NCBI GenBank assembly: GCA_965199495.1
Contig: CBDASK010000003.1
Coordinates: forward strand, 3,072,001 to 3,136,000
Origin: Abditibacterium sp.
GTDB lineage: Bacteria; Armatimonadota; Abditibacteriia; Abditibacteriales; Abditibacteriaceae
DNA: 64,000 nt
Direction of reading: 5' to 3'
This document shows, one piece after another, positions 1-64,000 of this stretch (within the stretch, counting starts at the first letter, position 1; the number at the start of each line of letters is the position of its first letter). Both the position numbers and the translations under genes were made by a program. The notes beneath the pieces are model-generated. The model did not search any database. It was given only the letters and a program-made list of their open reading frames with translations, and was not told the origin of the DNA.

Positions 1-1
1 C

Positions 2-433
2 GGTGCCGCGCGTTTGATGCGCGTCGAGTCGCGTCATCAGGCGGGATTGGCGCAGATTCTGACGGCTTTGGCTGTAATCGTGCTGTGTCACAGTTCGAGC
101 GCGACGTTGCCCGCGCTTAGCGCGCGCGTGCAACGCGAAACCGGCGACGAAAGTGCGCTCTTGCTCGCCAGCGACCGCGCCAATTGGAGCGCGGCGCTGG
201 CGCCGTGGCTGGGCGCGCGCGGTAGAATTGGCGCGCAGGGTTTGGCGTTCGAGGCCGTGTCGTTCGAGAGCGAAGAAAAGGCCGGATTTGCCCTGCGCGC
301 GGGCGACGCCGTGCTGGCAACCCTGCAACGGGCCAGCGCGTCCAAAGTTGGGGCAACGCCGGATTTGCCCGCCTCCGTGCGCCGCATCAAACGCGACGAT
401 TCCCTCGTCGAAACGCTGGAACGCAACTTCTGA
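2..433 (+). CDS. Hypothetical protein, 5'-truncated by the window edge
   Basis: The frame of ORF 14..433 is open to the window start; genome-typical codon usage; no recognised motif. Confidence 0.45.
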   Translation, partial: GAARLMRVESRHQAGLAQILTALAVIVLCHSSSATLPALSARVQRETGDESALLLASDRANWSAALAPWLGARGRIGAQGLAFEAVSFESEEKAGFALRAGDAVLATLQRASASKVGATPDLPASVRRIKRDDSLVETLERNF

Positions 434-523
434 TTTTTCGCGTCAGGCGTTAAACGAATATTTCCCCTCTTTGATTTTACAGGCGCAACACCGCGCTTCA
501 ACGTTCTTCTCTTCCGCATCGCC

Positions 524-2809
524 ATGAATTTTCCACGCCGCTCCATCTCCGCTTCGCTGGGATCGTGGTGTGTGCAACTGGTTTACAAACCGCGCTCGCC
601 GGAAGAATCTATCGCGGCGGGGACGGGCGAAGCGCCTTTTCGCTTGCAACGCGCGCTCTTGCCCGCGTTTCTCGCGATTTTCATTGCGAGCGGCGCGGCG
701 TGTTATGCGTTGGCGCACTTCATCGGTTTGCCCGTCGCCGGGCGCGTTTTGACGTTGATTTTGTGCGTCGCGACTTTTGTCGCGTGGGGCGCGCGTTGCG
801 GCGCGCCCGCGCTACGCCGAATTTGTCTGGCGATGCGCTGGCCGCTCGCGGTTACGCTCTCGGTTTTCACGCTGTCACTGCGGTGGAGCGATGAGTTCGC
901 CGCGCTCCTGAGGGGCGAACCCAATATGCAGGCCGCGATTTTTTGCGGGTTCATCACGCTACTGAGCGTTTTGCTCATCGGCGCGCGTTCGGGCGGGCGC
1001 CTCGTGCCGGTGGCTGCTCCGCTCGTGCCAGCGCTTTCGCTGCTGGGGTTGCTCTGTCTGGTGGCGGTTGATGGCATCACGCAGGCGTGTTTTTTATTGT
1101 TTTGTGCGGCGGCACTTTATGTCAAATGTTACGACTATTTTTTGCGCACCGCCGCGCCCGATTTGAGTTCGGGCGTGTGGAATATCGCGCCGCGCGCGCG
1201 CCGTGTCGCGCGCGGCGATGCGCCCGCGTGGGCGCTGCAATCGGTTTTGGTGAGCAGCGTTTGGTTCGCGCTTTTTCTGGGCGGTGGCGCCCTCTTATTT
1301 TGGCCGTTGCAGGCGCTTTTGCCCAAAATCTCGGCGCCGCGTTGGGAGCGCGGGCAGAGCGATAGCGGCGCGCGCAAACTCGATTATAGCGGCGGCGCGG
1401 GCGTGATGGAACTGCGCGGCGGCACGCACGCTTTATCCAACCGCGTTTTGCTGCGTGTGACGCCGATTCGCGGACGCCAGACCGGTTTGTGGCGCGGTCG
1501 CGTTTACGAATTATACGACCGCTCGCTGTGGAGCGAACGCATTCCCGCCCGTAAAACTGACGAGGAAATCCAGACATCCAACCGTTTGGTAGTTCATCTG
1601 GTGCGCCCTCGCCCCCTGGGCACTTGGGTCGCCAGTTTGCCGCAACTAGCGCCCCAACTCGGTCGCGTCGAGCGTATCACCGAGTTAATCGAACCTTTGG
1701 GCAGCGTCGCCAACGTGATTTATTCGTCGGGTTTGCCCCTCCGCATTGACGATCGCAAAGACGTTTTCGACGCGAGCGATCCGGCGCGCGCCGGCGATTT
1801 GACGCGCTCGCAGATGCCTTATGTGGCGCGCTCTTTCACCGTCGAACCCAATCTGCTCGTTTTGGATCAAACGCGCGGTTTCGATCCCGCAGCCGACAAC
1901 TCAAAAATCGCGCCCACCCTGCTCCAAAATTTGCGGCTCAATCTCGCGTTGCCACCGGAAAAATCAACGCGCGCCGTTCTGGCCAGCCTGACCAGCCAGA
2001 TCGAAGCGGGCCGTTTGCCCACGCGCACGCCCTCGGAAAAAGCGCGCGCCGTCGCCGATTATTTGCATCGCACCTGCGTTTATTCTTTGCAGGCGCCCGC
2101 CGTGCCGGTCGCTTCGGATGCGACGGTTTTCTTTTTGACCGACGCGCGTAGCGGCGCCTGCGATATGTTCGCTTCGTCGGCGACGTTGCTCTTGCGCGAA
2201 ATGGGCGTGCCCGCGCGCGTAGCCACCGGCTTCTTAGACCCGCAAAATGACGAATCCGCCGCCAATTTTAATGGCAAAGCTGTCACCGTTTTGCGCGAGC
2301 GCGACGCGCACGCCTGGGTCGAGTATTATGTGCCCGATTACGGTTGGCTCACGCTCGATCCGACGCAAGGCACGCGCGAGGCGCCCGTTACTTTGGCCAG
2401 CAAACTGGCCGCATTGTTCGATCTGTCCCACCTCAAAATAGCGCCCGTTTTGTTAGTGTTGCCGCTCGCCGGTTTCGCTCTGCTCATCGCCGGATTGCTG
2501 TGGCAACGCCGCGAAAACCGTGATGCAAGCGCCGACGAAAACGAGCGCCAACTCATCGAAGCCGCCTATGCCAGAGCGTTGCATCTGCTGCGCCGTCGCG
2601 CCTCTTATGCTCCCGCGCTCACGCCCGGCGAATACGAGACGCGCGTTTTGCAATCGGACGCGCCCGCCGCCGCTAAACAAGAGTTCGCCGCGCTGACTCA
2701 TCTTTATCTGGCCGCTCGCTACGGCCCGGCGCCCGGTGCCAATCGCGAGCAAATCGAAGCGAGTTTGGCGCGCCTGAAATCGGCGCTCAAGCGCGGCAAT
2801 AAAACGTAA
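524..2809 (+). CDS. TgpA-like membrane transglutaminase (N-terminal TM region, transglutaminase core, DUF4129-like C-terminus)
   Basis: Multiple TM helices; catalytic motifs GACDMFAS, GVPARVATGF, DAHAWVEYY and GWLTLDPT; C-terminal TPGEY...LYLAARYG. Start codon uncertain. Confidence 0.85.
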   Translation: MNFPRRSISASLGSWCVQLVYKPRSPEESIAAGTGEAPFRLQRALLPAFLAIFIASGAACYALAHFIGLPVAGRVLTLILCVATFVAWGARCGAPALRRICLAMRWPLAVTLSVFTLSLRWSDEFAALLRGEPNMQAAIFCGFITLLSVLLIGARSGGRLVPVAAPLVPALSLLGLLCLVAVDGITQACFLLFCAAALYVKCYDYFLRTAAPDLSSGVWNIAPRARRVARGDAPAWALQSVLVSSVWFALFLGGGALLFWPLQALLPKISAPRWERGQSDSGARKLDYSGGAGVMELRGGTHALSNRVLLRVTPIRGRQTGLWRGRVYELYDRSLWSERIPARKTDEEIQTSNRLVVHLVRPRPLGTWVASLPQLAPQLGRVERITELIEPLGSVANVIYSSGLPLRIDDRKDVFDASDPARAGDLTRSQMPYVARSFTVEPNLLVLDQTRGFDPAADNSKIAPTLLQNLRLNLALPPEKSTRAVLASLTSQIEAGRLPTRTPSEKARAVADYLHRTCVYSLQAPAVPVASDATVFFLTDARSGACDMFASSATLLLREMGVPARVATGFLDPQNDESAANFNGKAVTVLRERDAHAWVEYYVPDYGWLTLDPTQGTREAPVTLASKLAALFDLSHLKIAPVLLVLPLAGFALLIAGLLWQRRENRDASADENERQLIEAAYARALHLLRRRASYAPALTPGEYETRVLQSDAPAAAKQEFAALTHLYLAARYGPAPGANREQIEASLARLKSALKRGNKT

Positions 2810-2823
2810 AAATAAAATAACCC

Positions 2824-2852
2824 TTGACTTAATTAACACCGTTAATTAAAAT
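2824..2852 (+). promoter_or_regulatory. Sigma70-type promoter overlapped by a palindromic operator (likely TetR autorepression site)
   Basis: TTGACT(2824-2829)-17 nt-TAAAAT(2847-2852); perfect inverted repeat TTAATTAAC-ACC-GTTAATTAA at 2829-2849; ATG at 2863. Confidence 0.75.
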
Positions 2853-2862
2853 ATCTGCAACG

Positions 2863-3552
2863 ATGAATCAAATCACGGTTTCGACGCGCCACCAGCGGAC
2901 GCGCACCGCCAGCCAAGAGCGGCGCGAGCAACAGAAAGTCGAGTTGCGCGCGGCGATCTTGCGCGCGGCGGACGAAGAATTTTCCGCTCACGGTTACGAA
3001 GATTTTTCGCTGCGCCGTGTGGCCGAGCGCATCGGTTACTCGCCGACGACGATTTATCTTTATTTCAAAAATAAAGATGAATTGCTGTTGCAAACCGTGA
3101 AAAGCGGATTCGCCGCCTTCGATGCCGCGATTCAAAACGCCGCTCAGGGCGCGGGCGAACCGTTGCAAAAGTTGGAAGATTTGGGCCGTGCTTATCTCGA
3201 ATTCGGCATCGAAAATCCGACGCTCTATCGCATGATGTTCATGCAGCCCGCCGATTTTCATCTGCTGCCACGCTTGCTCGGCAGTGGCACGCCCGATGAA
3301 GAAAAACAGAGCGAAAACGCCAACGCCCATCGCGTGATCGCGCAGGAATTGTTGGTCGAGGCCGTCCAGCGCGGCATTGACGAGGGCACCCTGCGCGCGG
3401 GCGACGCGTTACTAATGGCCGACGCGTTGTGGGCCAGTGTTCACGGTTTGGTCTCGCTCGCCGCCAGCCCATTAATGGAGCCAGATCACGCGCGCAAAGT
3501 CGCCGCCCCGTTGCTGCAAACCATCATCGCCGGGCTGCGAAACGCGGGATAA
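2863..3552 (+). CDS. TetR/AcrR family transcriptional regulator (WHG-type C-terminal domain)
   Basis: HTH FSLRRVAERIGYSPTTIYLYFKNKDELL; C-terminal LWASVHGLVSL. Confidence 0.92.
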   Translation: MNQITVSTRHQRTRTASQERREQQKVELRAAILRAADEEFSAHGYEDFSLRRVAERIGYSPTTIYLYFKNKDELLLQTVKSGFAAFDAAIQNAAQGAGEPLQKLEDLGRAYLEFGIENPTLYRMMFMQPADFHLLPRLLGSGTPDEEKQSENANAHRVIAQELLVEAVQRGIDEGTLRAGDALLMADALWASVHGLVSLAASPLMEPDHARKVAAPLLQTIIAGLRNAG

Positions 3553-3593
3553 ATTCGGGAATTACGCAATAAAACCTTCGTTTTGAACTCAAC

Positions 3594-3606
3594 TTAACGC
3601 CGTTAA
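3594..3606. promoter_or_regulatory. Second copy of the operator core upstream of the DUF2339 gene
   Basis: TTAAC-GCC-GTTAA matches the core and spacing of TTAAC-ACC-GTTAA at 2833-2845; it ends 10 nt before the ATG at 3617. Confidence 0.55.
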
Positions 3607-3616
3607 TTTAATAACA

Positions 3617-6600
3617 ATGGAAAACCTAAATTCTGCCGACACAATCGAAGCGCGTCTGGATAAGTTAGAAGCGCAAATGCTGCGCGTCGAGCGACGTTTG
3701 CACCTTGACGCGCCTGCCATTGTGATGGACGCGCTACCAGCCACGCCGCCAGTATCGCCGCCGCCCGTGGCTGGGCCAACTTCGTTTGCACCGACCATTG
3801 TCGTGCCTTCCGCGAAGCCGGAAAATGTGGCGGTTGAAGCGCTCGCCAAATCCGCAGAATCACCAGTTTCTGCGCCCGCGCCGCGTCCTCAAATTCCAGC
3901 GCCAGCCTCTGCCTCCGTGCCGATTCCATCGAATGAACCAGCGAGAGCGGCAGTTTCTCTGCTCGCTTGGGAGCAGTTAGTCGGCGGCAAATGGGCGTTG
4001 TGGGCGGGATTGTTGTCGGTTTTCGGCGCCATCGCTTCGTTTTTGGCGTATACGTGGCGCTACTTTTCGCCCGAATCAAAAGTGGCGTTGGGGCTGTTCA
4101 TCGGCATCGCGTTTTTAGTGGCGGGCGAGTGGACGCGCAAGCGCGCGCAGCGTTGGTTTAGCGAAGGCGTTTCGGGCGCTGGCTTGGGATTTTGCTTTTT
4201 GAGTTTATGGGCGGGCGGCGCGCACTTCTCGATTTTCGGGTTCGGCCTCACTTTCGGCGCGATGGCTTTGGTTTGCGCGCTGGGCGTGTGGCTGGCGGTG
4301 CGCTACGACGCGCTCGGCCTCAACATTTTGAGCGTCATCGGCGGCTTTGCCACGCCGATGTTGTTGCGCGGCGACGCGGCGGGCGGGCACGGCGCGGCGG
4401 TTTCGTTGTTGGTTTACCTCGCGATTTTGAACGCGGGCGCCCTGGGCGTTTCGCTGTTCAAGCGTTGGCGCGCCTCGGTCTGGCTGAGTTTCGGCGCGAC
4501 TTTGACGCTGCTGTTTTTCTGGTTGCCCGATTCCAACATTGACGCGATGCGGCTCACGGTCTGGGCGTTTTTCAGCCTCCATTTTGCGCTTTATGTCGGC
4601 GCAGCGTGCTTTTACAGCTTGGCGCGCCGCGAACAGACCACGCCCGAAGACATCGGTTTAATTTTGGCGGCGACCACGATTTACGCGCCGTTCGCGCACG
4701 ATTTGCTGTTGCCAATCGCGGGCGCATTTCCGGGCGCGTTCATGCTGGTTTTCGCGGTTTTCTGGAGCGCGTTGTGCGCCTTGGTGGCGCGGTTGGCACC
4801 CGCCAATAAATTATTGCGCGACGTGACGGGCGCGCTCGGACTTTTGGCGTTGACGGTCGCGATTCCGATTCAGGTTTCGCAGCCGTGGCTCGGCATCGCG
4901 CTGATGGGCGAAGCCGCCGTGTTGGCGGGCTTGGCGAATCGCCATCGCGACGCCCAATTGTTGCGGCGCGCCGGACAAATCGTGTGGGCGTTGGCGCTTT
5001 TGCCGCTCGTCGCCGGTTTGGTTTCGCCCGCCGGTAGCGTGCGATTTGGACTTTACGAAGGCAGTTGGCCGATGCTTTTTGGCGTCGCGGTCAGCGCGTG
5101 GCTGGCGTGGAGCGCGCATTGTCAAAGCGCCCGCGAAAATAACGTTAAAGCCGAAGAATTGGTTGATTATTATGTCACAGCCGCCGTCGCGAGTAGCGCG
5201 TGGCTGCTCGCGCGTGAGCTGTTGGCGCGCGGATTCGCGCCGCAAAGCGCGATAATGGCGGTCGGGTTTTTGGCGGTTGCCGTCTTTATTTTGGGTGCCA
5301 AAACGCGTTTTGTCGCCGTGCAAATTTGCGCGTTGGTGGGGGCGGTTTGCGTCGCGACGGCGGCGATTATGCTCGATTCATCGCAAGCCGCGCCCGCAGT
5401 TTTGCCGCTTAGCAACGCGCGCTTTGTGGCGCTCATTGGCACGGCGGGCGCGCTCTATGTTTTGACGTGGCTGGCGCGCCAAAACCAGAATGAACTGCTG
5501 CGGCGCGCTGGACAAATTATCTGGGTTTTGGCGTCGCTGCCGTTGTTTCAGGGCACGCTGTTTTCGGCGAGCGCGGCGCAGTGGGGCTTGCATTGCGGCG
5601 GCTGGCCGGGTGTGTTCGCCATTTCAATGACGGCGGCACTGGCGTGGAGCGCGCACCGCCACACCAAAAACGCCGACGAACTGCGCAACGTTTACGCGGG
5701 CATCGCCGTCGTGGGCGGCGCGTGGCTGATCGGGCGCGAGACGCTGGCGTGGACGCACGACGCCAACGGCGTTACGATGGCGCTTTCACTCTTCGCGGTC
5801 GCGATTTTCGCGGTCGGCGCGACGGCGCGCTTCGCGATGCTGCGCGCGTGCGCGGGCGTTTTGGCGGCGGGCGCGGCTTCGGCGGTTTTGTGGTTGGCGT
5901 GGTCGCATCCGTCGCCCGAATTGTTACCATTCTGGAACGCGCGCTTCGTCGCGATGACGATAACGCTGGGCGCGTTAGTGGCGATTTATCAAATCGCGCG
6001 CACGGTAGATTATCCATTGCACGACGCCGAAAAAGTGGCGGCGCGCGCGCTGCCCGTCGCCGTGGCAACGCTCGCGCTGGCGGCGTTTTCGAGCGAGATT
6101 TATTTCGGGTTCGCCCATTTCGCGCCGCCGCAATGGGCCAATCGCGCTTATTTCGTGTTAGCCATCGGCTGGAGTTTGTCCGCGCTGGGCGCGTTATCGG
6201 TCGGATTGCAAACGCGCAATATCAGTTGGCGCGTGTGGGCTTATGTCGTGGGCGGCGTGGCGTTGGCGTCTTTGCCAATTAATGCGTTGACCGGCGACGC
6301 GTTGGGAATGCCATTTCTCAACCTGCGATTCGCCGCGTTTGCCGTTGCCATCGCGGCTTTGTGCGTGGCCGCGTGGCGGCTGCGCACAGGCGAAATCGCG
6401 GGCGCGATTTCCGAGGGCGAGGCCGAAGCCATCGGCGCGGCGGCGAGCGCGGCTTTGGTGTTGGCGCTGTTTTCCTTGACGCAGGAAACCTGGGAAGCCG
6501 GGCGCTATTTGGCGCCGCGCGGCAGCGATTGGCAACGCGGCGCGCAGCTGGCGATTTCCCTCGTCTGGTCGCTGTTCGGCGCGCTTTTGCTGGCGGGCGG

Positions 6601-6793
6601 CGTGCAGTTCCGCGTACAGGGCGCACGTTTGGGCGCCTTAGTGCTGTTGGCGTTCACCGTCTGCAAAGTTTTTCTGTTCGATTTGAGTTTCTTGGATGGC
6701 GCCGGACGCGCGCTTTCGCTGGGCGGATTGGGCATGGCGCTGATTTTTATCTCGTGGCTTTATGGACGGTTCGGTCGGGTTTCGGTGAATTGA
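3617..6793 (+). CDS. DUF2339 family polytopic membrane protein
   Basis: N-terminal coiled coil and Pro-rich linker; WEQLVGGKW motif; GGFATP motif; many TM helices; C-terminal KVFLFDLSFL...RALSLGGLG. Confidence 0.85.
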   Translation: MENLNSADTIEARLDKLEAQMLRVERRLHLDAPAIVMDALPATPPVSPPPVAGPTSFAPTIVVPSAKPENVAVEALAKSAESPVSAPAPRPQIPAPASASVPIPSNEPARAAVSLLAWEQLVGGKWALWAGLLSVFGAIASFLAYTWRYFSPESKVALGLFIGIAFLVAGEWTRKRAQRWFSEGVSGAGLGFCFLSLWAGGAHFSIFGFGLTFGAMALVCALGVWLAVRYDALGLNILSVIGGFATPMLLRGDAAGGHGAAVSLLVYLAILNAGALGVSLFKRWRASVWLSFGATLTLLFFWLPDSNIDAMRLTVWAFFSLHFALYVGAACFYSLARREQTTPEDIGLILAATTIYAPFAHDLLLPIAGAFPGAFMLVFAVFWSALCALVARLAPANKLLRDVTGALGLLALTVAIPIQVSQPWLGIALMGEAAVLAGLANRHRDAQLLRRAGQIVWALALLPLVAGLVSPAGSVRFGLYEGSWPMLFGVAVSAWLAWSAHCQSARENNVKAEELVDYYVTAAVASSAWLLARELLARGFAPQSAIMAVGFLAVAVFILGAKTRFVAVQICALVGAVCVATAAIMLDSSQAAPAVLPLSNARFVALIGTAGALYVLTWLARQNQNELLRRAGQIIWVLASLPLFQGTLFSASAAQWGLHCGGWPGVFAISMTAALAWSAHRHTKNADELRNVYAGIAVVGGAWLIGRETLAWTHDANGVTMALSLFAVAIFAVGATARFAMLRACAGVLAAGAASAVLWLAWSHPSPELLPFWNARFVAMTITLGALVAIYQIARTVDYPLHDAEKVAARALPVAVATLALAAFSSEIYFGFAHFAPPQWANRAYFVLAIGWSLSALGALSVGLQTRNISWRVWAYVVGGVALASLPINALTGDALGMPFLNLRFAAFAVAIAALCVAAWRLRTGEIAGAISEGEAEAIGAAASAALVLALFSLTQETWEAGRYLAPRGSDWQRGAQLAISLVWSLFGALLLAGGVQFRVQGARLGALVLLAFTVCKVFLFDLSFLDGAGRALSLGGLGMALIFISWLYGRFGRVSVN

Positions 6794-6850
6794 AATTTTT
6801 GAGGCAACTCATCGGGAACATAAATTTCGAGCGTAGGGTCAAGGCGCCTG

Positions 6851-9307
6851 ATGAAATCCCTTCTATTTCTCCTCCCGCTCGCGGGCGCCGGACTTTTCGC
6901 CGCCTGTTCGCAAACACAACCGCGCATTGTGCCCGCCGTGGCTGCTCCAAACCAGCAACCGATGCTGCGACAAATCCAATTCGAGAAAATGCCCAACCAG
7001 CCCGCGCCAAATGTGCCGCAGTTCGGGCTGTCGGTCGTGGACGACGCAGGCAAGGCTCTGGCGATTTGTCCGCTCCAGCGCACCGACGTGAAATCCGACA
7101 TCTCCGGGCAGATGGCGCGCGTCGTGGTGACGCAGCACTTCTCCAATTCGTCCGAGACGCCGATTGAGGCGCTTTATACTTTCCCGTTGCCGCACGATGC
7201 CGCCGTTGACGGCATGACTTTCAAAATCGGCGAGCGCACCATTAAAGGCGAAATCAAAAAGCGCGAGGAAGCCGCGCAGATTTACCAACAGGCCAAAGCC
7301 AACGGACAAAACGCGGCGTTATTGGATCAAGAGCGGCCCAATATCTTTTCGCAGCGCGTGGCCAACGTGATGCCCGGCCAGCAAATTCAGGTCGAAATTT
7401 CGTTTACCCAGCCCGTCGTCTATCGCGCCGGGCACTACGAATGGGAATTTCCCACCGTCGTCGGCCCGCGCTATACCACGCCGCAAACGCCCGACGCCGA
7501 CAAAATCACGCCGCCGGTTACGCCCGAAGGAACCAAAGCCGGGCACGATTTGACGATGCAGATTCATCTGACTTCGCCGGTCGCGCTGGGCGAAATCAGC
7601 TCGGCGCTGCACCCGATTACAATTGACAAAAGCGGCGACAACGAAGCCAATATCGCCTTGAAAGACGGCGCGACTTTGCCCAATAAAGATTTTATCTTGC
7701 GATTCGCGCCGCGCGATAACGCCCTCCAAACCGGTTTAGTGACGCGATCCGATGGCGAAGGCGGCGGCTGGTTTCAGTTGGTCGTGCAGCCACCGGCGCA
7801 GGCGCCCCAGTCGGGAATCGCGCGCAAAGAAATGGTTTTTGTGATTGACCAAACCGGCTCGCAGGCGGGCGCGCCCATCGAAAAAGCCAAGGAAACGATG
7901 CGCTATTGCATCCAAAATCTCAACGCGGGCGACACTTTTCAATTGCTCGGCTTCAACACCGATGTTCACCCGTGTTTTCCCAAGCCCGTCGAAGCCACGG
8001 CGGCTAACATCGCCAAAGCCAAAGCGTTTTTGGCGCCCTTAAACGGCAACGGCGGCACGGATATTCTCAAGGCGACCAATTACGCGCTTCAGATTCCCGC
8101 CGACCCGGATCGTCCGCGCATCGTCTGTTTCATGACCGATGGCTATGTCGGCAACGAAGCGGAAATCACCAAATTTATTCACGACAAAGGCAAAAGCGTA
8201 CGCATGTTTCCGTTTGGCGTGGGCAACTCAGTCAACCGTTTTCTGATCGATTCGATGGCGCGCGAAGGGCGCGGCGTGCCCGAATACGCGCTCTTGAATG
8301 AAGACGGGAAAAAGTTAGCGCAGCGTTTTTATAATCGCGTCGCGAACCCGGTTTTGTTGGACGTGAAACCCAATTGGAACGGCTTGCCCGTCGCCGAGGT
8401 TTACCCGAAAACCGTGCCCGATGTGTTCGAGAGCGGCCCCGTCGTTTTGACCGGACGTTTCACGCGCCCGGTCGCGGGCGAACTGATAGTGCGCGGTCGC
8501 TCGGCGGGCAAAGAATGGAGCAAACGCGTGCCGGTGGATTTCTCGCGCGCCGACCAAAAGAGCGGCGCCGGTTTGCCATCCGCGTGGGCGCGCCAGAAAA
8601 TCGAGGATTTGACCAATACTTCGCCCACCCAAACATCGGGCGAAACCGCCGACGATTTGCGCGCGCAAATCACCAATGTCGCGCTCGATTATCATCTGAT
8701 GAGCCAATACACCAGCTTCGTCGCGGTTGAACCGACGGTTGTCAACGTCGGCGGTCAGCAGAAAACCGTCGAAGTTCCCGTTGAGATGGCCGATGGCGTG
8801 AGTTACGAAGGCATCTTTGGCGCGCGCGGCGACGCCGTCGGTTCGCTGAGTTTGGCGCGTAGTTCGTTCGCTAATGGCAAGGCGACCGCGATGGCGGGCG
8901 CGGCGCCGATGATGCCCGCGACAGCCATGAAATTTCGCGCTAACATTGCCACCGATGGAATCGCGCTCAACGATAAAGAGACCGAGTTGCCCACGCCCGC
9001 GCAACTCGCGCAGATGACGCCCGCGCAACGTATCAAAACCGGGCGCGCCGCCAAGATGAGCGGGGCCGTCGCCAAACTCGCGGCGCAAACGCCCGCCGCG
9101 AAAGTCACGGTTCAACTGTGGCTTGCGCCTTTGGCAAACGAGGCTGCGCGCGCGCAATTCGCGGCGAAGTTGAAAGAGTTGGGTTGGACGCAAAGCGCGG
9201 TTTTGACGCCGGGCAAACTGGTTTTAGGCGAAATTTCGAGCGACCAACTCGACGCCGTGGCTGCGTTGCAGGGCGTGAAGTTGATCGAAACGCCGAAGTT
9301 CAAATAA
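6851..9307 (+). CDS. VIT (vault/inter-alpha-trypsin) plus vWA domain lipoprotein
   Basis: Lipobox-like LFAAC; VIT motifs EALYTFPLP and AALLDQERPNIF; vWA MIDAS-like DQTGS...GGT...TDG; LMSQYTSFVAV. Confidence 0.88.
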   Translation: MKSLLFLLPLAGAGLFAACSQTQPRIVPAVAAPNQQPMLRQIQFEKMPNQPAPNVPQFGLSVVDDAGKALAICPLQRTDVKSDISGQMARVVVTQHFSNSSETPIEALYTFPLPHDAAVDGMTFKIGERTIKGEIKKREEAAQIYQQAKANGQNAALLDQERPNIFSQRVANVMPGQQIQVEISFTQPVVYRAGHYEWEFPTVVGPRYTTPQTPDADKITPPVTPEGTKAGHDLTMQIHLTSPVALGEISSALHPITIDKSGDNEANIALKDGATLPNKDFILRFAPRDNALQTGLVTRSDGEGGGWFQLVVQPPAQAPQSGIARKEMVFVIDQTGSQAGAPIEKAKETMRYCIQNLNAGDTFQLLGFNTDVHPCFPKPVEATAANIAKAKAFLAPLNGNGGTDILKATNYALQIPADPDRPRIVCFMTDGYVGNEAEITKFIHDKGKSVRMFPFGVGNSVNRFLIDSMAREGRGVPEYALLNEDGKKLAQRFYNRVANPVLLDVKPNWNGLPVAEVYPKTVPDVFESGPVVLTGRFTRPVAGELIVRGRSAGKEWSKRVPVDFSRADQKSGAGLPSAWARQKIEDLTNTSPTQTSGETADDLRAQITNVALDYHLMSQYTSFVAVEPTVVNVGGQQKTVEVPVEMADGVSYEGIFGARGDAVGSLSLARSSFANGKATAMAGAAPMMPATAMKFRANIATDGIALNDKETELPTPAQLAQMTPAQRIKTGRAAKMSGAVAKLAAQTPAAKVTVQLWLAPLANEAARAQFAAKLKELGWTQSAVLTPGKLVLGEISSDQLDAVAALQGVKLIETPKFK

Positions 9308-9443
9308 ACGGATTTCACACAAAGAAACAAAGATCGCACAAAGAAATACAAAGGAAATGAAGAAGATATTAACGACAACTCTCTTCAAACTCTTTGTATT
9401 TCTTTGTGCGATCTTTGTTTCTTTGTGTGAAATCCGTTTATTT
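9302..9443. repeat. Long inverted-repeat element (52-bp perfect arms built from CACAAAG-like units)
   Basis: 9302-9353 is the exact reverse complement of 9392-9443; lies between convergent genes. Confidence 0.92.
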
Positions 9444-9445
9444 CG

Positions 9446-10426
9446 TTACTGCTGTTGCTGAACCATCTCTTCCATATCGTCGGCGAAATTAAGCGCGCTA
9501 TCGGGAATGGACATCCAGGCGGCGGCGCCAACTGGCTCCATCTCTTCGGGCTTGGGCGCATCGGCGAGCGTGACAGTCACGGCGACTTGCAGTTCGGCTT
9601 TGGTCTTGCCGCGATAAATGCCGTGCGTCGGCGGCACATCGGCGTAGTCGCGGCCAATTGCGGTGCGAATGTGACGGCCCGTCGCGAACAATTTATTCGT
9701 TGGGTCGAAACCGATCCAACCACTGCTGCCCTCAACGTCGCCGGGAAAAAGCGCCTCGACCCACGCGTGCGTGGCATCGGCCACGCTGCGGTCGGCGGAG
9801 TTTTCGCGGTGATACAAATAGCCCGAAACATAGCGCGCTGGCACGCCCAAATCGCGCAACAACGCGATCATGATGTGACTGAAATCCTGGCAGACGCCCT
9901 TGCGCGCTTCCAGAGCCACGTCAATCGGCGAATCGGCGCGCGTGTAACGCTGCACGTAGGCGAATTTTTCGTAAACCGCTTCGTTCAAATCAATCGCGAC
10001 TTGAAGGGGATTCGCACTGCGACTCAGACCGATTTCGGTTTTGAATTCCTGCAATAGAGGCGTCATAAAACAGAACTTCGACGGCGTCAGGTAATCCCAA
10101 TTGTCGGCGTTTTGATTCATGGCATCGAGCGCGTCCCAACCGGGCGCGCCGTCGGGTTGCGGCAACAATCCGTCGTCGTCCACTTCGACTAACGTTTCGG
10201 CGATGATGTTGAGCGCCGTGTGCGCGCCGGGAATATCGAAGTGATGCACGATGTTGCCCAAAAAATCGCGCCGCGCGAAAATGCGCGCGCGCGGATCGGT
10301 CGTCAACTCAAATTGGCGAACGGCCTGCGCCGCTTCGGAGCGCGGCTGCATCACGACTTCCATGACGCTCTGGCGCACAGGCTCGGAGTAACGGAATCGG
10401 GTGGAATGGCGGATGGAATAGAACAT
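9446..10426 (-). CDS. Transglutaminase family protein (Bact_transglu_N plus transglutaminase core)
   Basis: N-terminal YSIRHSTRFRY; GVCQDFSH, ARYVSGY, THAWVE, GFDPTN, GRDYADVPP. Confidence 0.92.
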   Translation of the reverse strand: MFYSIRHSTRFRYSEPVRQSVMEVVMQPRSEAAQAVRQFELTTDPRARIFARRDFLGNIVHHFDIPGAHTALNIIAETLVEVDDDGLLPQPDGAPGWDALDAMNQNADNWDYLTPSKFCFMTPLLQEFKTEIGLSRSANPLQVAIDLNEAVYEKFAYVQRYTRADSPIDVALEARKGVCQDFSHIMIALLRDLGVPARYVSGYLYHRENSADRSVADATHAWVEALFPGDVEGSSGWIGFDPTNKLFATGRHIRTAIGRDYADVPPTHGIYRGKTKAELQVAVTVTLADAPKPEEMEPVGAAAWMSIPDSALNFADDMEEMVQQQQ

Positions 10427-10430
10427 TTTT

Positions 10431-10560
10431 TAGGGTGGCAAGTGGCAAGTGACAGGTTTCAAGTGGCAGGAGCCGGACAGTCGAAGGCGCCAAAGTTACC
10501 CCGAAAGGCCGCGCTCTTTACCGCTTGTCACTTGTTACCTGACACTTGTCACCTTCCCTA
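10431..10560. repeat. Imperfect inverted repeat of tandem heptamers
   Basis: Units AAGTGGC/AAGTGAC/AGGTTTC at 10431-10470 are mirrored by CTTGTCA/CTTGTTA/CCTGACA at 10524-10560. Confidence 0.7.
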
Positions 10561-11508
10561 CGCCACCATCGCGGATTCGACGGTGTAGCCGATGTAGGCG
10601 CCAAAAAGCGCGCCGTGAATTTGGCCGCATTGGCCGCGCACATCGGTCAAAAATTCGGGCAAGTCGCCCGACATAATATCTTCGACGCTGGAATAATAGA
10701 GCATCGCGCGCAGTTTGCCCGCCGCGCGCAACAATCGCGTGTCTTTGCGGCGGCCCGTCAGCGTGGCGATGCCTTCGAGCGCGTGTTCGATTTGGTCGGC
10801 GCAAAACCGCACGCTACGCGGCGTTTCCTCGTCCAAAAGCATAAATTCGATAATGCGTTTAGGCCGCAAATCGGCGGTGTATTGGCGACAATACGCCTCG
10901 AAACTGGTGCAGCCACGCAGCAAACCGACCCATTCCAAATACGACGACTCGGAAGAGCCACCGGCAGTGAGCGAGGGCGCGTGAACGCGAATCATGTTGG
11001 TCGTGGCTGAGGCGCGCTCCAGGTTTTTGCCGACGCGAAGGAACAGATACGCCTCGCCGTGCGCGAAAGTTTCTTCGGTCACGCCGTGAATCAGGTGCAT
11101 CGCCTCTTTGACATCGGCGTAGAAATCGCCGGGCGATTCGGCCCAGGTTTTCTGAATATCGGGCGCGCGCACCTTGAGATACAACCGGTTGAGCTTTTCG
11201 TACATATCGGTCGAAATCTGCTCGCGAATCTGGCGGGCGTTTTCGCGCGCCGAGCTGATGGATTTCACGATGGAATTATCGGCCTCAAACGTCAGATAAC
11301 GCGCCAAAGCGTTGGCATCGTCCAGCGAACGATCTTCGGGCAATTGAACGTTGAGACCTTCGACCAACAGCGATTGCAGGTTGGCGCCCGAATACTGCCC
11401 TTGATCGAGCATCAGGTTGAGATGAACGTCCACCACGCGCGCCTTAAATTCGGCGCGTTCGAGGTAGCGGCTCATCCAGTAAAGACTGTCAGCGACTCGT
11501 GAAAGCAT
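10558..11508 (-). CDS. Alpha-E domain protein (DUF403)
   Basis: Canonical start MLSRVADSLYWMSRYLERAE; ARENARQIRE, LERA and PRSVRF motifs. The longer ORF start at 11616 lies in a repeat element. Confidence 0.92.
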   Translation of the reverse strand: MLSRVADSLYWMSRYLERAEFKARVVDVHLNLMLDQGQYSGANLQSLLVEGLNVQLPEDRSLDDANALARYLTFEADNSIVKSISSARENARQIREQISTDMYEKLNRLYLKVRAPDIQKTWAESPGDFYADVKEAMHLIHGVTEETFAHGEAYLFLRVGKNLERASATTNMIRVHAPSLTAGGSSESSYLEWVGLLRGCTSFEAYCRQYTADLRPKRIIEFMLLDEETPRSVRFCADQIEHALEGIATLTGRRKDTRLLRAAGKLRAMLYYSSVEDIMSGDLPEFLTDVRGQCGQIHGALFGAYIGYTVESAMVA

Positions 11509-11545
11509 AGTTTTTGGGGGATTGGAGATTTGGTGGTGAATTTGA

Positions 11546-11710
11546 CGTTTTTCCCTCACCCGGCTTCGTTCCTCAGCCACCCTCTCCCGGAGGGAGAAGG
11601 TTTTCTGGCGCTTCATCGTTTGAGAAATCTCTTGGTGATTGAGGTCGCAAAGTAACCTTCTCCCTCCGGGAGAGGGTGGCTGAGGAACGAAGCCGGGTGA
11701 GGGAAAAACG
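11546..11710. repeat. REP-doublet-like inverted repeat (57-bp perfect arms, CCCTCACCC...CCCTCTCCC type)
   Basis: 11546-11602 is the exact reverse complement of 11654-11710; each arm contains the internal hairpin CTCTCCC-GGA-GGGAGA. Confidence 0.92.
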
Positions 11711-11721
11711 CCCGCATTTGT

Positions 11722-13233
11722 TTATTCGTAAAGCACCCACGTATCTTTCGACCCGCCGCCCTGCGACGAGTTGACGACCAGACTACCGCGCTTGAACGCC
11801 ACGCGCGTCAAACCGCCCGGCACCAGTTGCACGCGTTCGCCAAACAAAACGAACGGGCGCAAATCAATGCAACGTGGCTCGACGCGGCCATCAATAAAGC
11901 AGGGCGCGCGCGACAGCGAAATCGTCGGTTGCGCGATGTAATTGCGCGGGTCGGCTTTAATCTTTTCGGCGAACTCGTCTTGCTCGGCTTTGGTCGAATG
12001 CGGCCCAATCAACATTCCGTAGCCGCCCGCTTCACCGACGGCTTTGACGACCAATTTGTCGAGATTTCCCAAAACATAACTTAATTCGTTCGGGTTCGCG
12101 CACAAAAACGTTTTGACGTTGGGCAAAATCGCATCTTGATCGAGATAATACTTGATAATCGCCGGAACATACGCATAGACCGCCTTATCATCAGCCACGC
12201 CGGTGCCAAGGGCGTTGGAAAGTCCGACGTTTCCGGCGCGATACGCGTTGAGCAAGCCAGGCACGCCCAGACTCGAATCGGGACGAAAGGCGAGCGGATC
12301 GAGAAAATCGTCGTCAATACGGCGATAAATTACGTCAACGCGCCGCAAACCGGCGGTCGTGCGCATATAAACCACGTTATCGTGAACCAACAAATCGCGT
12401 CCTTCGACCAATTCAACGCCCATCTGACGCGCTAAAAACGTATGCTCGAAATAAGCCGAATTGTAGGCGCCCGGCGTTAAAACCACAACCGTCGGATCGG
12501 AAACGTGAGTCGGTGCGAGCGCGCGCAACGTGGACAATAAAACCTGCGCGTAATGATCAATCGGGCGGACGGCGTAATTGCGAAACAGTTTGGGGAAAAC
12601 CTGTTTGATGATCTGCCGCGAAGTCAGCATATAACTGACGCCCGATGGCACGCGTAGATTATCTTCCAAAACGGTGAAAGTGCCCTGTTCGTCGCGAATG
12701 ATGTCCGAGCCGCAAATCGAAACCCAGATGTCGTTGGGCGGACGCACGCCGCGCAGTTCGCGGCGATAATGTTTGCAGCCGTAAATCAATTCGCGCGGAA
12801 TAATGCCATCTTTGAAGATTTGGCCTTCGCCGTAAATATCTTTGAGAAACAGATTGAGCGCCGTTAAACGCTGCGCCAGACCTTTCTCGATAACGCTCCA
12901 CTCGTCCGAAGTGATGATGCGCGGCAGCAAATCGTAGGGAAAAATTCGTTCGGTTCCGCCATCGTTGCCGTAAACCGTAAAAGTGATGCCCTGATTGAGA
13001 AACGACAGATCGGCGGTCTTTTGATATTCTTCGAGTTCGCCGGGTTCGATGTCGCTCAACCGGTTTTGCAGCGGCGCATACGATGCCCGTGGCTCCTCGG
13101 ATTGCGCGAACATTTCGTCGTAGAACTTCGGATCGAAGTCGTAATTCGCGAAGGGCGAGCCAGCATTTTGCAACGGGTGCATCGGCTCAAACTTATTGAA
13201 GGGCGCAAATTCGAGCGGCGTAATATCGGACAT
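11722..13233 (-). CDS. Circularly permuted type 2 ATP-grasp protein (DUF404/DUF407)
   Basis: [60 protein letters not shown]. Confidence 0.95.
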
Positions 13234-13343
13234 ATTTGTGTGAGGGTTGCGTAGAACGCGTGCCTCCAGTGTAACGAGACAAAATTACGGGAATGTTTCG
13301 GCCAGTTAAAGAATTACTTTGGCGCCGCGAGTAAACTTGGCCT

Positions 13344-14363
13344 ATGAAACGTCGCGTTTTGATGGTTTTAGCTGTTGTAGTTCCGCTCGCGCTATTTTTA
13401 GTAGCGCGTCGGGCGGCGAGTTTGCGGCCCGCGTTAATGGCAAAGGGTTCGTTCGATGCTTTGATGGTAACTACACCAATCGGTAATTCAACGCGTTCGC
13501 GTTCAGGCCGGTTTGTGGTCATAGATGATTATCGTTCGCCCCTTTGGCTGTTGGACGCCATAATCCCGAATAAACGCCGCGCCATCAAGCGTGGTCTGCC
13601 GGTTTTCTCGTCCGATGAGAAGATGTTGGCTATCGTAATTCCGCACAATACTTCTATGCCTCTTGCTTCTTCTGTTATGCTTCCGCAAACGCAATCGGCG
13701 CTTCGCGTCTATATTCGAGACTTGCAAACGGGTCGCGAAAGGCAGTTGCAAAGCGTTCCACTGGCCCTTAATTCTCGGCCCACATTCTTCATTCAAGATG
13801 CGGCGTTTTCGATGGATAACGCCACATTTGCTGTTTTGGCTGTTGGCACTACAGTTTTTCGATGGGATGTTCAAAGCGGCAACTTGCTGACGAAAACCAA
13901 AGGCCAATTTGACTATAATCTTGGACAGACGCGGTTGTTTGATGAAAGCGAGAAAATTTGGAAAGGCAGTGCGTCGGGCGTCACGATTTATAACGCCCGA
14001 ACTGGCAAAGTGGAGCGCACTCTAAAACAAAACGGCGTGCTGATGCGCGATGAGAATTTCTACTGGAGTTTGGATCCTTCCATGAAGATGGAAACAAGAA
14101 TTTACCGCGTTTCCGACGGCGCAATCGTGTTCCATTATAAACCGGCGACTGCGCCCGTTGTCTCGCCCGATGGCCGTTGGATTCTCGTCCCGCGCAGTTC
14201 GCCTTTTTCCACGCCTATTAAGGTGGAACTCCGCGAAGTTGGAACCTGGCATTTAATCGCCACAAGAGAGCTTACTGGCGGCGACAGATGGGAATTCGAT
14301 GGCCCCAATCACGTTCTCACGCTCAATAACAAAGGCCAAGTTTATCGTTGGCGTCTGCGTTAA
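13344..14363 (+). CDS. Hypothetical membrane-anchored beta-propeller-like protein
   Basis: N-terminal TM helix; WD-like segments (FSSDEKMLA, WDVQSG, VSPDGRWILV); AT-richer than its flanks. Confidence 0.6.
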   Translation: MKRRVLMVLAVVVPLALFLVARRAASLRPALMAKGSFDALMVTTPIGNSTRSRSGRFVVIDDYRSPLWLLDAIIPNKRRAIKRGLPVFSSDEKMLAIVIPHNTSMPLASSVMLPQTQSALRVYIRDLQTGRERQLQSVPLALNSRPTFFIQDAAFSMDNATFAVLAVGTTVFRWDVQSGNLLTKTKGQFDYNLGQTRLFDESEKIWKGSASGVTIYNARTGKVERTLKQNGVLMRDENFYWSLDPSMKMETRIYRVSDGAIVFHYKPATAPVVSPDGRWILVPRSSPFSTPIKVELREVGTWHLIATRELTGGDRWEFDGPNHVLTLNNKGQVYRWRLR

Positions 14364-14751
14364 TGCGCCAGCGATGCCGCGATTTGGCGCGCGATTTCGT
14401 CCAACTCGCTCGCCATTTTTTCTAATCCAACGTAACGCCCGAACGTCTGCGACGGCCAACTGTAATTGCACTGTGTCCCGCTTTCTGTCTCGCGAATCAC
14501 GAACTTCATCGGCGCTTCGATGACGGCGTCGGGCGCGGTTTTAACGACGAAGGCTTCCAGCGCGGATGAAAATAAAGCAGTTGCCGCACGCCGGGAATTT
14601 CTATGCCGCCACGCCGCACGATGGCTTGCGTGTCGATTTCGTGCAAGATCATCATATCGGCGGCGACGATGGCGCCGCGCAGAATTTCGACGGTTTTCTC
14701 GAACGAGTCGGGAATGTTTCGGGCGGCCAAAAATTAGCGTTCTGATTTCAC
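14360..14751 (-). pseudogene. DUF302-like gene disrupted by a frameshift and a probable in-frame stop
   Basis: ORF 14506..14730 (ILHEIDTQAI...RQLLYFHPR) continues in another frame as VVKTAPDAVIEAPMKFVIRE to 14360; upstream reads GTG AAA TCA GAA CGC TAA. Confidence 0.6.
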
Positions 14752-14766
14752 ATAGAAAACTTTGGC

Positions 14767-15810
14767 TTAGCGTTGGAACATTTGTTCCAACGGATCGCGG
14801 ATTTTGCCCCAACTCGCCGTCCATTGGGTGTAGTCGTCGTGCGTCGCACTTTTCAAAAACGAAAAATCTTCGCCCTGACTTTTCCAGTTTTCGTTTTTAT
14901 CGAGCGCGCGCAACGAAAACACGCCCGGCATTCCTGCCATCAGCGCGGCTTCGCCTTCTTTTGAGGCGATGGCATCGAAGAGTTTGCGCGCGTTTTCGGG
15001 ATGCGGCGCGCCTTTGATAAGAGCCACGGCGCCGGGCATCAAGATGTTATTGGTTTGAATAGGCGACAACCCAATCGGTTTGCCGCGCTTTTTCTGTTCC
15101 AGATAATCGTCGGTATCCGTCCAACCCAAATCCAAATCGCCGTCGGAAACCGCGCGCGCGACATCGCCGTTGCCGGGCGTAATGCGCACGCCCGCCGCCT
15201 TCAAACTTTGATACCATTGCAAAGTTTTGGCGGCATCGCGCGAATATAATGCGGCGGCTTCGTCGCTGGCTAACCCGAACTGCGGGTTGGAATGTCCGCT
15301 CTTTTGGCCAGCGACGGGCGTATACATCAAATCGGTGATTACCGGTTTAAAATCGCTCGCCGTCACCAAAATGCGCGCCCGCGTGCCGACGCCGACCCAG
15401 CCTTGGCCGCGAAAACGCGGCGCCAAATCTTGCGCGGCGGGCGAATTGTAGGTGTCGAGAAAACCATCTTGTTCGAGCAATAACGTTTGCAAGAGCGCCG
15501 AAGTCCACAACACATCGGCGCGCACGCGCGATTTTTCGCTGCGAATGCGCGTCGTCAAACCGGCGGTTTTGGTGGATTCGGTATCGAAGAGCGGCACAAT
15601 ATCCAAACCGGTGCGCTGTTTGAGTTTTTCGATCATCGGTTTGGCATAAACATCGTCAACCGAGCAATAAAGCACCACGCGTTTGTCGGTGGGCGCGCCC
15701 GATTCGGACGCCGTGGCTGCTGTTGGCGGCGCAGTTGCGGTTTGCGTTTTGGGCGCGCAACCGGCGATGGCCAGCGCGCCCAGAGCGGCGAGGAAATAAC
15801 GGCGATTCAT
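14767..15810 (-). CDS. ABC transporter substrate-binding lipoprotein, Fe(III)/AfuA-like
   Basis: MNRRYFL...LAIAGC Tat/lipoprotein-like signal; VLYCSVD, ADVLW, GWTDTDD, GAPHPENARKL. Confidence 0.82.
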   Translation of the reverse strand: MNRRYFLAALGALAIAGCAPKTQTATAPPTAATASESGAPTDKRVVLYCSVDDVYAKPMIEKLKQRTGLDIVPLFDTESTKTAGLTTRIRSEKSRVRADVLWTSALLQTLLLEQDGFLDTYNSPAAQDLAPRFRGQGWVGVGTRARILVTASDFKPVITDLMYTPVAGQKSGHSNPQFGLASDEAAALYSRDAAKTLQWYQSLKAAGVRITPGNGDVARAVSDGDLDLGWTDTDDYLEQKKRGKPIGLSPIQTNNILMPGAVALIKGAPHPENARKLFDAIASKEGEAALMAGMPGVFSLRALDKNENWKSQGEDFSFLKSATHDDYTQWTASWGKIRDPLEQMFQR

Positions 15811-15890
15811 AAAGAATTATAGTTTTGCAAAACGGCGCATTGTGACGGAAATTACGGAAAAGTTTTTGAAAATTTTCAACTTATCGAACG

Positions 15891-15924
15891 ACAAAAAGCG
15901 CCGCATATTAACGGCGCTTTTTGT
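15891..15924. terminator. Bidirectional intrinsic-terminator-like hairpin
   Basis: ACAAAAAGCGCCG-loop-CGGCGCTTTTTGT. Confidence 0.65.
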
Positions 15925-15958
15925 TTCGTATTAAAATCGAGATCAACGTTCGCTGTTC

Positions 15959-16125
15959 GTTAGTGTCTCAACGTGAGTTGAAACGTTTGATGCAGTAAAA
16001 ATTGTCATTGATAAGAAACCGAGATGTCTGAAGTGCCAGAGCCAGTCTTTAGAGAAGAAAAGCGTCTGCGAAACAATGCGAGCAATTCTCTGGCGCAGAG
16101 TCAGATTAAAGCGCTCGACGGGGTG
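15959..16125 (-). mobile_element. IS1-family transposase 3' remnant with a probable terminal inverted repeat
   Basis: The minus strand translates to HPVERFNLTLRQRIARIVSQTLFFSKDWLWH, matching the IS1 InsB ERxNxTLRQR..RL.RKTLSFSK signature; GTTAGTGTCTCA at 15959-15970 resembles a GGTAGTG-type end. No start codon, so absent from the ORF track. Confidence 0.72.
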
Positions 16126-16132
16126 AATCTCT

Positions 16133-16190
16133 CCTTCTAACTCCGATTTGAGGGTGCCTGAATTTTACGAAGTTGGGTGAGGGAAAAACG
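16133..16190. repeat. Degenerate single arm of the 11546-11710 repeat family
   Basis: CCTTCTAACTCCGATTTGAGGGTGCCTGAATTTTACGAAGTTGGGTGAGGGAAAAACG aligns to CCTTCTCCCTCCGGGAGAGGGTGGCTGAGGAACGAAGCCGGGTGAGGGAAAAACG. Confidence 0.75.
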
Positions 16191-16208
16191 TAAAATTCGC
16201 TCCATTGC

Positions 16209-16919
16209 TTAATTATCCATCTTATCCGGCGTCGTGGGCATCGTCGTGGTGCCCGGCGTCGTGCCGTTCATCGCGGGCGTTTTGGTCGGATCCATCATCA
16301 TGCCGTTGTTCATCGCTGGTTTGGGCAGTTTCGCTAACTCTTTGCTGGCCATATCGAGATGGTTTTGCTCGGTTTTGGCATACGTTTCCATCAAACTGGT
16401 GAACTCTTTATCCGTGCTGGCTTTGATGGCGTCATTGGCTTTGCGCACATCGTCGGCGTTGATGTTGACGGCTTCTTGCAGATACGCGCGGTCGAAATCG
16501 TCGCCCGCGTTGTCGTCCATCAATTTTTGCAATTTGCTCTGGTTGTCATCCGTCATCGTCAGAGGCAACGTGAGGCCGCGCTTATTGGCCTGCATAAACA
16601 GCATTTTATTCAGGCGCGTATGATCGTCCATCAAGCGGAGCGCATATTTTTGCACGTCTTTGCCCTGCGCTTTTTGCACCGCCAGCTCGGAGGTAGCCTG
16701 ATCGTAGACGCTGCCCTGCGCGGTCTCCATCAAAAACTGTTTGTCGGCGTCGCTGGTCATCATGGATTTGTCCATCATGCCGGTCGCCATCGTCGTCGAG
16801 GACATCGCCTCGTTTTGCATTGTGTCGGCGGTGCCGGTGGCTGTTTGCGCGCCGGCGATGCCGCACAAAATCGTGGTGCCCAAAAGAGCAATTGCGGAAG
16901 GGGAAAGGGTCTGTTTCAT
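16209..16919 (-). CDS. DUF4142 domain secreted protein with Met-rich termini
   Basis: Signal peptide MKQTLSP...AGAQ; DKQFLMETAQG, MDDH, FDRAYL and HLDMA motifs. Confidence 0.85.
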   Translation of the reverse strand: MKQTLSPSAIALLGTTILCGIAGAQTATGTADTMQNEAMSSTTMATGMMDKSMMTSDADKQFLMETAQGSVYDQATSELAVQKAQGKDVQKYALRLMDDHTRLNKMLFMQANKRGLTLPLTMTDDNQSKLQKLMDDNAGDDFDRAYLQEAVNINADDVRKANDAIKASTDKEFTSLMETYAKTEQNHLDMASKELAKLPKPAMNNGMMMDPTKTPAMNGTTPGTTTMPTTPDKMDN

Positions 16920-17241
16920 TGGATTTAACCTGCTTATCCAGAAATCGTTCGAGCGTTGATCGCGAATCTTAAAATTCAAACGACAACCTCTTGCCCGGCT
17001 TCTTTGCACCTGTCGTGCCTCAAGTTGTCAATGCGCCAGAAAACCAAGAGTTTTCTTGGAAACGCAAAAAAGAACGCGCTTAAATCGCTGTTTTGGGCCA
17101 CTCGTGAAAAACAGCATTTGTAATTCCACAAATGTCAGAGAGCTTGAGATAACTTTTTGTGTCGCTTTGGCAATTACGTTTCAAATACAGGGTTAGCCCT
17201 TGCTCTCGCGCTCCATTTTGGCGCGATGGCGAGCTATTGCC

Positions 17242-17769
17242 ATGAAGAACACTCTTTTTTTCCAACCGCGTCTCTGGGGCGCACTGACGCTCTCGATTTT
17301 GACGATGGCTCCGTTACCGTTTGTGTTAGCGGTGCCCGGCGCTTCCACTGTGGCGCCGATTGTCAAAGCGCAGTTGCAGGCTTTCAAAGTTCTGCTGCAA
17401 AAAGATGGCGACGAAAAGCTGGCTGCTGCCGACATCGCCAATCCCGGCGATGTCATCGAGTATCAGGCGACCTATTCCAACGATAGCCAGCGCGCCGCGA
17501 CCAATCTCAACGCCACGTTGCCAATTCCCGCCGCGCTATCTTATGTGCCCAACACAGCCACGCCGAGTGGGTTCATGGCCTCGACCGACGCCAAGACCTT
17601 CGCGCCCGCGCCGCTCAAGCGCGCGGTTAAAGACGCCAATGGCAAAACCGTGACCGTTCTGGTGCCGTTTTCCGAATATCGCGCGTTGCGTTGGAACGTG
17701 AAACAGTTGGCGCCCGGCGCCGATTTCAAGGTCAGCGCGCGCGCCAGCGTGCCCAAAGTCGGCAAATAA
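17242..17769 (+). CDS. Small secreted single DUF11-like domain protein (predicted fibre chaperone or cap)
   Basis: Signal peptide; NPGDVIEYQATYSN...TLPIPAALSY...LRWNVKQLAPG...VSARASV; first gene of the DUF11 operon. Confidence 0.75.
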   Translation: MKNTLFFQPRLWGALTLSILTMAPLPFVLAVPGASTVAPIVKAQLQAFKVLLQKDGDEKLAAADIANPGDVIEYQATYSNDSQRAATNLNATLPIPAALSYVPNTATPSGFMASTDAKTFAPAPLKRAVKDANGKTVTVLVPFSEYRALRWNVKQLAPGADFKVSARASVPKVGK

Positions 17770-17889
17770 AATCGCGTTGAAGTAACGCCTTTCCCTCGGT
17801 TTCCCCGGCCCGAAATTCAAACAAGTTGCCCTTGTTTTTAGTTTCGTGCGCCGCATTTTTTTGAAACAATTTAGAAAACCTTTTTCAAC

Positions 17890-20538
17890 ATGACCCAAAC
17901 TCCTTCTCCCTCGCGTTTAAAAACGCTCAAGCGCGCCATGCCCTTCGTGGCATTGGCCATGTCCGCTGGCTTTGTGGCCGCGCCCGCGTGGGCACAGGCT
18001 CCGCGCGCTGGAACTTCCATCGGCAACCAGGCGACCGCCACCTATAACGACGGCTCCAACATCCCGCGCGACGTGCAGTCGAACAGCGTGACGACCCTCG
18101 TTCAGCAGGTCGCTGGCGTTGACCTGACCGATCCGCGCACCATCAACGCGGCGCCCGGCGCGCCCATCGCGTTCCCGCACACCATTCAGAACACGGGCAA
18201 CGGCAACGATTCGTTCAACATCGGCGTGACCGAAAGCACGGGCGATGACTTCAATATCGGTTATCAGGTCTACGCCGACGCCAACCAGGACGGCGTGCCC
18301 GACAATAACACGCCCATCACCGTGACGCCGTCGTTGCAGCCGGGCGAGAAGTTCAACTTCGTCGTCGTCGGCACGGTGCCCGCGAATCAGGCGGCGACCA
18401 AAAACGCCAGCATCACCGTCACCGCGACTTCGACGACGACCAGCACGACCAACGACGCCAACGCCGACAAGGTGATCGTCACCAGCAATGCGGTTATCAA
18501 CGTGGTGAAATCGGTGAGCGCGCCGGTTATCAACACGACGACCAAGGTCGCGACCTATACCTACACGCTGACCTATACCAACAACTCGAACGTGAATTCT
18601 GGCGCCGTTGCCCTGAGCGACACGCTGGATGCGCGTTTGGCTTATAAAGCCGCTTCGGGTTTGTGGAGTGTTTCGGGCACGACGGCGCTGGGCGACAACG
18701 CTGGCAACGCCGACGATCCAGCGGGCATCACCTATGCTCGCAACGCGCAGTTGATTACGGCGACCATCGCGAACGTTCCGGCGCGTAGCACGGGCCGCGT
18801 TTCGTTCTCGGTGGACGTGGCTCCCACGACGGCTCCGGGCTTGATTCCCAACTTCGCCACCTTCGCCTACGACGACGACAACGATGGTAACACCGCCACG
18901 ACCGGGACGGCTTCGGTCAATGGCACGACCAACACGGTAGATGTGAACGTCGGTCAGGCGCCCCTCGTCGCCATCACCAGCCAATCGCAAGGCCCGGTGC
19001 CTCAGGGTTCGACGGTTGTGTTCACCAACACCGTGACCAACAACGGTAACGGTAACGATGTCTTCAACATCACCCTTTCGCCATCGGGCACGCCGTTCCC
19101 TGCGGGCACCGTCTTCCAGTTGTTCCAGCCCGGCGGCGCGGCGGCTTTGCTCGATTCCAATGGCGATGGCATTCCCGATACCGGCCCGATCCTCGCTGGC
19201 GGCACCTATAACGTGATCGTCAAGGCGATTTTGCCTCCGACGACCTCCGGCACCGGCCCCTTCGTCGAAAACGTGATCGCGACCTCGACGACCGGCGCCA
19301 AACCCGCCGCAACCGGCACCGACACGGTGACTTCAATCACCAAATCGGCGGTGGACATCACCAACCGCGACGCCAGCAACAACCGCATTGACGAAACCAC
19401 CCCCGGCGTCACCAATCCGGTTTTGACGCGCACCAGTGGCCCCGGCACCGTCGTGACCTTCCCGCTGTCGGCCAACAACAAGTCGGCTGTCAACGATAAC
19501 TATGCGCTGTCGTTTGTGCCCAACCCGGCTCTGCCCGCCGGCTTTAGCGTCGTCTTCAAAGACCTCAACGGCAAAGTCATCACCAATACCGGCAACATCG
19601 CGCCCGTTGTTCCCGATCCGGCAAATCCAGGCAGCTTCACCAAAGGCGGCTTCTTCGATTATGTCGCCGAAGTCACCATTCCCGCCGGTGCCACGCCGCA
19701 GGACATCGCATTGGCTTTCGCCATCACGTCGGGCGCGTCGGGCGCGACCGATACCGTTAACGACAAATTGACCGTTAGCCCGTTCAACGCGCTGACGATC
19801 ACGCCCAACAACCAAGGCCAGGTCTTCCCCGGCTCGTCGGTCAACTATGCGCACGTCATCACCAACGATGGCAACACCGACGAAACCAACGTCGTCGTGA
19901 CGGCGACCGATTCCCTGGCGGGCTTCTCGTCGGTCATCTACGCCGACAATGGCGCTGGAACCCACGCGGGTAACGGCATCCTCGATCCCGACGAATTGGC
20001 GGCTGGCCCATTGGCAGCCACCGGCATCCCTACGCTCGCTCCCAAAGCGAACTTCCCGATTATCGTTGTGGTCTTTGGCCCCTCGAACCAGTTCACATCG
20101 GGCGCCGTTGACACCACGACCGTGACGGCGACCTCCGCCGGTGGCCGCACAGCCACGGCGACCGACACCACCACGATTGTGGCGGGCGATGTCGTGATGA
20201 CCAAATCGCAATCGGTCAATGGCGCCGCCGCCACGCAGGGCAACGCCGTTGCCAAGCCCGGCGATGTCATTCGCTACACGATTACCGTGCGCAACACCGG
20301 TGGCGCTCCGGTCAACACCGTCGTGGTTTCGGACACCACCCCGGCGTTCACGACCTACAGCGACACCAACAGCGCTGGCACCGCCGATCCGGCTTCGTTC
20401 ACCATCGGCACCGCCGCCGCCGTGGCTGCCACCTCCGCTCCGACCAACGGCGTGGCGGGCACCATCAAATGGACGATTCCCACGCTCAACCCCGGCGAAG
20501 TCGCCACAGTGACCTTCAACGTGAAGATCAACAAATAA
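17890..20538 (+). CDS. Secreted DUF11-repeat Ig-like protein (predicted major fibre subunit)
   Basis: Signal peptide ending AWA-Q; N-terminal AGTSIGNQATATY segment; repeated FPHTIQNTGNGND-type domains; DxNxDG loops; C-terminal DUF11 domain ending TFNVKINK. Confidence 0.88.
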   Translation: MTQTPSPSRLKTLKRAMPFVALAMSAGFVAAPAWAQAPRAGTSIGNQATATYNDGSNIPRDVQSNSVTTLVQQVAGVDLTDPRTINAAPGAPIAFPHTIQNTGNGNDSFNIGVTESTGDDFNIGYQVYADANQDGVPDNNTPITVTPSLQPGEKFNFVVVGTVPANQAATKNASITVTATSTTTSTTNDANADKVIVTSNAVINVVKSVSAPVINTTTKVATYTYTLTYTNNSNVNSGAVALSDTLDARLAYKAASGLWSVSGTTALGDNAGNADDPAGITYARNAQLITATIANVPARSTGRVSFSVDVAPTTAPGLIPNFATFAYDDDNDGNTATTGTASVNGTTNTVDVNVGQAPLVAITSQSQGPVPQGSTVVFTNTVTNNGNGNDVFNITLSPSGTPFPAGTVFQLFQPGGAAALLDSNGDGIPDTGPILAGGTYNVIVKAILPPTTSGTGPFVENVIATSTTGAKPAATGTDTVTSITKSAVDITNRDASNNRIDETTPGVTNPVLTRTSGPGTVVTFPLSANNKSAVNDNYALSFVPNPALPAGFSVVFKDLNGKVITNTGNIAPVVPDPANPGSFTKGGFFDYVAEVTIPAGATPQDIALAFAITSGASGATDTVNDKLTVSPFNALTITPNNQGQVFPGSSVNYAHVITNDGNTDETNVVVTATDSLAGFSSVIYADNGAGTHAGNGILDPDELAAGPLAATGIPTLAPKANFPIIVVVFGPSNQFTSGAVDTTTVTATSAGGRTATATDTTTIVAGDVVMTKSQSVNGAAATQGNAVAKPGDVIRYTITVRNTGGAPVNTVVVSDTTPAFTTYSDTNSAGTADPASFTIGTAAAVAATSAPTNGVAGTIKWTIPTLNPGEVATVTFNVKINK

Positions 20539-20544
20539 TGGATT

Positions 20545-20588
20545 GCGTTACAGGCTTTGGCGACTTCGGTTGATAAAGCCTGTAACGC
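20545..20588 (+). terminator. Stem-loop directly after the major-subunit gene (terminator or mRNA stabiliser)
   Basis: GCGTTACAGGCTTT...AAAGCCTGTAACGC 14-bp stem; no strong U-tract. Confidence 0.55.
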
Positions 20589-20597
20589 CGATCGCGT

Positions 20598-20776
20598 ATT
20601 TATAGCTCTTACCCACTCCATTGTCATTCTGAGCGAGAGAGGAACGAACGGAGTCGAAGAATCCATGACGTAAGGATTTCGACAAAAGTCAAGTTCAATC
20701 GCAACCTATGGATTCTTCGACTCCGTTCGTTCCTCTCTCGCTCAGAATGACAATGGAGTGGGTAAGAGCTATAAAT
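20598..20776. repeat. Long inverted-repeat element (69-bp perfect arms, TGTCATTCTGAGCG...GAAGAATC type)
   Basis: 20598-20666 is the exact reverse complement of 20708-20776. Confidence 0.93.
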
Positions 20777-20898
20777 CAAATTTCCCACCCAAACCCCAAC
20801 CGAACTCATTTGACGCGAGCGTGGAACGCGGTTCCAGTCCCTCCTCTTTCGCTTCAAATGTCCGTTTCGGATATTGCCCATTTTATCGCTTCGCCCCC

Positions 20899-23800
20899 AT
20901 GAACGTTTTTGCTGCTCGCATCGCTCACCTCATTCGTCCCGCCACTTGCGCCCTGTTGGGCGCTGCCCTGATGGCCACTTTGGGCGGCGTGGCTGATGCC
21001 CAGACACCCAGCGCCGGAGTCGCGATCTCCAATCAGGCGAGCGCGAGCTACGAATTGGGCGATGTCATCGTCAACCTGCTTTCCAATCGCGTGCAGGTCA
21101 CCGTCGCGCCCGTCGAAGGGTTGCGCCTCACCGCCGACAACGCCAAACAGGTGCCCATCGGTGCGCCGGTTTCGTTTCCCCATCGCCTGACCAATACCGG
21201 CAACGTCGCGACTTCCTACAACTTCAACGTGAGCAACCAAACCGGCGACGATACCGATCTGTCGGATTTGCGCATTTATGGCGACCTTAACGGCAACGGC
21301 ATCGTGGACGAGGGCGAACCGCGCCTCGACAATGGCGCCGCGCCGGTTGGGTTGGAAGCCGGTCAATCCACCGATTTGTTGGTGACCGGCACCGTGCCCG
21401 TCACTGCCAGCGCCGGGCAAAGCGCGCGCGTCCAGCTCGAAGCCGTGACGCAAAACGCGACGGCGCGCGCGCAAAACGTGGACACAGCCACGGTGGCGCT
21501 GGGCGCCTCGGTCGAAGTGCGCAAAGAAGCCTCGCGCCAGAACGCTTCGCGCGGCGACCAGATTAGCTACGATTTGACCGCGATTTCGCGCGGCGGCGTC
21601 GCGCCCACGCCGACCAATTTAACCGTGGACGGCGCCGCGCGTGCCCTGGTTTTACTGCGCGATAGCGTGCCCGCCAACACGACGTTGGTCAGTTGGACCA
21701 AAACCGGCAACGGCCTGTTGCTCTATCATCGCATCGGCGACGCCGCCAACGCCTACGTCACCGCGCAACCCGATAGCGCCGCTGGCGTTATCACCGATGG
21801 CGTCGCGCTGGGATTGGACAACTTTATTCCCAACTCGACGGTGCGCGCCACGCTCACGGTGCGCGTCAATAACAACGCCAGCGGCAGTTTCGATAACACC
21901 GCCGATGTGATTTATCGCGAGGCGGGCGCCGACCGTACCATCAGCGCGCCGTCGAACACCGTGGGTGTCGCCGTGCCCATCGCGCCGCCGACATTGGCCT
22001 ATTACACGAGCGCGGGTTACACGCGCGAGGCGACGGTGACCGGTTTGAATCGCCCGCTGTTTTTGCAGGGCGACAGCGCCGCCTGTAACGTTGACCCGAC
22101 TGCCGTTGAGCGCGTGACGCTGACGTTGACTTCGACTTTGACCGGCGATTCGATTCGCACGCAGATGATCGAAACCGGCCCCAATACGGGCATTTTTCGC
22201 GTCGAAAATCCGATTCCCACCTCCGACGGCGCCGCCGTGGCTGATGATGGCGTCTTGCAGATTTTGCGCGACGACGTTTTGCAAGCGCGCCTGAGCGGTT
22301 GCGGCACCGCCGACGCCGTCGCGCGCATTTTGGTTGACCCGCTCGGCGTGGTTTACGACGCGCGCACCAACCAACCCGTGAGCGGCGCGCGCGTCACTTT
22401 AATTGACGCCGCGACCGGCCAACCTGCGCGCGTCTTCGATTTTGATGGCGTGACGTCACGTCCATCAACAGTGACAACCGGCGCCGATGGCGTGTTTCAG
22501 TTCCCGCAGGTCGCGCCCGGTCGCTATCGTTTGCAAATCGAGCCGCCCGCCAATTATCTGTTTCCCTCGAAATTGGCGCCCGCCAACCAGCCACCGGGTC
22601 GCACGATTGACGCGTCGGGTTCCTATGGCGGCGAGTTCGCCGTTGACGCCGCGACTGGCGCCGTCGTTTTGGATGTGCCGCTCGATCCGCCGCAGGGCAC
22701 CGGATTGTTCGTGGACAAAATCGCCCGCTCGCGCGACGCCGAAATCGGCGGCACGGTGGATTATCAGGTCACCATTCGCAACGTCGCGGGTGTCGCCGTC
22801 AACAACGTTCAATTATTGGACGGTCTGCCGCGCGGCCTGACCTACGTCGCGGGCAGCGCCCGCCGCCAGAGCGCGAGCGGCGCCAACGGCACGCCCGGCA
22901 TTTTCGCCGCGTTGCCCGATCCGCGCATCGAAAACGTGCGCGCTTTGACCTTTAATATCGGCACATTGGCCAAAGACGAATCGGCAATTATCACCTATCG
23001 CACACTGATCGGCCCCGGCACGCCGACCGGCAAAGTGCGCAATAGCGCGCGCGCCACCGGTGCCACAAACTTTGATTCGTATACATCCAACACGGCCAGC
23101 GCGATTGTCGAGATTCGCGGCGGCGTCTTCACCACGCGCGGCGTTTTGATGGGCCGCGTCTTCGTGGACTCCAATAACAATGGTCGCTTCGACCGCGACG
23201 AATTGGCGGTGCCCGGCGCGCGCATCTTTTTGGAAGATGGCACTTACGCCGTCACCGACGGCGACGGACAATGGACGATTTACGGCGTTTTGCCCCTGAC
23301 GCACGTCGTCAAAATTGACCGCACCACGTTACCAATCGGCGCCACGCTCAAACCGCTCACGGTGAATTACGCGGGCAAAGGCGATTCGGTTTTCGCCGAC
23401 CTGAAAAACAGCGAACTCCAGCGCATCAACTTCGCGCTGAGTAGCACCACCGAGGCTCAAATTGCCGACGTGAAAGCGCGCATCGCCAAGGGTCAAAACG
23501 AGGCGCCCGAAATCACCACGCAACTGCAAAATACGCTCACGACTACGCCCAACACGCAACTCGGCGACACCCGCGCGCAACCCGCGACCGGCGTTGTCGG
23601 CGGCGTGGCTGGCCCGACGAACCAGAATCAGACCTCGCGCACCGTGCAATCGAACGCGCCCGCAGGCATTGACGCGCGCCCGCTTCGCACGGCGGGCGAT
23701 GGCCCGCTCGACGGCCAGTTCGCCCCAGCCACGGCGCCTTCGCTGGAAGCGGGCGCGCGCGAAATCGAAGAGCTTTTGGCGACGCTGCAACCCGGCATCG

Positions 23801-26800
23801 GCATTTTGGGCTACAAAGACGGCGACACTTTGCTGAGCGATCAGATCAACGTGCGCGTCAAGGGCGACGCGGGCACCACGCTGAAACTGACGCTCAACGA
23901 CAAAGCGGTGGACGATGACCGCATCAGCGTGCGTTCGGAAGATAGCAAGCGCGGCGTGCAGGTTCGCGAATATATCGGCCTGAAACTGCGCGCGGGCGAG
24001 AATAATTTGCAACTCAGCCAGATCGATTCGTTTGGCGTGGCGCGCGGCGAAGCGTCGGTGAAGCTCGTTGCCCCCGGTTCGTTGGGCCGCTTGAAATTGA
24101 CGGTGCCAAACGTTGGCGTGCCCGCCGACGGACAGACGGGGACGAAAATTAACGTCGAGTTGGTGGACGACAAAGGCGTGCGCGTCACGGCCCGCACGCC
24201 GATCACGCTCGAAGCCAGCGCGGGCCGTTGGAATGTGCGCGACCTCAACGACACGCAGCCCGGCGTGCAGGTTTTCATCGAAGGCGGGCAGGGCAGCTTT
24301 GAACTGATTCCGCCGTTTGAACCCGGCCAGGCCGTCGTCAAAGTCGCGGCGGGCATTATTTCAGCCGACGCCAAAGTGTCGTTCGTGCCGTATTTGCGCC
24401 CGGTTGTGGCGGCGGGCATTTTCGAGGGCCAATTCGGCTTCAAGGCCAAAGGCGCTTCGCAAATGCCCATCGCGGCTTTCGAGCGCGAATTGCAATCCAT
24501 CACCGGCAACGGCGGCGGACGCGCGGCGGGCTATATTAAGGGCCGCATTCAGGGCAAATATCTGTTGTCAATGCGCTTCGATACGCAGTCAGCCGAAGAC
24601 AACCGGCTATTTCGCGACATTCAGCCCGACGAGTTTTATCCGGTTTATGGCGACAGTTCGACCAAAGGTTTCGACGCGCAGTCCACCGGCAAACTCTACA
24701 TTCGCGTGGACAAAGATCATTCCTACGCGCTCTATGGCGATTTCACGACTTATGCGGCGGACGGATCGGAATCGCTGGGACGCTACGGGCGCGCTTTAAC
24801 CGGCGGTCAAATTCACAGCGAGGACGACAAGTATTCGGCGACGGCGTTTGTTTCGCGCACCAGCGCTTCGCGTATCGTGCAGGAAAAGCGCGCCAATGGC
24901 ACGAGCGGCGTTTACCAACTGGGCGTTTCGGATATTCGCCCGCAATCGGAAATCGTCGAGATTATTGTTCGCGACCGCAACAATCCGGGCCGCGTCATCA
25001 GCGCCACGCAGCAGACGCGTTTCACCGACTACACGCTCGACGGCTTTACTTACGGTCTGCTGTTTCGCCGCCCGATTCCGTCGTTTGACGAAGATGGCAA
25101 TCCGATCTTCATCCGCGTGACCTACGAGCGCGAAACCGGCGGGCCCGACTTCACCGTCTCCGGCGTGGCTGCTCAATATAAAATCGGCAACCGTTTGCAG
25201 GTTGGCGCGGGCGTCGTGCAGGACGACGACCCGACGCGCAAGATGAATATGCGCTCGGTCAACGGCGCGTTGCGTTTGAGCGACGACACGATTTTGGTCG
25301 CCGAATACGCCCAAACCGACACGCCCGAATTCGGTACCGCCGGGGCTTCGCGCTTTGAACTGCGCAAAGACGGCGCGAATTTTCAGGCGCGCGCTTATAC
25401 CGGCACGGCATCGCTCGGCTTCAACAATCCCGAATCGGCCTTGACGCGTGGACGCAGCGAAAGCGGCGTGCAGTTGTCGGCCAAAATCGGCGCCAAAACG
25501 CAGGTCAGCGCCGAAGCGATTCGCACCAAAGACGGCCAGAGCGGCGCCCAAACGCAGGGCGTGCAAGTCGGTTTGGATCACGCGTTTACCAACGATATTC
25601 GCGGCGGCATCGGCATCCGCAACGCCAGTGGCGATGCGTCGGCCAGCTTCGGCGGAACCGGGCAGGACAACTTGAGCTTCACCTCGATTTACGGGCGCTT
25701 GAACGCGCGCGTCGGAGCCAAATCGAACGCTTTCACGCGTTACGAGCAGCAACTGGGCGGCGGCAATCGCTCGCTTTCCCTTGGCGCCGATTATCAGATC
25801 GCACCGCAAACGCGACTCTACGCGATTCACGAATTCTTCGATTCGCCGCTCTCGCTTTACGCTTTGGGCGATACGCAGCGCCGCTACGGCACGCGTCTGG
25901 GCATCGAGACGGCGTATATGCGCGGCGGCACTTTGTTCAGCGAATATCGTCTGGCGGGCGGCGTTGACGGGCGCACCGCGCAGGCGGCGATTGGGCTGCG
26001 CAACCAGTGGAAGTTGGGTCAGGGCATCGGCGTTTCGACCAGTCTGGAGAACACGCGTAATTTGAATGGCGGCATCAATAACGTTGGTTCAACCGCTAAT
26101 TTGGGCGGCGACAATGGCACGGCGGCTTCGATTGGTTTCGAGTCGCTCGGCTCGGACAAATTGAAGTGGACGACGCGTTTGGAAGGTCGCGATGGACAGA
26201 GCAAGACCTTAACAGCCACGGCGGGCGCGGCCTATCAGGCGTCGCGCGATTTGACGATGCTGGGCCGCGCGGCCTACGCCAAATCGAGCGCGGGCGGGTT
26301 CACCGGCACTGGCGGCGTGGCTGCTGTTGGCGGCTTCGACCAGAAGCAGACGCGCGTGCAGTTCGGGCTGGCTTATCGGCCCGTTAAAAGCGACCGTTTT
26401 GTGGCGCTACTCAAATATGAACTGCGCGATGGCGACGATCCGTCGGGCATCGGCGTGCGCTTGCAGCGCCGCCAGAACATCATCAGCGCCGACGCTAACT
26501 ATTTGGTTTCGCAGTCGTTGCAGGCGCGCCTGCACTACGCGTTCAAAAACAGCCGCGACAACACCGATGGCTTGCTGACATCCAGCTCGGCGCACTTGCT
26601 GAGCGGGCGTTTGTCCAAAGACATTACGCGCCGATTGAACCTGTCGCTTTTGGGTTCGACGCTGTGGAACGGCGATTCGCGTCAGGTCGCTTACGGCATC
26701 GAAGCCGGTTACGGTTTGACCGATAATCTGCTGCTCTCGCTCGGTTATAATTTCAGCGAACTGCGCAACCGCGACTTCGCCGACGAGACGCTGGGCAAAG

Positions 26801-27027
26801 GTTTTTATCTGCGCATGCGACTGAAATTCGACGAAGATTTGTTTAGCAACGTGAAAGCGTTCCAGCGCGCGCCCATCGCCAGCAACGCGCAGCCGTTTGT
26901 GCCAGTCACGCAGGGCGGTTTTGGCGGCGGCATCATCGGCAGCAGCGAGTCGGCGGGGTTGGATAGTTTTTCCGGCACGGCGGCGCCCAGAATTGGCGGC
27001 GGCAACGCTATCGGAGGTGTCCGTTAA
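20899..27027 (+). CDS. Large outer-membrane protein with DUF11/SdrD-B-like domains and a C-terminal beta-barrel (predicted anchor or secretion platform)
   Basis: Signal peptide ending ADA-Q from the ATG at 20899; AGVAISNQASASY; two complete DUF11 domains; GRVFVDSNNNG; YPVYGDSS motif; long amphipathic beta-strand C-terminal half with GFYLRMRLKF near the end. Confidence 0.85.
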   Translation: MNVFAARIAHLIRPATCALLGAALMATLGGVADAQTPSAGVAISNQASASYELGDVIVNLLSNRVQVTVAPVEGLRLTADNAKQVPIGAPVSFPHRLTNTGNVATSYNFNVSNQTGDDTDLSDLRIYGDLNGNGIVDEGEPRLDNGAAPVGLEAGQSTDLLVTGTVPVTASAGQSARVQLEAVTQNATARAQNVDTATVALGASVEVRKEASRQNASRGDQISYDLTAISRGGVAPTPTNLTVDGAARALVLLRDSVPANTTLVSWTKTGNGLLLYHRIGDAANAYVTAQPDSAAGVITDGVALGLDNFIPNSTVRATLTVRVNNNASGSFDNTADVIYREAGADRTISAPSNTVGVAVPIAPPTLAYYTSAGYTREATVTGLNRPLFLQGDSAACNVDPTAVERVTLTLTSTLTGDSIRTQMIETGPNTGIFRVENPIPTSDGAAVADDGVLQILRDDVLQARLSGCGTADAVARILVDPLGVVYDARTNQPVSGARVTLIDAATGQPARVFDFDGVTSRPSTVTTGADGVFQFPQVAPGRYRLQIEPPANYLFPSKLAPANQPPGRTIDASGSYGGEFAVDAATGAVVLDVPLDPPQGTGLFVDKIARSRDAEIGGTVDYQVTIRNVAGVAVNNVQLLDGLPRGLTYVAGSARRQSASGANGTPGIFAALPDPRIENVRALTFNIGTLAKDESAIITYRTLIGPGTPTGKVRNSARATGATNFDSYTSNTASAIVEIRGGVFTTRGVLMGRVFVDSNNNGRFDRDELAVPGARIFLEDGTYAVTDGDGQWTIYGVLPLTHVVKIDRTTLPIGATLKPLTVNYAGKGDSVFADLKNSELQRINFALSSTTEAQIADVKARIAKGQNEAPEITTQLQNTLTTTPNTQLGDTRAQPATGVVGGVAGPTNQNQTSRTVQSNAPAGIDARPLRTAGDGPLDGQFAPATAPSLEAGAREIEELLATLQPGIGILGYKDGDTLLSDQINVRVKGDAGTTLKLTLNDKAVDDDRISVRSEDSKRGVQVREYIGLKLRAGENNLQLSQIDSFGVARGEASVKLVAPGSLGRLKLTVPNVGVPADGQTGTKINVELVDDKGVRVTARTPITLEASAGRWNVRDLNDTQPGVQVFIEGGQGSFELIPPFEPGQAVVKVAAGIISADAKVSFVPYLRPVVAAGIFEGQFGFKAKGASQMPIAAFERELQSITGNGGGRAAGYIKGRIQGKYLLSMRFDTQSAEDNRLFRDIQPDEFYPVYGDSSTKGFDAQSTGKLYIRVDKDHSYALYGDFTTYAADGSESLGRYGRALTGGQIHSEDDKYSATAFVSRTSASRIVQEKRANGTSGVYQLGVSDIRPQSEIVEIIVRDRNNPGRVISATQQTRFTDYTLDGFTYGLLFRRPIPSFDEDGNPIFIRVTYERETGGPDFTVSGVAAQYKIGNRLQVGAGVVQDDDPTRKMNMRSVNGALRLSDDTILVAEYAQTDTPEFGTAGASRFELRKDGANFQARAYTGTASLGFNNPESALTRGRSESGVQLSAKIGAKTQVSAEAIRTKDGQSGAQTQGVQVGLDHAFTNDIRGGIGIRNASGDASASFGGTGQDNLSFTSIYGRLNARVGAKSNAFTRYEQQLGGGNRSLSLGADYQIAPQTRLYAIHEFFDSPLSLYALGDTQRRYGTRLGIETAYMRGGTLFSEYRLAGGVDGRTAQAAIGLRNQWKLGQGIGVSTSLENTRNLNGGINNVGSTANLGGDNGTAASIGFESLGSDKLKWTTRLEGRDGQSKTLTATAGAAYQASRDLTMLGRAAYAKSSAGGFTGTGGVAAVGGFDQKQTRVQFGLAYRPVKSDRFVALLKYELRDGDDPSGIGVRLQRRQNIISADANYLVSQSLQARLHYAFKNSRDNTDGLLTSSSAHLLSGRLSKDITRRLNLSLLGSTLWNGDSRQVAYGIEAGYGLTDNLLLSLGYNFSELRNRDFADETLGKGFYLRMRLKFDEDLFSNVKAFQRAPIASNAQPFVPVTQGGFGGGIIGSSESAGLDSFSGTAAPRIGGGNAIGGVR

Positions 27028-27049
27028 GCGCTCGCGCTCGGAGAATATC

Positions 27050-30000
27050 ATGAACCTCAAACGTTTCAAACAACTCGTGGCGCGCGCGGCTCTGGGCCTG
27101 ACTCTGGTGGCGGCTTCGCTGGGCAACGCGCGGGCGGCGCGCGCGGTTTGCGGCACGCCCGGCAAAGATGGGCCATTTACCGGCGGCGGCGTGGTCAACT
27201 CCTATTTCGCTTCGGCGCAGTCGGCCTCGGCGGGCGACCGAACCGTCATTTTGTCGTCGTCGCCGCGCGCTGACGGAGCGCAGACCGGCATCAGCGTGGG
27301 CGACTTGCTGCTGCTGTGGCAAACCCAGGGCGCCACCATTAACTCGACCAACAACGAAAGTTACGGATCGGGCAATGCCGCCAACAATGCGCGCGGTTAC
27401 ACCTCGCTCAACGGCGCGGGCAACTACGAATTCGTGCGCGTTACGGCGGTTAATGGCGGCACTCTCACCGTCGCGGGCGATGGCGCGGGCGGCGGTCTGC
27501 GTTTTTCTTATAGCTACGATCCGACGGCGATTCCGCGCCAGACGTTTCAGGTCGTGCGCGTGCCGCAGTATTCGAGCATGACTTTGACGAGCGCGCTGGC
27601 GCCGGTCAAGTTCGATGGCACCACGGGCGGCGGCATTTTCGTGGATGTTGCGGGCACCGTCACCTTCAGCACGACGACGGGCGCCAGCGTCTATCAGACC
27701 GGTTTTCGCGGCGGTTTCGCGCCGATCAACGACGCGGTCAACTCCAACTCCAATTCGGTCTATCCGATTCCCAACAAGCCGCGCAACGGCGCGGGCAAAG
27801 GCGAGGGCATCGCCGGGCGCCCGCGTTTCGTGTGGAACGAAACGACCGACACCGACAACGGCGTCGAGGGTTATCCCGGCGGCGACGGCGGGCGCGGCGC
27901 GCCCGGCAACGCGGGCGGCGGCGGCAACGCGCACAACTCGGGCGGCGGCGGCGGCTCGAATTCGGGCGCGGGCGGGCGCGGTGGCTATCCGTGGGAAGGC
28001 CAGCCCAGCCAGGCGGGCACCGTCTTCGACACCGTGGCCAACACCAATGGCACCACACGCCAGGTGCCGCGCGCCTGGGGCCAGGGCGCGGCGGCCTTGC
28101 TCAACGGCGGCGCGGCTTTTACCGATCATCTGTTTATGGGTGGTGGCGGCGGCGGCGGCGACGCCAACAATGCCACGACCGGCGTCAAGGGCGGCGTCGG
28201 CGGCGGCGTGATTATCCTGCGCGCGGGCAGTTTCGCGGGCGCCACGACCATTGATGCGCGCGGCGACGCCGGAGATCGCGGCGTCTTTGCCAACGCGCCC
28301 GACGGCGCGGGCGGCGGCGGCGCGGGCGGCACCGTGATTTTGGTTTCGCGCAATTCCAGTTCGGCCTCGATTACCGTCAACGCGCAGGGCGGCGCGGGCG
28401 GCAATACGGTCAACGATCCAATCGATCCGGGTTCGGGCGCCAACAACGGCACGACCTCGCACGGGCCGGGCGGCGGCGGCGGCGGCGGCACCGTGATCTA
28501 TTCGGGACTCAGCGTCACGGCCAACCTCGCGGGCGGCACGGCGGGCAAAACCAACGACGGCGGAACCGGCTCCATTTCGCACGGCGCGGCGGGCGGCGCG
28601 ACGGGTTTGACCGCGCCGCTCACTGCGGGGCAGGGCAATGGACTGACCGATAACGGCGACGGTTGCGCCGCGACTCTCACGGTCACCAAATCTACCACGA
28701 CGCCCTCTGTGGCTGCTGGCACCAACGCGACTTATCAGGTCACTATTGCCAACACGGGCACGGGGAGCGCGGCGGGCGTCGTGGTTGACGACGCGTTGCC
28801 GGTTCCTTTTGCCTACGATCCGGCCTCGCCCGCGACCATCATTTATACGGTGGGCGCGAGTGGCCCGGCGACGTTGGCGGGCACCAACAACACCGCTAAT
28901 GGCGTGACGACCACGCGTTTTGGCACGGCGGGTGACAGCACCAAAACCTTCTTCGTCGGCGCGGGCGCCAGCCTAACGCTGACTTTCGCGGTCAAAACCA
29001 CGGGCGCTCTGCCCGCCAAATACGATAACTCAGCGACCGTGCGTTTCGCTGAACCGCGCCGCACCGATGCCACAATTTTGGTTTCGCCTGGTGGCAAATA
29101 CGCCAATGGAACGACCGTTACGGGTTCCAATTACAACGGAACTCTGGCTGCCAACACCGCCGAAGACGTGACGATTCAGGGCAGCGTGAGCGGCACGGTC
29201 TATCTCGACGCCAACCGCAACGCCACGCTCGATAGCACCGAAAGCGGCGCGAATATCAACAATCTGTTCGTTAAAGCCGTTTTGTCGGGCCAAGCCAGCG
29301 CCGCGCAGGCCGTGCCGGTAACTGCCGCGACGGGCGCGTTCAGTTTCAGCGGGTTAGCGCCCGGTAATTACACGCTCGTGCTGGACGACAACGCGACTTT
29401 GACCGACATCACGCCCGCGCTTCCCGCCGGATATATCGGCACCGAATCGCCGGGCGGCACGCGGCAAATTACCGTCGCCAATCAGGCGCTTCAAAACCAG
29501 AACTTCGGTTTGTTCAACGGCGCGCAGATTAGCGGCAGCGTCTTCGAGGACGGCGGCAACGGCACTGGCCCCGGATTGGGCGGCGTCAAAGTCAATTTGA
29601 CCAAGGCCGACGGCACCATCATTGACACCACGACGACCGATGCCAGCGGCAATTTCGCCTTCAAAGTGCCCAACTCGGTCGGCGCGGGCGTGCTCAAAGT
29701 CGTCGAGTTCAACCTCAGCGGCTACAACTCGGTGAGCGGCAACATCGGCACAACCGGTGGCACTTACGATCAACCGACCGACATAATTTCGTTCCCCTAT
29801 GCGGCGGGTTCGACTTATACCGGACTCAAATTCGGCGATTCGCGCGGCATTACGTTTATTGGCGAAGACGCGAAAACCGGAACGGCGGGTTCGTCGGTGT
29901 TCTATCCGCACGTCTTCGCTTCGCAAACTGCGGGCAACGTGACTTTTACCACGGCGCAACTGCCGACGCCCGCCAACACGGGCTGGAGCGTGGTGACTTT

Positions 30001-30529
30001 CCGCGATAGCAACGGTAACGGCGTTTTGGATGGCGGCGACGCGCAGATCACCGGGCCGGTCGCCGTGGCTGCTGGCGTGCCGATCACGATATTCCTGCAA
30101 AACTTCATCCCGACAACCGCCGCCAATGGCGCGCAGGATAAGCTGACGGTGACAGCGAACTTCACGCCAACAACGGGCGCGGTTCAGTCCATCGCGCGCT
30201 CAGACTTGACGACTGTCGCCGCCAATCAAGGTTTGCTGTTGAGCAAAGCCGTGGACAAAACGACCGCCAAAAGCGGCGACGTTCTGGTTTACACCATCAC
30301 CTATCGCAATACGGGCGCCGAGGCTTTGACCAACCTCGTCGTCAAAGACGCGACGCCTTCTTACACAACATTCCAGAGCGCAACCACCGGGCCGCTCCCG
30401 ACTGGTTTAACGGCGCCAACGATCGCCGCGCCGAGCGCCAACGCCAAAGGCGCCGTGACGTGGACGTTCGGCGGCATTTTGAATCCGGGCCAGAGCGGAA
30501 CGGTGACATTTAATGTGAAGGTTCAGTAA
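27050..30529 (+). CDS. Secreted Gly-rich adhesin with DUF11 and SdrD-B-like domains (predicted fibre tip)
   Basis: GGAG RBS before the ATG at 27050; signal peptide then VCGTPGKDG; many GGGGG runs; GTVYLDANRN and GSVFED domains; C-terminal DUF11 domain ending TFNVKVQ. Confidence 0.85.
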   Translation: MNLKRFKQLVARAALGLTLVAASLGNARAARAVCGTPGKDGPFTGGGVVNSYFASAQSASAGDRTVILSSSPRADGAQTGISVGDLLLLWQTQGATINSTNNESYGSGNAANNARGYTSLNGAGNYEFVRVTAVNGGTLTVAGDGAGGGLRFSYSYDPTAIPRQTFQVVRVPQYSSMTLTSALAPVKFDGTTGGGIFVDVAGTVTFSTTTGASVYQTGFRGGFAPINDAVNSNSNSVYPIPNKPRNGAGKGEGIAGRPRFVWNETTDTDNGVEGYPGGDGGRGAPGNAGGGGNAHNSGGGGGSNSGAGGRGGYPWEGQPSQAGTVFDTVANTNGTTRQVPRAWGQGAAALLNGGAAFTDHLFMGGGGGGGDANNATTGVKGGVGGGVIILRAGSFAGATTIDARGDAGDRGVFANAPDGAGGGGAGGTVILVSRNSSSASITVNAQGGAGGNTVNDPIDPGSGANNGTTSHGPGGGGGGGTVIYSGLSVTANLAGGTAGKTNDGGTGSISHGAAGGATGLTAPLTAGQGNGLTDNGDGCAATLTVTKSTTTPSVAAGTNATYQVTIANTGTGSAAGVVVDDALPVPFAYDPASPATIIYTVGASGPATLAGTNNTANGVTTTRFGTAGDSTKTFFVGAGASLTLTFAVKTTGALPAKYDNSATVRFAEPRRTDATILVSPGGKYANGTTVTGSNYNGTLAANTAEDVTIQGSVSGTVYLDANRNATLDSTESGANINNLFVKAVLSGQASAAQAVPVTAATGAFSFSGLAPGNYTLVLDDNATLTDITPALPAGYIGTESPGGTRQITVANQALQNQNFGLFNGAQISGSVFEDGGNGTGPGLGGVKVNLTKADGTIIDTTTTDASGNFAFKVPNSVGAGVLKVVEFNLSGYNSVSGNIGTTGGTYDQPTDIISFPYAAGSTYTGLKFGDSRGITFIGEDAKTGTAGSSVFYPHVFASQTAGNVTFTTAQLPTPANTGWSVVTFRDSNGNGVLDGGDAQITGPVAVAAGVPITIFLQNFIPTTAANGAQDKLTVTANFTPTTGAVQSIARSDLTTVAANQGLLLSKAVDKTTAKSGDVLVYTITYRNTGAEALTNLVVKDATPSYTTFQSATTGPLPTGLTAPTIAAPSANAKGAVTWTFGGILNPGQSGTVTFNVKVQ

Positions 30530-30539
30530 AAGTAGCGCG

Positions 30540-30580
30540 ACAAAAAAGAGCCAGCGAGACTGTTCGCTGGCTCTTTTTGT
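30540..30580. terminator. Bidirectional intrinsic terminator
   Basis: AAAAAAGAGCCAGCGA-loop-TCGCTGGCTCTTTTT between convergent genes. Confidence 0.85.
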
Positions 30581-31783
30581 TTAATTGTTCGAGGCCGACG
30601 CGCCGATGGAAAATATCAGGAACAAACGCAGCAACGCGAAAGCTAATCCCATCATCCAGCCCGCTAAGGCCACGTTGACCAGACGATTATTCTGTTCATC
30701 GAAGTAGCGCCACAGGAAAATGCCGAGCGGAAAACACGAAGCGCAAAAAACGAAAGTGAGGGCCGAAAAAACAAAGCGGTGCGCTAATTCGACGACATCA
30801 ATGGGCGCTTTGGTCGAATGCGGCGTGCGCTGGTTGAACCCGGCATAGCGCGCTATGCCGGGCAAGTGGCCCAGAAACGCGAAGCCGTTAAGACAAACGC
30901 CGATCCAGCACAATCCCGAATATGCCAGCATCCAAAACCCCCAGCCCAACTTTTCAGATGTCGCGTTGGAACGCGAGAAGGAAGGGAATAATCCATAGGT
31001 ATAATCGTTGGCCGAATCAACGAAGTCGCGAAGTATCAAAGTGAGCATCGCCAGCGTCAAAATAGTCGCCGCTCCGCTCGCGAACTTTTGGATGTCGGAG
31101 CGCTCGGCCAAAAATGCGACCACAACTCCAATAAACGGCAGCAGCATCAACACCACAAACGCGGGCGAGTAGACGAACAACGCCATCCCATTAGAGCTGC
31201 CGTAATATATTTTGATAGTCACCGGCAGGAAGGCAGCCACGGCGAGGCTTACAACTGCAAAGGCGCCCAGCACATAGACGGGCAACATCGCGCGCGAATC
31301 GGCCTGTAATCCCAGTGGATGGGTTGGGAGTTGGAACTGAATTTTGGGAAACAAATTCGGTCGCGCGATGTTGGGCAACTCCTCTTTGCGGAGCGCTACA
31401 ACCAAGGCAAAGGCTGCGGAAACGGCCAGCAGAAATTCTATCTGGCTGTTCTCGATGCGAAATGCGCCCCGATTTCCGTTGCTAAAGACTTCAAACGCGC
31501 GGTAGAGACAAGCCATAGCGAAAATTATCGTGATCGCCCAGGCGGCCCGACGAAAAATTTTGTCGTTCACGCAAGCGCCATAAAACATCGCGCCGAGCGC
31601 CGACAAACCCAATCCAATCAAACCGACAAAATACAATGTCTGCAAATTACCGGTCAGCATATCTTGGAAGACGTAACTGAAAAAACCGAGAGATTTCCAC
31701 TCGAAAACTCCCCTTATCAAGGGAAAAGTCAGAGCCACTAACCCAATTATAAACGACAATACCGCACACAATAATCGAACCAT
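30581..31783 (-). CDS. Hypothetical polytopic membrane protein
   Basis: 400-aa ORF with about 10 hydrophobic segments; no recognised motif. Confidence 0.65.
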   Translation of the reverse strand: MVRLLCAVLSFIIGLVALTFPLIRGVFEWKSLGFFSYVFQDMLTGNLQTLYFVGLIGLGLSALGAMFYGACVNDKIFRRAAWAITIIFAMACLYRAFEVFSNGNRGAFRIENSQIEFLLAVSAAFALVVALRKEELPNIARPNLFPKIQFQLPTHPLGLQADSRAMLPVYVLGAFAVVSLAVAAFLPVTIKIYYGSSNGMALFVYSPAFVVLMLLPFIGVVVAFLAERSDIQKFASGAATILTLAMLTLILRDFVDSANDYTYGLFPSFSRSNATSEKLGWGFWMLAYSGLCWIGVCLNGFAFLGHLPGIARYAGFNQRTPHSTKAPIDVVELAHRFVFSALTFVFCASCFPLGIFLWRYFDEQNNRLVNVALAGWMMGLAFALLRLFLIFSIGASASNN

Positions 31784-31819
31784 AATTCAACAGTAAAACA
31801 AACTCGCGTGCGCCGCCAC

Positions 31820-33436
31820 TTACTTCAACTTCACCCGAAACAGCGTGCGCGACAGATAGCCCAAAACGCCGATGAACATCATCGCGCCCGCGAAAGCGGC
31901 GCCCAATCGTTTCATGCCCATCGAAGCGAACGATTGCTCGAACTGTATCAATTGCTGGTCATCCACGCGAAAGCGCAGTTCGCCATCGCTTAATCGCGTT
32001 AATAAGCGCAGCGCTTCTTCGGGCAAAATCTCCGAGTAAGTCAGCGTATCGAACGCCTTTTCCTGTGTCTCGTCCTTAATGCGTTTCAAATTCAAACGCG
32101 ATTGCACGATTTCTCCGGCGAACTCGCGAAACAGTCCCGTCATATCAAATTCGGGATCTAAACTGCGCCCCATCGCTTCGGTTGTGTAAAGCGCCTTTCC
32201 CAAAAGCGCCAGACTCGCCGGAAAGTAAACGCCGTTGCGGCGCCCGCTCTCCAACACTTTGCCAAACGCCTCGCCCAGCCGCATCTGGCGCAATGTGCCG
32301 CCCATCCACAAATACAAAATATCATCCACATCGTGCTCGAATGAAGGCAAATTAACGTTGCGGCCCGTCTTGGCCAGCCTCATCAGATGACGCAATGCGC
32401 TTTCGCTATCGTGATGGAGCAAACCCATGAAAAACGCCGACAATTCCCAGCGTTCGCGCTCATTCAAACGCCCGACCATGCCGTAGTCAATGAACGCGAA
32501 GACGTTGTTTTTCATCGCGAAATAGTTGCCGGGATGCGGGTCGGCGTGAAAAAATCCGTCAATGAATATCTGCCGCAAAATCGCGTGCGCTCCGTTGCGC
32601 GCGAAGATTTTCGGGTTGATGCCGACGTCAATTAAATGCGCGCGACTGCCGACTGGTTCGCCCTCGATTAAGTCCATCGTCAAAACGCGCGAAGTCGAAT
32701 ACCCGTCGAAGATGCGCGCGATTTTTACCGTCTTGCTCCCGGCAAACATCGCCTCGAAGCGCTTGGCGTGGCTGGCTTCGCGCGTGAAGTCCAATTCGCG
32801 CTCCAAGGCGTCGGCGAACTGCTCGAACAGAGCCACCGGGCGATAGCCCGCCAGTTCGGGCGCGTGCCGCTCGATCCAACGCGCCAAGTAGCGCAGCAAA
32901 CTAATATCCTGCTGCACAATCGGCTGGATGCCGGGCCGTTGCACTTTGACCGCGACCATTTCGCCGGTAAACAATTTCGCCCGATAAACCTGAGCGAGCG
33001 AGGCCGCGCCAATTGGTTCGGCGTCGAATTCATCGAACAAAACCGCGATCTTTTTGCCCAACTCTGATTCGATAATCTGGCGCGCTTCCTCAAAGGGAAC
33101 CGGCGGCACTTGATCGGTCAATTTGCCCAGTTCTTCCATATATTCGGGCGGCAACAAGTCCGAGCGCACCGACAGCATCTGGCCCAATTTGATATAAGTC
33201 GGCCCCAGCCGAATCAGCAAAACCCGCAAACGTTCGGCGTCGGTCGAGGCGCGCGCCTGTTCGAGTTGCCCTTCGTTGAGCCGCAGAAATCCCAATACGC
33301 GATGATGCCAGTAGATAAATTGCGTCAAGTGCGCCTGCGTCAACGCGTAAGCGAAACCCGCCTCGGAAATCAGCGTGATGACGTTGCGCAGTCGTTTGAT
33401 ATCGGCGACTTTGGCGGGCAGAGCGAGAAGAGACAT
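31820..33436 (-). CDS. ABC1/UbiB/AarF family atypical kinase
   Basis: LGPTYIKLGQMLS, AASLAQVYRA, VAVKVQRPGI, ELDFTRE, GFFHADPHPGN, IDYGMVG. Confidence 0.93.
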   Translation of the reverse strand: MSLLALPAKVADIKRLRNVITLISEAGFAYALTQAHLTQFIYWHHRVLGFLRLNEGQLEQARASTDAERLRVLLIRLGPTYIKLGQMLSVRSDLLPPEYMEELGKLTDQVPPVPFEEARQIIESELGKKIAVLFDEFDAEPIGAASLAQVYRAKLFTGEMVAVKVQRPGIQPIVQQDISLLRYLARWIERHAPELAGYRPVALFEQFADALERELDFTREASHAKRFEAMFAGSKTVKIARIFDGYSTSRVLTMDLIEGEPVGSRAHLIDVGINPKIFARNGAHAILRQIFIDGFFHADPHPGNYFAMKNNVFAFIDYGMVGRLNERERWELSAFFMGLLHHDSESALRHLMRLAKTGRNVNLPSFEHDVDDILYLWMGGTLRQMRLGEAFGKVLESGRRNGVYFPASLALLGKALYTTEAMGRSLDPEFDMTGLFREFAGEIVQSRLNLKRIKDETQEKAFDTLTYSEILPEEALRLLTRLSDGELRFRVDDQQLIQFEQSFASMGMKRLGAAFAGAMMFIGVLGYLSRTLFRVKLK

Positions 33437-33489
33437 GAGCCATTAAAGGCTACACCAATCGCGCGCCCGCGAACGCTGCGCGAATCATC

Positions 33490-33828
33490 TCAACTGACGA
33501 AAGTATCGAGTTTGGAAAGCACAACCGGCAGACGCCGCGAACGCTTGGCGCGTAGCGCCGCGATGTTTTCCAGTTCGATGCCCAGAAACTCTCGGCAAAG
33601 AAAAAGTAGCGCGCAAAACGCCAAATTCTGCGTCGCCGCCACGACGTGCTGGCGCGCCGCCATGTGCGTGAGATAACTCTCGATTTCCGGCACTCCCATC
33701 TCTAAAGGTCGCTTCCTATGAAAGCGCAGGAAACGCTCGATGGTAAGCAGATAAGATTCTTCGGTGCGCCCACTCATGCGCCGCACCCGCATAAACTCGC
33801 TGATTTGCCGCAAAAGTTCGCTTAACAT
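33490..33828 (-). pseudogene. intI: Truncated integron integrase (N-terminal SAM-like domain only)
   Basis: MRVRRMSGRTEESY...FLRFH.KRP.EMG..EI..YLTHMA....V.AATQNLAFCALLFL....L...RAKRSRRLPVVLS is the IntI N-terminus; it stops 8 codons later and the catalytic domain is absent. Confidence 0.85.
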
Positions 33829-33954
33829 GTGCCGTCGCCACGTTGTGGGCGATTGGATGAATTAGGATACATAGCGGTATTTTACTCAATTTAGGTGTGT
33901 TATGCCGACGTGAAAAACTTTGTTGTAAATCGCGGTTTTATGTGCTATGCTAAA

Positions 33955-34007
33955 CGCAGAATTCGTTATTAAACCGCTTCAGCGTCGGCTTAATAACAGT
34001 GTTCTGT
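33955..34007. other. Putative integron attachment site (attI region or attC-like hairpin)
   Basis: GCAGAAT..GTTATTAAACCG-loop-CGGCTTAATAAC..GTTCTGT upstream of and divergent from intI; candidate G^TT crossover at 34001. Confidence 0.5.
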
Positions 34008-34176
34008 CGTCGCGTCAGCTTTTGGGGCGCGGCAAAAAAGTAAAGCGAAAAAGGAATACAAATAGCTCAACTTTCCCACACTCATTAGAGAGACTGTACC
34101 TGATGATTCAACTCCTTTATGGCATAATTTCAAATAGGCCATTTAACTCTGCGCTGTGTCGGTCGGAGTAAAACTC

Positions 34177-34401
34177 ATGTTTTGGATAATTGTAGCGATA
34201 CCCATTGTTCTTTTAATTCTGGCACTTCTGCTGGAGCCACTGGCGCAAAGCAGGCGCGAACGCGCGATATTTGAGCAGATGAAGAATGCGCGTGATGCGA
34301 ATGAAGCAAAAGCCGTAATGAATTCTGCAATAGACGCGAATAAGGACAAAACAAAGTTGCCTGAAGATTGGAACGATTCATATCGCCACTGGCAAAAATA
34401 A
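34177..34401 (+). CDS. Small membrane-anchored hypothetical protein, probable integron gene cassette
   Basis: GGAG RBS then ATG; single N-terminal TM helix; AT-rich; cassette orientation relative to intI; followed by CCCCAAC and GCCGAAC inverse-core-like boxes. Confidence 0.6.
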   Translation: MFWIIVAIPIVLLILALLLEPLAQSRRERAIFEQMKNARDANEAKAVMNSAIDANKDKTKLPEDWNDSYRHWQK

Positions 34402-34495
34402 TGTCCGCACTAATCCCCAACAACAGCCGAACAAGAGATTATGTTGGCAAGAGGCCATATCCCACTTTTTCAGCAACTATTTCGCTTTTCACCAA

Positions 34496-34699
34496 TTAAG
34501 AGTGGTTATGGAGCGACTGTGACTGCCAGCTCGCATCAAACGGCTTCTGATGCTTCAACACGCCGTAAACGATCATCAACATCTTCCTCATGCACGCCGC
34601 CAGCGCTACCCTGCGCGGTTTGCCCGCCGCAATCAATCGCTGATAATGCGCTTTGATCAGAGGATTCCACGTTAGACCCGTTACGGCGGGAAAAACCAT
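34496..34699 (-). mobile_element. IS110-family transposase C-terminal remnant
   Basis: FPAVTGLTWNPLIKAHYQRLIAAGKPRRVALAACMRKMLMIVYGVLKHQKPFD is a typical IS110 C-terminus; the upstream part is missing. Confidence 0.85.
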
Positions 34700-34860
34700 C
34701 GCTTTTCGTAATCGCGTGTTGACCTACTTGCTTAATCGTGTGTAGGGCGAACGCTTGCGCCGCTGCGATATTCACGCGGAGCCAATTAGGCGGCGCACGG
34801 CTTGACAGGAAATGAAAGAGTCTATCCTACTATTTGTAGGAGAAAATCCAAAAGGAAGAT

Positions 34861-35142
34861 ATGCAATACGTTCTTATTATTCACGAAGTCGAAGATTATG
34901 CCGCATGGAAAGCGATTTTTGATGACGCAGCACAACTCCGCAAGGAAGCCGGAGAAATCAGTTATCAGTTGCTCAAGTTTGAAAATGACGCTACCAACCT
35001 CGTGCATTTCTCACGATGGAGTTCATTGCAAAACGCCAAGAACTTCTTCGAGTCGGAACGGTTAGTTGAAATTCGTAAACAAGCGGGTGTCAAAGCGCCC
35101 CAATTCGTCTATTTAGATGAAATTGAAAGTGGCATTTTATAG
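34861..35142 (+). CDS. Antibiotic biosynthesis monooxygenase-like small protein (dimeric alpha-beta barrel)
   Basis: MQYVLIIHEVEDYAAWKAIFD...AGEISYQLL...FFES; RBS-like AAGGAAG. Confidence 0.8.
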   Translation: MQYVLIIHEVEDYAAWKAIFDDAAQLRKEAGEISYQLLKFENDATNLVHFSRWSSLQNAKNFFESERLVEIRKQAGVKAPQFVYLDEIESGIL

Positions 35143-35325
35143 TGAAGAACACGATTTGGGCACCGGGCGTTGCTGTTAGCTCCATTGGAATCACGCTCCC
35201 AACGCACACATTCCGTGTAATACCAACCGCAACACAACGAGGCGCTAATCTCGACCGCTTCCAGTTTCGCGCTTGTCGCGTAAGTTACAGGAATTTAAAG
35301 CGAGAAGACTGAAACTTTCGGTTTT

Positions 35326-36237
35326 TCAGCGCACCTCTGCGCCCTTCGCCGCGTGTTGAAACTCTTGCAAAATGGCGCGCACTGGCAAACGCTCGTCGTC
35401 ACGGGCAATGGCCGCGCTGAAATCAATGTGGCCCTGCGGCGCGCGCAAGGGTTTAAAAGTGACGTTGGAAGAAGGCATTTGTTGCACATCGTCCGGCACG
35501 ATTCCCACGCCGGAACCGCTGCCGATGAGCGCCAATAAGCTCGAAAGTCCGTCGGCCTGGTGCGCGATGCGCGGCGTGAAGCCGGCCTGGCGACAAACGG
35601 CGTGCACCAGTTCATTGCGACCGGGAAAAGTCGTCTCGTCCAGTCCGATGAACTCTTCGTTTTGTAGTTCGCCAACTTTGAGAAGGGCGCGCCCCGCCAA
35701 CCGGTGCGCCGAATTGAGCGCGGCCATCAAAGCGATGCGGCAAATCGTCGTTAATTGAAATTCGCGGCCCACTTCGGGCGCGGCGTGGCCGATGAGCGCG
35801 ATGTCGAGCCGTCCCGCGCGCAACGCTTCGATCTGGCGGCCCGGCGAGAGTTCAAATAATTTGATTTCGACTTGCGCGTGCTTTTGATGAAAGATTTGCA
35901 ACGCGGCGCCCAAAAAACTGCCCAGCGCGGGCGCGATGTAGCCGATGGCGATGTTGCTGTTGCGACATTCGATAAAGCGCCGCATCGAAAGCACGGCTTC
36001 GGCGCTCTGCTCGGTAATTTGGCGCGCCTGGGGCAAAAACTCGCGGCCCGCCGGAGTGAGGCTCATGCCCGACGCGGTGCGCGCGAACACAGCCACGCCC
36101 AATAGCTTCTCCAAATCTTTGATCTGGCGACTCAACGCGGGTTGCGTGATGAACAGGCGCGCCGCCGCGCGCGTGATGTTGCCTTCTTCGGCCACCGCCA
36201 CGAAATAACGCAGATGTCGCAATTCCATCTGTGCCAT
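35326..36237 (-). CDS. LysR family transcriptional regulator
   Basis: MELRHLRYFVAVAEEGNITRAAARLFITQPALSRQIKDLE; divergent from the pirin gene. Confidence 0.95.
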   Translation of the reverse strand: MAQMELRHLRYFVAVAEEGNITRAAARLFITQPALSRQIKDLEKLLGVAVFARTASGMSLTPAGREFLPQARQITEQSAEAVLSMRRFIECRNSNIAIGYIAPALGSFLGAALQIFHQKHAQVEIKLFELSPGRQIEALRAGRLDIALIGHAAPEVGREFQLTTICRIALMAALNSAHRLAGRALLKVGELQNEEFIGLDETTFPGRNELVHAVCRQAGFTPRIAHQADGLSSLLALIGSGSGVGIVPDDVQQMPSSNVTFKPLRAPQGHIDFSAAIARDDERLPVRAILQEFQHAAKGAEVR

Positions 36238-36337
36238 TATAACCGAAAAGCATGGCGCGCCCCAAAAATAGGCATTGGGCAAAGCGGATGGGGCGAGGGA
36301 AAATGAGAAGCGAACCTTTTCAATAAGGACGATTCAC

Positions 36338-37057
36338 ATGAACAACGTTATCACGAAATCTCGCATCACGATTCGCCGCGCCCACGAACGCGGCCATGCT
36401 GCCCGTGGCTGGCTCGATAGCCGCCACACTTTTTCTTTCGCCGAGTATTTCGATGCGGCGCACATGGGCTTTCGCTCGTTGCGCGTCATCAACGAAGATC
36501 GCGTTGCGGCGGGCGGCGGTTTCCCGACGCATCCGCACAAGGACATGGAAATCTTTTCCTACGTCGTGTCGGGCGAACTCGAACACCGCGATAGCATGGG
36601 CAACAGTCGCATTAACCTCGCTGGCGAATTGCAAGGCATGAGCGCAGGCAATGGAATTGCGCACTCGGAAGGCAACGCTTCGCGCGATAAACCCGTGCAT
36701 TTTCTGCAAATCTGGATTTTACCCAACCAGAAAAATCTGACGCCGACTTACTCCGAATGGAAGCCCACCGCTGGCACGCCCAAAAATTTGACGCTGTTGG
36801 CCTCGCCCAATGGAGAAGATAATAGCGTCGTCGTCCATCAGGATGCGCGCATTTATCTGGGGCAACTCGAAGCGGGCGACAGCGTGGAATATTCGACCAC
36901 CGCTTCACGCGGCCTGTGGCTGCAAGTCATCGACGGCGAAATCGAAATCGACGGCGAAACGTTAAGTGCGGGCGACGGCGCGTCGGTCGAAAACATCGAA
37001 CGCCTGACGGTGCGCGCGACTGACGAAAGCCAGTTCTTGCTGTTCGATCTGGCGTAA
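36338..37057 (+). CDS. Pirin family protein (YhhW-like)
   Basis: GWLDSRHTFSF, LRVINED, GFPTHPHKDMEI, HSE, FLQIWI, FLLFDL. Confidence 0.95.
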   Translation: MNNVITKSRITIRRAHERGHAARGWLDSRHTFSFAEYFDAAHMGFRSLRVINEDRVAAGGGFPTHPHKDMEIFSYVVSGELEHRDSMGNSRINLAGELQGMSAGNGIAHSEGNASRDKPVHFLQIWILPNQKNLTPTYSEWKPTAGTPKNLTLLASPNGEDNSVVVHQDARIYLGQLEAGDSVEYSTTASRGLWLQVIDGEIEIDGETLSAGDGASVENIERLTVRATDESQFLLFDLA

Positions 37058-37067
37058 AGACAGCGAA

Positions 37068-37109
37068 AATTGAGCGTGCCCACGAATATATTCGTGGGCA
37101 CGCTCAATT
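37068..37109. terminator. 42-bp perfect palindrome between convergent genes
   Basis: AATTGAGCGTGCCCACGAATA|TATTCGTGGGCACGCTCAATT. Confidence 0.75.
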
Positions 37110-37133
37110 CTGAGAAAACTGCCGGGGCCGCTT

Positions 37134-38567
37134 CTAAACTTTTGCGACGGTTGTAAAGCTGGTCTCTTTATGGACAGTGCTGGAAATGTTGCTCATCGTC
37201 TGCAATTCGATGGTAACGGGTTTTGGAGTGCGCTTTTTCGCGCGAATCGTGACTTGCAAAGTGCTGGGATTCTTTTTGGAAATCCGTGCGTCGCCGATAA
37301 AGTTGAAGCCGCCGCCAAAAACCATCGCATCGGTGACGTTTTTGCCGCGTAATTTAAAATGAATATCCCAATCTTCGCCGTTGCGGAGGATGGCCCGCAT
37401 CACCGGAGAAATGGCGATGCCCGGAGCGAACCCGTTCGAGATGACAAAAGACATCGTGCATTGCGCGCCCTGCTTTCCTTTACCCAGAAAGACGAGCGCG
37501 TGGCTGCCGTTTTTCTGAATCGCCGGGACACCCGTTTTTGCCGCACCGCTACTCGGCAAAGTCACTTTGGGAAGCGTATTGAAATGCTTGATCAGCCAGT
37601 AAGCCACGCCGGTCTTGGTGTCTGGTGCGATTGTGTCTCCTTCCGCATTCACCACCGATTCGGGGAAAGTGGCCAAGCTCTTCAGCGCGCCGTAGGGATA
37701 AACTCCCCAGATCGCGGGCACGGCACCATGATCCTCAAGGTCAAAAACCATCATTTGGCTGCTCTGCAAAAAACTGGGGCCGCCATAACCGGGCCGATCA
37801 TTAGAGTCGGGAGGAGCCAACATGACAGCCGAGGTTTTATTCAACTGATTGGTAAAAGTCACTGTCGAATACAATCCATCGCGCGCAGAAAGCTCATTGT
37901 TATACCAGAGCCTGAGCGGGCTGTCCGCAGACATTCCATCGGTCGCTCTGATATTCTTTCTCAGTTCAGAGTTTCCGCGCGCGTCTCCTAAAATATTTCC
38001 GCCCAGTGTCCACGGCCCCATCAACGCCAGGCAATCTCGCTTGCCTTGGTAATTTTTCAGCGTTTGAACTCGTTCTGCCGAGATACCGTAGTTCAAACTG
38101 GTCACGGGAACCTTAAATCCGCCGGAAGTTAAACACGCAATGTTTCTTTTATCTTGCGCTTCCGGGTAGTTCATGTCCGTTTCGTAAAAAGCCTCTTTAC
38201 GCGTGAAGCAATTGGCCATGTCAACGGCCATTTGCAGAGGATTTGCGCCGTGAGCAAACACATGATCCATCATGGCAAAGTTGGTATAAAATCCATCGGC
38301 ATGGGTGCGCACGTAACTCCATTTGGCAGAGTTATCGGGATTGGCCAGTTCTTCCCAGGCCGTGGGTAAACCGCCAAAGTCACTCGACCCAACATAAACT
38401 TTCGCCTGCCGTTCGGGTAAAATCCTGATGGTTTTTGTGGCCGCTACGCCTTGACGAATGCGGTTTGGTTTGGATGTGGTTTGTCCGCGTGCCAATGTCG
38501 TGACGCCAAGGGCCAACAGACAGCAGAGCGCGGACGAAACAAGGAATTGTTGGGGAACTATTGTCAT
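37134..38567 (-). CDS. Hypothetical secreted protein with atypical composition
   Basis: Long ORF with a signal-peptide-like N-terminus; lower GC than its flanks; no recognised motif. Confidence 0.65.
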   Translation of the reverse strand: MTIVPQQFLVSSALCCLLALGVTTLARGQTTSKPNRIRQGVAATKTIRILPERQAKVYVGSSDFGGLPTAWEELANPDNSAKWSYVRTHADGFYTNFAMMDHVFAHGANPLQMAVDMANCFTRKEAFYETDMNYPEAQDKRNIACLTSGGFKVPVTSLNYGISAERVQTLKNYQGKRDCLALMGPWTLGGNILGDARGNSELRKNIRATDGMSADSPLRLWYNNELSARDGLYSTVTFTNQLNKTSAVMLAPPDSNDRPGYGGPSFLQSSQMMVFDLEDHGAVPAIWGVYPYGALKSLATFPESVVNAEGDTIAPDTKTGVAYWLIKHFNTLPKVTLPSSGAAKTGVPAIQKNGSHALVFLGKGKQGAQCTMSFVISNGFAPGIAISPVMRAILRNGEDWDIHFKLRGKNVTDAMVFGGGFNFIGDARISKKNPSTLQVTIRAKKRTPKPVTIELQTMSNISSTVHKETSFTTVAKV

Positions 38568-38691
38568 GCCGAGTTTCAAGGGAAGTGCCTCCACTGTAGA
38601 TATATATCAGCCGGAAGACATTATACAACAGAGTGGTTTTCTCCAATCTGCGTTGCTTCACCTCTCTCGTAGGAGCGGCCAAAGCTCCCAA

Positions 38692-38904
38692 TTAACCTAC
38701 GCGCGCCCATTCTGGCTCGTCTTCGAGACGATACAACAGTTCGCCCGCGCGCTCAACGTAGAGAATGCCCTCGTCCTCGCGGTTCTGGAAATCTTCGACG
38801 TTGATCGTTGCCGGATCGCGGTAACCGAGATTAATCTTCGCGCAGAGTGCCGGTTGCCAGCGTCACTTTGACGCACGGTTTTTCGATGCTGCCCACCATT
38901 TTGC
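38692..38904 (-). pseudogene. Diverged duplicate of the 3' end of the LarA-like gene
   Basis: Aligns to about 39453-39675 and encodes KINLGYRDPATINVEDFQNREDEGILYVERAGELLYRLEDEPEWARVG*; it has substitutions and a short internal deletion. Confidence 0.85.
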
Positions 38905-38973
38905 TTTGGAGCCGTATTGGTCTACAATACGGCTCGCGCACGCGGGTAAACTCACGTATCAAATGGAGAAACA

Positions 38974-39396
38974 ATGAAAAAATTACTATTGGTTATCTTT
39001 CTGGGAGCGGTTGGGTCTGTTGCATTTGGTCGTCCGAACATTGTCAGGAACCCAACGATGCAGACCGATTCGGCATATAGTGACCGAATTGGCCCTGAAG
39101 CGAGTGATACGCAAGTTCAGGGGGCCGGAATCGTTTCGCGCATTTTGCCGGACGACAACCAGGGTAGTCGCCATCAACGCTTCATTCTCCACCTGAAATC
39201 CGGCCAAACGCTTCTGGTGGCTCACAATATTGATCTCGCGCCGCGCGTAGATAATTTAAAAAAGGGAGATGTTGTGGAATATAGTGGAGAATATAAATGG
39301 AATCCAGAAGGCGGCCTCGTGCATTGGACTCACCGGGATCCAACGGGGCGGCACGTTGCAGGCTGGCTAAAGCATCAGGGACGTATTTTTCAGTAG
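38974..39396 (+). CDS. DUF3465 domain protein (secreted, OB-fold-like)
   Basis: QVQGAGIV.RILPDDNQGSRHQRFIL, LLVAHNIDLAPR, GEYKWN..GG.VHWTHRDP.GRH..GWL; GGAG RBS. Confidence 0.85.
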   Translation: MKKLLLVIFLGAVGSVAFGRPNIVRNPTMQTDSAYSDRIGPEASDTQVQGAGIVSRILPDDNQGSRHQRFILHLKSGQTLLVAHNIDLAPRVDNLKKGDVVEYSGEYKWNPEGGLVHWTHRDPTGRHVAGWLKHQGRIFQ

Positions 39397-39398
39397 TG

Positions 39399-39450
39399 TT
39401 CCAACGATTCAATCAAGCCGAACTGCAAAACGGTTCGGCTTGATTGAGGG
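39399..39450. other. attC-like hairpin or bidirectional terminator
   Basis: TTCCAAC box just after the stop, then a 15-bp stem TCAATCAAGCCGAAC/GTTCGGCTTGATTGA; the right-hand GTTRRRY core is missing. Confidence 0.4.
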
Positions 39451-39452
39451 CA

Positions 39453-40727
39453 TCAACCCACGCGCGCCCATTCCGGCTCGTCTTCGAGGCGATACAACAA
39501 TTCGCCCGCACGCTCGACATACAGCACGTCTTCGTCCTCGCGGTTCTGGAAATCTTCGACGTTGATCGTCGCCGGATCGCGGTAACCGAGATTGATTTTT
39601 TCGCATGTTTCGCGTGGGATGCCGGTCGCCAACGTCACGCGGATGCGCGGTTTTTCAACGCCATCCACCATTTTGCCGACGCCGCGAACGTGCGTCGAAT
39701 GGGCCAAAATGCCCCACGGTTCGTCTTTGAACTTGTCCCAATTCGCCAGAAAATAGGGCAACGTGTGATAACCGATTCGCTCGATAATGGCGCCGTGAAC
39801 CGGCGAAACTTCGGTGATGTGCGGCGCGTAAATAATCAGTTCGCCACCATCAGCCACGACGGGTTCCAATTTATACATACATTTGCCGCCGACCCACAAA
39901 TCGTCATACATTTTGGGCGCCTGACTCAGCACAGTTTGGAACGGATGCGGCACGCGCTTGACGTTGACGCCGTTGCTCAAATCTGCTGCGGATTCCCACG
40001 CTTGTTCCGGCGTGCCGACGGTCAGAGCGACCAGCGATTTATCGGGCGCGACGACCATGCAAAACGCGGCTTTGGGAACTGGAACCATCGCGGCGGCGCG
40101 GTCAACGACGGCGCGCACCGCCGTCCATTTGTGGCCGATGACGCGCGCATTTGTCAAAACCGCGCCCAGCCAGTGAAAGAAATTTAGCACTTCTGGCCCG
40201 CCGATGCCGGGAAACAGATATTTGTTGCCGCCCGAAAACCCAACGACTTCGTGCGGAAACACCGGCCCGACGATGAGGATTTGATCGTAACTCAACGCGG
40301 TTTTGTTGAACGTCACTTCGACATCCATCGCGAATAAACCGCCCGAAAGTTCGTCAATTTCGCTGGAGGGAATCGTGCCCAGCGTTTGTAGCGCGTCGGG
40401 ATTGTCCCATTTGTGATTGAGATAGGCGACGTGGCTGTATGTCGCGGCGCGCTCGTCGGCGCTGATTTCGAGGCGCGCGTTGATTTGGTCGTCGCTCATC
40501 GGCGGATGTGTGCCGAGGGCAATCATCACGTCGAGATTTTTGGTTTTGGCGCCGATACAGTCGAAAATCGTTTTGAACAACAAGCCGACGGGCGCGCTCC
40601 GCGTGGCATCGGGCACGACGAGCAAAACGCGTTTGCCATCGAGTTGCAGACTATCGAGGAACGGCGCGGCGATGGCGCGAACTTGATTTGAAGAAATCAT
40701 AACTTTTGGTTTCGACGAATCTGTCAT
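39453..40727 (-). CDS. LarA-like nickel-pincer racemase/epimerase domain protein (DUF2088)
   Basis: VPDATRS, IALGTHPPM, PHEVVGFSGGNKYLFPG; start may be 40727 or 40700. Confidence 0.85.
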   Translation of the reverse strand: MTDSSKPKVMISSNQVRAIAAPFLDSLQLDGKRVLLVVPDATRSAPVGLLFKTIFDCIGAKTKNLDVMIALGTHPPMSDDQINARLEISADERAATYSHVAYLNHKWDNPDALQTLGTIPSSEIDELSGGLFAMDVEVTFNKTALSYDQILIVGPVFPHEVVGFSGGNKYLFPGIGGPEVLNFFHWLGAVLTNARVIGHKWTAVRAVVDRAAAMVPVPKAAFCMVVAPDKSLVALTVGTPEQAWESAADLSNGVNVKRVPHPFQTVLSQAPKMYDDLWVGGKCMYKLEPVVADGGELIIYAPHITEVSPVHGAIIERIGYHTLPYFLANWDKFKDEPWGILAHSTHVRGVGKMVDGVEKPRIRVTLATGIPRETCEKINLGYRDPATINVEDFQNREDEDVLYVERAGELLYRLEDEPEWARVG

Positions 40728-40815
40728 TTGTAGAGACACCGACTTGTCGTGTCTAAAACGTTAGATTTGCCGCGATTTTTACGTTTTAGACACGACAAGT
40801 CGGTGTCTCTACAAA
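40727..40815. repeat. GTAG-type REP doublet (35-bp perfect arms)
   Basis: TTTGTAGAGACACCGACTTGTCGTGTCTAAAACGT (40727-40761) is inverted at 40781-40815; GTAG head followed by an internal palindrome AGACAC..GTGTCT. Confidence 0.88.
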
Positions 40816-40851
40816 AGAGAAACGCGCCGCTTTGCGATGCACTTGTGTCGT

Positions 40852-41658
40852 TCAAATCGTCATCGAACTAAACCCGCCATCAACCACCAAATTTTGGCCC
40901 GTTACGAAGCCCGACGCTTTACCCGAAGCCAGAAATACGACCGCGCCCGCCAACTCTTCGGCAGAGCCAAAACGCGCCATCGGCGTGTGACCGATGATTT
41001 GGCTGCCGCGCTCGGAATAGCTGCCATCGTCGTTGAACAAAAGTTTTTTGTTCTGTTCCGCCGGGAAAAATCCGGGCGAAAGTGCGTTGACGCGCACGCC
41101 TTTCTCGGCCCATTCGCGCGCTAAAAATTGCGTCAGATTGATCACGGCGGCTTTGGCCGCGCCGTAGGCCACGACGCGCGAAAGAGGAATCATGCCCGCC
41201 ATCGAAGCGACGTTGATAATTGAACCGTTGCCCGCTTCGACCATTGTTTCGCCCCAAACCTGACATGGCAGCAAAGCGCCGCCAACCAAATTTAAATCGA
41301 AAACATCGTTCCATGCGTCTTGGGGTAGCGCGCAAAAATCGGCACCGGGCGGCAGGGTCGCTTCGGGCCGGTTGCCGCCCGCCGCGTTGACCAAAATCGT
41401 CGTCGCGCCCAGTTCGTTTTCGATGGCATTGCGCGCGCGCGTCAAATCGTTTTTATCGAGCGCATCGGCGGTGAAAAAAGCGGCGCGGCCACCGGCGTCT
41501 TCGATTTCCTGCACGCGCGCCTCGCCGTTACGGGCGTTACGCCCGATGATAGCCACGGCGGCGCCGTGCTGCGCCAATGCCAGCGCCATCGCGCCGCCAA
41601 GAGCGCCCGTGCCGCCAATGACGGCGGCGGTTTGGTCGGTCAAGTCGAAAAGATTCAT
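40852..41658 (-). CDS. SDR family oxidoreductase (mannonate/gluconate dehydrogenase-like)
   Basis: GGTGALG, LVNAAGGN, YGAAK, PGFFPAEQN, HTPMARFG, VDGGFS. Confidence 0.9.
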   Translation of the reverse strand: MNLFDLTDQTAAVIGGTGALGGAMALALAQHGAAVAIIGRNARNGEARVQEIEDAGGRAAFFTADALDKNDLTRARNAIENELGATTILVNAAGGNRPEATLPPGADFCALPQDAWNDVFDLNLVGGALLPCQVWGETMVEAGNGSIINVASMAGMIPLSRVVAYGAAKAAVINLTQFLAREWAEKGVRVNALSPGFFPAEQNKKLLFNDDGSYSERGSQIIGHTPMARFGSAEELAGAVVFLASGKASGFVTGQNLVVDGGFSSMTI

Positions 41659-41688
41659 AGTGAAAAGGGTTTGGTTCGCCCGGCGAGT

Positions 41689-43125
41689 TTATCCGTAAAT
41701 TTTGCCATATAACGCGTTTTGCCGTTCTAACGCGCGCCGGTAAATTTTATGGTTCTCCGTGTTTGGCTCCAAGTGTTGCCCGCGCTCGAACGGAACTTTA
41801 GCCGCATCTTCGATGGCGCCCAGATGTTCGAGCGCCAGAATCGCCGCGCCGCGCGCCGAGGCTTCGTGTTCGCGGCTCGCCGTCAGAGGCGCGCCCAGCG
41901 CGTCGCACAAAATCGCTTGCAACGGCGGAATGCCTTCCAACACGCCGCCCGAAAAAATGATTTGCGCATCGGGCGCCAATTCCAATAACAATTTTCCAAT
42001 CGCCGCAAAGCGCAGCGCCACACCTTCGGCGACGGCGCGCATCACTTGAACCGGATGCGTATTCAGTCCCGCGCCGACGAGCGCGAAACGGGCGTCGCCG
42101 TTCCATAACGGCGCGCGTTCTCCGGCCAAAAACGGCAGGATCGTCAAGTCGTGTGCGTCGGGCTGCAAGGCGGTGATTTGGCTTTGCCAATCGTCGGGCA
42201 AATCGAAATTGGCGCGCGTCCAATCCAAAACGTTGCCCGCATTCGACAAAGCGCCGCCGACAATTGAGCGGTTTTCGTCCACGCGATAACGCCACAAACC
42301 GCGCGGCGGCGCACCGCTAAAATCGCGCAAAACCACGCGCATCGCGCCCGAAGTTCCCGCGTTGAGGCCAATGTGATGTTCGTCGGCGCAACCCGAACCG
42401 ATGTTGGAGCAAGCGCCATCGCCAATCGCGGTAAACCATTTCGCATCTTTCAGTTGCGGCCAACGAGCAGCCACGGCGTCGGTGAGCGTGGGCAATTCGG
42501 CGTTAAACGGCGGCAATTGTTCGCAACTAATCGGCAGATGCGAAACCATATCGTCGTCCCAATTTTTGGCGTTTTGATCGAACAAACCGGTGCCCGAAGC
42601 CATCGCCAGCGAAACTCGCGCCTGCCCACACCATTTTAGTCCGAGATATTCGCCAAAACCCATCCATTTCAAGGGCGATTTAAACAATTCGGGCCGCTCG
42701 TCGCGTAGCCACAGCAGTTTCGCGGGCCAATACGACGTATGAAAGACGCAACCCAAACGCGCGTGACATTCGTCTTCATTCATCACGCGACGTAGCGCCG
42801 AAACCCACGCGGCGGCGCGGTTATCGGCCCACGAAATCACGGCGGTTTGCGCTTGCCCATCGTCGTCAACCGCCATCAGCGAATGCCAGAAACACGAAGT
42901 CGCCACGGCGCTGATCGACTGCTTTAAATTCGGCAACAGTTGATCGAGGCATTGGCCCAACAAATCGAGCAGTTTGTCGGCGCCGACTTCGACGCCGCCG
43001 TTGGGAAGCGTGGTTTGCGAGTAGGGAATTTGGGCTTCTTGCCCGACCTTGCGGCCCTGCGCATCGAAAGCGAGGGCGCGCACCGACGAAGTGCCAATAT
43101 CAAGCGCGACGACAAGTGAATTCAT
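41689..43125 (-). CDS. FGGY family carbohydrate kinase, gluconokinase-like
   Basis: LDIGTSSVRA, WADNRA, GDGACSNIGSG, GTSGAMR, PFLAGERAPLWN, EASARGAA. Confidence 0.88.
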   Translation of the reverse strand: MNSLVVALDIGTSSVRALAFDAQGRKVGQEAQIPYSQTTLPNGGVEVGADKLLDLLGQCLDQLLPNLKQSISAVATSCFWHSLMAVDDDGQAQTAVISWADNRAAAWVSALRRVMNEDECHARLGCVFHTSYWPAKLLWLRDERPELFKSPLKWMGFGEYLGLKWCGQARVSLAMASGTGLFDQNAKNWDDDMVSHLPISCEQLPPFNAELPTLTDAVAARWPQLKDAKWFTAIGDGACSNIGSGCADEHHIGLNAGTSGAMRVVLRDFSGAPPRGLWRYRVDENRSIVGGALSNAGNVLDWTRANFDLPDDWQSQITALQPDAHDLTILPFLAGERAPLWNGDARFALVGAGLNTHPVQVMRAVAEGVALRFAAIGKLLLELAPDAQIIFSGGVLEGIPPLQAILCDALGAPLTASREHEASARGAAILALEHLGAIEDAAKVPFERGQHLEPNTENHKIYRRALERQNALYGKIYG

Positions 43126-43227
43126 GGAGAGAACGTCAGTTTAAGTTGTTTAGAGGGAAACCATGTGATGCGTAAGTTTTATTTCACTTTGACTTTTCGC
43201 TCCCCTGAGCGGCAAACTGCGCTCGAT

Positions 43228-43851
43228 ATGAAAAAATCTTCGCTGCTGGCTCTTTCGTTACTATGCGCCGCGCCCGGCGTGGCTGCACCAGTCATCGTGA
43301 CCGCGCGCGCGCCGCAGGGCACGGCTGTCCCCGGTTTTTCGTCGGCGCAGGCGCAAGCAATCGTCGGCGCGCAATCGCGCGCTGTGGTGCGCGCGCTGCA
43401 AAATAACGATACGCGCGCGCTCGCCCAATTTGTGCATCCGACGCGTGGCGTCCGCTTTTCGCCCTACGTCAACGCCGATGCCAGCGACCGCACAATTTCG
43501 CGCGCGCAGATGCCGTATCTGGCGCATCATCCGCGCAAATGGAATTGGGGCGAATATGACGGCAGTGGCGAGCCGATGAATTTGACGTGGAACGAGTTCC
43601 GGCGCACGATGCTGGTGACGCGTCCTTATATTCCCGGCGCGCGCGAAGATTTCAATCTGCTTTCGCAAAATGGCAACGTGCCCAACCGTTTGCTGGAAAC
43701 CTATCCCCGCGCAATTTTCGCGCGTTATTATCTGTCCGGCGCCAACCCCGATTTCGGCGGTTTGGATTGGCGAACTCTGTTTTTGGCGTGGCGTCCAGTC
43801 GGCAAAACCTGGTATCTGGTCGGCGTCGCCAACGACGAATGGACAACTTGA
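43228..43851 (+). CDS. Secreted hypothetical protein
   Basis: Signal peptide MKKSSLLALSLL; motif-like VHPTRGVRFSPY, WGEYDGSGEP, GLDWRTL, DEWT. Confidence 0.75.
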   Translation: MKKSSLLALSLLCAAPGVAAPVIVTARAPQGTAVPGFSSAQAQAIVGAQSRAVVRALQNNDTRALAQFVHPTRGVRFSPYVNADASDRTISRAQMPYLAHHPRKWNWGEYDGSGEPMNLTWNEFRRTMLVTRPYIPGAREDFNLLSQNGNVPNRLLETYPRAIFARYYLSGANPDFGGLDWRTLFLAWRPVGKTWYLVGVANDEWTT

Positions 43852-43968
43852 TTGAGGCGGACATCATTTCCCCAGACCTTTTGTTGAAATTGGGTTATAG
43901 TGTTAATCAGCGCGCCATTTTCGATGAACGCGACTCGCAACGCATCCTAACCAAGGAAAAATTGTCCC

Positions 43969-44280
43969 ATGCAAAATCCCGAACCTTCAGCTCAAATTCC
44001 TTCGTCGCCTTATGGCGGCGCGCCCACGCCTATCGCGGGCGCCGACAAGAAATTACCCGCCGGTTTGTGCGGCATTTTGCTGGGCGCCTTTGGCGTTCAC
44101 AAATTCATCCTCGGCTACACCAACACCGGAATCATCATGCTCGCCGTCACTCTACTCACCTTCGGAATTGGAGCGGTCGTTATGACCGTCGTCGGCCTTA
44201 TCGAGGGCATTATTTACCTGACCAAGTCCGACGAACAGTTCGTGCAAGAATATGTCGTCAATAAAAAAACGTGGTTTTAA
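43969..44280 (+). CDS. TM2 domain membrane protein
   Basis: KKLPAGLCGILLGAFGVHKFILG...IEGIIYLTKSDEQF..EYV..KK.WF. Confidence 0.9.
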   Translation: MQNPEPSAQIPSSPYGGAPTPIAGADKKLPAGLCGILLGAFGVHKFILGYTNTGIIMLAVTLLTFGIGAVVMTVVGLIEGIIYLTKSDEQFVQEYVVNKKTWF

Positions 44281-44338
44281 ATCTTGATTGACAAACGCAA
44301 AACGCCCGCATTTTCAACAATGCGGGGGCTTTTGGCGT

Positions 44339-45205
44339 TTAAGGCATCAATACTTTCGAGCGCAGTCGCGATTGGCCTTTGACGCCCGGCATGAAATGGA
44401 AAACCGCGCCATCCAAAGTTTGCGAATTGGGATTGCCGCGCGCGGTTGTCACGAACATTTCGTCCAAATCGGCGCCACCGAAAATGCAACTGGTGACGTA
44501 TTTGACTGGAAACTCGATTTGCTGAATCAGCGTGGCGTCGGGCGCGTAGTGGCGCAGACAGCCACCGCCATAGTAACAAACCCAAACGCCGCCTTCGCTG
44601 TCGGTCGTCATTCCATCGGGCGCCAGAGTGGGCGTGTGCAGCCATTCGCGGCGATTAGAAACTTGTCCGCTTTGCTTGTCGTAATCGAACAAATAAACGA
44701 TGCGCGCATCGGTATCGGCCCAATATAACTGGTTGCCATCGGGCGTCCAACCCATGCCGTTGGAGCAACCGGTGCCCAGGCAAATCGTGGTGGCGTCGCC
44801 CTGCAAGTCGAGATGAAACAGTCCGCCGCGCGTGTGGGTTTCCCAGTCCACCGTGCCCGCGAACAGTTCGCCGTTGGGCGCGGCGATGCAATCGTTGAAA
44901 CGCCCGGTGTCGCTCACGATGCCTTCTTTCAAAACGATGAGTTCGCCCGAAACCGGGTCTAAACGCGCGGCGCTGCCAGTGAAAAGCAACAGCAGCGAGC
45001 CGTCTTGTTGCAATGCGAAGGCGCCCATTTCCGGCCCTTGAAAAATCAGGCGATGTTCGCCCGAAACGGCGTCCCATTCGTAGACTTCACCGTCGTCAAT
45101 ATCGCACCAGTAAAGCACGCCGCGCACGTCGTCCCACAGCGGGTTTTCGGCGCACGCGCAATGTTCGTTGACTAAAAGTTGAGGGATGATTTCGGGTTGT
45201 TTCAT
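44339..45205 (-). CDS. SMP-30/gluconolactonase/LRE family protein
   Basis: ENPLWD, RFND, SNGMGWTPDG, PDGMTTDSEG, TSCIFGG, FVTTA. Confidence 0.93.
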   Translation of the reverse strand: MKQPEIIPQLLVNEHCACAENPLWDDVRGVLYWCDIDDGEVYEWDAVSGEHRLIFQGPEMGAFALQQDGSLLLLFTGSAARLDPVSGELIVLKEGIVSDTGRFNDCIAAPNGELFAGTVDWETHTRGGLFHLDLQGDATTICLGTGCSNGMGWTPDGNQLYWADTDARIVYLFDYDKQSGQVSNRREWLHTPTLAPDGMTTDSEGGVWVCYYGGGCLRHYAPDATLIQQIEFPVKYVTSCIFGGADLDEMFVTTARGNPNSQTLDGAVFHFMPGVKGQSRLRSKVLMP

Positions 45206-45218
45206 TTTGAAAATTTAA

Positions 45219-45375
45219 TTAGCCACAGAGTTCACGGAGAACGCACAGAAAAACACAGAGGGGAACGAAGAAAATAGGGCGTAGAAGAACAACTATTATG
45301 AATAATGTTTTTTTGGTTTATTTTCTTCATCCTCTCTGTGTTTTTCTGTGCGTTCTCCGTGAACTCTGTGGCTAA
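45219..45375. repeat. Long inverted-repeat element (42-bp perfect arms, CACAGAG units)
   Basis: 45219-45260 is the exact reverse complement of 45334-45375; AT-rich spacer. Confidence 0.92.
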
Positions 45376-46196
45376 ATCGAGGTCTGTCCAGTGTAAACCG
45401 TCAGCCCGCGTGGCCGCATCCAGCCGACGAGGTTGAGATTGTTGGCGCGCGCCAAATCAATCGCCAGACTTGAGGCCGCCGAAACTCCGGCGACGGTGCC
45501 GATGCGTGCGCGCAACGCTTTTTGCACGATCTCGAAACTGACGCGGCCCGAAACTAACAAAATCAAATCGGATGTCGCCGGAATCCAACCGCTCTCCAAG
45601 CCGAAACCAATCGCCCGGTCGGTCGCATTGTGGCGCCCGATGTCTTCGTAACAGGCGAGCAAAGCGCCGCTCGCATCGAAAATCGCCGCCGCGTGCAAGC
45701 CGCCGGTTTGCGAAAATATCGTCTGCTCTGCGCGCATTTTGTCGGGCAAATTTTGTAACAATTCGGCGTCAATTGGGCGCGGAGTTAGCGGTTCGATTTG
45801 TGCGCTAAACGCGTCAACCGTGGCTTTGCCGCACAAACCGCAACTCGAATTAGAAATCAGACTGCGCTCCCACAACTGCGCGGGCAACTGGCTGTCGTCC
45901 CATAATTTCACATCGGCGACGCTGACCAATTCGTCGTTCAAATCGCGGCAACGCGTGCGCATTTGGATTTCGCTCACTTCATCCATCGAAGCGATGACGC
46001 CTTCGGATAACAACAATCCAAGGGCCAGCAAGCGGTCGTTTTCTTCGCCCTGCGGCGTGCGCATCGTCGCCGAATAGCGGCGCCCGCCGACGCGAATTTC
46101 GAGCGGTTCTTCGACCGTCACAGCTTCGGCGATTTCGCTCCACTTTCCGTCGCGCAACTGGCGCGCGGCGAAATCGCGCATAGGTTGATTTTGCAT
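45372..46196 (-). CDS. fdhD: Formate dehydrogenase accessory sulfurtransferase FdhD
   Basis: EEPLEIR, TMRTP, SSCGLCGK, TGGLHAAA, EDIGRHNA, SGRVSFE. Confidence 0.93.
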   Translation of the reverse strand: MQNQPMRDFAARQLRDGKWSEIAEAVTVEEPLEIRVGGRRYSATMRTPQGEENDRLLALGLLLSEGVIASMDEVSEIQMRTRCRDLNDELVSVADVKLWDDSQLPAQLWERSLISNSSCGLCGKATVDAFSAQIEPLTPRPIDAELLQNLPDKMRAEQTIFSQTGGLHAAAIFDASGALLACYEDIGRHNATDRAIGFGLESGWIPATSDLILLVSGRVSFEIVQKALRARIGTVAGVSAASSLAIDLARANNLNLVGWMRPRGLTVYTGQTSI

Positions 46197-46292
46197 CTGT
46201 TAGAAAACTTAAGACAATGCAAACACAAAAGTGCGGCGGCGCTTTCATACTTATCAAGCCCATCGCGAAAACGTGCGCGCGGCGCTCATTCC

Positions 46293-46847
46293 ATGAAAAA
46301 TACTGAAATCGAATTCAATTCCTGTTCCGCCGATTCCACCAACGAACAACCCAACGCGCTTTGCTCCGGGCGTCGCGAATTCCTGACGCGTTCCGTCGTC
46401 GGCGGGTTGGCCATCGCAATCGGCGGCGCGACATTAATTTCCGTTGCGCGCGCCGATGACGATGACAAAGCGGGTAAAAAAGCCGACGCCGACGAAGCAG
46501 TAGCCACGCCGACGGCGCAACCGCAAAACTCGAAGATCAACGCCGACGAATTATTGATCAAACCATCCGATTTTCCGGCCTTGGCGAAAGTCGGCGGTTT
46601 CGTGACGCTCAACACGACGGCGGGCAAAATCGTGGTCGCGCGCGTTGACGATCAAAAATTCGTTGCCGTCGGCGCGGTTTGCACGCACAAAGGTGGCCCC
46701 ATCGAATATGACAACGATGCCAAACAGTTTTTCTGTCCGTGGCACAAATCTCGGTTCGATTTGGATGGAGCCGTCGTCAAAGGCCCGGCCAGAGTCGCTT
46801 TGCCGAACTACAAAGAAGAAACGGCGACCGTGATTAAATTGAGCTGA
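46293..46847 (+). CDS. Tat-exported Rieske (2Fe-2S) protein
   Basis: GRREFL twin-arginine signal; CTHKG...CPWHKSRF Rieske ligands. Confidence 0.88.
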   Translation: MKNTEIEFNSCSADSTNEQPNALCSGRREFLTRSVVGGLAIAIGGATLISVARADDDDKAGKKADADEAVATPTAQPQNSKINADELLIKPSDFPALAKVGGFVTLNTTAGKIVVARVDDQKFVAVGAVCTHKGGPIEYDNDAKQFFCPWHKSRFDLDGAVVKGPARVALPNYKEETATVIKLS

Positions 46848-46850
46848 TTT

Positions 46851-47066
46851 TCATTCCGAATCCCATTTGATGCTGGCGCCGCTTTCTTCGCTGAAACGGC
46901 GCCAGCGCTCGGCGTCGGTCAGGGCGTCCGAAACCGTATCTACGTTCATGTTGGGCGCCACAACGCGAATTTCGACTTGGGCACCTTCGGGCAGTTCTTC
47001 GTCGCCCAGGGGAACAACGAGACCTTCGCGGACAACGCCGCGCGCGATAAGAGTTTGAGTTTCCAT
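46851..47066 (-). CDS. Small hypothetical protein (AF2212/antitoxin-like N-terminus)
   Basis: ARGVVREGLVVP....LPEGAQVEIRV pattern; 71 aa. Confidence 0.5.
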   Translation of the reverse strand: METQTLIARGVVREGLVVPLGDEELPEGAQVEIRVVAPNMNVDTVSDALTDAERWRRFSEESGASIKWDSE

Positions 47067-47189
47067 GAAAGGAGCGGTCTTCTAACCGCGATAACTGAAG
47101 CAAACGACGCCGCTACTAACAAAGTAGATGCCACATTTTTGTGGATAATTCACACCGGTAATTTACGTGATACGATTTCCTATTCGCTT

Positions 47190-49481
47190 CTAATTCTGAT
47201 GCAGCGCCACGCGAATTACGACCGACTTCGACGCGGGCGTATTCGATTTATCAGCCACGTCGTCCACCGAGACTAAAACATTGGTTTCGGGGAAATACGT
47301 CGCCGCGCAACCTTGGGGAATATCGTATTCGACGACGATAAACAACGGAGCCACGCGCGTTTGTCCGCGAAAATGGGACGTAATATCCACTTGGTCGCCC
47401 GCCGACAGACCGCGCGCTTTGATATCGGCGGCGTTCATGAAAATCACGCGGCGCTCGCCGTAAACGCCGCGATAGCGGTCGTCCATACCGTAAATCGTGG
47501 TGTTGTATTGGTCGTGCGAACGAATCGTCATCATCAACAGTTCGTCGTCTTCGAGCGCGATTGGCTCGATTTTGCAGACGCCGAAATTGGCTTTGCCGTT
47601 GGGCGTATTCCAAATCCGTTCGCGCGCGCCGTTGGGCAAATAAAATCCTTCGGGCAAACGCACGCGCTCGTTATAATTCTCGAAACCCGGCACGACGCGC
47701 TCGATGCGCGCGCGGATGAAATCGTAATCGTCGGCAAACGCGCGCCAGTTGAGTTTGTCGTCGCCCAAAACCGCGTGCGCCAATGCGGCGACAATCGCCG
47801 GTTCGCTTTTGAGATATTCCGAAGCTGGCTCCAATTTGCCGCGCGACGAATGAACCACGCCCATCGAATTTTCGACTGAAACGAATTGCGGCCCGCTTTT
47901 TTGCGCGTCCAATTCGGTGCGCCCCAGACACGGCAAAATCAAGGCGCGTTTGCCGGTCACGCAATGCGCGCGGTTGAGTTTGGTCGAAACGTGAACCGTG
48001 AGATTGCACTTGCGCAGCGCCTCGGCAGTGAACGAGGTGTCCGGCGTGGCTGATAGGAAGTTGCCGCCCATCGCGAAGAACACTTTCGCGCGCCCGTCGT
48101 GCATCGCTTTGATCGAATCCACCACGTCAAAGCCCGCTTCGCGCGGCGCCTTGAAGCCGAATTCGCGTTCGAGCGCGTCCAAAAACGTCGGTTGTGGCTT
48201 TTCGTAAATGCCCATCGTGCGGTCGCCCTGCACATTGGAATGGCCGCGCACCGGACAGGCGCCCGCGCCCGCGCGCCCGATGTGGCCGCCCAGTAAAAGC
48301 AAATTAATCACTTCGCGAATGTTGGCGACGGCGTTTTTGTGTTGCGTCAAACCCATTGCCCAACACGCGATAACGCGTTTCGAGCGCGCGATTAAAGCGG
48401 CGGCTTTGCGAATTTCGACGCGCGCGATGCCCGAAACGCGCTCGATTTCGTCCCAACTTTCCAGTCGCAACTGCGCCTGGAAATCGGCGAAACCCGCCGT
48501 ATGCTCTGCGATAAATGCGCGGTCGAAAACCTGTCCCGGCGCGGCGACTTCGTAATCGAACATCGCCTTCATGATGCCCTTGAGCAGAGCCACGTCGCCG
48601 TTGATTTTCACGGGCAGAAATTGCGTCGTCAATTCGACCGGATGAATCAAATCGGTCGGATGCTGCGGATGCGAAAACGCCAGTAAACCGGCTTCGGGCA
48701 ACGGGTTAATCGAAATGATTTCCGCGCCATTTTTGCGCGCCGCGCGCAAAGCCGAAAGCATGCGCGGATGATTGGTGCCGGGATTTTGCCCGATAATCAG
48801 GATGCAATCGGCCTTGCCGAAATCTTCCAATTTCACCGTGCCCTTGCCGATGCCGACGGCTTCACCCATCGCCCAGCCGCTCGATTCGTGGCACATATTC
48901 GAGCAATCGGGCAAATTGTTGGTGCCCAACATCCGCACGAATAATTGATACAAAAACGCGGCTTCGTTTGAAGTGCGGCCCGACGTATAAAAAATCGCTT
49001 GGTCGGGCGAATCGAGCGCTTTCAATTCGTCGGCGATGAGAGCAAACGCTTCGTCCCACGCAATCGGGCGATAATGTGTGGCGCCTTCGTCCAAAATCAT
49101 CGGATGCGTCAAGCGCCCGCTTTTGCCGATTACGCGGTCGTCCCAACTCGCGATTTCCAATAACGAATGTTGCGCGAAAAATTCGGGCGTGACGCGCTCC
49201 AATGTCGTTTCTTCGGCGACGGCTTTGGCGCCGTTTTCACAATACTCGAAGCGCGAACGATTATCCGACGGATCGGGCCACGCGCAACCGGGACAATCGA
49301 AACCGTCTTTCTGGTTGAGCTGGAGCAGAATCTGATTGCCGCGCACCAGTCCGCTTTCGCGCGCGATATGCTCCATTGATTTGGTAATTGCCATCAAACC
49401 AGCGGCGTGATGCTTGCGCGGCCCAACTTTCAAATCGGATAACTCTGCGGGCGTGAGTTCGCTTGGCAAATTTTCAGACAT
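47190..49481 (-). CDS. FdhF/YdeP family molybdopterin oxidoreductase
   Basis: GFDCPGCAWPD, EYCENGAKA, FYTSGRTSNEAA, TNNLPDCSNMCHE, RGHSNVQGDRT, RSHDQYNTTIYG. Confidence 0.95.
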   Translation of the reverse strand: MSENLPSELTPAELSDLKVGPRKHHAAGLMAITKSMEHIARESGLVRGNQILLQLNQKDGFDCPGCAWPDPSDNRSRFEYCENGAKAVAEETTLERVTPEFFAQHSLLEIASWDDRVIGKSGRLTHPMILDEGATHYRPIAWDEAFALIADELKALDSPDQAIFYTSGRTSNEAAFLYQLFVRMLGTNNLPDCSNMCHESSGWAMGEAVGIGKGTVKLEDFGKADCILIIGQNPGTNHPRMLSALRAARKNGAEIISINPLPEAGLLAFSHPQHPTDLIHPVELTTQFLPVKINGDVALLKGIMKAMFDYEVAAPGQVFDRAFIAEHTAGFADFQAQLRLESWDEIERVSGIARVEIRKAAALIARSKRVIACWAMGLTQHKNAVANIREVINLLLLGGHIGRAGAGACPVRGHSNVQGDRTMGIYEKPQPTFLDALEREFGFKAPREAGFDVVDSIKAMHDGRAKVFFAMGGNFLSATPDTSFTAEALRKCNLTVHVSTKLNRAHCVTGKRALILPCLGRTELDAQKSGPQFVSVENSMGVVHSSRGKLEPASEYLKSEPAIVAALAHAVLGDDKLNWRAFADDYDFIRARIERVVPGFENYNERVRLPEGFYLPNGARERIWNTPNGKANFGVCKIEPIALEDDELLMMTIRSHDQYNTTIYGMDDRYRGVYGERRVIFMNAADIKARGLSAGDQVDITSHFRGQTRVAPLFIVVEYDIPQGCAATYFPETNVLVSVDDVADKSNTPASKSVVIRVALHQN

Positions 49482-49530
49482 GAGATAAGTTTACGAATTT
49501 TGCTTTTGAGTCGTGAATCAAAACCGCGCA

Positions 49531-49815
49531 TCAAATTCCCATGTTTTTCATCACGAGGGCGACGATGCCAGCGCACACAGCGATGATGATAAAAAAGAAA
49601 GCGAAGGCGATGGCGATAAATCGAAAACCTTCGCGGTCAGCGGCTTGAGCCACCGGGTCAAGGGGAATTTCGATTTCGGGTTCTGCTAATTCAACTGCGG
49701 GAACTTCACTATTGGAATCGGGCGTTAAAATATCGGCTGGCGTCGGCACGTTTTGCGCGGGAACTTCGTCGGGCTTGGGCGCATCATCGGGCGAAGGTTG
49801 GGGCAAGTCGCTCAT
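49531..49815 (-). CDS. Small Pro/acidic protein with a C-terminal TM helix
   Basis: Low-complexity acidic N-terminus and one hydrophobic helix; co-oriented upstream of the YdeP-like gene. Confidence 0.55.
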   Translation of the reverse strand: MSDLPQPSPDDAPKPDEVPAQNVPTPADILTPDSNSEVPAVELAEPEIEIPLDPVAQAADREGFRFIAIAFAFFFIIIAVCAGIVALVMKNMGI

Positions 49816-49871
49816 CGCAATATAGTTTGCCTGTTTTAAGCGTTTCCATTGCCCACCAAACCGCCTTTTCT

Positions 49872-50465
49872 ATGAATAGCGAACCCACAACGCCGCAGTT
49901 TGCGTCGCCTCAAGACGCTTTTGAAGCCGAATTGCAACCAATTCTGGACAAGGCCTACGCCGTGGCTTATCGTCTGGCGGGCAACCGCGACGATGCGCAA
50001 GATTTGGTGCAGGACGCCGCCATTCAAGCCTTTCGTGCTTTCGCGAGTTATCAGAGCGGCACCAACTTCAAAGCGTGGTTCACGCGCATTCTGGTCAATC
50101 GTTTCTTGAATTTGCGCCGTAGCGCCGAGCGACGCCCGCAAACCGTTTCGATTGACGAAGCCGAAGATTTCTTTTTGTTTCAGCAAGCCAAAAATCGCAA
50201 AATGCTCGGTCGTGGCAGCGACCCGGCGGCGGCGCTGACCGCGAAAATTGACCGCGAACTCATCGCGCAGGCGTTGCTCGATTTGCCCGTCGAATTTCGC
50301 GCCGTCGCGACGTTGTATTTCATCGAAGATTATTCCTACGAAGAAATCGCGCGCATTTTGGAGGTGCCGATTGGCACCGTGCGTTCGCGTTTGCATCGCG
50401 GGCGCAAAATTTTGCAAAAGGCGTTATGGGATTTGGCCAGAGAACGTAACGTGATTTCGGCGTGA
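49872..50465 (+). CDS. ECF RNA polymerase sigma factor (SigH/SigR-like)
   Basis: DAQDLVQD, GTNFKAWFTRIL, YSYEEIARILEVPIGTVRSRLHRGR. Confidence 0.93.
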   Translation: MNSEPTTPQFASPQDAFEAELQPILDKAYAVAYRLAGNRDDAQDLVQDAAIQAFRAFASYQSGTNFKAWFTRILVNRFLNLRRSAERRPQTVSIDEAEDFFLFQQAKNRKMLGRGSDPAAALTAKIDRELIAQALLDLPVEFRAVATLYFIEDYSYEEIARILEVPIGTVRSRLHRGRKILQKALWDLARERNVISA

Positions 50466-50548
50466 TAGTTTTGGGAACTTCTGCGCAAGAATTGTATTTA
50501 AGTGAGAAGTTCGCCCGCAATTCAACGGACGCCAACGACAAAAATCTC

Positions 50549-50800
50549 ATGTTACTCGGATTCTACGATTGCCACGATACGCTCGAACGTTTGGACGATT
50601 ATCTCGACCGCGAGCTTTCGCCAAAAGAGAATCGTCAAGTCGCGATTCATCTGGCGATTTGTCTCAAGTGCGCCCAACATTATCGCTTCGAGCAAGGCTT
50701 TATCCAAGATGTGCGCGCCAAATTGGAGCGCGTCGAAGTGCCGCCCGAACTGATGAAGCAGATCAGCCTGTCGCTACGCGCGCTCGATGCGCCCGAATAA
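50549..50800 (+). CDS. Zinc-finger (zf-HC2) anti-sigma factor, RsrA-like
   Basis: DC...LDDYLDRELS...HLAICLKC; directly downstream of the ECF sigma gene; start uncertain. Confidence 0.85.
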   Translation: MLLGFYDCHDTLERLDDYLDRELSPKENRQVAIHLAICLKCAQHYRFEQGFIQDVRAKLERVEVPPELMKQISLSLRALDAPE

Positions 50801-50988
50801 CGTTCGGGCGCACAGCCACGGCGGCTTGGTTACGGAATTTGTCGTCGTGATGCTCGCGTAATAATTGGGCTTCATCGAAATGGAAACGCGCGAAAATGCG
50901 CGGTTTTGTGCCGTGACCCGCGCGTGATAATTGGACGCAACGGGAACTCAGAGCGCGTTACGAGCTTTTATAGCGTTAGATTCAACCC

Positions 50989-51996
50989 ATGAAAAACTTC
51001 AAATTTGCCATCCTCGCCACCGCCGGTTTGCTCGCTGGCGCGGGCTTTGGCGCTTATCGTCTGAACAACAAACCGGCGCTGGCGGCGGCAGAAAACAATT
51101 TCAAAACCGCGCCCGAACTGGTCGGTTCGCAGTGGCTCAACACGCCGGGCAACAAGCCGATCACTCTCGCTTCGCGTCGCGGCAAAGTCACCATCGTCGA
51201 GTTTTATGCGACGACTTGTTCCAACTGCATCGCCAATTTTTCGGCCTATAACAAATGGCACGACGATTTGAAAAATCAGGGCGTCGAAGTGATCGGCGTT
51301 CATACGCCCGAAACTTCGTTCGAGCGCGACCCGAAAAACGTGGCGTCGCAAGCCAAAAAGTATGGCATCAACTATCCGATTTTGATCGATGCCAACAGCA
51401 AAAATTGGCAGAATTACAATCAGCAATACTGGCCGACGATTTATGTCGTGGACAAAGCCGGGAAAATCCGCTCGAAGTGGGAAGGCGAACTCGAATCGGG
51501 CGGCGGCAAAGGCACCGCCAAAATCACGGCGCAAGTTCAGCAATTACTCGCCGAAAAATCGCCCGCTGGAATGAAAAACGTTTCGACGAATAATATGCCC
51601 AACGCGCAGGGCAAAGTCGTGAAAACCGACGCGCAATGGCGCGCGCAGTTGACGCCGCAGCAATACGAAGTTTTGCGCAATGAAGGCACCGAAGCGCCTT
51701 ATTCCGGCGCGCTGTTGAAGAACCACGAAACCGGCGTTTTCGTGTGCGCGGGTTGCGGTCAGGAACTGTTTAAGTCCGGCACCAAATTCGATTCGGGCAC
51801 TGGTTGGCCGAGTTTTTATCAGGCGATTCCCGGCGCCGTCGTCGAGAAAACCGACGACAGTTTGTTCATGGAGCGCACCGAAGTCGTCTGTTCGCGTTGC
51901 GGCGGACACTTGGGCCACGTCTTCAACGACGGCCCGCAACCGACCGGTTTGCGCTATTGCATGAACTCGGCGGCGTTGGGTTTCGAGAAAAAGTAA
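50989..51996 (+). CDS. msrB: Exported redoxin (thioredoxin-like)-methionine-R-sulfoxide reductase fusion
   Basis: Signal peptide; CSNC and GVHTPE redoxin domain; MsrB motifs [36 protein letters not shown]. Confidence 0.92.
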
Positions 51997-52012
51997 ATTG
52001 TCGCGAAAGTTG

Positions 52013-52050
52013 AAAACGAGCCGCCCGAAAATCTTCGGGCGGCTCGTTTT
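52013..52050 (+). terminator. Intrinsic terminator
   Basis: AAAACGAGCCGCCCGAA-AATC-TTCGGGCGGCTCGTTTT. Confidence 0.85.
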
Positions 52051-52109
52051 ATTTTGGTTGGTTGCTCCTGAAAAGCGCGAGCGCGTTAAAATAAAGTCCC
52101 CATACATTT

Positions 52110-52952
52110 ATGATTGCTTCACTTTCTCCCGTCACAGCGGGCGCCGGATTGCCGTTGCCGCAGCAGGTCGCTTTATGCGCGCGTCACGGATTTGCCGGAC
52201 TTGAAATCGGCATGGACGCCGTGGCTGCCCTCGGCATCGAGAACGCGCGCGAGTTATTTCAACACGCCGATGTCGCGCCCGTCACTTTTGGTTTGCCCGT
52301 CGAATGGCGCAAAGACGAAGCAACCTTCGCCGCCGATTTGGCGCGCTTACCAATGCTGGCGCGCCTGGCCGCCGATTTGGGCATCACGCGCTGCACGACT
52401 TACGTTTTGCCTTCGTCCAAAACGCCCGTGGCGGAATACGCCGCGACTTCGATTCGTCGTTTCGCCGCCATCGCCGCGATTTTGAACGAGCAGCACATTT
52501 CTCTGGGGTTGGAATTTCTCGGCCCGCAGCAGTTTCGGCCCGACCCAAATAACGTCTGGTTTTACGACATCGCGGGCGCTTTAGCTGTTGCCGACGAAGT
52601 GAATCGCGCGGCTGGAACGAGTAATGTCGGATTGTTGGTGGATTGCTGGCACTGGCACGCGGGCGGCGGCACGCAGATGGATTTGGCTTCGATTCCGCTC
52701 GAACAGATCGTCCACGTTCACATCAACGATGCGCCTGCGGGCGTCGCCTTGCCCGATTTGGTGGACAACGTGCGCGAACTGCCCGGCGCGACCGGCGAAA
52801 TTGACGTGCGCGGCTTCCTTTCGACATTGCGCGCTCTGGGCTATAACGGCCCGGTTGCGGTCGAAACGTTCTCGCAAAAGTTAAACGAAATGTCGTCCGA
52901 CGACGCGGCGGCTTTAGCGGCCACGGCGACGCGCAAGGCGTTGGCGATTTGA
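52110..52952 (+). CDS. Sugar phosphate isomerase/epimerase family protein (AP endonuclease 2 TIM barrel)
   Basis: LGLEFLG, GLLVDCWHW, HVHINDA, RELPG..G, GYNGPVAVETF. Confidence 0.88.
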   Translation: MIASLSPVTAGAGLPLPQQVALCARHGFAGLEIGMDAVAALGIENARELFQHADVAPVTFGLPVEWRKDEATFAADLARLPMLARLAADLGITRCTTYVLPSSKTPVAEYAATSIRRFAAIAAILNEQHISLGLEFLGPQQFRPDPNNVWFYDIAGALAVADEVNRAAGTSNVGLLVDCWHWHAGGGTQMDLASIPLEQIVHVHINDAPAGVALPDLVDNVRELPGATGEIDVRGFLSTLRALGYNGPVAVETFSQKLNEMSSDDAAALAATATRKALAI

Positions 52953-53570
52953 GGCGCGGAACATGGAACTGCGTGGCACTCGCCAATAAAACGGCGGCTT
53001 CGTGTAACCATATTGATTATGTTTGTTGATCGCGTCGTAATCTAATTGCGTGAAGCGGACGTTGTTATTGTCAATCCATTTGAACGTGTGAGCGAAGTCA
53101 ATGTGGAAGTATTTGTAGCGCGGCCAAGCGCCCAATTCCAGGCAATACAAACCGCCTTCATCAGTATCGCTCGCCCCGCTTCCGTCCGAGCGCACCAGCA
53201 AACGGCGATTATCCGGCGACCACGCAAAGCCCATTGTGTAATCGCTGGGCGCGGCGAAATGACGCAATCGGTAGCCTTCGCGCCACACGAAATAATCTGG
53301 GACTTGCGACACAACCACGGCTTTGTGGTCTTTCGACCAGACAATGTCCTCTTTGGGATCAAAATGGTAACTCAGCGTCCGCTTCCACAAGGTCTTGCTC
53401 GCCAAACCGTCGCGTAGCCAAATCTCCCATTGCGGCTCGGTATAAGGATTAGTGGAGAAGTAGCCCGTTTGTCGCCAGTGCAATTGGTAACGTTCGCCCG
53501 CACAAGCGCGATTATGTTGGCTGCACAGCGCGCATACAAACAAAATCCAAAAAAGAAAAGATCGCTTCAT
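52914..53570 (-). CDS. Hypothetical secreted protein
   Basis: Signal peptide; WSKD and WSPD propeller-like motifs; AT-richer; 3' end overlaps the convergent gene by 39 bp. Confidence 0.6.
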   Translation of the reverse strand: MKRSFLFWILFVCALCSQHNRACAGERYQLHWRQTGYFSTNPYTEPQWEIWLRDGLASKTLWKRTLSYHFDPKEDIVWSKDHKAVVVSQVPDYFVWREGYRLRHFAAPSDYTMGFAWSPDNRRLLVRSDGSGASDTDEGGLYCLELGAWPRYKYFHIDFAHTFKWIDNNNVRFTQLDYDAINKHNQYGYTKPPFYWRVPRSSMFRASNRQRLARRRGR

Positions 53571-53627
53571 CCTTAAATATCATATTACAAATTTTAGGGT
53601 TTAGCAAATTCGCTTGCATTGTGCGAG

Positions 53628-54776
53628 TCATTTCCAATACTCATCGGGAAAGCGCCAGATTTTCGTCGCTTTTCCGCTCGCGACATCCACGCGCCACAGT
53701 TCGCCCGAAGCAGCCACGGCGACGGCGTTCTGGTTGCCAATCCACGTCACGTCGTCGGCGTTCCAATCGGTGCGCGTGCCTAACTCGGTCGCTTTCAAAT
53801 TGGGCAGCGAAATCGTCCACAGTTTTTCGCCCGCCGCGCCCAGAATTCGTTTTTCGTTGGGCGACCAGTAAACCGTAATCACATCGCCGGGAATCGTGGC
53901 GGTTTTAAGTTTTTTAACGCCGTTTCCTTCGATGTTATAAAGCGTCCATTGCCAATCGGTTTCACCCTCGGCGCGCGCCAAAACCAACTGTTTGCCGTTG
54001 GGCGAAACATAACTCCACGAAATCTCGTCGCCGTTCCATGCGGGCGAAATCTGCGCGGCTTTCGCATTTTCGACGCGAAACAGCGCGATTTTTTCGGGTT
54101 GCTTCGCGATGTCGCGCACGACGTAATAAACCGTGCGCTTGCCGATTTGGATGGCGCGATTTTGTCCGTATGTCACATCGGCATGATCGAGCGGGAGCGC
54201 GCGGCCATTGGCCACGCGAAACAGCGATTTGGGTTCGCCGCGCGTTTTGAGCACGAGCGTGCCATCGGGCGCGTAAAGTCCGCTGACGAGCTTTTGGCCG
54301 CGCGGCAAATCGGGCGTGATATTCTCTGGATCGCTCGCTGATAAAGTCGCGCCATCAACGGGCGCGCTATAAATTCCGGCGTTGGCTTTGGCGGCGGGAC
54401 GCGGAATTTTTTCGCGTTCGATGAGCAGCGCGCGGCCATCGGCGCGCCACGCCGAAACGTAATCTTGCCAGCCTGCGGGCGAAGTCGTCGCGCGCGCGCG
54501 CCCAGTTTTGAGGTCAACGATCCACACGCTGCCGCGCCCGTAATTGTTATAAATGCCGGTAAACGCCAGTAAACGCCCGTCGGGCGAAGCGCGCAAACCT
54601 TTGACCAGCGGCGCCGGAGCCGCCGTGGCTGCTGGCCGCGCCGTGATATTTCCGGTGGGCGCAATGCGCGCTTGTTCTGTGGCGCGACTTTGGAAACCCA
54701 GCCCCACGAAAAAGCCGGTGCCCAACAACACGGCGCCCAAAACTAACGCGCGCGCGGCAAGTGAAAATCGTGACAT
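53628..54776 (-). CDS. TolB-like beta-propeller protein, membrane-anchored
   Basis: N-terminal TM helix; SPDGRLLAF, SPNGKQL and WSPNEK repeats. Confidence 0.7.
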   Translation of the reverse strand: MSRFSLAARALVLGAVLLGTGFFVGLGFQSRATEQARIAPTGNITARPAATAAPAPLVKGLRASPDGRLLAFTGIYNNYGRGSVWIVDLKTGRARATTSPAGWQDYVSAWRADGRALLIEREKIPRPAAKANAGIYSAPVDGATLSASDPENITPDLPRGQKLVSGLYAPDGTLVLKTRGEPKSLFRVANGRALPLDHADVTYGQNRAIQIGKRTVYYVVRDIAKQPEKIALFRVENAKAAQISPAWNGDEISWSYVSPNGKQLVLARAEGETDWQWTLYNIEGNGVKKLKTATIPGDVITVYWSPNEKRILGAAGEKLWTISLPNLKATELGTRTDWNADDVTWIGNQNAVAVAASGELWRVDVASGKATKIWRFPDEYWK

Positions 54777-54815
54777 GGAGAAAGGATAAGAAATAAAAAA
54801 TGGCGCGAAGAAATT

Positions 54816-55403
54816 TTATTGTTGGGCTTTCTTAATTCCGTCCAGCCATAACTGGTGAATGCGCGATTCGCCCGCGATTTCGGGATGAAACGACGCGGCC
54901 ATAATCTGATTCTGGCGCACCAGAACCGGCACGCCTTCGTAACTTCCCAAAACTTCGACACCGGCTCCGACTTCGAGGATTTGTGGCGCGCGAATAAAAA
55001 CTGCGCGGATCGTGCCGTCTAAAGCGAGCACTTCGATTTCGGCCTCGAACGAATCGAGTTGGGTGCCGTAAGCGTTGCGAGCCACGCGCACATCTAACGC
55101 GCCCAGACTGTGTTGCGCGAAGTTGGTCGAGGTATTTTCAATGGCGCGCGCCAACAAAATCAAACCCGCGCAGGTGCCAAGCGCGGGCAAACCGTCGTTT
55201 AATCGCTGCACCAAGGGCGCGCGCAAATCGTAGCGGTCGAGCAGACGCGCCATCGTCGTGCTTTCGCCGCCGGGCAAGATCAAGCCGTCCACGGTTTCCA
55301 ATTCAGCGCGCGTGCGCACCAATTGCGTCGGCACGCCCAGTTCGTGCAACACCTTTTGGTGTGCGCTATAATCGCCCTGCAAAGCGAGAAGTCCAATTAA
55401 CAC
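54816..55403 (-). CDS. pdxT: Pyridoxal 5'-phosphate synthase glutaminase subunit
   Basis: LALQGD, PGGESTT, GTCAGLILLA, RNAYG.Q.DSFE, FIRAP, FHPE; GTG start. Confidence 0.95.
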   Translation of the reverse strand: MLIGLLALQGDYSAHQKVLHELGVPTQLVRTRAELETVDGLILPGGESTTMARLLDRYDLRAPLVQRLNDGLPALGTCAGLILLARAIENTSTNFAQHSLGALDVRVARNAYGTQLDSFEAEIEVLALDGTIRAVFIRAPQILEVGAGVEVLGSYEGVPVLVRQNQIMAASFHPEIAGESRIHQLWLDGIKKAQQ

Positions 55404-55583
55404 CGCCTCAGTCTAACTTCATTGAGCCGTGGCTCTTGAGGTTAAGAAGCGTCTTAGAATTTTAAAATATCAATAGTTTGCAGTTATTTTGTTAAAAGCA
55501 AAAATTATCGGCACTGGCATTGCATTCTGCTTTTGCAAGAGGTGCTGCTCGTTCTTTATGGTGCCTCAACAGGAAACCAAACC

Positions 55584-56234
55584 ATGAAAACACGCACCCC
55601 CAAATTCACTGCTCTGGCGCTTGGCGCCGCGATGGGCTTCGCCTCTTTCGGCGCTCTGACCGCGACTCCCGCGCACGCGGACAACATCGTTGCCACCGCC
55701 AAAAGCACTGGCATGTTCAAAACTCTGCTGGCCGCCGCTCAGGCTGCTGGCGTGGCTCCGATGTTGATGAACGACAAAAACCTCACCGTTTTCGCGCCGA
55801 CCGATGCGGCCTTCGACAAACTGCCCGCTGGAACCGTGCAGATGTTGCTCAAGCCGGAAAACAAAGACACGCTGAAAAAGATTTTGGCCTATCACGTTTT
55901 GACGATGAAAGTGCCCGCCAAAAAAGCGATGGCTCTGCCATCGGGCACCAACATCAAAACCGCCGAGGGCGAGAAGTTCATTCTGCGCAAAATGGACGGC
56001 AAACTGATGATCGATCCGGGCGTTGGCGCCAAAGCCACCGTCATCAAGCCCAACGTGATGGCCGACAACGGCATCGTTCACGTCATTGACACCGTTTTGA
56101 TCCCACCCAGCGTGCAGCGCGCGATGGCTGAAAAAGCCAAAATGATGATGAAGAAAAATGATATGTCCACCAACGACAAGATGGACATGGACAAAGGTAA
56201 AATGGAAGATGGCAAGATGGATAACGGAATGTAA
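55584..56234 (+). CDS. Fasciclin (FAS1) domain protein with a Met/Lys/Asp-rich tail
   Basis: TVFAPTDAAF, ILAYHV, NGIVHVIDTVLIP; tail MMMKKNDMSTNDKMDMDKGKMEDGKMDNGM. Confidence 0.92.
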   Translation: MKTRTPKFTALALGAAMGFASFGALTATPAHADNIVATAKSTGMFKTLLAAAQAAGVAPMLMNDKNLTVFAPTDAAFDKLPAGTVQMLLKPENKDTLKKILAYHVLTMKVPAKKAMALPSGTNIKTAEGEKFILRKMDGKLMIDPGVGAKATVIKPNVMADNGIVHVIDTVLIPPSVQRAMAEKAKMMMKKNDMSTNDKMDMDKGKMEDGKMDNGM

Positions 56235-56247
56235 ATTCATTCTCCAG

Positions 56248-56285
56248 AAAAAGGCGCCGAACGAGCAATCGTTCGGCGCCTTTTT
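56248..56285 (+). terminator. Intrinsic terminator
   Basis: AAAAAGGCGCCGAACGA-GCAA-TCGTTCGGCGCCTTTTT. Confidence 0.88.
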
Positions 56286-56329
56286 GCGTTCGATTTAATC
56301 GCGGAATTTGATTTGCCAACTGCCAATTT

Positions 56330-56953
56330 ATGTCCGTTGTTTTACCCGCCGAACTGTTCCGCCGCGCCGACGAATCGAGCGATTTAGATTTCTACAATCA
56401 ACCGCGATTGGTCGCGCATATCGAACCCGAAACTATCGAAGCGGTCACCAAACTTTATCGCGAATTGTTGCCGCCAAATGGCGCGATTCTCGATATGATG
56501 AGTTCGTGGATTTCGCATTTGCCCGCCGAAATGAGTTTCGCCCGTGTGGCAGCTACCGGCATGAACGCGCGCGAATTGGAAGCCAATCCGCGCCTGACCG
56601 ATTACAAAGTTCACGACCTTAACGCTAATCCGCGCTTGCCTTTTGCAGACGCGTCGTTCGACGCGGTGACCTGTTGTGTTTCGGTGCAATACCTGACGCA
56701 CCCCATCGAAGTTTTCGCCGATGTCGCGCGCGTCTGCCGCGCTGGGGCGCCGCTGATTGTTACTTTCTCCAATCGTTGCTTTCCAACCAAAGCCGTCGCC
56801 GCGTGGCAGAATTTGAATGACGAAGGCCATCTCAAATTAGTCGCGTATTATCTGCAAAGCGCGGGCGGTTGGGACGCTATCGAAATGCGCGATTGCACGC
56901 CGCAGTCGGCGCGCGAACCGCTGTTGGCCGTCGTCGCCCGGCGCCGTGGCTGA
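56330..56953 (+). CDS. SAM-dependent methyltransferase (type 11-like)
   Basis: FYNQPRLVAHI, LDMMSSWISHLP, GMNARELEANP, SVQYL, TFSNRCFPTKA. Confidence 0.88.
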   Translation: MSVVLPAELFRRADESSDLDFYNQPRLVAHIEPETIEAVTKLYRELLPPNGAILDMMSSWISHLPAEMSFARVAATGMNARELEANPRLTDYKVHDLNANPRLPFADASFDAVTCCVSVQYLTHPIEVFADVARVCRAGAPLIVTFSNRCFPTKAVAAWQNLNDEGHLKLVAYYLQSAGGWDAIEMRDCTPQSAREPLLAVVARRRG

Positions 56954-56956
56954 TGT

Positions 56957-57619
56957 CTACTCTGTCAATGCTTCGACAATCGCGACCGACGCCGAGCAAC
57001 CCAACCGATTGGCGCCCGCTTCGATCATCGCGAGTGCGGTCTGCAAATCGCGGATGCCGCCCGCCGCTTTGACGCCCATCTTTGGGCCGACGGTTTGGCG
57101 CATCAATTTCACATCGGCGATTGTCGCCGAGGTTGGCGCGAAACCGGTCGAAGTTTTGACGAAATCGGCGCCGACTTCGCGCGCGATTTGGCAAACCACG
57201 ACTTTTTGCGCGTCGGTCAAATACGCGGTTTCGATGATGACTTTGACCAGAGCGCACCCGCGCGCCGCTTCGACGACAGCGGCGATGTCGCGTTCGACAA
57301 TGTCCCAATCTTCGTCGCGCGCGGCGCCGATGGGAATGACCATATCTATTTCGTGTGCGCCCGCTTCGATGGCCGCGCCCGTTTCGTAGGCTTTGACTTT
57401 TGTCAACGTGTCGCCGTCGGGAAAACCGGCGACGGTCGCGATTTTAATTGGCGAATCCGCCAGCAACCGTGCCGCCAATCCGACATGGCGCGGCGCGAAA
57501 CAGACGGCGGCGAAACCGTAATGTAACGCTTCGCGGCACGCCTTTTCGATGGCATCGGTTTGGGCGTCGGGCTTCAAAACGGTGTGGTCAATGTGGGCGG
57601 CGAGTTGAGAACGATTCAT
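56957..57619 (-). CDS. deoC: Deoxyribose-phosphate aldolase
   Basis: IDHTVLKP, EIDMV, KVIIET, ADFVKTSTGF, GVKAAGGIR. Confidence 0.96.
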   Translation of the reverse strand: MNRSQLAAHIDHTVLKPDAQTDAIEKACREALHYGFAAVCFAPRHVGLAARLLADSPIKIATVAGFPDGDTLTKVKAYETGAAIEAGAHEIDMVIPIGAARDEDWDIVERDIAAVVEAARGCALVKVIIETAYLTDAQKVVVCQIAREVGADFVKTSTGFAPTSATIADVKLMRQTVGPKMGVKAAGGIRDLQTALAMIEAGANRLGCSASVAIVEALTE

Positions 57620-57643
57620 AATTGGGCAGGTAAATTATCGCTT

Positions 57644-58258
57644 TTAAACGGCCTTCACATCCAGCCACCGCCACAGATAGCGCGAGGCCAGCGTGCGATG
57701 CGGGCGCCACGGTTGGGCAATTTCGCCGAGTTTTTTCGCATCGGGCCGCTCGTCCAAATCATACAAACGGCGCGCGGCTTCGCGGATGCCCAAATCGCCG
57801 ACTGGCAAAACGTCGGGGCGATGGAGATGAAACATCAAAAACATATCGGCGCTCCACGGCCCCAAACCTTTGACGGCGACGATTTCGCGTGTAATTTCTT
57901 CGTCGCTCAAATTTTCCAATTTCGCGATTTGTAAATTGCCGTCCGATATATGCGCCGCCAGCGCGTGCAAGGTACGCGCTTTGGCGCCCGAAAGACCGAG
58001 CGAACGCAGCGTTTCGTGATCGGTTTGGGCGACGGTTTCCGGCGTGAAATCGGCGCCGAAATGCGCGCTTAAACGACCGCGAATCGCTCGCGCGACGTGC
58101 GTCGAAAGTTGCTGGCCCGCGACGATTCCACAAAGCGCGACGAAATGATTTTCGTCCGTGTTTTGGTCTTCTTCGAGGGCGCCCAAATGCTGCGTGACGC
58201 GCGCGATGGCGGCGGCTAAAATTGGGTCGGATTGGCTTAGAATTTGAGACGTTAGCAT
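57644..58258 (-). CDS. DNA-3-methyladenine glycosylase (AlkA/HhH-GPD family)
   Basis: IVAGQQLS, GLSGAKA, VKGLGPWSADMFLMF, DVLPVGDLG, WRPHRTLA. Confidence 0.92.
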   Translation of the reverse strand: MLTSQILSQSDPILAAAIARVTQHLGALEEDQNTDENHFVALCGIVAGQQLSTHVARAIRGRLSAHFGADFTPETVAQTDHETLRSLGLSGAKARTLHALAAHISDGNLQIAKLENLSDEEITREIVAVKGLGPWSADMFLMFHLHRPDVLPVGDLGIREAARRLYDLDERPDAKKLGEIAQPWRPHRTLASRYLWRWLDVKAV

Positions 58259-58308
58259 CCAGAGTAGTCTGGCTGATTTGATAATATCAAGCGTGAAAAC
58301 GCGAAATC

Positions 58309-58317
58309 TGATATAAT
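58309..58317 (+). promoter_or_regulatory. Extended -10 promoter for the HEAT-repeat gene
   Basis: TG-A-TATAAT about 35 nt upstream of the ATG at 58353. Confidence 0.45.
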
Positions 58318-58352
58318 TAAAGGGTTAAACTCTCTTGTTTGGAATAGATTAT

Positions 58353-60014
58353 ATGCCCACTGTTGAAGAAACTCCCACCGAAACCAAAGCGAAACCCCTG
58401 ACCGTGAAAGAAGCCCGCGTTGCCGAACTTTTGCAGGAACTCGACGGCAAAAGCGAAACCACACAGCGCCCGGTTATTGACGAAATCGTCGCGCTGGGAA
58501 GCGTGGCCGTCAAGCCATTGGCCAAAGCGCTGGGTTCGGGCGCGTCGTTTCAGGTGCGCATGGCTTCGGCCACCGGATTAGGCGAATTGGGCAGCGACAA
58601 ATGCGTGATGCCCCTCGTCGCCGCGCTGGGCGATTCCAGTCTCAACGTGCAGCGCGCCGCCGTGACGGCGTTGACGCTGTTGGGCGAGCCGACGGTGCAA
58701 CCGTTGTTGGAATCGCTCGATTCGCCCGATGAAGTCGTGCGCCGTTGGAGCGCCGAAGTTTTGGGGCGCCTCAAGCGCACTGAAATCGCGCCGACTTTGA
58801 TTGAAAAGTTGCCCAATGAAGCCTTGGAAGTTCAGAAATCCATCGTAATCGCGCTGGGCGAACTCAAGGACAAAGACGCGGCGCCGGTTCTGTTGCCGTT
58901 TCTCAATTCCGATAATTTGGATTTGGTGCGTTTCACCGCCGAATCGCTGGGCCAAATCGGCGACCAACGCGCGGTTGATCCGTTGATTGACGTTTTGAAT
59001 TCACCGTCGGTTGAGGTGCGCAAAGTCGTGGCGAGCGCGCTCGTGCAAATCGGCAAAGAAGCCGTGCCTTCGCTGACCGAGGCGCTGACGCATCACAATC
59101 ACAACGTGCGTTTGGCCGCCGCCGAGGCGCTGGGTTCGATTAAAGATAAGCGCGCGTCCAACGCTTTGATTAAAGCGCTCAAAGACGATAACAATCGCGT
59201 GCGCCGTTACGCGGCCCTCGCGTTGGGCGAAATCGGCGACGCCAAAGCCGCCGAAGGTTTGCAGGTTTTGCTCGAAGATAAAGTGCAGGACGTGCGTTAC
59301 TCGGCGGTCAAAGCCGTCGCGGGCATCGGCGGCAAGGCGTCGCTCAAGCCGTTGACCGACGCGATGCACGACTCCGATTGGGTCGTGCGTTTGGCGGCGG
59401 TGCAGGGTTTGGGATCGCTCAAAGATAAATCGTCGGTCGCGCCCTTGTGTGAAGCGCTCAAAGATGACGAGTGGAGCGTGCGCTATCACGCGGCGCTCGC
59501 GCTGGGCGAAATGAACGATAAAGACGCGGTCATTCCTTTGATCAAGGCGCTGCGCGATCCGCGCGAAAGCGTGCGTCGCGGCGTTGTCGAATCGCTGGGT
59601 CGCTTGGGCGACAAGCGCGCCGTGGCTGCTTTGGAGCGCCAGCGCAAAATCGAGGAAACCGAAGGCGCCAAACTCGCCATCGCGATGATTGATATGGTGT
59701 TGCCCGGTCTGCGACGCGGGCGCAAGTTCGAGCCGAAACCCGAACAGACCTTCACGCCGCGCCCGATTATCAACTCGGCGACGATCAAGCCCAAAGCCGC
59801 AATTCAGGCCGCGCAGGAAGCGCACGCGCGCATGGCCGCCGAAGCCGCCGCCGCCGCCGCGACGCTCGAAGATGAAGAGGACGCCAAAGAAGCCGCCGCC
59901 AAAGCCAAAAAAGCCAAGGCCAAAGGAAAAGGCAAAACCAAAGATACCGATGATGACGCCGATGCTCCCGACATGACCGCCGCCGATTTGGGCGAAGAGG
60001 GCGCGGGCATTTAA
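58353..60014 (+). CDS. HEAT-repeat (PBS lyase-type) protein with a charged low-complexity tail
   Basis: About 13 repeats of L..AL.D....VR..AA.ALG.IGD; Ala/Lys/Asp-rich C-terminus. Confidence 0.9.
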   Translation: MPTVEETPTETKAKPLTVKEARVAELLQELDGKSETTQRPVIDEIVALGSVAVKPLAKALGSGASFQVRMASATGLGELGSDKCVMPLVAALGDSSLNVQRAAVTALTLLGEPTVQPLLESLDSPDEVVRRWSAEVLGRLKRTEIAPTLIEKLPNEALEVQKSIVIALGELKDKDAAPVLLPFLNSDNLDLVRFTAESLGQIGDQRAVDPLIDVLNSPSVEVRKVVASALVQIGKEAVPSLTEALTHHNHNVRLAAAEALGSIKDKRASNALIKALKDDNNRVRRYAALALGEIGDAKAAEGLQVLLEDKVQDVRYSAVKAVAGIGGKASLKPLTDAMHDSDWVVRLAAVQGLGSLKDKSSVAPLCEALKDDEWSVRYHAALALGEMNDKDAVIPLIKALRDPRESVRRGVVESLGRLGDKRAVAALERQRKIEETEGAKLAIAMIDMVLPGLRRGRKFEPKPEQTFTPRPIINSATIKPKAAIQAAQEAHARMAAEAAAAAATLEDEEDAKEAAAKAKKAKAKGKGKTKDTDDDADAPDMTAADLGEEGAGI

Positions 60015-60092
60015 GGGGTCAGGTCTCAGTTTTCAGGTGTCAGGAAGCATGGCTTTTCTCCTGAAAACTGAGACCTGAAAACTGTCACCTTA
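60012..60092. repeat. Inverted repeat of tandem heptamers
   Basis: AGGTCTC/AGTTTTC/AGGTGTC mirrored by CTGAAAA/CTGAGAC/CTGAAAA/CTGTCAC. Confidence 0.78.
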
Positions 60093-60097
60093 CCAAG

Positions 60098-60586
60098 ATG
60101 AAAAAGAAAGAGACGCAATTTAAATTTATCGGCAACGAAACCATCGTTTCCAACCGGCGGGCGCGCCACGATTATGAGATTACCGAGACAATGGAAGCCG
60201 GTCTGGTTTTGACAGGGACGGAAGTCAAAAGCATCCGTCAGGGCGGCGCCCAAATCGCCGAAGCCTATGCCATCGTGGATCATGGCGGACGCAAGGCGCC
60301 CGAAGTTTGGATTCAGGGCATGTTCGTGCCGCCCTATTTATCGGGCAATTACAACAACGTTGACCCGCGTCGCAAACGCAAATTGTTGTTGCATCGCAAC
60401 CAAATCAACAAATTGATCGGGGCGAGTTCGCAAAAGGGCTACACGCTGATTCCACTGAAATTGCATCTGAAAAACGGCAAGATTAAAATGGATATCGGCG
60501 TCGGCAAAGGTCGCAAAAGCCACGATAAACGCCGCGCTATCGCCGACCGCGAAACCAAACGCGACATGGAACGCGGACAGTTATAA
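60098..60586 (+). CDS. smpB: SsrA-binding protein SmpB
   Basis: NRRARHDY, EAGLVLTGTEVKSIR, RKRKLLLHR, GKGRKSHDKR. Confidence 0.97.
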   Translation: MKKKETQFKFIGNETIVSNRRARHDYEITETMEAGLVLTGTEVKSIRQGGAQIAEAYAIVDHGGRKAPEVWIQGMFVPPYLSGNYNNVDPRRKRKLLLHRNQINKLIGASSQKGYTLIPLKLHLKNGKIKMDIGVGKGRKSHDKRRAIADRETKRDMERGQL

Positions 60587-60590
60587 CATT

Positions 60591-60775
60591 TTAGGAGTTC
60601 CGCATTTGCGCTCGCGATGTCATTTCGAGCTTGCCGAGAAATCTTTCGGCCCCGCGCCAGCGGAAGTCGCAGAAAACTTTGAACGTGAAAACCGCTCGAA
60701 CTGGGCTGCCGCGCGGGCGTAAGATTTCTCGGCAAGCTCGAAATGACATCGCGAGCGCAAATGCGGAACTCCTAA
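60591..60775. repeat. Long inverted-repeat element (55-bp perfect arms, TGTCATTTCGAGC...GAGAAATCT type)
   Basis: 60591-60645 is the exact reverse complement of 60721-60775. Confidence 0.93.
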
Positions 60776-60780
60776 TCGAC

Positions 60781-61743
60781 ATGAAATTCTCGGTCGTTGT
60801 CCCTTGCCACAATGCAGCCACGTCCATTGGGCAGACGCTACAAAGCATCGCGGCACAAACTTTGGCGCCGCACGAAATTATCGTCGTTGACGACAATTCG
60901 ACCGACGATTCGCGCGCGCAAATCGAAAATTGTGGCGTGCCGGTTCAGATTTATAAAGTTGATTTCGCGTGCGCGGGCGCGGCGCGCAACGCGGGCATTG
61001 CAGTAGCCACCGGCGATTGGATCGCGTTGTGCGACGCCGATGACGTGTGGTTTCCCCATCACTTGGAACAGGCGGCGCAGGTTTTACGCGATGGCAATGA
61101 CGTGGCTTATATGGCCAATCATTGCTTGCGCCGCGCGGGCGCCGATGAGTCGTTGCCCGATTCGATGCGGCACCAAATCGAATCGTCGGGCGGCGGCAGG
61201 ACGGGCGCGACGTGGCTCGATATTTTGGTGGAGGGTTTTCATTTCGGGCATTCGACGGTGATTTACCGGCGCGCTGTTTTGCGAGAAGCTGGCGGCTTCG
61301 ACGAAAGTTTCGCGCGGCAGGAAGATTTGGATTTGTGGTTACGCATGATCGCGCGCGGCACCTGGGCCTACGGCGCGCAGGAGGCGATGGCTTATCGCAC
61401 CGATACGCCGGGCAGTTTGTCGAAAAATATCGTCAAAAGCGAGGTTTTTTATCTGCGCGCGTTGCTCGGTAATCGTGCGAATTTTCCCGGCGCGGCGATG
61501 CAAACTTTACTGGGACGCAGCACGCGGCGCGCTTTGAGTCTGGCCTTTGTGGACGGTTCGCGCACCGATTTTCGCGCGGCTTATGTGTTGGCGCGGCTTC
61601 ATATTTCGCCGAAGTTGCGCGCTTTTTATGCTTTGGCACCGCTATTTCGTCCGCTCGTGCGCGGCGCGATTCGGCTCAAAAGGCGCTGGGTCTGGCGTAA
61701 TAATCCGGCGAAGGGTAAATTGAGTTTTGAGGAATCGGTTTGA
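60781..61743 (+). CDS. Glycosyltransferase family 2
   Basis: MKFSVVVPCHN, VVDDNSTD, ARNAG, CDADD, EDLDLWLR. The longer ORF start at 60631 lies in the repeat. Confidence 0.9.
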   Translation: MKFSVVVPCHNAATSIGQTLQSIAAQTLAPHEIIVVDDNSTDDSRAQIENCGVPVQIYKVDFACAGAARNAGIAVATGDWIALCDADDVWFPHHLEQAAQVLRDGNDVAYMANHCLRRAGADESLPDSMRHQIESSGGGRTGATWLDILVEGFHFGHSTVIYRRAVLREAGGFDESFARQEDLDLWLRMIARGTWAYGAQEAMAYRTDTPGSLSKNIVKSEVFYLRALLGNRANFPGAAMQTLLGRSTRRALSLAFVDGSRTDFRAAYVLARLHISPKLRAFYALAPLFRPLVRGAIRLKRRWVWRNNPAKGKLSFEESV

Positions 61744-61789
61744 ATCAAGTGTTCCAGCGAGAACAGGCGAGCGATTCCGTTTCTGTGCG

Positions 61790-61933
61790 CTATAGCCCTT
61801 GACAGTGTAGAGGCTACAACAGTGGGGCTGACGCCTCCTTCCAATCGGTGGTCTTTCCTCGCTTGGATGCCGATTGGAAGGAGGCGTCAGCCCCGCTGTC
61901 AGAAATGTAGCTTTCTGTTTACGAAGGGCTATA
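61790..61933. repeat. Nested inverted-repeat element (30-bp core arms with one mismatch)
   Basis: 61819-61848 pairs with 61870-61899; outer pairs GCTACA/TGTAGC and TATAGCCCTT/AAGGGCTATA. Confidence 0.8.
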
Positions 61934-62009
61934 TTATTCTGGTAAACGCGCAGTAGCGGAATCGTTCGATTGTTCTCGCGAAACTTTAAACTCAATCCCA
62001 CTTTAATTC

Positions 62010-63455
62010 ATGTTCACTCAACGCGCGGCGCTGCTTTGTTTCGTCGCTTTTTGCTTTTATCTCATCGCGGTCGTCAACGAGTTGCCGGGCTTTTATTACG
62101 TGTTGATGTGGCTGGCGCTGGGACTGTTAGCGGCGTCGCTGGGCATCGCGTTTTTGTCGTTGTCGGGACTCGATTTCACCTGGACTTTGGCGCGCTCGAC
62201 CGGGCACGCGAGCGGCCTCACCCCAAACGAACTCGACGCGCGCGAACTGGCAGTGCCAGTTGTCGAAGCGACGCTCCGCAATCGCGGCTCGCTGAATAAA
62301 ACCGGCATTCTCATCGAACTCTATCTGCGCGACTTGGGGCGCGAGGGCGAAGTCGCGTTGGTTTATCTGCTCGAAGCGGTGCCCGCCGGGAAAACTCTCG
62401 ACATCGCGTTGCCGCTTCGCGAACTGCCGCGCGGAAATTACAAGTTGGAGCGCGCGCGTTTGATCGGCTCCGATGTGTTGGGATTGTTTCGCGCGCGGCG
62501 CAAATTATCGTGGCCCGAAGAGACTGCCGAAATCACCGTTGCGCCCGCGCTGTTGCCGGTGGCTGCTCTGGGGCCATCGGGGCACGGCGGGCGGGCGCGG
62601 CGCGGCACCAGTCGGCGCGCGCGGCCCGGCGCGGGCGACGAACTGCGTGGTACGCGGCCCTATGTCGCTGGCGATGATATGCGCCAGATTCACTGGAAAT
62701 CAACCGCGCGCACCGGCGCGCTCGTGATGCGCGAGTGGGAACAAGTCGGCAGCGCCGCGACAATGATCGTCTGGGATGGCGCCTTGGGAACTCAGTGGGG
62801 CGCGCCCGGACTTGACAGCACCGAATGCGGCCTGATTATGGTGGCTTCGCTCTTGGCGACTTTTGTCGAACGATCTCTGCCGTGTTCGCTGGCCGTTCTG
62901 GGCGAGCGCGCGCAATTTTGTCCGCATTTGTCGGGACAAAGCGCGCCAGCCAGCGCGCTCAGTCGCGCCGAAACGCAGGCGCTGGCGGTCGCACGAGCCA
63001 CGCGCACCCTATCGCTGGGCGCGGCGCTCGACGGCGTGTGGAACGGCGCGCGCGAAATCGAAACTTTAACGCTGGTCACCGCTTCGCTGGCGCCCGATGC
63101 GATTGAATGGGTGCGCTCGCTGCGCACCAAAAATATCGGCGTGCGCGTGCTTTTAATTGACGGCGCGGCGCTGGGGCGCGCGAGCGGCGATAAACGTTTC
63201 GTGGGACGGCGCGCGCAAAGCAATCCGCCGCTACAAAACGCGACTGGCAGCGCGCCGATTCCCATAACTTCGGCGGCGTTCGAGCGTCAAAAAGCAGCGT
63301 TATCGCGCGCGGGTGCCCACGTCGTATTATTCGCGCCGCCAAGCGCCGCCGACATCTGGCCTGCGCTGGAAGAGGCGCAAACCGCGTTGCTGGAGCATCC
63401 GGCGTCCCACGCTAATTCGGCTTTGGCGGGCGCCCATTCCCCCATCGAAATATGA
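62010..63455 (+). CDS. DUF58 domain protein
   Basis: N-terminal TM helices; RGNY, DVLGLF, ELRGTRPYVAGDDMRQIHWKSTARTGALVMREWE. Confidence 0.9.
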   Translation: MFTQRAALLCFVAFCFYLIAVVNELPGFYYVLMWLALGLLAASLGIAFLSLSGLDFTWTLARSTGHASGLTPNELDARELAVPVVEATLRNRGSLNKTGILIELYLRDLGREGEVALVYLLEAVPAGKTLDIALPLRELPRGNYKLERARLIGSDVLGLFRARRKLSWPEETAEITVAPALLPVAALGPSGHGGRARRGTSRRARPGAGDELRGTRPYVAGDDMRQIHWKSTARTGALVMREWEQVGSAATMIVWDGALGTQWGAPGLDSTECGLIMVASLLATFVERSLPCSLAVLGERAQFCPHLSGQSAPASALSRAETQALAVARATRTLSLGAALDGVWNGAREIETLTLVTASLAPDAIEWVRSLRTKNIGVRVLLIDGAALGRASGDKRFVGRRAQSNPPLQNATGSAPIPITSAAFERQKAALSRAGAHVVLFAPPSAADIWPALEEAQTALLEHPASHANSALAGAHSPIEI

Positions 63456-64000
63456 ATTCGTCCCGACTTTTCGCGCGCGCGCAAACCGAAGCAACTGGCC
63501 TCAACGGCGAGTTGGCGTTGCGCTATGGCGCGGCCACGCTCGTCACGCTCATCGCGTTGGCGGCGGCGCAGTTGGTTTTGCCAACGCAATTCATGGTGTT
63601 GTTGGGCGCCATCACTCTGGTCGGCGTGCCAGTTTCGCTATGGATGCGACTGCACGATATGCGAATCGGCGGCTTCGCGATGCCGCGTCCCTTGTGGAAC
63701 GCGCTGACGGTGACGGCGAGCATGGGAGCGTCGGCGTTTTTTCTGCGCGTCCCTTTGACAAATATATTGTCGGTCGTGCGCGATGGCTTTAACGATAGCG
63801 CCTATTTGCGCATCGGCGCGACCGAACCGATGTTGTTGCTGGTGCAACTTTTTCTGGTTTTCGCGGCGTTTCGCTCGTTCGCGCTCATCAACGACAAAGA
63901 CGCGACGCTGGCGACGGTGCCCTCGTTTTCCGTTTTGCTGCTGCTGATTCCGGTTTATCCCAACATCGAAGTCGTCTGCTATTTCATCGTGTGGACTTTG
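63452..64000 (+). CDS. Membrane protein, probable TgpA-like transglutaminase N-terminus; 3'-truncated by the window edge
   Basis: ATGA overlap with the DUF58 stop; open to the end (MNSSRLFARAQ...LFLVFAAFRSFAL...VPSFSVLLLL); DUF58-TgpA gene order is common. Confidence 0.65.
   Translation, partial: MNSSRLFARAQTEATGLNGELALRYGAATLVTLIALAAAQLVLPTQFMVLLGAITLVGVPVSLWMRLHDMRIGGFAMPRPLWNALTVTASMGASAFFLRVPLTNILSVVRDGFNDSAYLRIGATEPMLLLVQLFLVFAAFRSFALINDKDATLATVPSFSVLLLLIPVYPNIEVVCYFIVWTL

Follow-up and report, generated by a model that had tools for sequence, protein, structure and literature searches.

A dispersed asymmetric DNA word that saturates each strand separately in one Abditibacteriaceae clade without AddAB

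Results

The word and its sites

The DNA analysed here, hereafter the window, is a stretch of 64,000 nt from Abditibacterium sp., in which the exact 8-mer CGTGGCTG occurs 43 times, compared with 2.44 ± 1.56 times in 100 dinucleotide shuffles. A reading made from the sequence alone had counted about 40 exact copies where some 3–4 were expected by chance; the observation is confirmed, and the copies, found at 204–60822, include all 15 for which it had named a position. CGCCGTGGCTG occurs 18 times versus 0.09 expected, and 84 8-mers of the window differ from the word by one mismatch. The enrichment is genome-wide, the whole genome (Abditibacteriales, hereafter G000) carrying 3,091 CGTGGCTG, and the consensus unit obtained from these copies is CGVC-GTGGCT-GCW. 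The asymmetric hexamer core GTGGCT is all-or-none while the flanks are graded, with little information beyond ~13 bp around the word; in the window, 29 of the 43 copies have the strong 5' flank CG[ACG].

201..60822, both strands: dispersed word CG[A/C/G]C-GTGGCT-GC[T/A], 43 exact CGTGGCTG
CGTGGCTG starts with strand, part 1: 204+, 3738-, 3766+, 5097+, 5199+, 5466+, 5721+, 6937+, 9256+, 10910-, 11002+, 12192-, 15712+, 17555-, 20150-
CGTGGCTG starts, part 2: 20421+, 20988+, 21485-, 22236+, 23604+, 23726-, 25164+, 26213-, 26316+, 30064+, 31234-, 32767+, 36090-, 36404+
CGTGGCTG starts, part 3: 37499+, 39851-, 40430+, 42468-, 43278+, 47252-, 48045+, 50813-, 52220+, 53711-, 54624+, 56945+, 59621+, 60815-
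3738..3773, minus then plus: close inverted pair, outside gene calls, inside the longer ORF 3617-6793
5097..5728, plus strand: four same-strand copies in 630 bp, none with the strong flank, all reading Trp-Leu in one protein
6934..6946, plus strand: copy matching the whole consensus, CGCCGTGGCTGCT; reads Ala-Val-Ala-Ala, the most frequent sense frame, with the rare GCT codon
15709..15721, plus strand: copy matching the whole consensus, antisense to a gene on the minus strand; reads Ala-Ala-Thr-Ala
50813..50823, minus strand: strong intergenic copy between predicted genes 50549-50800 and 50989-51996
56942..56952, plus strand: strong copy, its last bases overlapping the TGA stop of the gene ending at 56953

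By gene calls the copy at 50813 is intergenic, as the sequence-only reading had it, and so are those at 3738, 3766 and 60815. Two AT-richer segments, 13344–14363 and 33490–35300, indeed hold no copy, but this shows nothing by itself because only 0.7 and 1.2 copies are expected there at the genome rate.

Genomic distribution and selection

In G000, 92% of copies lie in CDSs, and the density is 0.70 per kb in coding versus 0.34 per kb in intergenic DNA. A di-codon-preserving null had been proposed as the means of refuting the enrichment. Run on the CDSs, which contain 2,852 copies, this null (with the protein kept) gave 682 and a synonymous shuffle 275, so that the word stands ~4-fold and 10-fold above them; both strands and all six frames are occupied, as had been seen in part in the window. 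The antisense frame xCA-GCC-ACG reads AAT (558), TAT (139), PAT (101) or SAT (38). The claim that the word forces rare codons also proved sound: the hexamer holds 13% of all GCT codons, and at silent sites GCT is retained in 51 of 53 motif codons versus 271 of 600 elsewhere. The word is under purifying selection.

Replichore polarity of the Chi or KOPS/AIMS type can be rejected, as the earlier claim of an unpolarised signal implied, because 51.6% of copies are on the leading strand (the figure for GGGNAGGG in G000 being 78%) and the density is flat with distance from dnaA (0.58–0.69 per kb). The word is near background on the small, plasmid-like replicons C1 and C2 (2 and 6 copies, the genome rate predicting 16 and 42), and C3 1.115–1.26 Mb holds 36 copies versus 95. 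The hexamer on C1 and C2 is at or above local expectation (18 vs 13.5 and 28 vs 29.4), and this lack of avoidance rejects a restriction-modification site avoided in host or plasmid DNA. Many 6-bp palindromes are strongly avoided in the same genome. CRISPR spacers were uninformative, with no copy in 130 spacers (4.75 kb) and ~3 expected at the genome rate. Of the other locations considered, rRNA was discarded since the five copies counted fall outside the 16S gene, and a terminator or promoter role since copies do not peak around stop or start codons and are depleted over the 90 bp that precede starts. Repair and competence genes together are not significantly richer (43 copies versus 35 expected).

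Copies on the same strand thin each other

The observed/expected ratio of same-strand pairs was 0.09, 0.14, 0.24, 0.34, 0.29 and 0.30 in the bins from 16–50 bp through 300–400 bp, and 0.42, 0.65, 0.78, 0.87 and 1.02 in those beyond, up to 1.5–2 kb, while that of opposite-strand pairs was 0.64–1.24 without trend. Inside single CDSs, same-strand pairs made up 22% of pairs versus 51% expected. When 216 abundant 8-mers were ranked by this statistic, the seven lowest all overlapped the word and every other scored at least 0.96. Up to 200 bp from a strong site, same-strand hexamers occur at 0.21–0.25 per kb, the neutral level being 0.20–0.24, and therefore the thinning reflects redundancy rather than exclusion; active exclusion of direct repeats, as in deletion avoidance, is rejected since the density drops to neutral and not under it. 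Opposite-strand hexamers within 200 bp were ~20% thinner in three of four bins. A per-strand coverage model with a hand-tuned reach of 600 bp gave 0.10/0.18/0.43/0.84/0.99 versus 0.09/0.18/0.42/0.76/1.04 observed, whereas a strand-blind model thins opposite-strand pairs as well. Thus same-strand copies thin each other to ~1 kb, down to the neutral background, and opposite-strand copies are independent, a property that is new. The quartet at 5097..5728, the window's main exception to same-strand thinning, is most likely neutral background.

Opposite-strand pairs at 16–50 bp were at 1.1x, with a small excess only at 12–15 bp spacing; between genes there are ~26 close inverted hexamer pairs, mostly with extended arms. 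Helical phasing between neighbouring copies was weak and limited to -+ pairs (p ~0.005–0.008, uncorrected). The GC-skew flip around sites (17.1 vs 6.4 ± 6.7) was within the range of controls, which rejects a compositional scar of strand-specific processing, and no divergence gradient was seen around sites.

The core is phase-locked to 11-bp curvature

The A+T content around the word oscillates on both sides with a period of 11.05–11.1 bp and an amplitude of 0.065 upstream and 0.037 downstream, still 0.013 at 150–200 bp. Its phase is identical whichever of the six frames the word occupies and also in intergenic DNA, and AA and TT steps vary about twofold in phase; among 250 control 8-mers only two scored higher, both overlapping the word. 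The word core is thus phase-locked to 11-bp A/T-tract curvature. Such phasing implies binding to duplex DNA and does not itself indicate recombination. Genome-wide 11-bp periodicity was 57, 78 and 38 in the three word genomes versus 24, 18, 18 and 15 in G009, G012, G010 and G002, but it was also 38 in word-less G006 and as high in small samples of other word-less genomes, and far from sites it was nearly as strong (54–66 vs 81).

Relatives, dialects and AddAB

The word is confined to three of 251 genomes of the phylum, a single clade of G000, G004 and G011 without AddAB/RecBCD. Six genomes in two other genera, g6 and g3, carry instead the palindrome RAGTACTY, which is weakly phased, and none of them has an AddA match. 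Within the genus of the word, AddA was found in 10/10 word-less and 0/3 word-bearing members. An AddA-size UvrD match is absent from all nine genomes with either word, and neither word is in any of 14 AddA-bearing genomes, out of 31 genomes of the class. This link covers two or three lineages, several of them incomplete MAGs (63–95%). At least seven genomes without an AddA-size match also showed no dispersed word (G016, G019, G021, G023, G041, G017 and G027), "no word" in g5 and G041 meaning samples of 4–80 kb, together with counts of both known words across the whole genomes. G000 itself (95% complete, three contigs) has one UvrD-family gene and no RecB, RecC, RecD or AddA match; it has matches to RecA, RecF, RecR, RecJ, RecQ, RecN, DprA and ComM, and MutS and MutL were found with no MutH match. 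At one former addAB position the genes are metabolic or unannotated.

Two apparent dialects were set aside. TCGACCGTACT of G017 is half of an intergenic palindrome of 26–30 bp, with 15 of 198 copies in conserved CDSs, so that its spacing table is not comparable; the "flank dialect" of G004 is a REP-like inverted repeat, GTAGGAC-GTGGCT-GGTGTC, superimposed on the same dispersed word, a repeat type found once in G000. In an inverted-pair scan of GTDB the matches listed are mostly one Streptomyces palindrome and say nothing of absence elsewhere; among those listed (80 loci), the densest is an Abditibacterium record with 0.7 per kb.

Candidate readers

A Dna2-like nuclease-helicase (1,421 aa, C3:4111365–4115630) tracked the word within the genus (3/3 vs 0/10), yet it fails as the reader: its gene is disrupted in G011, the protein occurs in word-less G016 and in G017, and no match turned up in G020, G022 or G014. 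None of the methyltransferases examined tracks the word across genomes. MmeI-like matches occur in 12/13 genus genomes, and two clade-conserved N4/N6 methyltransferases are found in word-less genomes too, one being split in G000. An N4/N6 methyltransferase adjoins mutS in G000 and G011; in G004 it is 47% identical and not beside mutS, and G020, with its different word, has a 66% homologue. The competence genes that the sequence-only reading had asked about are present in full in the word-bearing genome, namely intact ComEC (an 862-aa open frame), ComEA, DprA and ComM, with a PilB/PilT/PilC/prepilin-peptidase cluster with pilins and 15 prepilin-like proteins listed by motif search. Relatives without the word have them as well, and ComEC and ComEA were rejected as discriminators, with matches in 23/23 and 29/31 tested genomes, with or without the word.

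Discussion

Selection acting on the DNA itself would maintain the word, whose reading would depend on orientation, so that one copy would be required per strand within ~0.6–1 kb. Our leading but tentative reading, which we put somewhat below an even chance, is that it is a HIP1-like strand-specific recombination or self tag acting without AddAB. A putative sequence-specific protein would recognise GTGGCT in curved duplex DNA and license one of the strands through a nick, a loading event or a stop to resection, and this strand may then feed RecA-dependent recombination via a RecJ/RecQ/RecFOR route. Cells without AddAB/Chi could thereby repair two-ended breaks and integrate DNA arriving from kin. 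Such a tag may be likened to HIP1 recombination enhancement or to a Chi substitute, though the word belongs to neither family. In Synechococcus PCC 7002, homologous unmethylated HIP1 is reported to raise integration 7-fold, a gain that survives addAB deletion (bioRxiv 10.1101/2024.09.10.611283).

The strongest competitor, which we regard as unlikely, is a third independent uptake sequence of the DUS/USS type, in which the word, on curved duplex DNA, would be bound at the cell surface by a receptor associated with a pilin or secretin and enriched by uptake drive. The sequence-only reading had proposed an uptake-like motif, and much of that stands: the word is a lineage-specific, frame-independent, unpolarised and selected DNA-level signal, with thousands of copies, a near-background level on C1 and C2, and competence genes and a pilus cluster in the host. 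The sharp core, graded flanks and phased A/T tracts resemble USS, the ~26 intergenic inverted pairs fit, and sister genera with different words recall Neisseriaceae dialects (PMC3630211). What does not stand is the likeness in pairs, intergenic density and spacing. DUS and USS show hairpin pairs at 4–15x, an excess that the word lacks, and they thin in both orientation classes at 50–600 bp (same 0.34–0.78, opposite 0.22–0.96), which the word does not; the word is also sparser between genes, and ComEC matches occur regardless of it. To yield the spacing, uptake would further require that the choice of imported strand be set by site orientation, whereas USS uptake is reported to be orientation-independent (PMC1939737).

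A one-strand methylation or nick mark serving mismatch or other repair appears improbable. After replication each daughter duplex would be marked in one orientation, and therefore repair would need both orientations independently within an excision tract of ~1 kb, with which saturation per strand at tract scale agrees. The all-or-none hexamer resembles an enzyme site, and AGCCAC, with A as its last but one base, looks like a site of the MmeI/BREX type. MutS and MutL without MutH, and the methyltransferase beside mutS, also fit this idea, and HIP1 and C. jejuni RAATTY work via methylation. Against it are the displaced and diverged enzyme of G004, the homologue in G020, the two clade-conserved enzymes shared with word-less genomes, and the lack of a deamination signature among near-matches and of a divergence gradient.

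We give an equally low chance to a polar site of chromosome architecture, where an abundant protein bound to the word would wrap or bend ~100–300 bp of pre-curved DNA and so anchor or block supercoils or loop extrusion in one direction. It draws on the A+T oscillation common to all frames and intergenic DNA, the phased AA/TT steps, the higher periodicity of word genomes than of four word-less ones, and a structural role proposed for HIP1 (PMC5861425). However, a symmetric wrapper such as gyrase should ignore orientation, the periodicity far from sites and in G006 and other word-less samples is nearly equal or as high, RAGTACTY is weakly phased, and the AddAB pattern is left unexplained. A neutral origin of the word, from codon or di-codon preference, biased mutation or repeat-element spread, for which the REP-like repeat of G004 could be cited, is largely refuted and very improbable, given the excess over both nulls in six frames, silent-site conservation, non-random spacing, the coding location and ~13-bp extent of G000 copies, and the single G004-type repeat there.

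To return to the recombination or self tag, it invites a broader conjecture, itself doubtful and a little less probable than uptake, that bacteria without AddAB/RecBCD repeatedly evolve a strand-read word doing Chi's job via RecFOR/RecJ/RecQ in break repair and transformation, with at least two origins in Abditibacteriaceae (asymmetric GTGGCT and palindromic RAGTACTY) and HIP1 as a palindromic case. The two Abditibacteriaceae words may share this putative function. If so, the asymmetric word would expose the hidden polarity of a HIP1-type system: a palindrome hides the direction of its reader, while an asymmetric word reveals it, here with a reach of ~0.6–1 kb on each strand and in a helical context. 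Within one family, genomes with an asymmetric word, with a palindromic word and with none occur side by side, in a pattern that seems linked to missing AddAB. They offer a natural experiment in which comparative genomics could search for the reader, and a direct test of HIP1 as a non-canonical Chi. The same- versus opposite-strand pair statistic is a cheap sorter for other unexplained words.

To our knowledge, the established hyper-abundant functional words of bacteria are few (DUS, USS, HIP1, Chi and KOPS), and the reader of HIP1 has been elusive for 30 years. With ~3,000 copies, spaced so as to fall every few kilobases on either strand taken by itself, the word in G000 and its two close relatives points to a putative self tag not described before, which a DNA-repair or DNA-uptake factor would read one strand at a time. 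HIP1 (GCGATCGC) and the alternate highly iterated cyanobacterial palindromes likewise occur at ~1 copy per 1–1.5 kb, in every frame and whether or not the DNA is coding (PMC5861425; PMC13756078; bioRxiv 10.1101/2024.09.10.611283). HIP1 is also conserved at silent sites and hyper-abundant in coding DNA, and RAGTACTY, the palindrome of genera g6 and g3, is its direct look-alike. Unlike our word, HIP1 is a palindromic octamer of unrelated sequence in another phylum, and no cognate methyltransferase for our word emerged from the set examined. The DUS of Neisseriaceae and the USS of Pasteurellaceae (PMC3630211; PMC1939737) are similarly non-palindromic, with thousands of copies and no replichore bias; they are scarce in mobile DNA and lineage-specific. 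They differ in thinning in both classes (47 DUS-scan and 51 USS-scan loci), and the phased flanks of the word exceed 150 bp on both sides. Chi, read by RecBCD or AddAB, is likewise an asymmetric, G-rich, mostly coding and orientation-dependent self signal, but the host has no match to its enzymes and the word has no leading-strand skew. Copies of Chi in E. coli do not thin out on the same strand (9 pairs vs 7.1 at 16–400 bp, first 100 plus-strand sites). The origin-to-terminus polarity of KOPS/AIMS is absent from the word. REP/BIME elements, intergenic GTAG hairpins of 20–40 bp, have counterparts in the core-containing GTAG-type repeats of G004 and the palindrome of G017, whereas the word in G000 is dispersed and coding, and the GTAG repeats of G000 itself are unrelated sequences.

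Results

The octamer CGTGGCTG (core GTGGCT, hereafter the word) occurs 43 times in the window against 2.44 expected, and CGCCGTGGCTG 18 times against 0.09, so the over-representation claimed by the sequence-only reading holds there. It also holds genome-wide: the window sits on the 4.72-Mb contig C3 of a genome (G000) whose other contigs are 25 and 65 kb, and this genome carries 3,091 copies (237 under an order-3 Markov model), with the word at the head of the 6- to 12-mer enrichment lists. Its closest SmpB relative, at 96% identity, belongs to an Abditibacteriales MAG, and in a record labelled Abditibacterium sp. the word has a density of 0.7 per kb. In 4,058 genes called with our own di-codon model, 2,852 copies were found, compared with 275 ± 13 after synonymous shuffling, 645 in a free di-codon chain and 682 ± 34 under a protein-keeping di-codon model; the word exceeded every null in each of the six frames, bearing out the frame independence seen earlier by eye. 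The reversed word, used as a control, gave 286 copies against 215 and 165 from the nulls. Word density is 0.70 per kb in coding DNA and half of that (0.34 per kb) between genes.

The word is real and under selection at the DNA level. When silent sites were compared between G000 and its relative G011, with locus L002 added and genes below an identity threshold left out, GCT was kept in 51 of 53 motif codons versus 271 of 600 elsewhere, and GTG in 55 of 58 versus 1,095 of 1,398. In the more distant G004, 20 of 61 sites were kept versus 36% of all hexamers, the sites turning over as distance grows.

The main new result is a strand-specific thinning of word copies. Same-strand pairs occurred at 0.09 of expectation at 16–50 bp, 0.30 at 300–400 bp and 0.65 at 600–800 bp, the depletion being gone by 1.5–2 kb, whereas opposite-strand pairs stayed near 1 in either arrangement save for a small excess at 12–15 bp. 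Strong sites, copies with the 5′ flank CG[ACG], gave same-strand ratios of 0.09, 0.18, 0.42, 0.76 and 1.04 with rising distance. The depletion persists inside single coding sequences and is unique to the word among the 216 abundant 8-mers compared. Because same-strand density near a strong site equals the neutral level, a second same-strand copy is useless rather than harmful. Each strand is saturated near 1 kb, and a per-strand coverage toy model, with parameters set by hand and a single run, reproduced the spacing curve while its strand-blind version failed. G011 and G004 showed the same sign with small counts (22 vs 36 and 10 vs 15).

The consensus is CG[C/G/A]C-GTGGCT-GC[T/A]; most substitutions within GTGGCT fall to about background (0.6–1.8x, a single variant reaching 4.8x), and those at the flanking C and G leave 3–8x enrichment. 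Around the word, A+T content oscillates with a period of 11.05–11.1 bp; the amplitude is 0.065 on the upstream side and 0.037 on the downstream side and falls to 0.013 at 150–200 bp. AA and TT steps follow the same phase, with a roughly twofold swing that is symmetric around the core. Since the phase is equal in every frame and codon position and also in intergenic copies, an alpha-helix echo does not explain it. The 250 control 8-mers had a median amplitude of 0.012, and the only two above the word overlap it. An 11.2-bp A/T periodicity, strong and long-lived over the whole of C3, runs throughout the genome and is merely somewhat stronger near word sites. The core would therefore sit at a constant rotational position on curved duplex DNA.

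If the terminus is placed near 4.3 Mb, dnaA being at 2.03 Mb, 51.6% of the copies lie on the leading strand versus 78% of GGGNAGGG, and the word proved unpolarised; the sequence-only reading had noted copies in both orientations. The small contigs C1 and C2 carry 2 copies (16 at the genome rate) and 6 (42). These counts are about what is expected locally, so there is no enrichment or avoidance of the word on them. Along C3 as a whole the GC skew is weak; the contig has one Rfam match, to 16S rRNA, and only one GyrA/ParC-type gene.

Several other features were seen. The repeat family GTAGAGACACCG lies at window positions 40730 and 40801 (155 in C3), and AGCCACAGAG-headed repeats, which begin with the hexamer of the word, at 28705, 45221 and 45364 (98 in C3). 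G000 and most of the sampled class members, whether they carry the word or not, avoid 6-bp palindromes extremely (CGGCCG, 32 vs 4,780; CTCGAG, 40 vs 4,165), and GTAC and CTAG likewise. A CRISPR array of 131 repeats occupies G000:C3:2766477-2775000. Window 17200-30529 encodes four consecutive DUF11-repeat proteins of 189 to 2,089 aa, probably a surface adhesin cluster, the final one with a weak AgmC-like N-terminal match.

The word is hyper-abundant only in G000, G011 and G004 (three of the 13 genus genomes, of the 31 class genomes and of the 251 sampled from the phylum); in a 13-row ComEC tree a 100/100 branch separates these three from the rest. No comparable dispersed word was seen in 10–200 kb samples of the ten other genus members. 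In G004:C8:760001-960000 (L022-L031), REP-like inverted pairs GTAGGACGTGGCTGGTGTC contain the core (~78 copies in 200 kb), and G000 has one such pair. The palindromic word RAGTACTY reaches 2,695–4,371 copies in four genomes of genus g6 (G020, G022, G024, G042) and two of g3 (G014, G018), and at most 396 in the remaining 25 class genomes. In G020, 61 of 169 copies lie in conserved coding sequence, which covers 54% of the DNA, in three frames; its spacing is even (0.05, 0.20, 0.43, 0.78). HIP1-like palindromes (WTCGAGTACTCGAW in g6, GCAAGTACTTGC or CAAAGTACTTTG in g3) lie in coding DNA at 0.7–1.2 per kb, long perfect arms being present in several of the g3 copies, and GAGTACTC is similar to the SlmA-site core of E. 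coli. Samples of G017:C14 (L364-L369, L415-L426) contain a palindrome of 26–30 bp, AGTACGGTCGAWWTCGACCGTACT, roughly once per 2 kb and nearly always outside conserved coding sequence, with A- and T-rich flanks like those of a bidirectional terminator or REP.

An AddA/AddB-like operon is present in all ten word-less genus members and in none of the three word-bearing ones. Across the class, none of the nine genomes with the word or RAGTACTY has an AddA-size match, none of the 14 genomes with such a match carries either word, and at least seven have neither, although the association amounts to two or three events among kin that are not independent, several genomes being incomplete. G000, G004 and G011 have one UvrD-family match each. 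In searches with queries whose names were mostly assigned, G000 gave matches to RecA, RecF, RecR, RecJ, two RecQ, RecN, RecG, RuvABC, RadA, PriA, SbcCD, MutS, MutL and gyrase; nothing matched RecB, RecC, RecD or MutH, and RecO was undetected with the E. coli query. Two kinds of candidate reader were tried:

G000:C3:4111365-4117038 (L344), Dna2-like nuclease-SF1B helicase of 1,421 aa, adjoining a type IB topoisomerase
G000:C3:2188266-2192266, N4/N6 DNA methyltransferase encoded immediately after mutS, arranged alike in G011

The Dna2-like enzyme, whose G004 homologue is 85% identical, failed as the reader, being broken in G011 and having homologues in G016 and G017; several methyltransferases were also tested and failed.

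Discussion

The observations, namely selection on the word, saturation of each strand near 1 kb, the helical setting, a self/non-self pattern and hosts without AddAB, are best joined, tentatively and at somewhat less than even odds, by a recombination-licensing tag for a RecJ/RecQ/RecFOR route in these hosts. A putative protein would read the word on duplex DNA and then act on one strand. Breaks with two ends, or incoming strands picked at random, would require each orientation separately and would give no replichore bias.

A surface uptake sequence, one of the options in the sequence-only reading, is a weaker possibility. The competence genes looked for form a complete set in G000, but they are not diagnostic of the word. 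In the word-less, AddAB-bearing G012, open frames of 558 aa for ComEC and 62 aa for ComEA (G012:C1) suggest decayed competence genes. We consider a one-strand methyl mark unlikely, and a polar architecture site equally so. A neutral word, at odds with the codon retention, is very improbable.

The word is apparently unreported: neither it nor iterated words in this phylum were found described in the literature searched, where supplementary oligomer-survey tables could list it. To our knowledge, HIP1 is absent from marine picocyanobacteria. Our comparison drew on published work on USS (PMC1939737), DUS (PMC3630211) and HIP1 (PMC5861425, PMC13756078, bioRxiv 10.1101/2024.09.10.611283) and on PMC7430649; recC is, according to PMC5101192, chiefly found in marine Prochlorococcus and Synechococcus. 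In control loci (47 of 80 listed in the DUS scan and 51 of 79 in the USS scan, leaving out short, overlapping and low-density ones), both same and opposite pairs were thinned at 50–600 bp, whereas the Abditibacterium word thins on the same strand alone; hairpin pairs in the control loci were 4–15-fold in excess, a figure inflated by choosing loci that hold an inverted pair. Chi in E. coli showed no same-strand thinning among the first 100 plus-strand sites, again unlike the word. On the features tested, the word belongs to none of DUS/USS, HIP1, Chi, KOPS and REP, while functioning like the self words of the HIP1/DUS class.

Follow-up and report, generated by a model that had tools for sequence, protein, structure and literature searches.

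Four adjoining genes of a two-membrane (diderm) bacterium, located in the 64,000-nucleotide stretch of DNA analysed here (the window; Table 1), encode proteins that carry either a CLIPPER domain without its last two strands (the acceptor) or those two strands at the N terminus (the donor). CLIPPER, also called DUF11 (PF01345), is an intramolecular isopeptide domain of fibrillar adhesins (PDB 9IFR; PMC12617251, sections considered here). Because the operon proteins bear either the truncated domain or exactly the two strands absent from it, they probably fit into one another head to tail, probably with a chemical lock as well, and would form a surface fibre that has a giant outer-membrane barrel as its root. 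Taken as a whole, a tip-shaft(n)-barrel surface fibre, with the CLIPPER (DUF11, CnaA-like) domain split between chains and with joints made by hairpin complementation plus Lys-Asn isopeptides, appears fairly likely to us; we infer polymerisation, the covalent bond and the surface location from support that is computational throughout. A preliminary description of this DNA had already proposed a donor/acceptor fibre, and that interpretation is supported here, with every element of its parts list holding in silico. The strand and motif strings quoted in it were all present at their positions, and the codons named for the triad (N46, K772 and D815; Table 1) are correct. Its placement of the missing strands at the mature N termini of the 882-aa and barrel proteins also stands, with one correction of terms: the donor is a two-strand hairpin rather than a single strand. 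In our literature search, no description of such a pilus was found.

Table 1. Features of the operon, numbered from the first nucleotide of the window
Feature	Position	Strand	Details
Small secreted protein (P0001)	17242..17769	+	175 aa; one truncated CLIPPER-like domain, Lys/Asp pair absent
Shaft subunit gene (P0002)	17890..20538	+	882 aa
Shaft donor hairpin	18007..18102	+	residues 40-71; candidate isopeptide Asn N46, 18025-18027
Shaft internal complete CLIPPER domain	18481..18954	+	residues 198-355; K207, D244, N321
Shaft acceptor (C-terminal CLIPPER without last two strands)	20182..20535	+	residues 765-882; K772, 20203-20205; D815, 20332-20334
Giant base protein gene (P0003)	20899..27027	+	2043 aa; ORF printed from 20896
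Barrel-protein donor hairpin	21013..21105	+	printed residues 40-70; Asn 21031-21033
Barrel-protein complete internal DUF11/CLIPPER domain	22711..23100	+	residues 606-735; K608, D642, N716
Predicted outer-membrane beta-barrel	25102..26829	+	about 32 consecutive long antiparallel strands; F1978, 26827-26829
Gly-rich tail past the barrel	26830..27024	+	predicted disordered
Tip protein gene (P0004)	27050..30529	+	1159 aa
Tip acceptor	30227..30526	+	residues 1060-1159; K1066, 30245-30247; D1100, 30347-30349
Terminator-like hairpin closing the operon	30543..30578	+	16 pairs, then a T run

By inspection, all four proteins have Sec-type leaders, and in the shaft and barrel proteins only a few residues separate the leader from the donor hairpin. 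In the shaft protein, the signal peptide and the hairpin are followed by some five Ig-like domains, one of them a complete CLIPPER, and by the truncated CLIPPER at the C terminus. The truncation, already noted in the preliminary description, is evident from the Pfam DUF11 profile, of which residues 782-881 cover positions 7-85 of 114, and the tail past the last strand is confined to 3-10 residues, being exactly 4 in 103 of 120 relatives. The hairpin, in turn, corresponds in alignment to the final strand pair of the complete CLIPPER domain, and N46 falls in the Asn column of N321. More than 1848 relatives of the shaft protein (485-1544 aa) were found at E <= 0.001, and conservation was counted in 120 family members with a mean identity of about 48%; I44, N46, A48, D54, S64, N65, K772 and D815 were each kept in 120/120. 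These conserved residues, together with matches to both the donor and the acceptor profile, bear out the description of the 882-aa protein as donor plus acceptor. The triad of the internal domain is nearly as constant (K207 in 118/120, D244 in 119/120 and N321 in 120/120), and this domain superposes on CLIPPER 9IFR with VIA-align (Z 12.2, rmsd 2.5, 120 residues aligned, chain of 123), its best structural matches being BcpA (Z 13.6) and SpaD (Z 13.1).

In the base protein, the signal peptide and donor hairpin lead into a stalk, made up of Ig-like, prealbumin-like and complete DUF11 domains, and the C-terminal part is predicted to form a large outer-membrane barrel. Its N terminus was matched by the donor profile in the whole-genome search (E 0.0049), the hairpin region shares 36% identity with shaft residues 29-212, and the internal DUF11 is complete (Pfam profile positions 4-110 of 114). 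Furthermore, 46 of 48 barrel relatives have the hairpin at the mature N terminus, so that the assignment as donor only holds. The Asn is kept in 43 of those 46 but replaced in 2 of 12 loci (Ser in L005 and Ala in L009), and covalent rooting is therefore not universal. The barrel, which closes with the C-terminal Phe signal YLRMRLKF, was modelled by AF2 with a mean pLDDT of 71.6, and its best Foldseek matches (LptD, SlpA, MtrB, TonB-dependent receptors and SprA) are all large outer-membrane barrels with E values of 1e-7 to 1e-5, yet with TM <= 0.28. Profile searches gave weak matches to Porin_4, OMP_b-brl and DUF2490, and no match to Usher (PF00577), whether in the barrel protein or elsewhere in the genome. 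A location in the outer membrane would fit the barrel model, its matches and the Omp85 encoded in the genome; more speculatively, the barrel of about 32 strands may also be an export pore. The Gly-rich tail has pLDDT <50 (fragment residues 905-964), and its AGLE.F.GT.AP motif is common to the closest barrel relatives.

The tip protein starts with a signal peptide and a Gly-rich head resembling AgmC_N; these are followed by one complete DUF11 domain, by SdrD_B/prealbumin-like domains and, at the C terminus, by the truncated CLIPPER. Conservation across loci is limited to the C-terminal ~450 aa. Membership in NF047640 was rejected (104 bits, below the cut-off of 275). As described before, the last domain is truncated (residues 1063-1158 on DUF11 profile positions 3-84 of 114), and the acceptor profile matches the extreme C terminus with an i-E of 3.8e-17. 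The donor profile found no match in this protein in the whole-genome ORF search; Lys and Asp are kept in 7/7 aligned tip acceptors, and 7/7 complete tips at the loci stop 0-2 residues past the last strand, all of which agrees with its reading as acceptor only.

The small protein scores 33.0 bits against TIGR01451 (cut-off 24) and 23.5 bits against Pfam DUF11, just below the cut-off of 24.6 (profile positions 9-65 of 114), and is matched by the acceptor profile (i-E 0.0097). Its counterparts have no conserved Lys, and Leu, Gly or Ala occupies the position of the catalytic Asp in 13/13, so that "acceptor-like" is an apt term for its truncated CLIPPER-like domain. The small protein shows that this fold can do without Lys and Asp; that neither varies in shaft and tip is therefore a sign of selection for the triad. 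This protein is a candidate non-covalent cap or chaperone and, more speculatively, may cap free hairpins reversibly.

The donor and acceptor modules are confined to the expected places. Among the 41,754 ORFs of the window's genome, only the shaft and barrel proteins matched the donor profile, and only the four operon proteins matched the acceptor profile. A hairpin profile was also built, for which only the final strand pair of the complete internal domain in the shaft family was taken. Run on the ORFs from the window and from 13 loci, it hit 24 stretches at i-E < 0.01: namely, 13 internal domains and the N-terminal hairpins of 8/13 shafts and 3/13 barrel proteins, with nothing found in this set beyond internal domains and shaft/barrel N termini. 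In 12/12 loci of several phyla, the genes follow one another as small protein, shaft and barrel, with hosts in Gammaproteobacteria, Betaproteobacteria, Terriglobia, Eisenbacteria and others, and the relatives of shaft, barrel and tip show the same donor/acceptor distribution, in line with the preliminary description. The reading of assembly as sortase-independent is based on the absence of LPxTG from all four proteins; no sortase is encoded at the locus, but the genome does have one homologue, 1.6 Mb off. A Pfam search found no PapD-like chaperone.

Docking of the hairpin onto the truncated domain, anticipated in the preliminary description, was predicted with shaft residues 755-882 and 36-80 in three runs with three controls; the complex scored 0.81 (runs 0.81, 0.84 and 0.79), while the best control scored 0.00. 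The three runs share at least 96% of contacts, and the partner pLDDT is at least 79; in the predicted interface, K772 is in contact with hairpin residues 48, 64 and 67 and D815 with residues 48 and 49. Among solved complexes, 116 of 157 reach the mark for this score, against 2 of 215 among mismatched pairs; these counts are only rough because the analysis's own alignment was used, and close cousins of a true partner also pass.

In the assembly that we propose, the hairpin of a shaft subunit would complete the last domain of the tip, more shaft subunits would join likewise from head to tail, and the hairpin of the barrel protein would complete the final shaft subunit, thereby rooting the fibre in the outer membrane. 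The polarity would be that of chaperone-usher pili, i.e., tip first, growth at the base and anchor last. In a completed domain, Lys (K772/K1066), Asp (D815/D1100) and the incoming Asn (N46) would meet as in an ordinary CLIPPER, and a Lys-Asn isopeptide would form; as the triad would meet in each completed domain, we propose that the joints are covalent without a sortase.

Alternatively, the operon might specify a defined three-part adhesin rather than a polymer, with one tip, one shaft and one barrel protein joined by hairpin complementation, the shaft hairpin recognising only the tip acceptor and the barrel hairpin only the shaft acceptor. Consistent differences between shaft and barrel hairpins and between shaft and tip acceptors would suit this arrangement, as would a Cys-containing insert that most shaft acceptors outside the window's clade have and tips do not, and the ability of close cousins to pass complex prediction. 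We nonetheless regard it as rather unlikely; complex prediction places the shaft hairpin on an acceptor of the shaft type (0.81 versus 0.00), and the six invariant residues of this hairpin (I44 to N65) leave it far more constrained than the barrel hairpin, which would fit a hairpin serving two acceptors. It is also conceivable, though improbable, that fold completion alone holds the joints, as in chaperone-usher and type V pili. The triad is absent from some DUF11 domains (PMC12617251, sections considered here), and the modules persist even though the small protein and a few barrel hairpins have no reactive residues. Against such non-covalent joints, however, Lys, Asp and Asn are each invariant among the 120 shaft relatives, and the Lys-Asp spacing of 34-43 residues is like the 33 of the solved CLIPPER (PMC12617251, sections considered here).

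Very improbable is intramolecular closure, in which each chain would use its N-terminal hairpin to finish its own last domain by a circular permutation of contacts, giving monomeric adhesins. The hairpin has a pLDDT of about 85-93 in the single-chain full-length model, and complex prediction, being blind to whether docking is intra- or intermolecular, would pass for own-chain completion too because any domain cut in two tends to reassemble. A chain of about seven domains with short linkers (single-chain model and secondary structure) would nevertheless need to bend back on itself. Moreover, in the genome, at the loci and among the relatives, the barrel protein has the hairpin without the truncated domain and the tip has the truncated domain without the hairpin; intramolecular closure cannot explain such donor-only and acceptor-only proteins. 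That the four are unrelated DUF11 adhesins, the truncation being a domain-boundary matter and the N-terminal motif a chance likeness, is hardly credible and already disfavoured: DUF11 proteins are indeed very common and varied (PMC12617251, sections considered here), but the profile controls place the motif at the expected N termini only, and the invariant residues, the conserved stop and the conserved gene order speak against chance.

The tip-shaft(n)-barrel fibre would work like chaperone-usher pili in its completion, acceptor-only tip, barrel root and single operon, without homologous parts. In those pili (type 1 and P; FimH/FimA/FimI/FimD/FimC), the incomplete Ig-like fold of a subunit is filled in by an N-terminal extension that the following subunit supplies, the tip adhesin is an acceptor without a donor, growth occurs at the base with an outer-membrane barrel at the root, and the genes form a single operon. 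The present operon, in contrast, has neither an usher nor a PapD-like chaperone, its donor is a two-strand hairpin of a CnaA-like domain, its joints are probably covalent, its anchor/terminator and barrel are one polypeptide, and its candidate chaperone resembles the acceptor and not the strand donor. Sortase-assembled Gram-positive pili (BcpA, SpaD and EbpB) have covalent shafts of CnaA/CnaB-type domains with internal isopeptides; they resemble the proposed fibre as covalent polymers of such domains and include the best structural matches of the shaft internal domain. They nevertheless link Lys to a C-terminal Thr, whereas the operon proteins lack LPxTG, the locus lacks a sortase, and the link would be an autocatalytic Lys-Asn bond in a completed domain. 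An isopeptide domain divided into peptide and remainder is also found in SpyTag/SpyCatcher, an engineered split CnaB2 whose parts, sharing the Lys-Asp/Glu-Asn/Asp residues, reconstitute and ligate spontaneously; that system is man-made, of CnaB type and with a one-strand tag, while the split in the operon would be natural, CnaA-like, with a two-strand tag, and for polymerisation.

The internal domains of the operon are ordinary members of the CLIPPER family, sharing fold (9IFR, Z 12.2) and Lys-Asp-Asn triad, for which the crystal structure has the isopeptide K715/D748/N806 (PMC12617251, sections considered here). The terminal domains differ in having the Asn strands on another polypeptide, and their bond would therefore be intermolecular; the sections of that survey considered here treat intramolecular bonds only, and no split or polymerising form was found in them. 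An "exchange and lock" is described for BsaA of Clostridium perfringens (TasA family), in which an N-terminal segment becomes part of the adjacent monomer's sheet before an isopeptide forms between the two chains, as is proposed for the operon, and mutants of the bonding residues lose oligomers (bioRxiv 10.1101/2024.11.04.621531, parts considered here). BsaA differs in fold and family (no Pfam link), in its Gram-positive host, and in having a SipW/T4P-associated secretion route and no outer-membrane barrel anchor. Lastly, the threads of Sulfolobus acidocaldarius, made of Saci_0406, are archaeal, of unrelated fold and without a barrel anchor, but join head to tail by donor-strand complementation with proposed intermolecular isopeptides (which would link the Asp24 N-terminal amine with Asn57 in subunit n+2) and no known sortase (PMC9715654, parts considered here); the proposed fibre would be like them in combining donor-strand complementation with isopeptides in a sortase-free manner.

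The operon consists of four co-directional genes on the plus strand (17242-30529 of the window), the gene upstream of it lying on the opposite strand, and encodes a small protein (P0001), a shaft subunit (P0002), a barrel-bearing base protein (P0003), and a Gly-rich tip protein (P0004), all of which, by inspection, start with a Sec-type leader. The shaft and barrel genes are 360 bases apart (20539-20898), and a scan of this gap for terminator-like sites found none; between the barrel gene and the tip gene there are 22 bases. The longer gap might set the shaft-to-barrel ratio. Also, an in-frame GTG at 20758 could lengthen the barrel reading frame, while the leader-like sequence begins at 20899.

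Features of the operon, of the barrel domain, and of the fifth gene found in homologous loci (L numbers)
Feature	Position	Description
P0001		small protein, 175 aa
P0002		shaft, 882 aa
P0003	likely start 20899	barrel protein, ~2040 aa
P0004		tip, 1159 aa
Terminator-like hairpin	30543-30578	16 pairs
Barrel strands	P0003 1403-1978 (fragment residues 324-899)	end in YLRMRLKF
Fifth gene, L001	13896-14960	
Fifth gene, L006	18569-19705	
Fifth gene, L008	18513-19685	
Fifth gene, L010	18733-19893	

Against the Pfam family DUF11 (PF01345; cut-off 24.6 bits), also known as CLIPPER, P0002, P0003, and P0004 scored above the cut-off (46.7, 43.5, and 51.0 bits, respectively) and P0001 slightly below it (23.5 bits); with TIGR01451 (cut-off 24 bits), all four proteins from P0001 to P0004 exceeded the cut-off (33.0, 63.5, 58.6, and 61.2 bits). 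The internal domain of P0003 spans positions 4-110 of the 114 in the Pfam profile, whereas the C-terminal domain of the shaft spans only 7-85, its match ending one residue short of the stop, and that of the tip 3-84; the truncation of these two domains, proposed in a preliminary description of the operon, is hence confirmed. Among five tip relatives in other loci, three match positions 2-84 at their extreme C-terminal end, one matches 2-69 short of the C-terminus, and one has no DUF11 match. In its fold, furthermore, the modeled shaft segment 198-355 is CnaA-like: it superimposes on the solved CLIPPER domain (PDB 9IFR) with Z 12.2 and rmsd 2.5 over 120 residues of the 123-residue chain at 26% identity, and it also matches BcpA (Z 13.6) and SpaD (Z 13.1). 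Since the internal domain, the terminal domain, and the barrel, each run as a single sequence against the PDB, gave no matches, and the weak protocadherin matches of a profile of 19 acceptor domains (E 0.008-0.05) were taken as chance, the link between the operon and 9IFR rests on Pfam and fold comparison. The isopeptide triad of the solved domain is K715/D748/N806 (PMC12617251), and intact Lys/Asp/Asn triads are present in the internal domains of the shaft (K207/D244/N321) and the barrel protein (K608/D642/N716). The C-terminal domains of the shaft and tip, however, break the family rule of a triad inside one domain, as the chain stops before the Asn strands. Judging from their sequences, these terminal domains are split members of the CLIPPER family.

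The strands missing from the truncated domains had been proposed to reside at the mature N-termini of the shaft and barrel proteins. A donor profile was made by taking the internal complete domain of 120 shaft relatives and restricting it to its final two strands; run on the ORFs of the window and 13 loci at i-E < 0.01, it picked up 24 stretches: namely, 13 internal domains, 8 N-terminal hairpins of the 13 shafts, and 3 of the 13 barrel proteins. Beyond internal domains and these N-termini, nothing was hit in those ORFs, in agreement with the proposal. The shaft hairpin I44-G45-N46...Y52-N53-D54...S64-N65 aligns to I319-P320-N321...Y327-D328-D329...T347-N348; because N46 is thus placed on the N321 column, it occupies the Asn position of the complete domain. 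The codons assigned earlier to the three reactive residues are also correct (N46 at 18025, K772 at 20203, and D815 at 20332).

More than 1848 relatives of P0002 were found at E <= 0.001 (828-913 aa among the matches listed), and 120 of them were aligned. Every one of the 120 keeps I44, N46, A48, D54, S64, N65, K772, N802, D815, and P818, while the internal triad is kept in 118 (K207), 119 (D244), and 120 (N321) of them. The last shaft strand is followed by 3-10 residues, exactly four in 103/120, and the mean column identity is 48% in a 30-sequence subset. As far as these alignments tell, therefore, the split arrangement is a conserved feature of the family and not a broken gene. In the aligned acceptors, Lys and Asp are kept in 12/12 shafts and 7/7 tips. 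In the alignment of these acceptors, we also noticed an insert with two Cys residues (D..C.G ... PG.C), likely a disulfide, in the shaft acceptors of the homologous loci L001-L012; it is absent from the tip acceptors, and the shaft protein of the window has no Cys at all.

The donor and acceptor profiles were then run against the genome (4.8 Mb, with one copy of the operon), represented by 41,754 stop-to-stop ORFs. The donor profile hit only P0002 (7e-21) and P0003 (0.005), each at the mature N-terminus, and the acceptor profile hit only the C-termini of P0002 (1e-38) and P0004 (4e-17), the complete domain inside P0003 (6e-10), and P0001 (0.01). The genome-wide matches being confined to the operon, the set of parts comprises two free hairpins, two open domains with Lys and Asp, and one open domain without them. 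These results reproduce the parts list drawn up before, in which the barrel protein is donor only, the shaft donor plus acceptor, and the tip acceptor only, and the match of P0001 is consistent with its description as acceptor-like. A hairpin might alternatively close the open domain of its own chain; the barrel protein, however, has a hairpin with no open domain in the same chain, and the tip has an open domain with no hairpin, which is the strongest argument against intramolecular closure.

In a model of the full-length shaft (mean pLDDT 85.2, pTM 0.53), the protein is a chain of beta-sandwich domains, and the hairpin region is folded into strands at 43-46, 49-53, 59-63, and 67-71 (pLDDT ~85-93). 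The preliminary description had called for a complex prediction of the C-terminal domain with the N-terminal peptide. When shaft 755-882 and shaft 36-80 were predicted together, with a 30-row alignment for each, the two were docked with a score of 0.81 (0.81, 0.84, and 0.79 in the runs) vs. 0.00 for the best of three controls; the mark for this score is reached by 116/157 solved complexes and 2/215 mismatched pairs, a calibration that is only rough given the custom alignment. Contacts agreed by at least 96% among the runs, and the pLDDT of the partner was at least 79. On the domain side, the predicted interface includes 763-774 and 806-816, and on the hairpin side 44-56 and 62-72, with both reactive acceptor residues inside it: K772 contacts 48, 64, and 67, and D815 contacts 48 and 49. 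The prediction supports completion of the open domain by the hairpin and would look the same for intra- and intermolecular docking.

Twelve homologous loci from Gamma- and Betaproteobacteria, Terriglobia, Candidatus Eisenbacteria, and unclassified bacteria were also examined. The order of small protein, shaft, and barrel is kept in 12/12 loci, followed in nine by a protein with a match to the C-terminal ~450 residues of P0004; in the remaining three, the position of the tip is taken by the end of the locus, a stretch of N, or other genes. All the 12 shafts have the hairpin motif directly behind the leader, and 11 whole shafts as well as the C-terminal piece of the N-interrupted shaft in L006 stop right behind the last strand. 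A hairpin also follows the leader in 12/12 barrel proteins, with its Asn replaced by Ser in L005 (3680-9613) and by Ala in L009 (12327-17864). The seven tips whose C-terminus is inside the locus end 0-2 residues past the last strand, and near the start of eight tip proteins, no donor pattern was found; three of these eight share another head, Cys-x-x-G-x-C-V...LASVDS. A loose donor pattern matched tips only twice, deep inside those of L004 and L008. Among 48 relatives of the first 420 residues of the barrel protein, 46 have a donor-profile match at positions 2-103, with the hairpin Asn kept in 43 of them; the two exceptions are one with a degenerate motif only and one of another architecture with an internal match only. 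In the three relatives without this Asn, it is replaced by Ser (P0164), Ala (P0173), or Val (P0176). The rest of the hairpin is intact in these three as well as in the barrel proteins of L005 and L009; in such lineages, the joint at the root would not be covalent.

Among the named hosts are Nevskia, Thiobacillus denitrificans, Synoicihabitans lomoniglobus, and an Abditibacteriota bacterium; the carriers found here are environmental bacteria, and a role in adhesion or aggregation is likely. Within the phylum of the window, the shaft gene is patchy (24/301 genomes including the window's own), and it is present in 9/12 other genomes of the genus. The G+C content is 0.61-0.64 over the operon (18001-30000) vs. 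0.51-0.55 in flanking 2-kb bins; this and the patchy shaft gene could reflect horizontal acquisition, or merely a Gly/Ala/Thr-rich protein composition. Some genomes of the phylum (G084, G161, G179, G197, and G265) gave two separate shaft-gene matches, which suggests two systems per genome where both are whole; those in G265 are adjoining halves of one split gene, and one in G179 is partial. Also, four of the 12 loci have a fifth gene right behind the barrel gene, encoding a protein of ~350-390 aa with an OmpA-family peptidoglycan-binding domain (E 1e-15 to 2e-19) and, in three of the four, a lipoprotein-like leader; L013 holds a related C-terminal part (4997-7255). This gene is absent from the operon in the window, and all that resembles it in the genome is an OmpA-like domain at another site.

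The base protein begins like a shaft subunit, since its N-terminal region is 36% identical to shaft 29-212. Its last ~960 residues have no sequence match in the PDB and no Pfam family above cut-off, while the barrel domains of 12 relatives gave Pfam matches to Porin_4 (3, best E 1e-6), DUF2490 (3), and OMP_b-brl (2). An AlphaFold2 model from a 12-row alignment (pLDDT 71.6) has 32 consecutive long antiparallel strands, and its best Foldseek matches are all large outer-membrane barrels, namely LptD, Deinococcus SlpA, MtrB, TonB-dependent receptors, and SprA, with E 1e-7 to 1e-5 and TM <=0.28; these TM values place the barrel outside any specific known family. As leads only, Protein Atlas matched the barrel part with unnamed clusters at 0.97, one of which bears the automatic name outer-membrane beta-barrel, and the tip head at no more than 0.89. 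Past the terminal Phe signal of the barrel is a Gly-rich tail of ~65 residues (window 26830-27024) predicted to be disordered; its motif AGLE.F.GT.AP.I.GG is common to the closest relatives and missing from distant ones, which end shortly past KFDE..F. The small protein (P0001) is, furthermore, a single domain, as are its 12 counterparts; they have the middle and last strands of the acceptor (W..[IV]..L.PG......F/V.V) but no conserved first-strand Lys, the Asp position being Leu in ten, Gly in two, and Ala in one. P0001 looks like an acceptor incapable of forming the bond.

In terms of sequence, therefore, one domain is split between chains, one protein carries just the donor half, another just the acceptor half, and a third both, and the reactive residues are invariant. 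In the mechanism that we propose, the hairpin of a shaft subunit would enter the open domain of the tip, further shaft subunits would be added head to tail, and the last one would be closed by the hairpin of the barrel protein; in each joint, Lys, Asp, and Asn would react autocatalytically to an isopeptide, in the manner of the solved CLIPPER domain. More speculatively, the subunits might pass through the barrel lumen, and P0001 might reversibly cap free hairpins in the periplasm. The overall interpretation is supported in silico, and we regard intermolecular complementation by hairpins, building an assembly of tip, shaft, and barrel, as fairly probable. We are less confident of a covalent bond at every joint, the polymer length, the export route, and the role of the small protein. 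The joint reading is more tentative, and we put it somewhat below even chances: a widespread new class of diderm pilus (Pseudomonadota, Acidobacteriota, Verrucomicrobiota, Abditibacteriota, Eisenbacteria, and probably Cyanobacteria), in which a CnaA-like isopeptide domain is split into a two-strand tag and a catcher, the subunits self-ligate head to tail with no need of sortase, ATP, or a classical chaperone-usher pair, a giant barrel of ~32 strands serves as export pore, terminator, and covalent anchor, and the small protein lacking Lys and Asp chaperones free tags. If this is true, many diderm phyla would own a covalent self-ligating pilus outside the textbook classes (chaperone-usher, type IV, type V, curli, and sortase), and it would be settled that autocatalytic isopeptide chemistry is used at Gram-negative surfaces between subunits and not only within adhesin domains. 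Protein ligation would then gain an extensive natural collection of orthogonal tag/catcher pairs of a new type, in which the catcher is CnaA-like and the tag has two strands. That anchor and barrel are fused in one protein, and that the small protein is acceptor-like, also raises the testable question of how reactive subunits are kept apart in the periplasm and pass the outer membrane.

Among known systems, the chaperone-usher pilus is alike in its mode of working, though not by homology: from sequence and prediction, an incomplete fold would be finished by the subunit that follows, through an extension at its N-terminus, and the tip has no such extension; the proposed polarity also matches, with a donor-less tip, growth at the base, and the anchor last. 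Capping by P0001 would mirror the logic of PapD, except that PapD caps the acceptor instead. We nonetheless reject a chaperone-usher pilus, because Usher (PF00577) has no match at E <= 1 in 12 barrel domains and none in the genome (95% complete), and P0001, which matches only DUF11/TIGR01451, is no PapD-like chaperone. A sortase-assembled pilus is rejected as well, with no LP.[TSA]G sorting signal in the four proteins and no sortase in the locus; the sole sortase homologue of the genome (85 bits, above cut-off) is at 1485658-1486023 of the contig, 1.6 Mb from the operon. The genome also encodes Omp85 and is thus that of a diderm carrying a sortase. The likeness to autotransporters is limited to the layout, with a passenger N-terminal to the barrel; neither these nor inverse autotransporters have a Pfam match here, and the model has ~32 strands vs. 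a 12-strand or intimin-type barrel. Type V pili (Bacteroidota Fim/Mfa), in which protease processing of lipoprotein precursors precedes strand exchange, are rejected since P0001 and P0002 have no Cys and so cannot be lipoproteins, and no FimA/Mfa family matches the four proteins in Pfam; likewise, the TasA/BsaA family, with its TasA/camelysin-type fold, has no Pfam or NCBIfam match in them, and the four-gene operon includes no SipW. The resemblance of tip 26-492 to AgmC (NF047640, the N-terminal domain of a Myxococcus gliding protein; 104.1 bits, cut-off 275) is that of Gly-rich repeats only.

As for other DUF11 proteins, the papers nearest in their terms deal with other matters: for Litorilinea, a 6,596-aa monomer with 49 DUF11 domains (10.1101/2025.08.19.671072), and for Synechococcus, a DUF11 signal peptide that serves secretion (PMC13297417). 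The global survey of isopeptide domains (PMC12617251) covers intramolecular bonds only, and searching it by term turned up no CLIPPER that is split or polymerises. Full-text searches of the main text of openly accessible papers turned up, for diderm bacteria, neither a split DUF11 domain nor a DUF11 pilus that has a barrel. The present system would be of a known kind, the donor-strand-complemented and isopeptide-locked fibres, and appears undescribed as a class of diderm pilus. For the idea of strand exchange with a subsequent covalent lock, there are precedents in other folds and envelopes, namely BsaA of Clostridium perfringens (10.1101/2024.11.04.621531) and the threads of Sulfolobus (PMC9715654).
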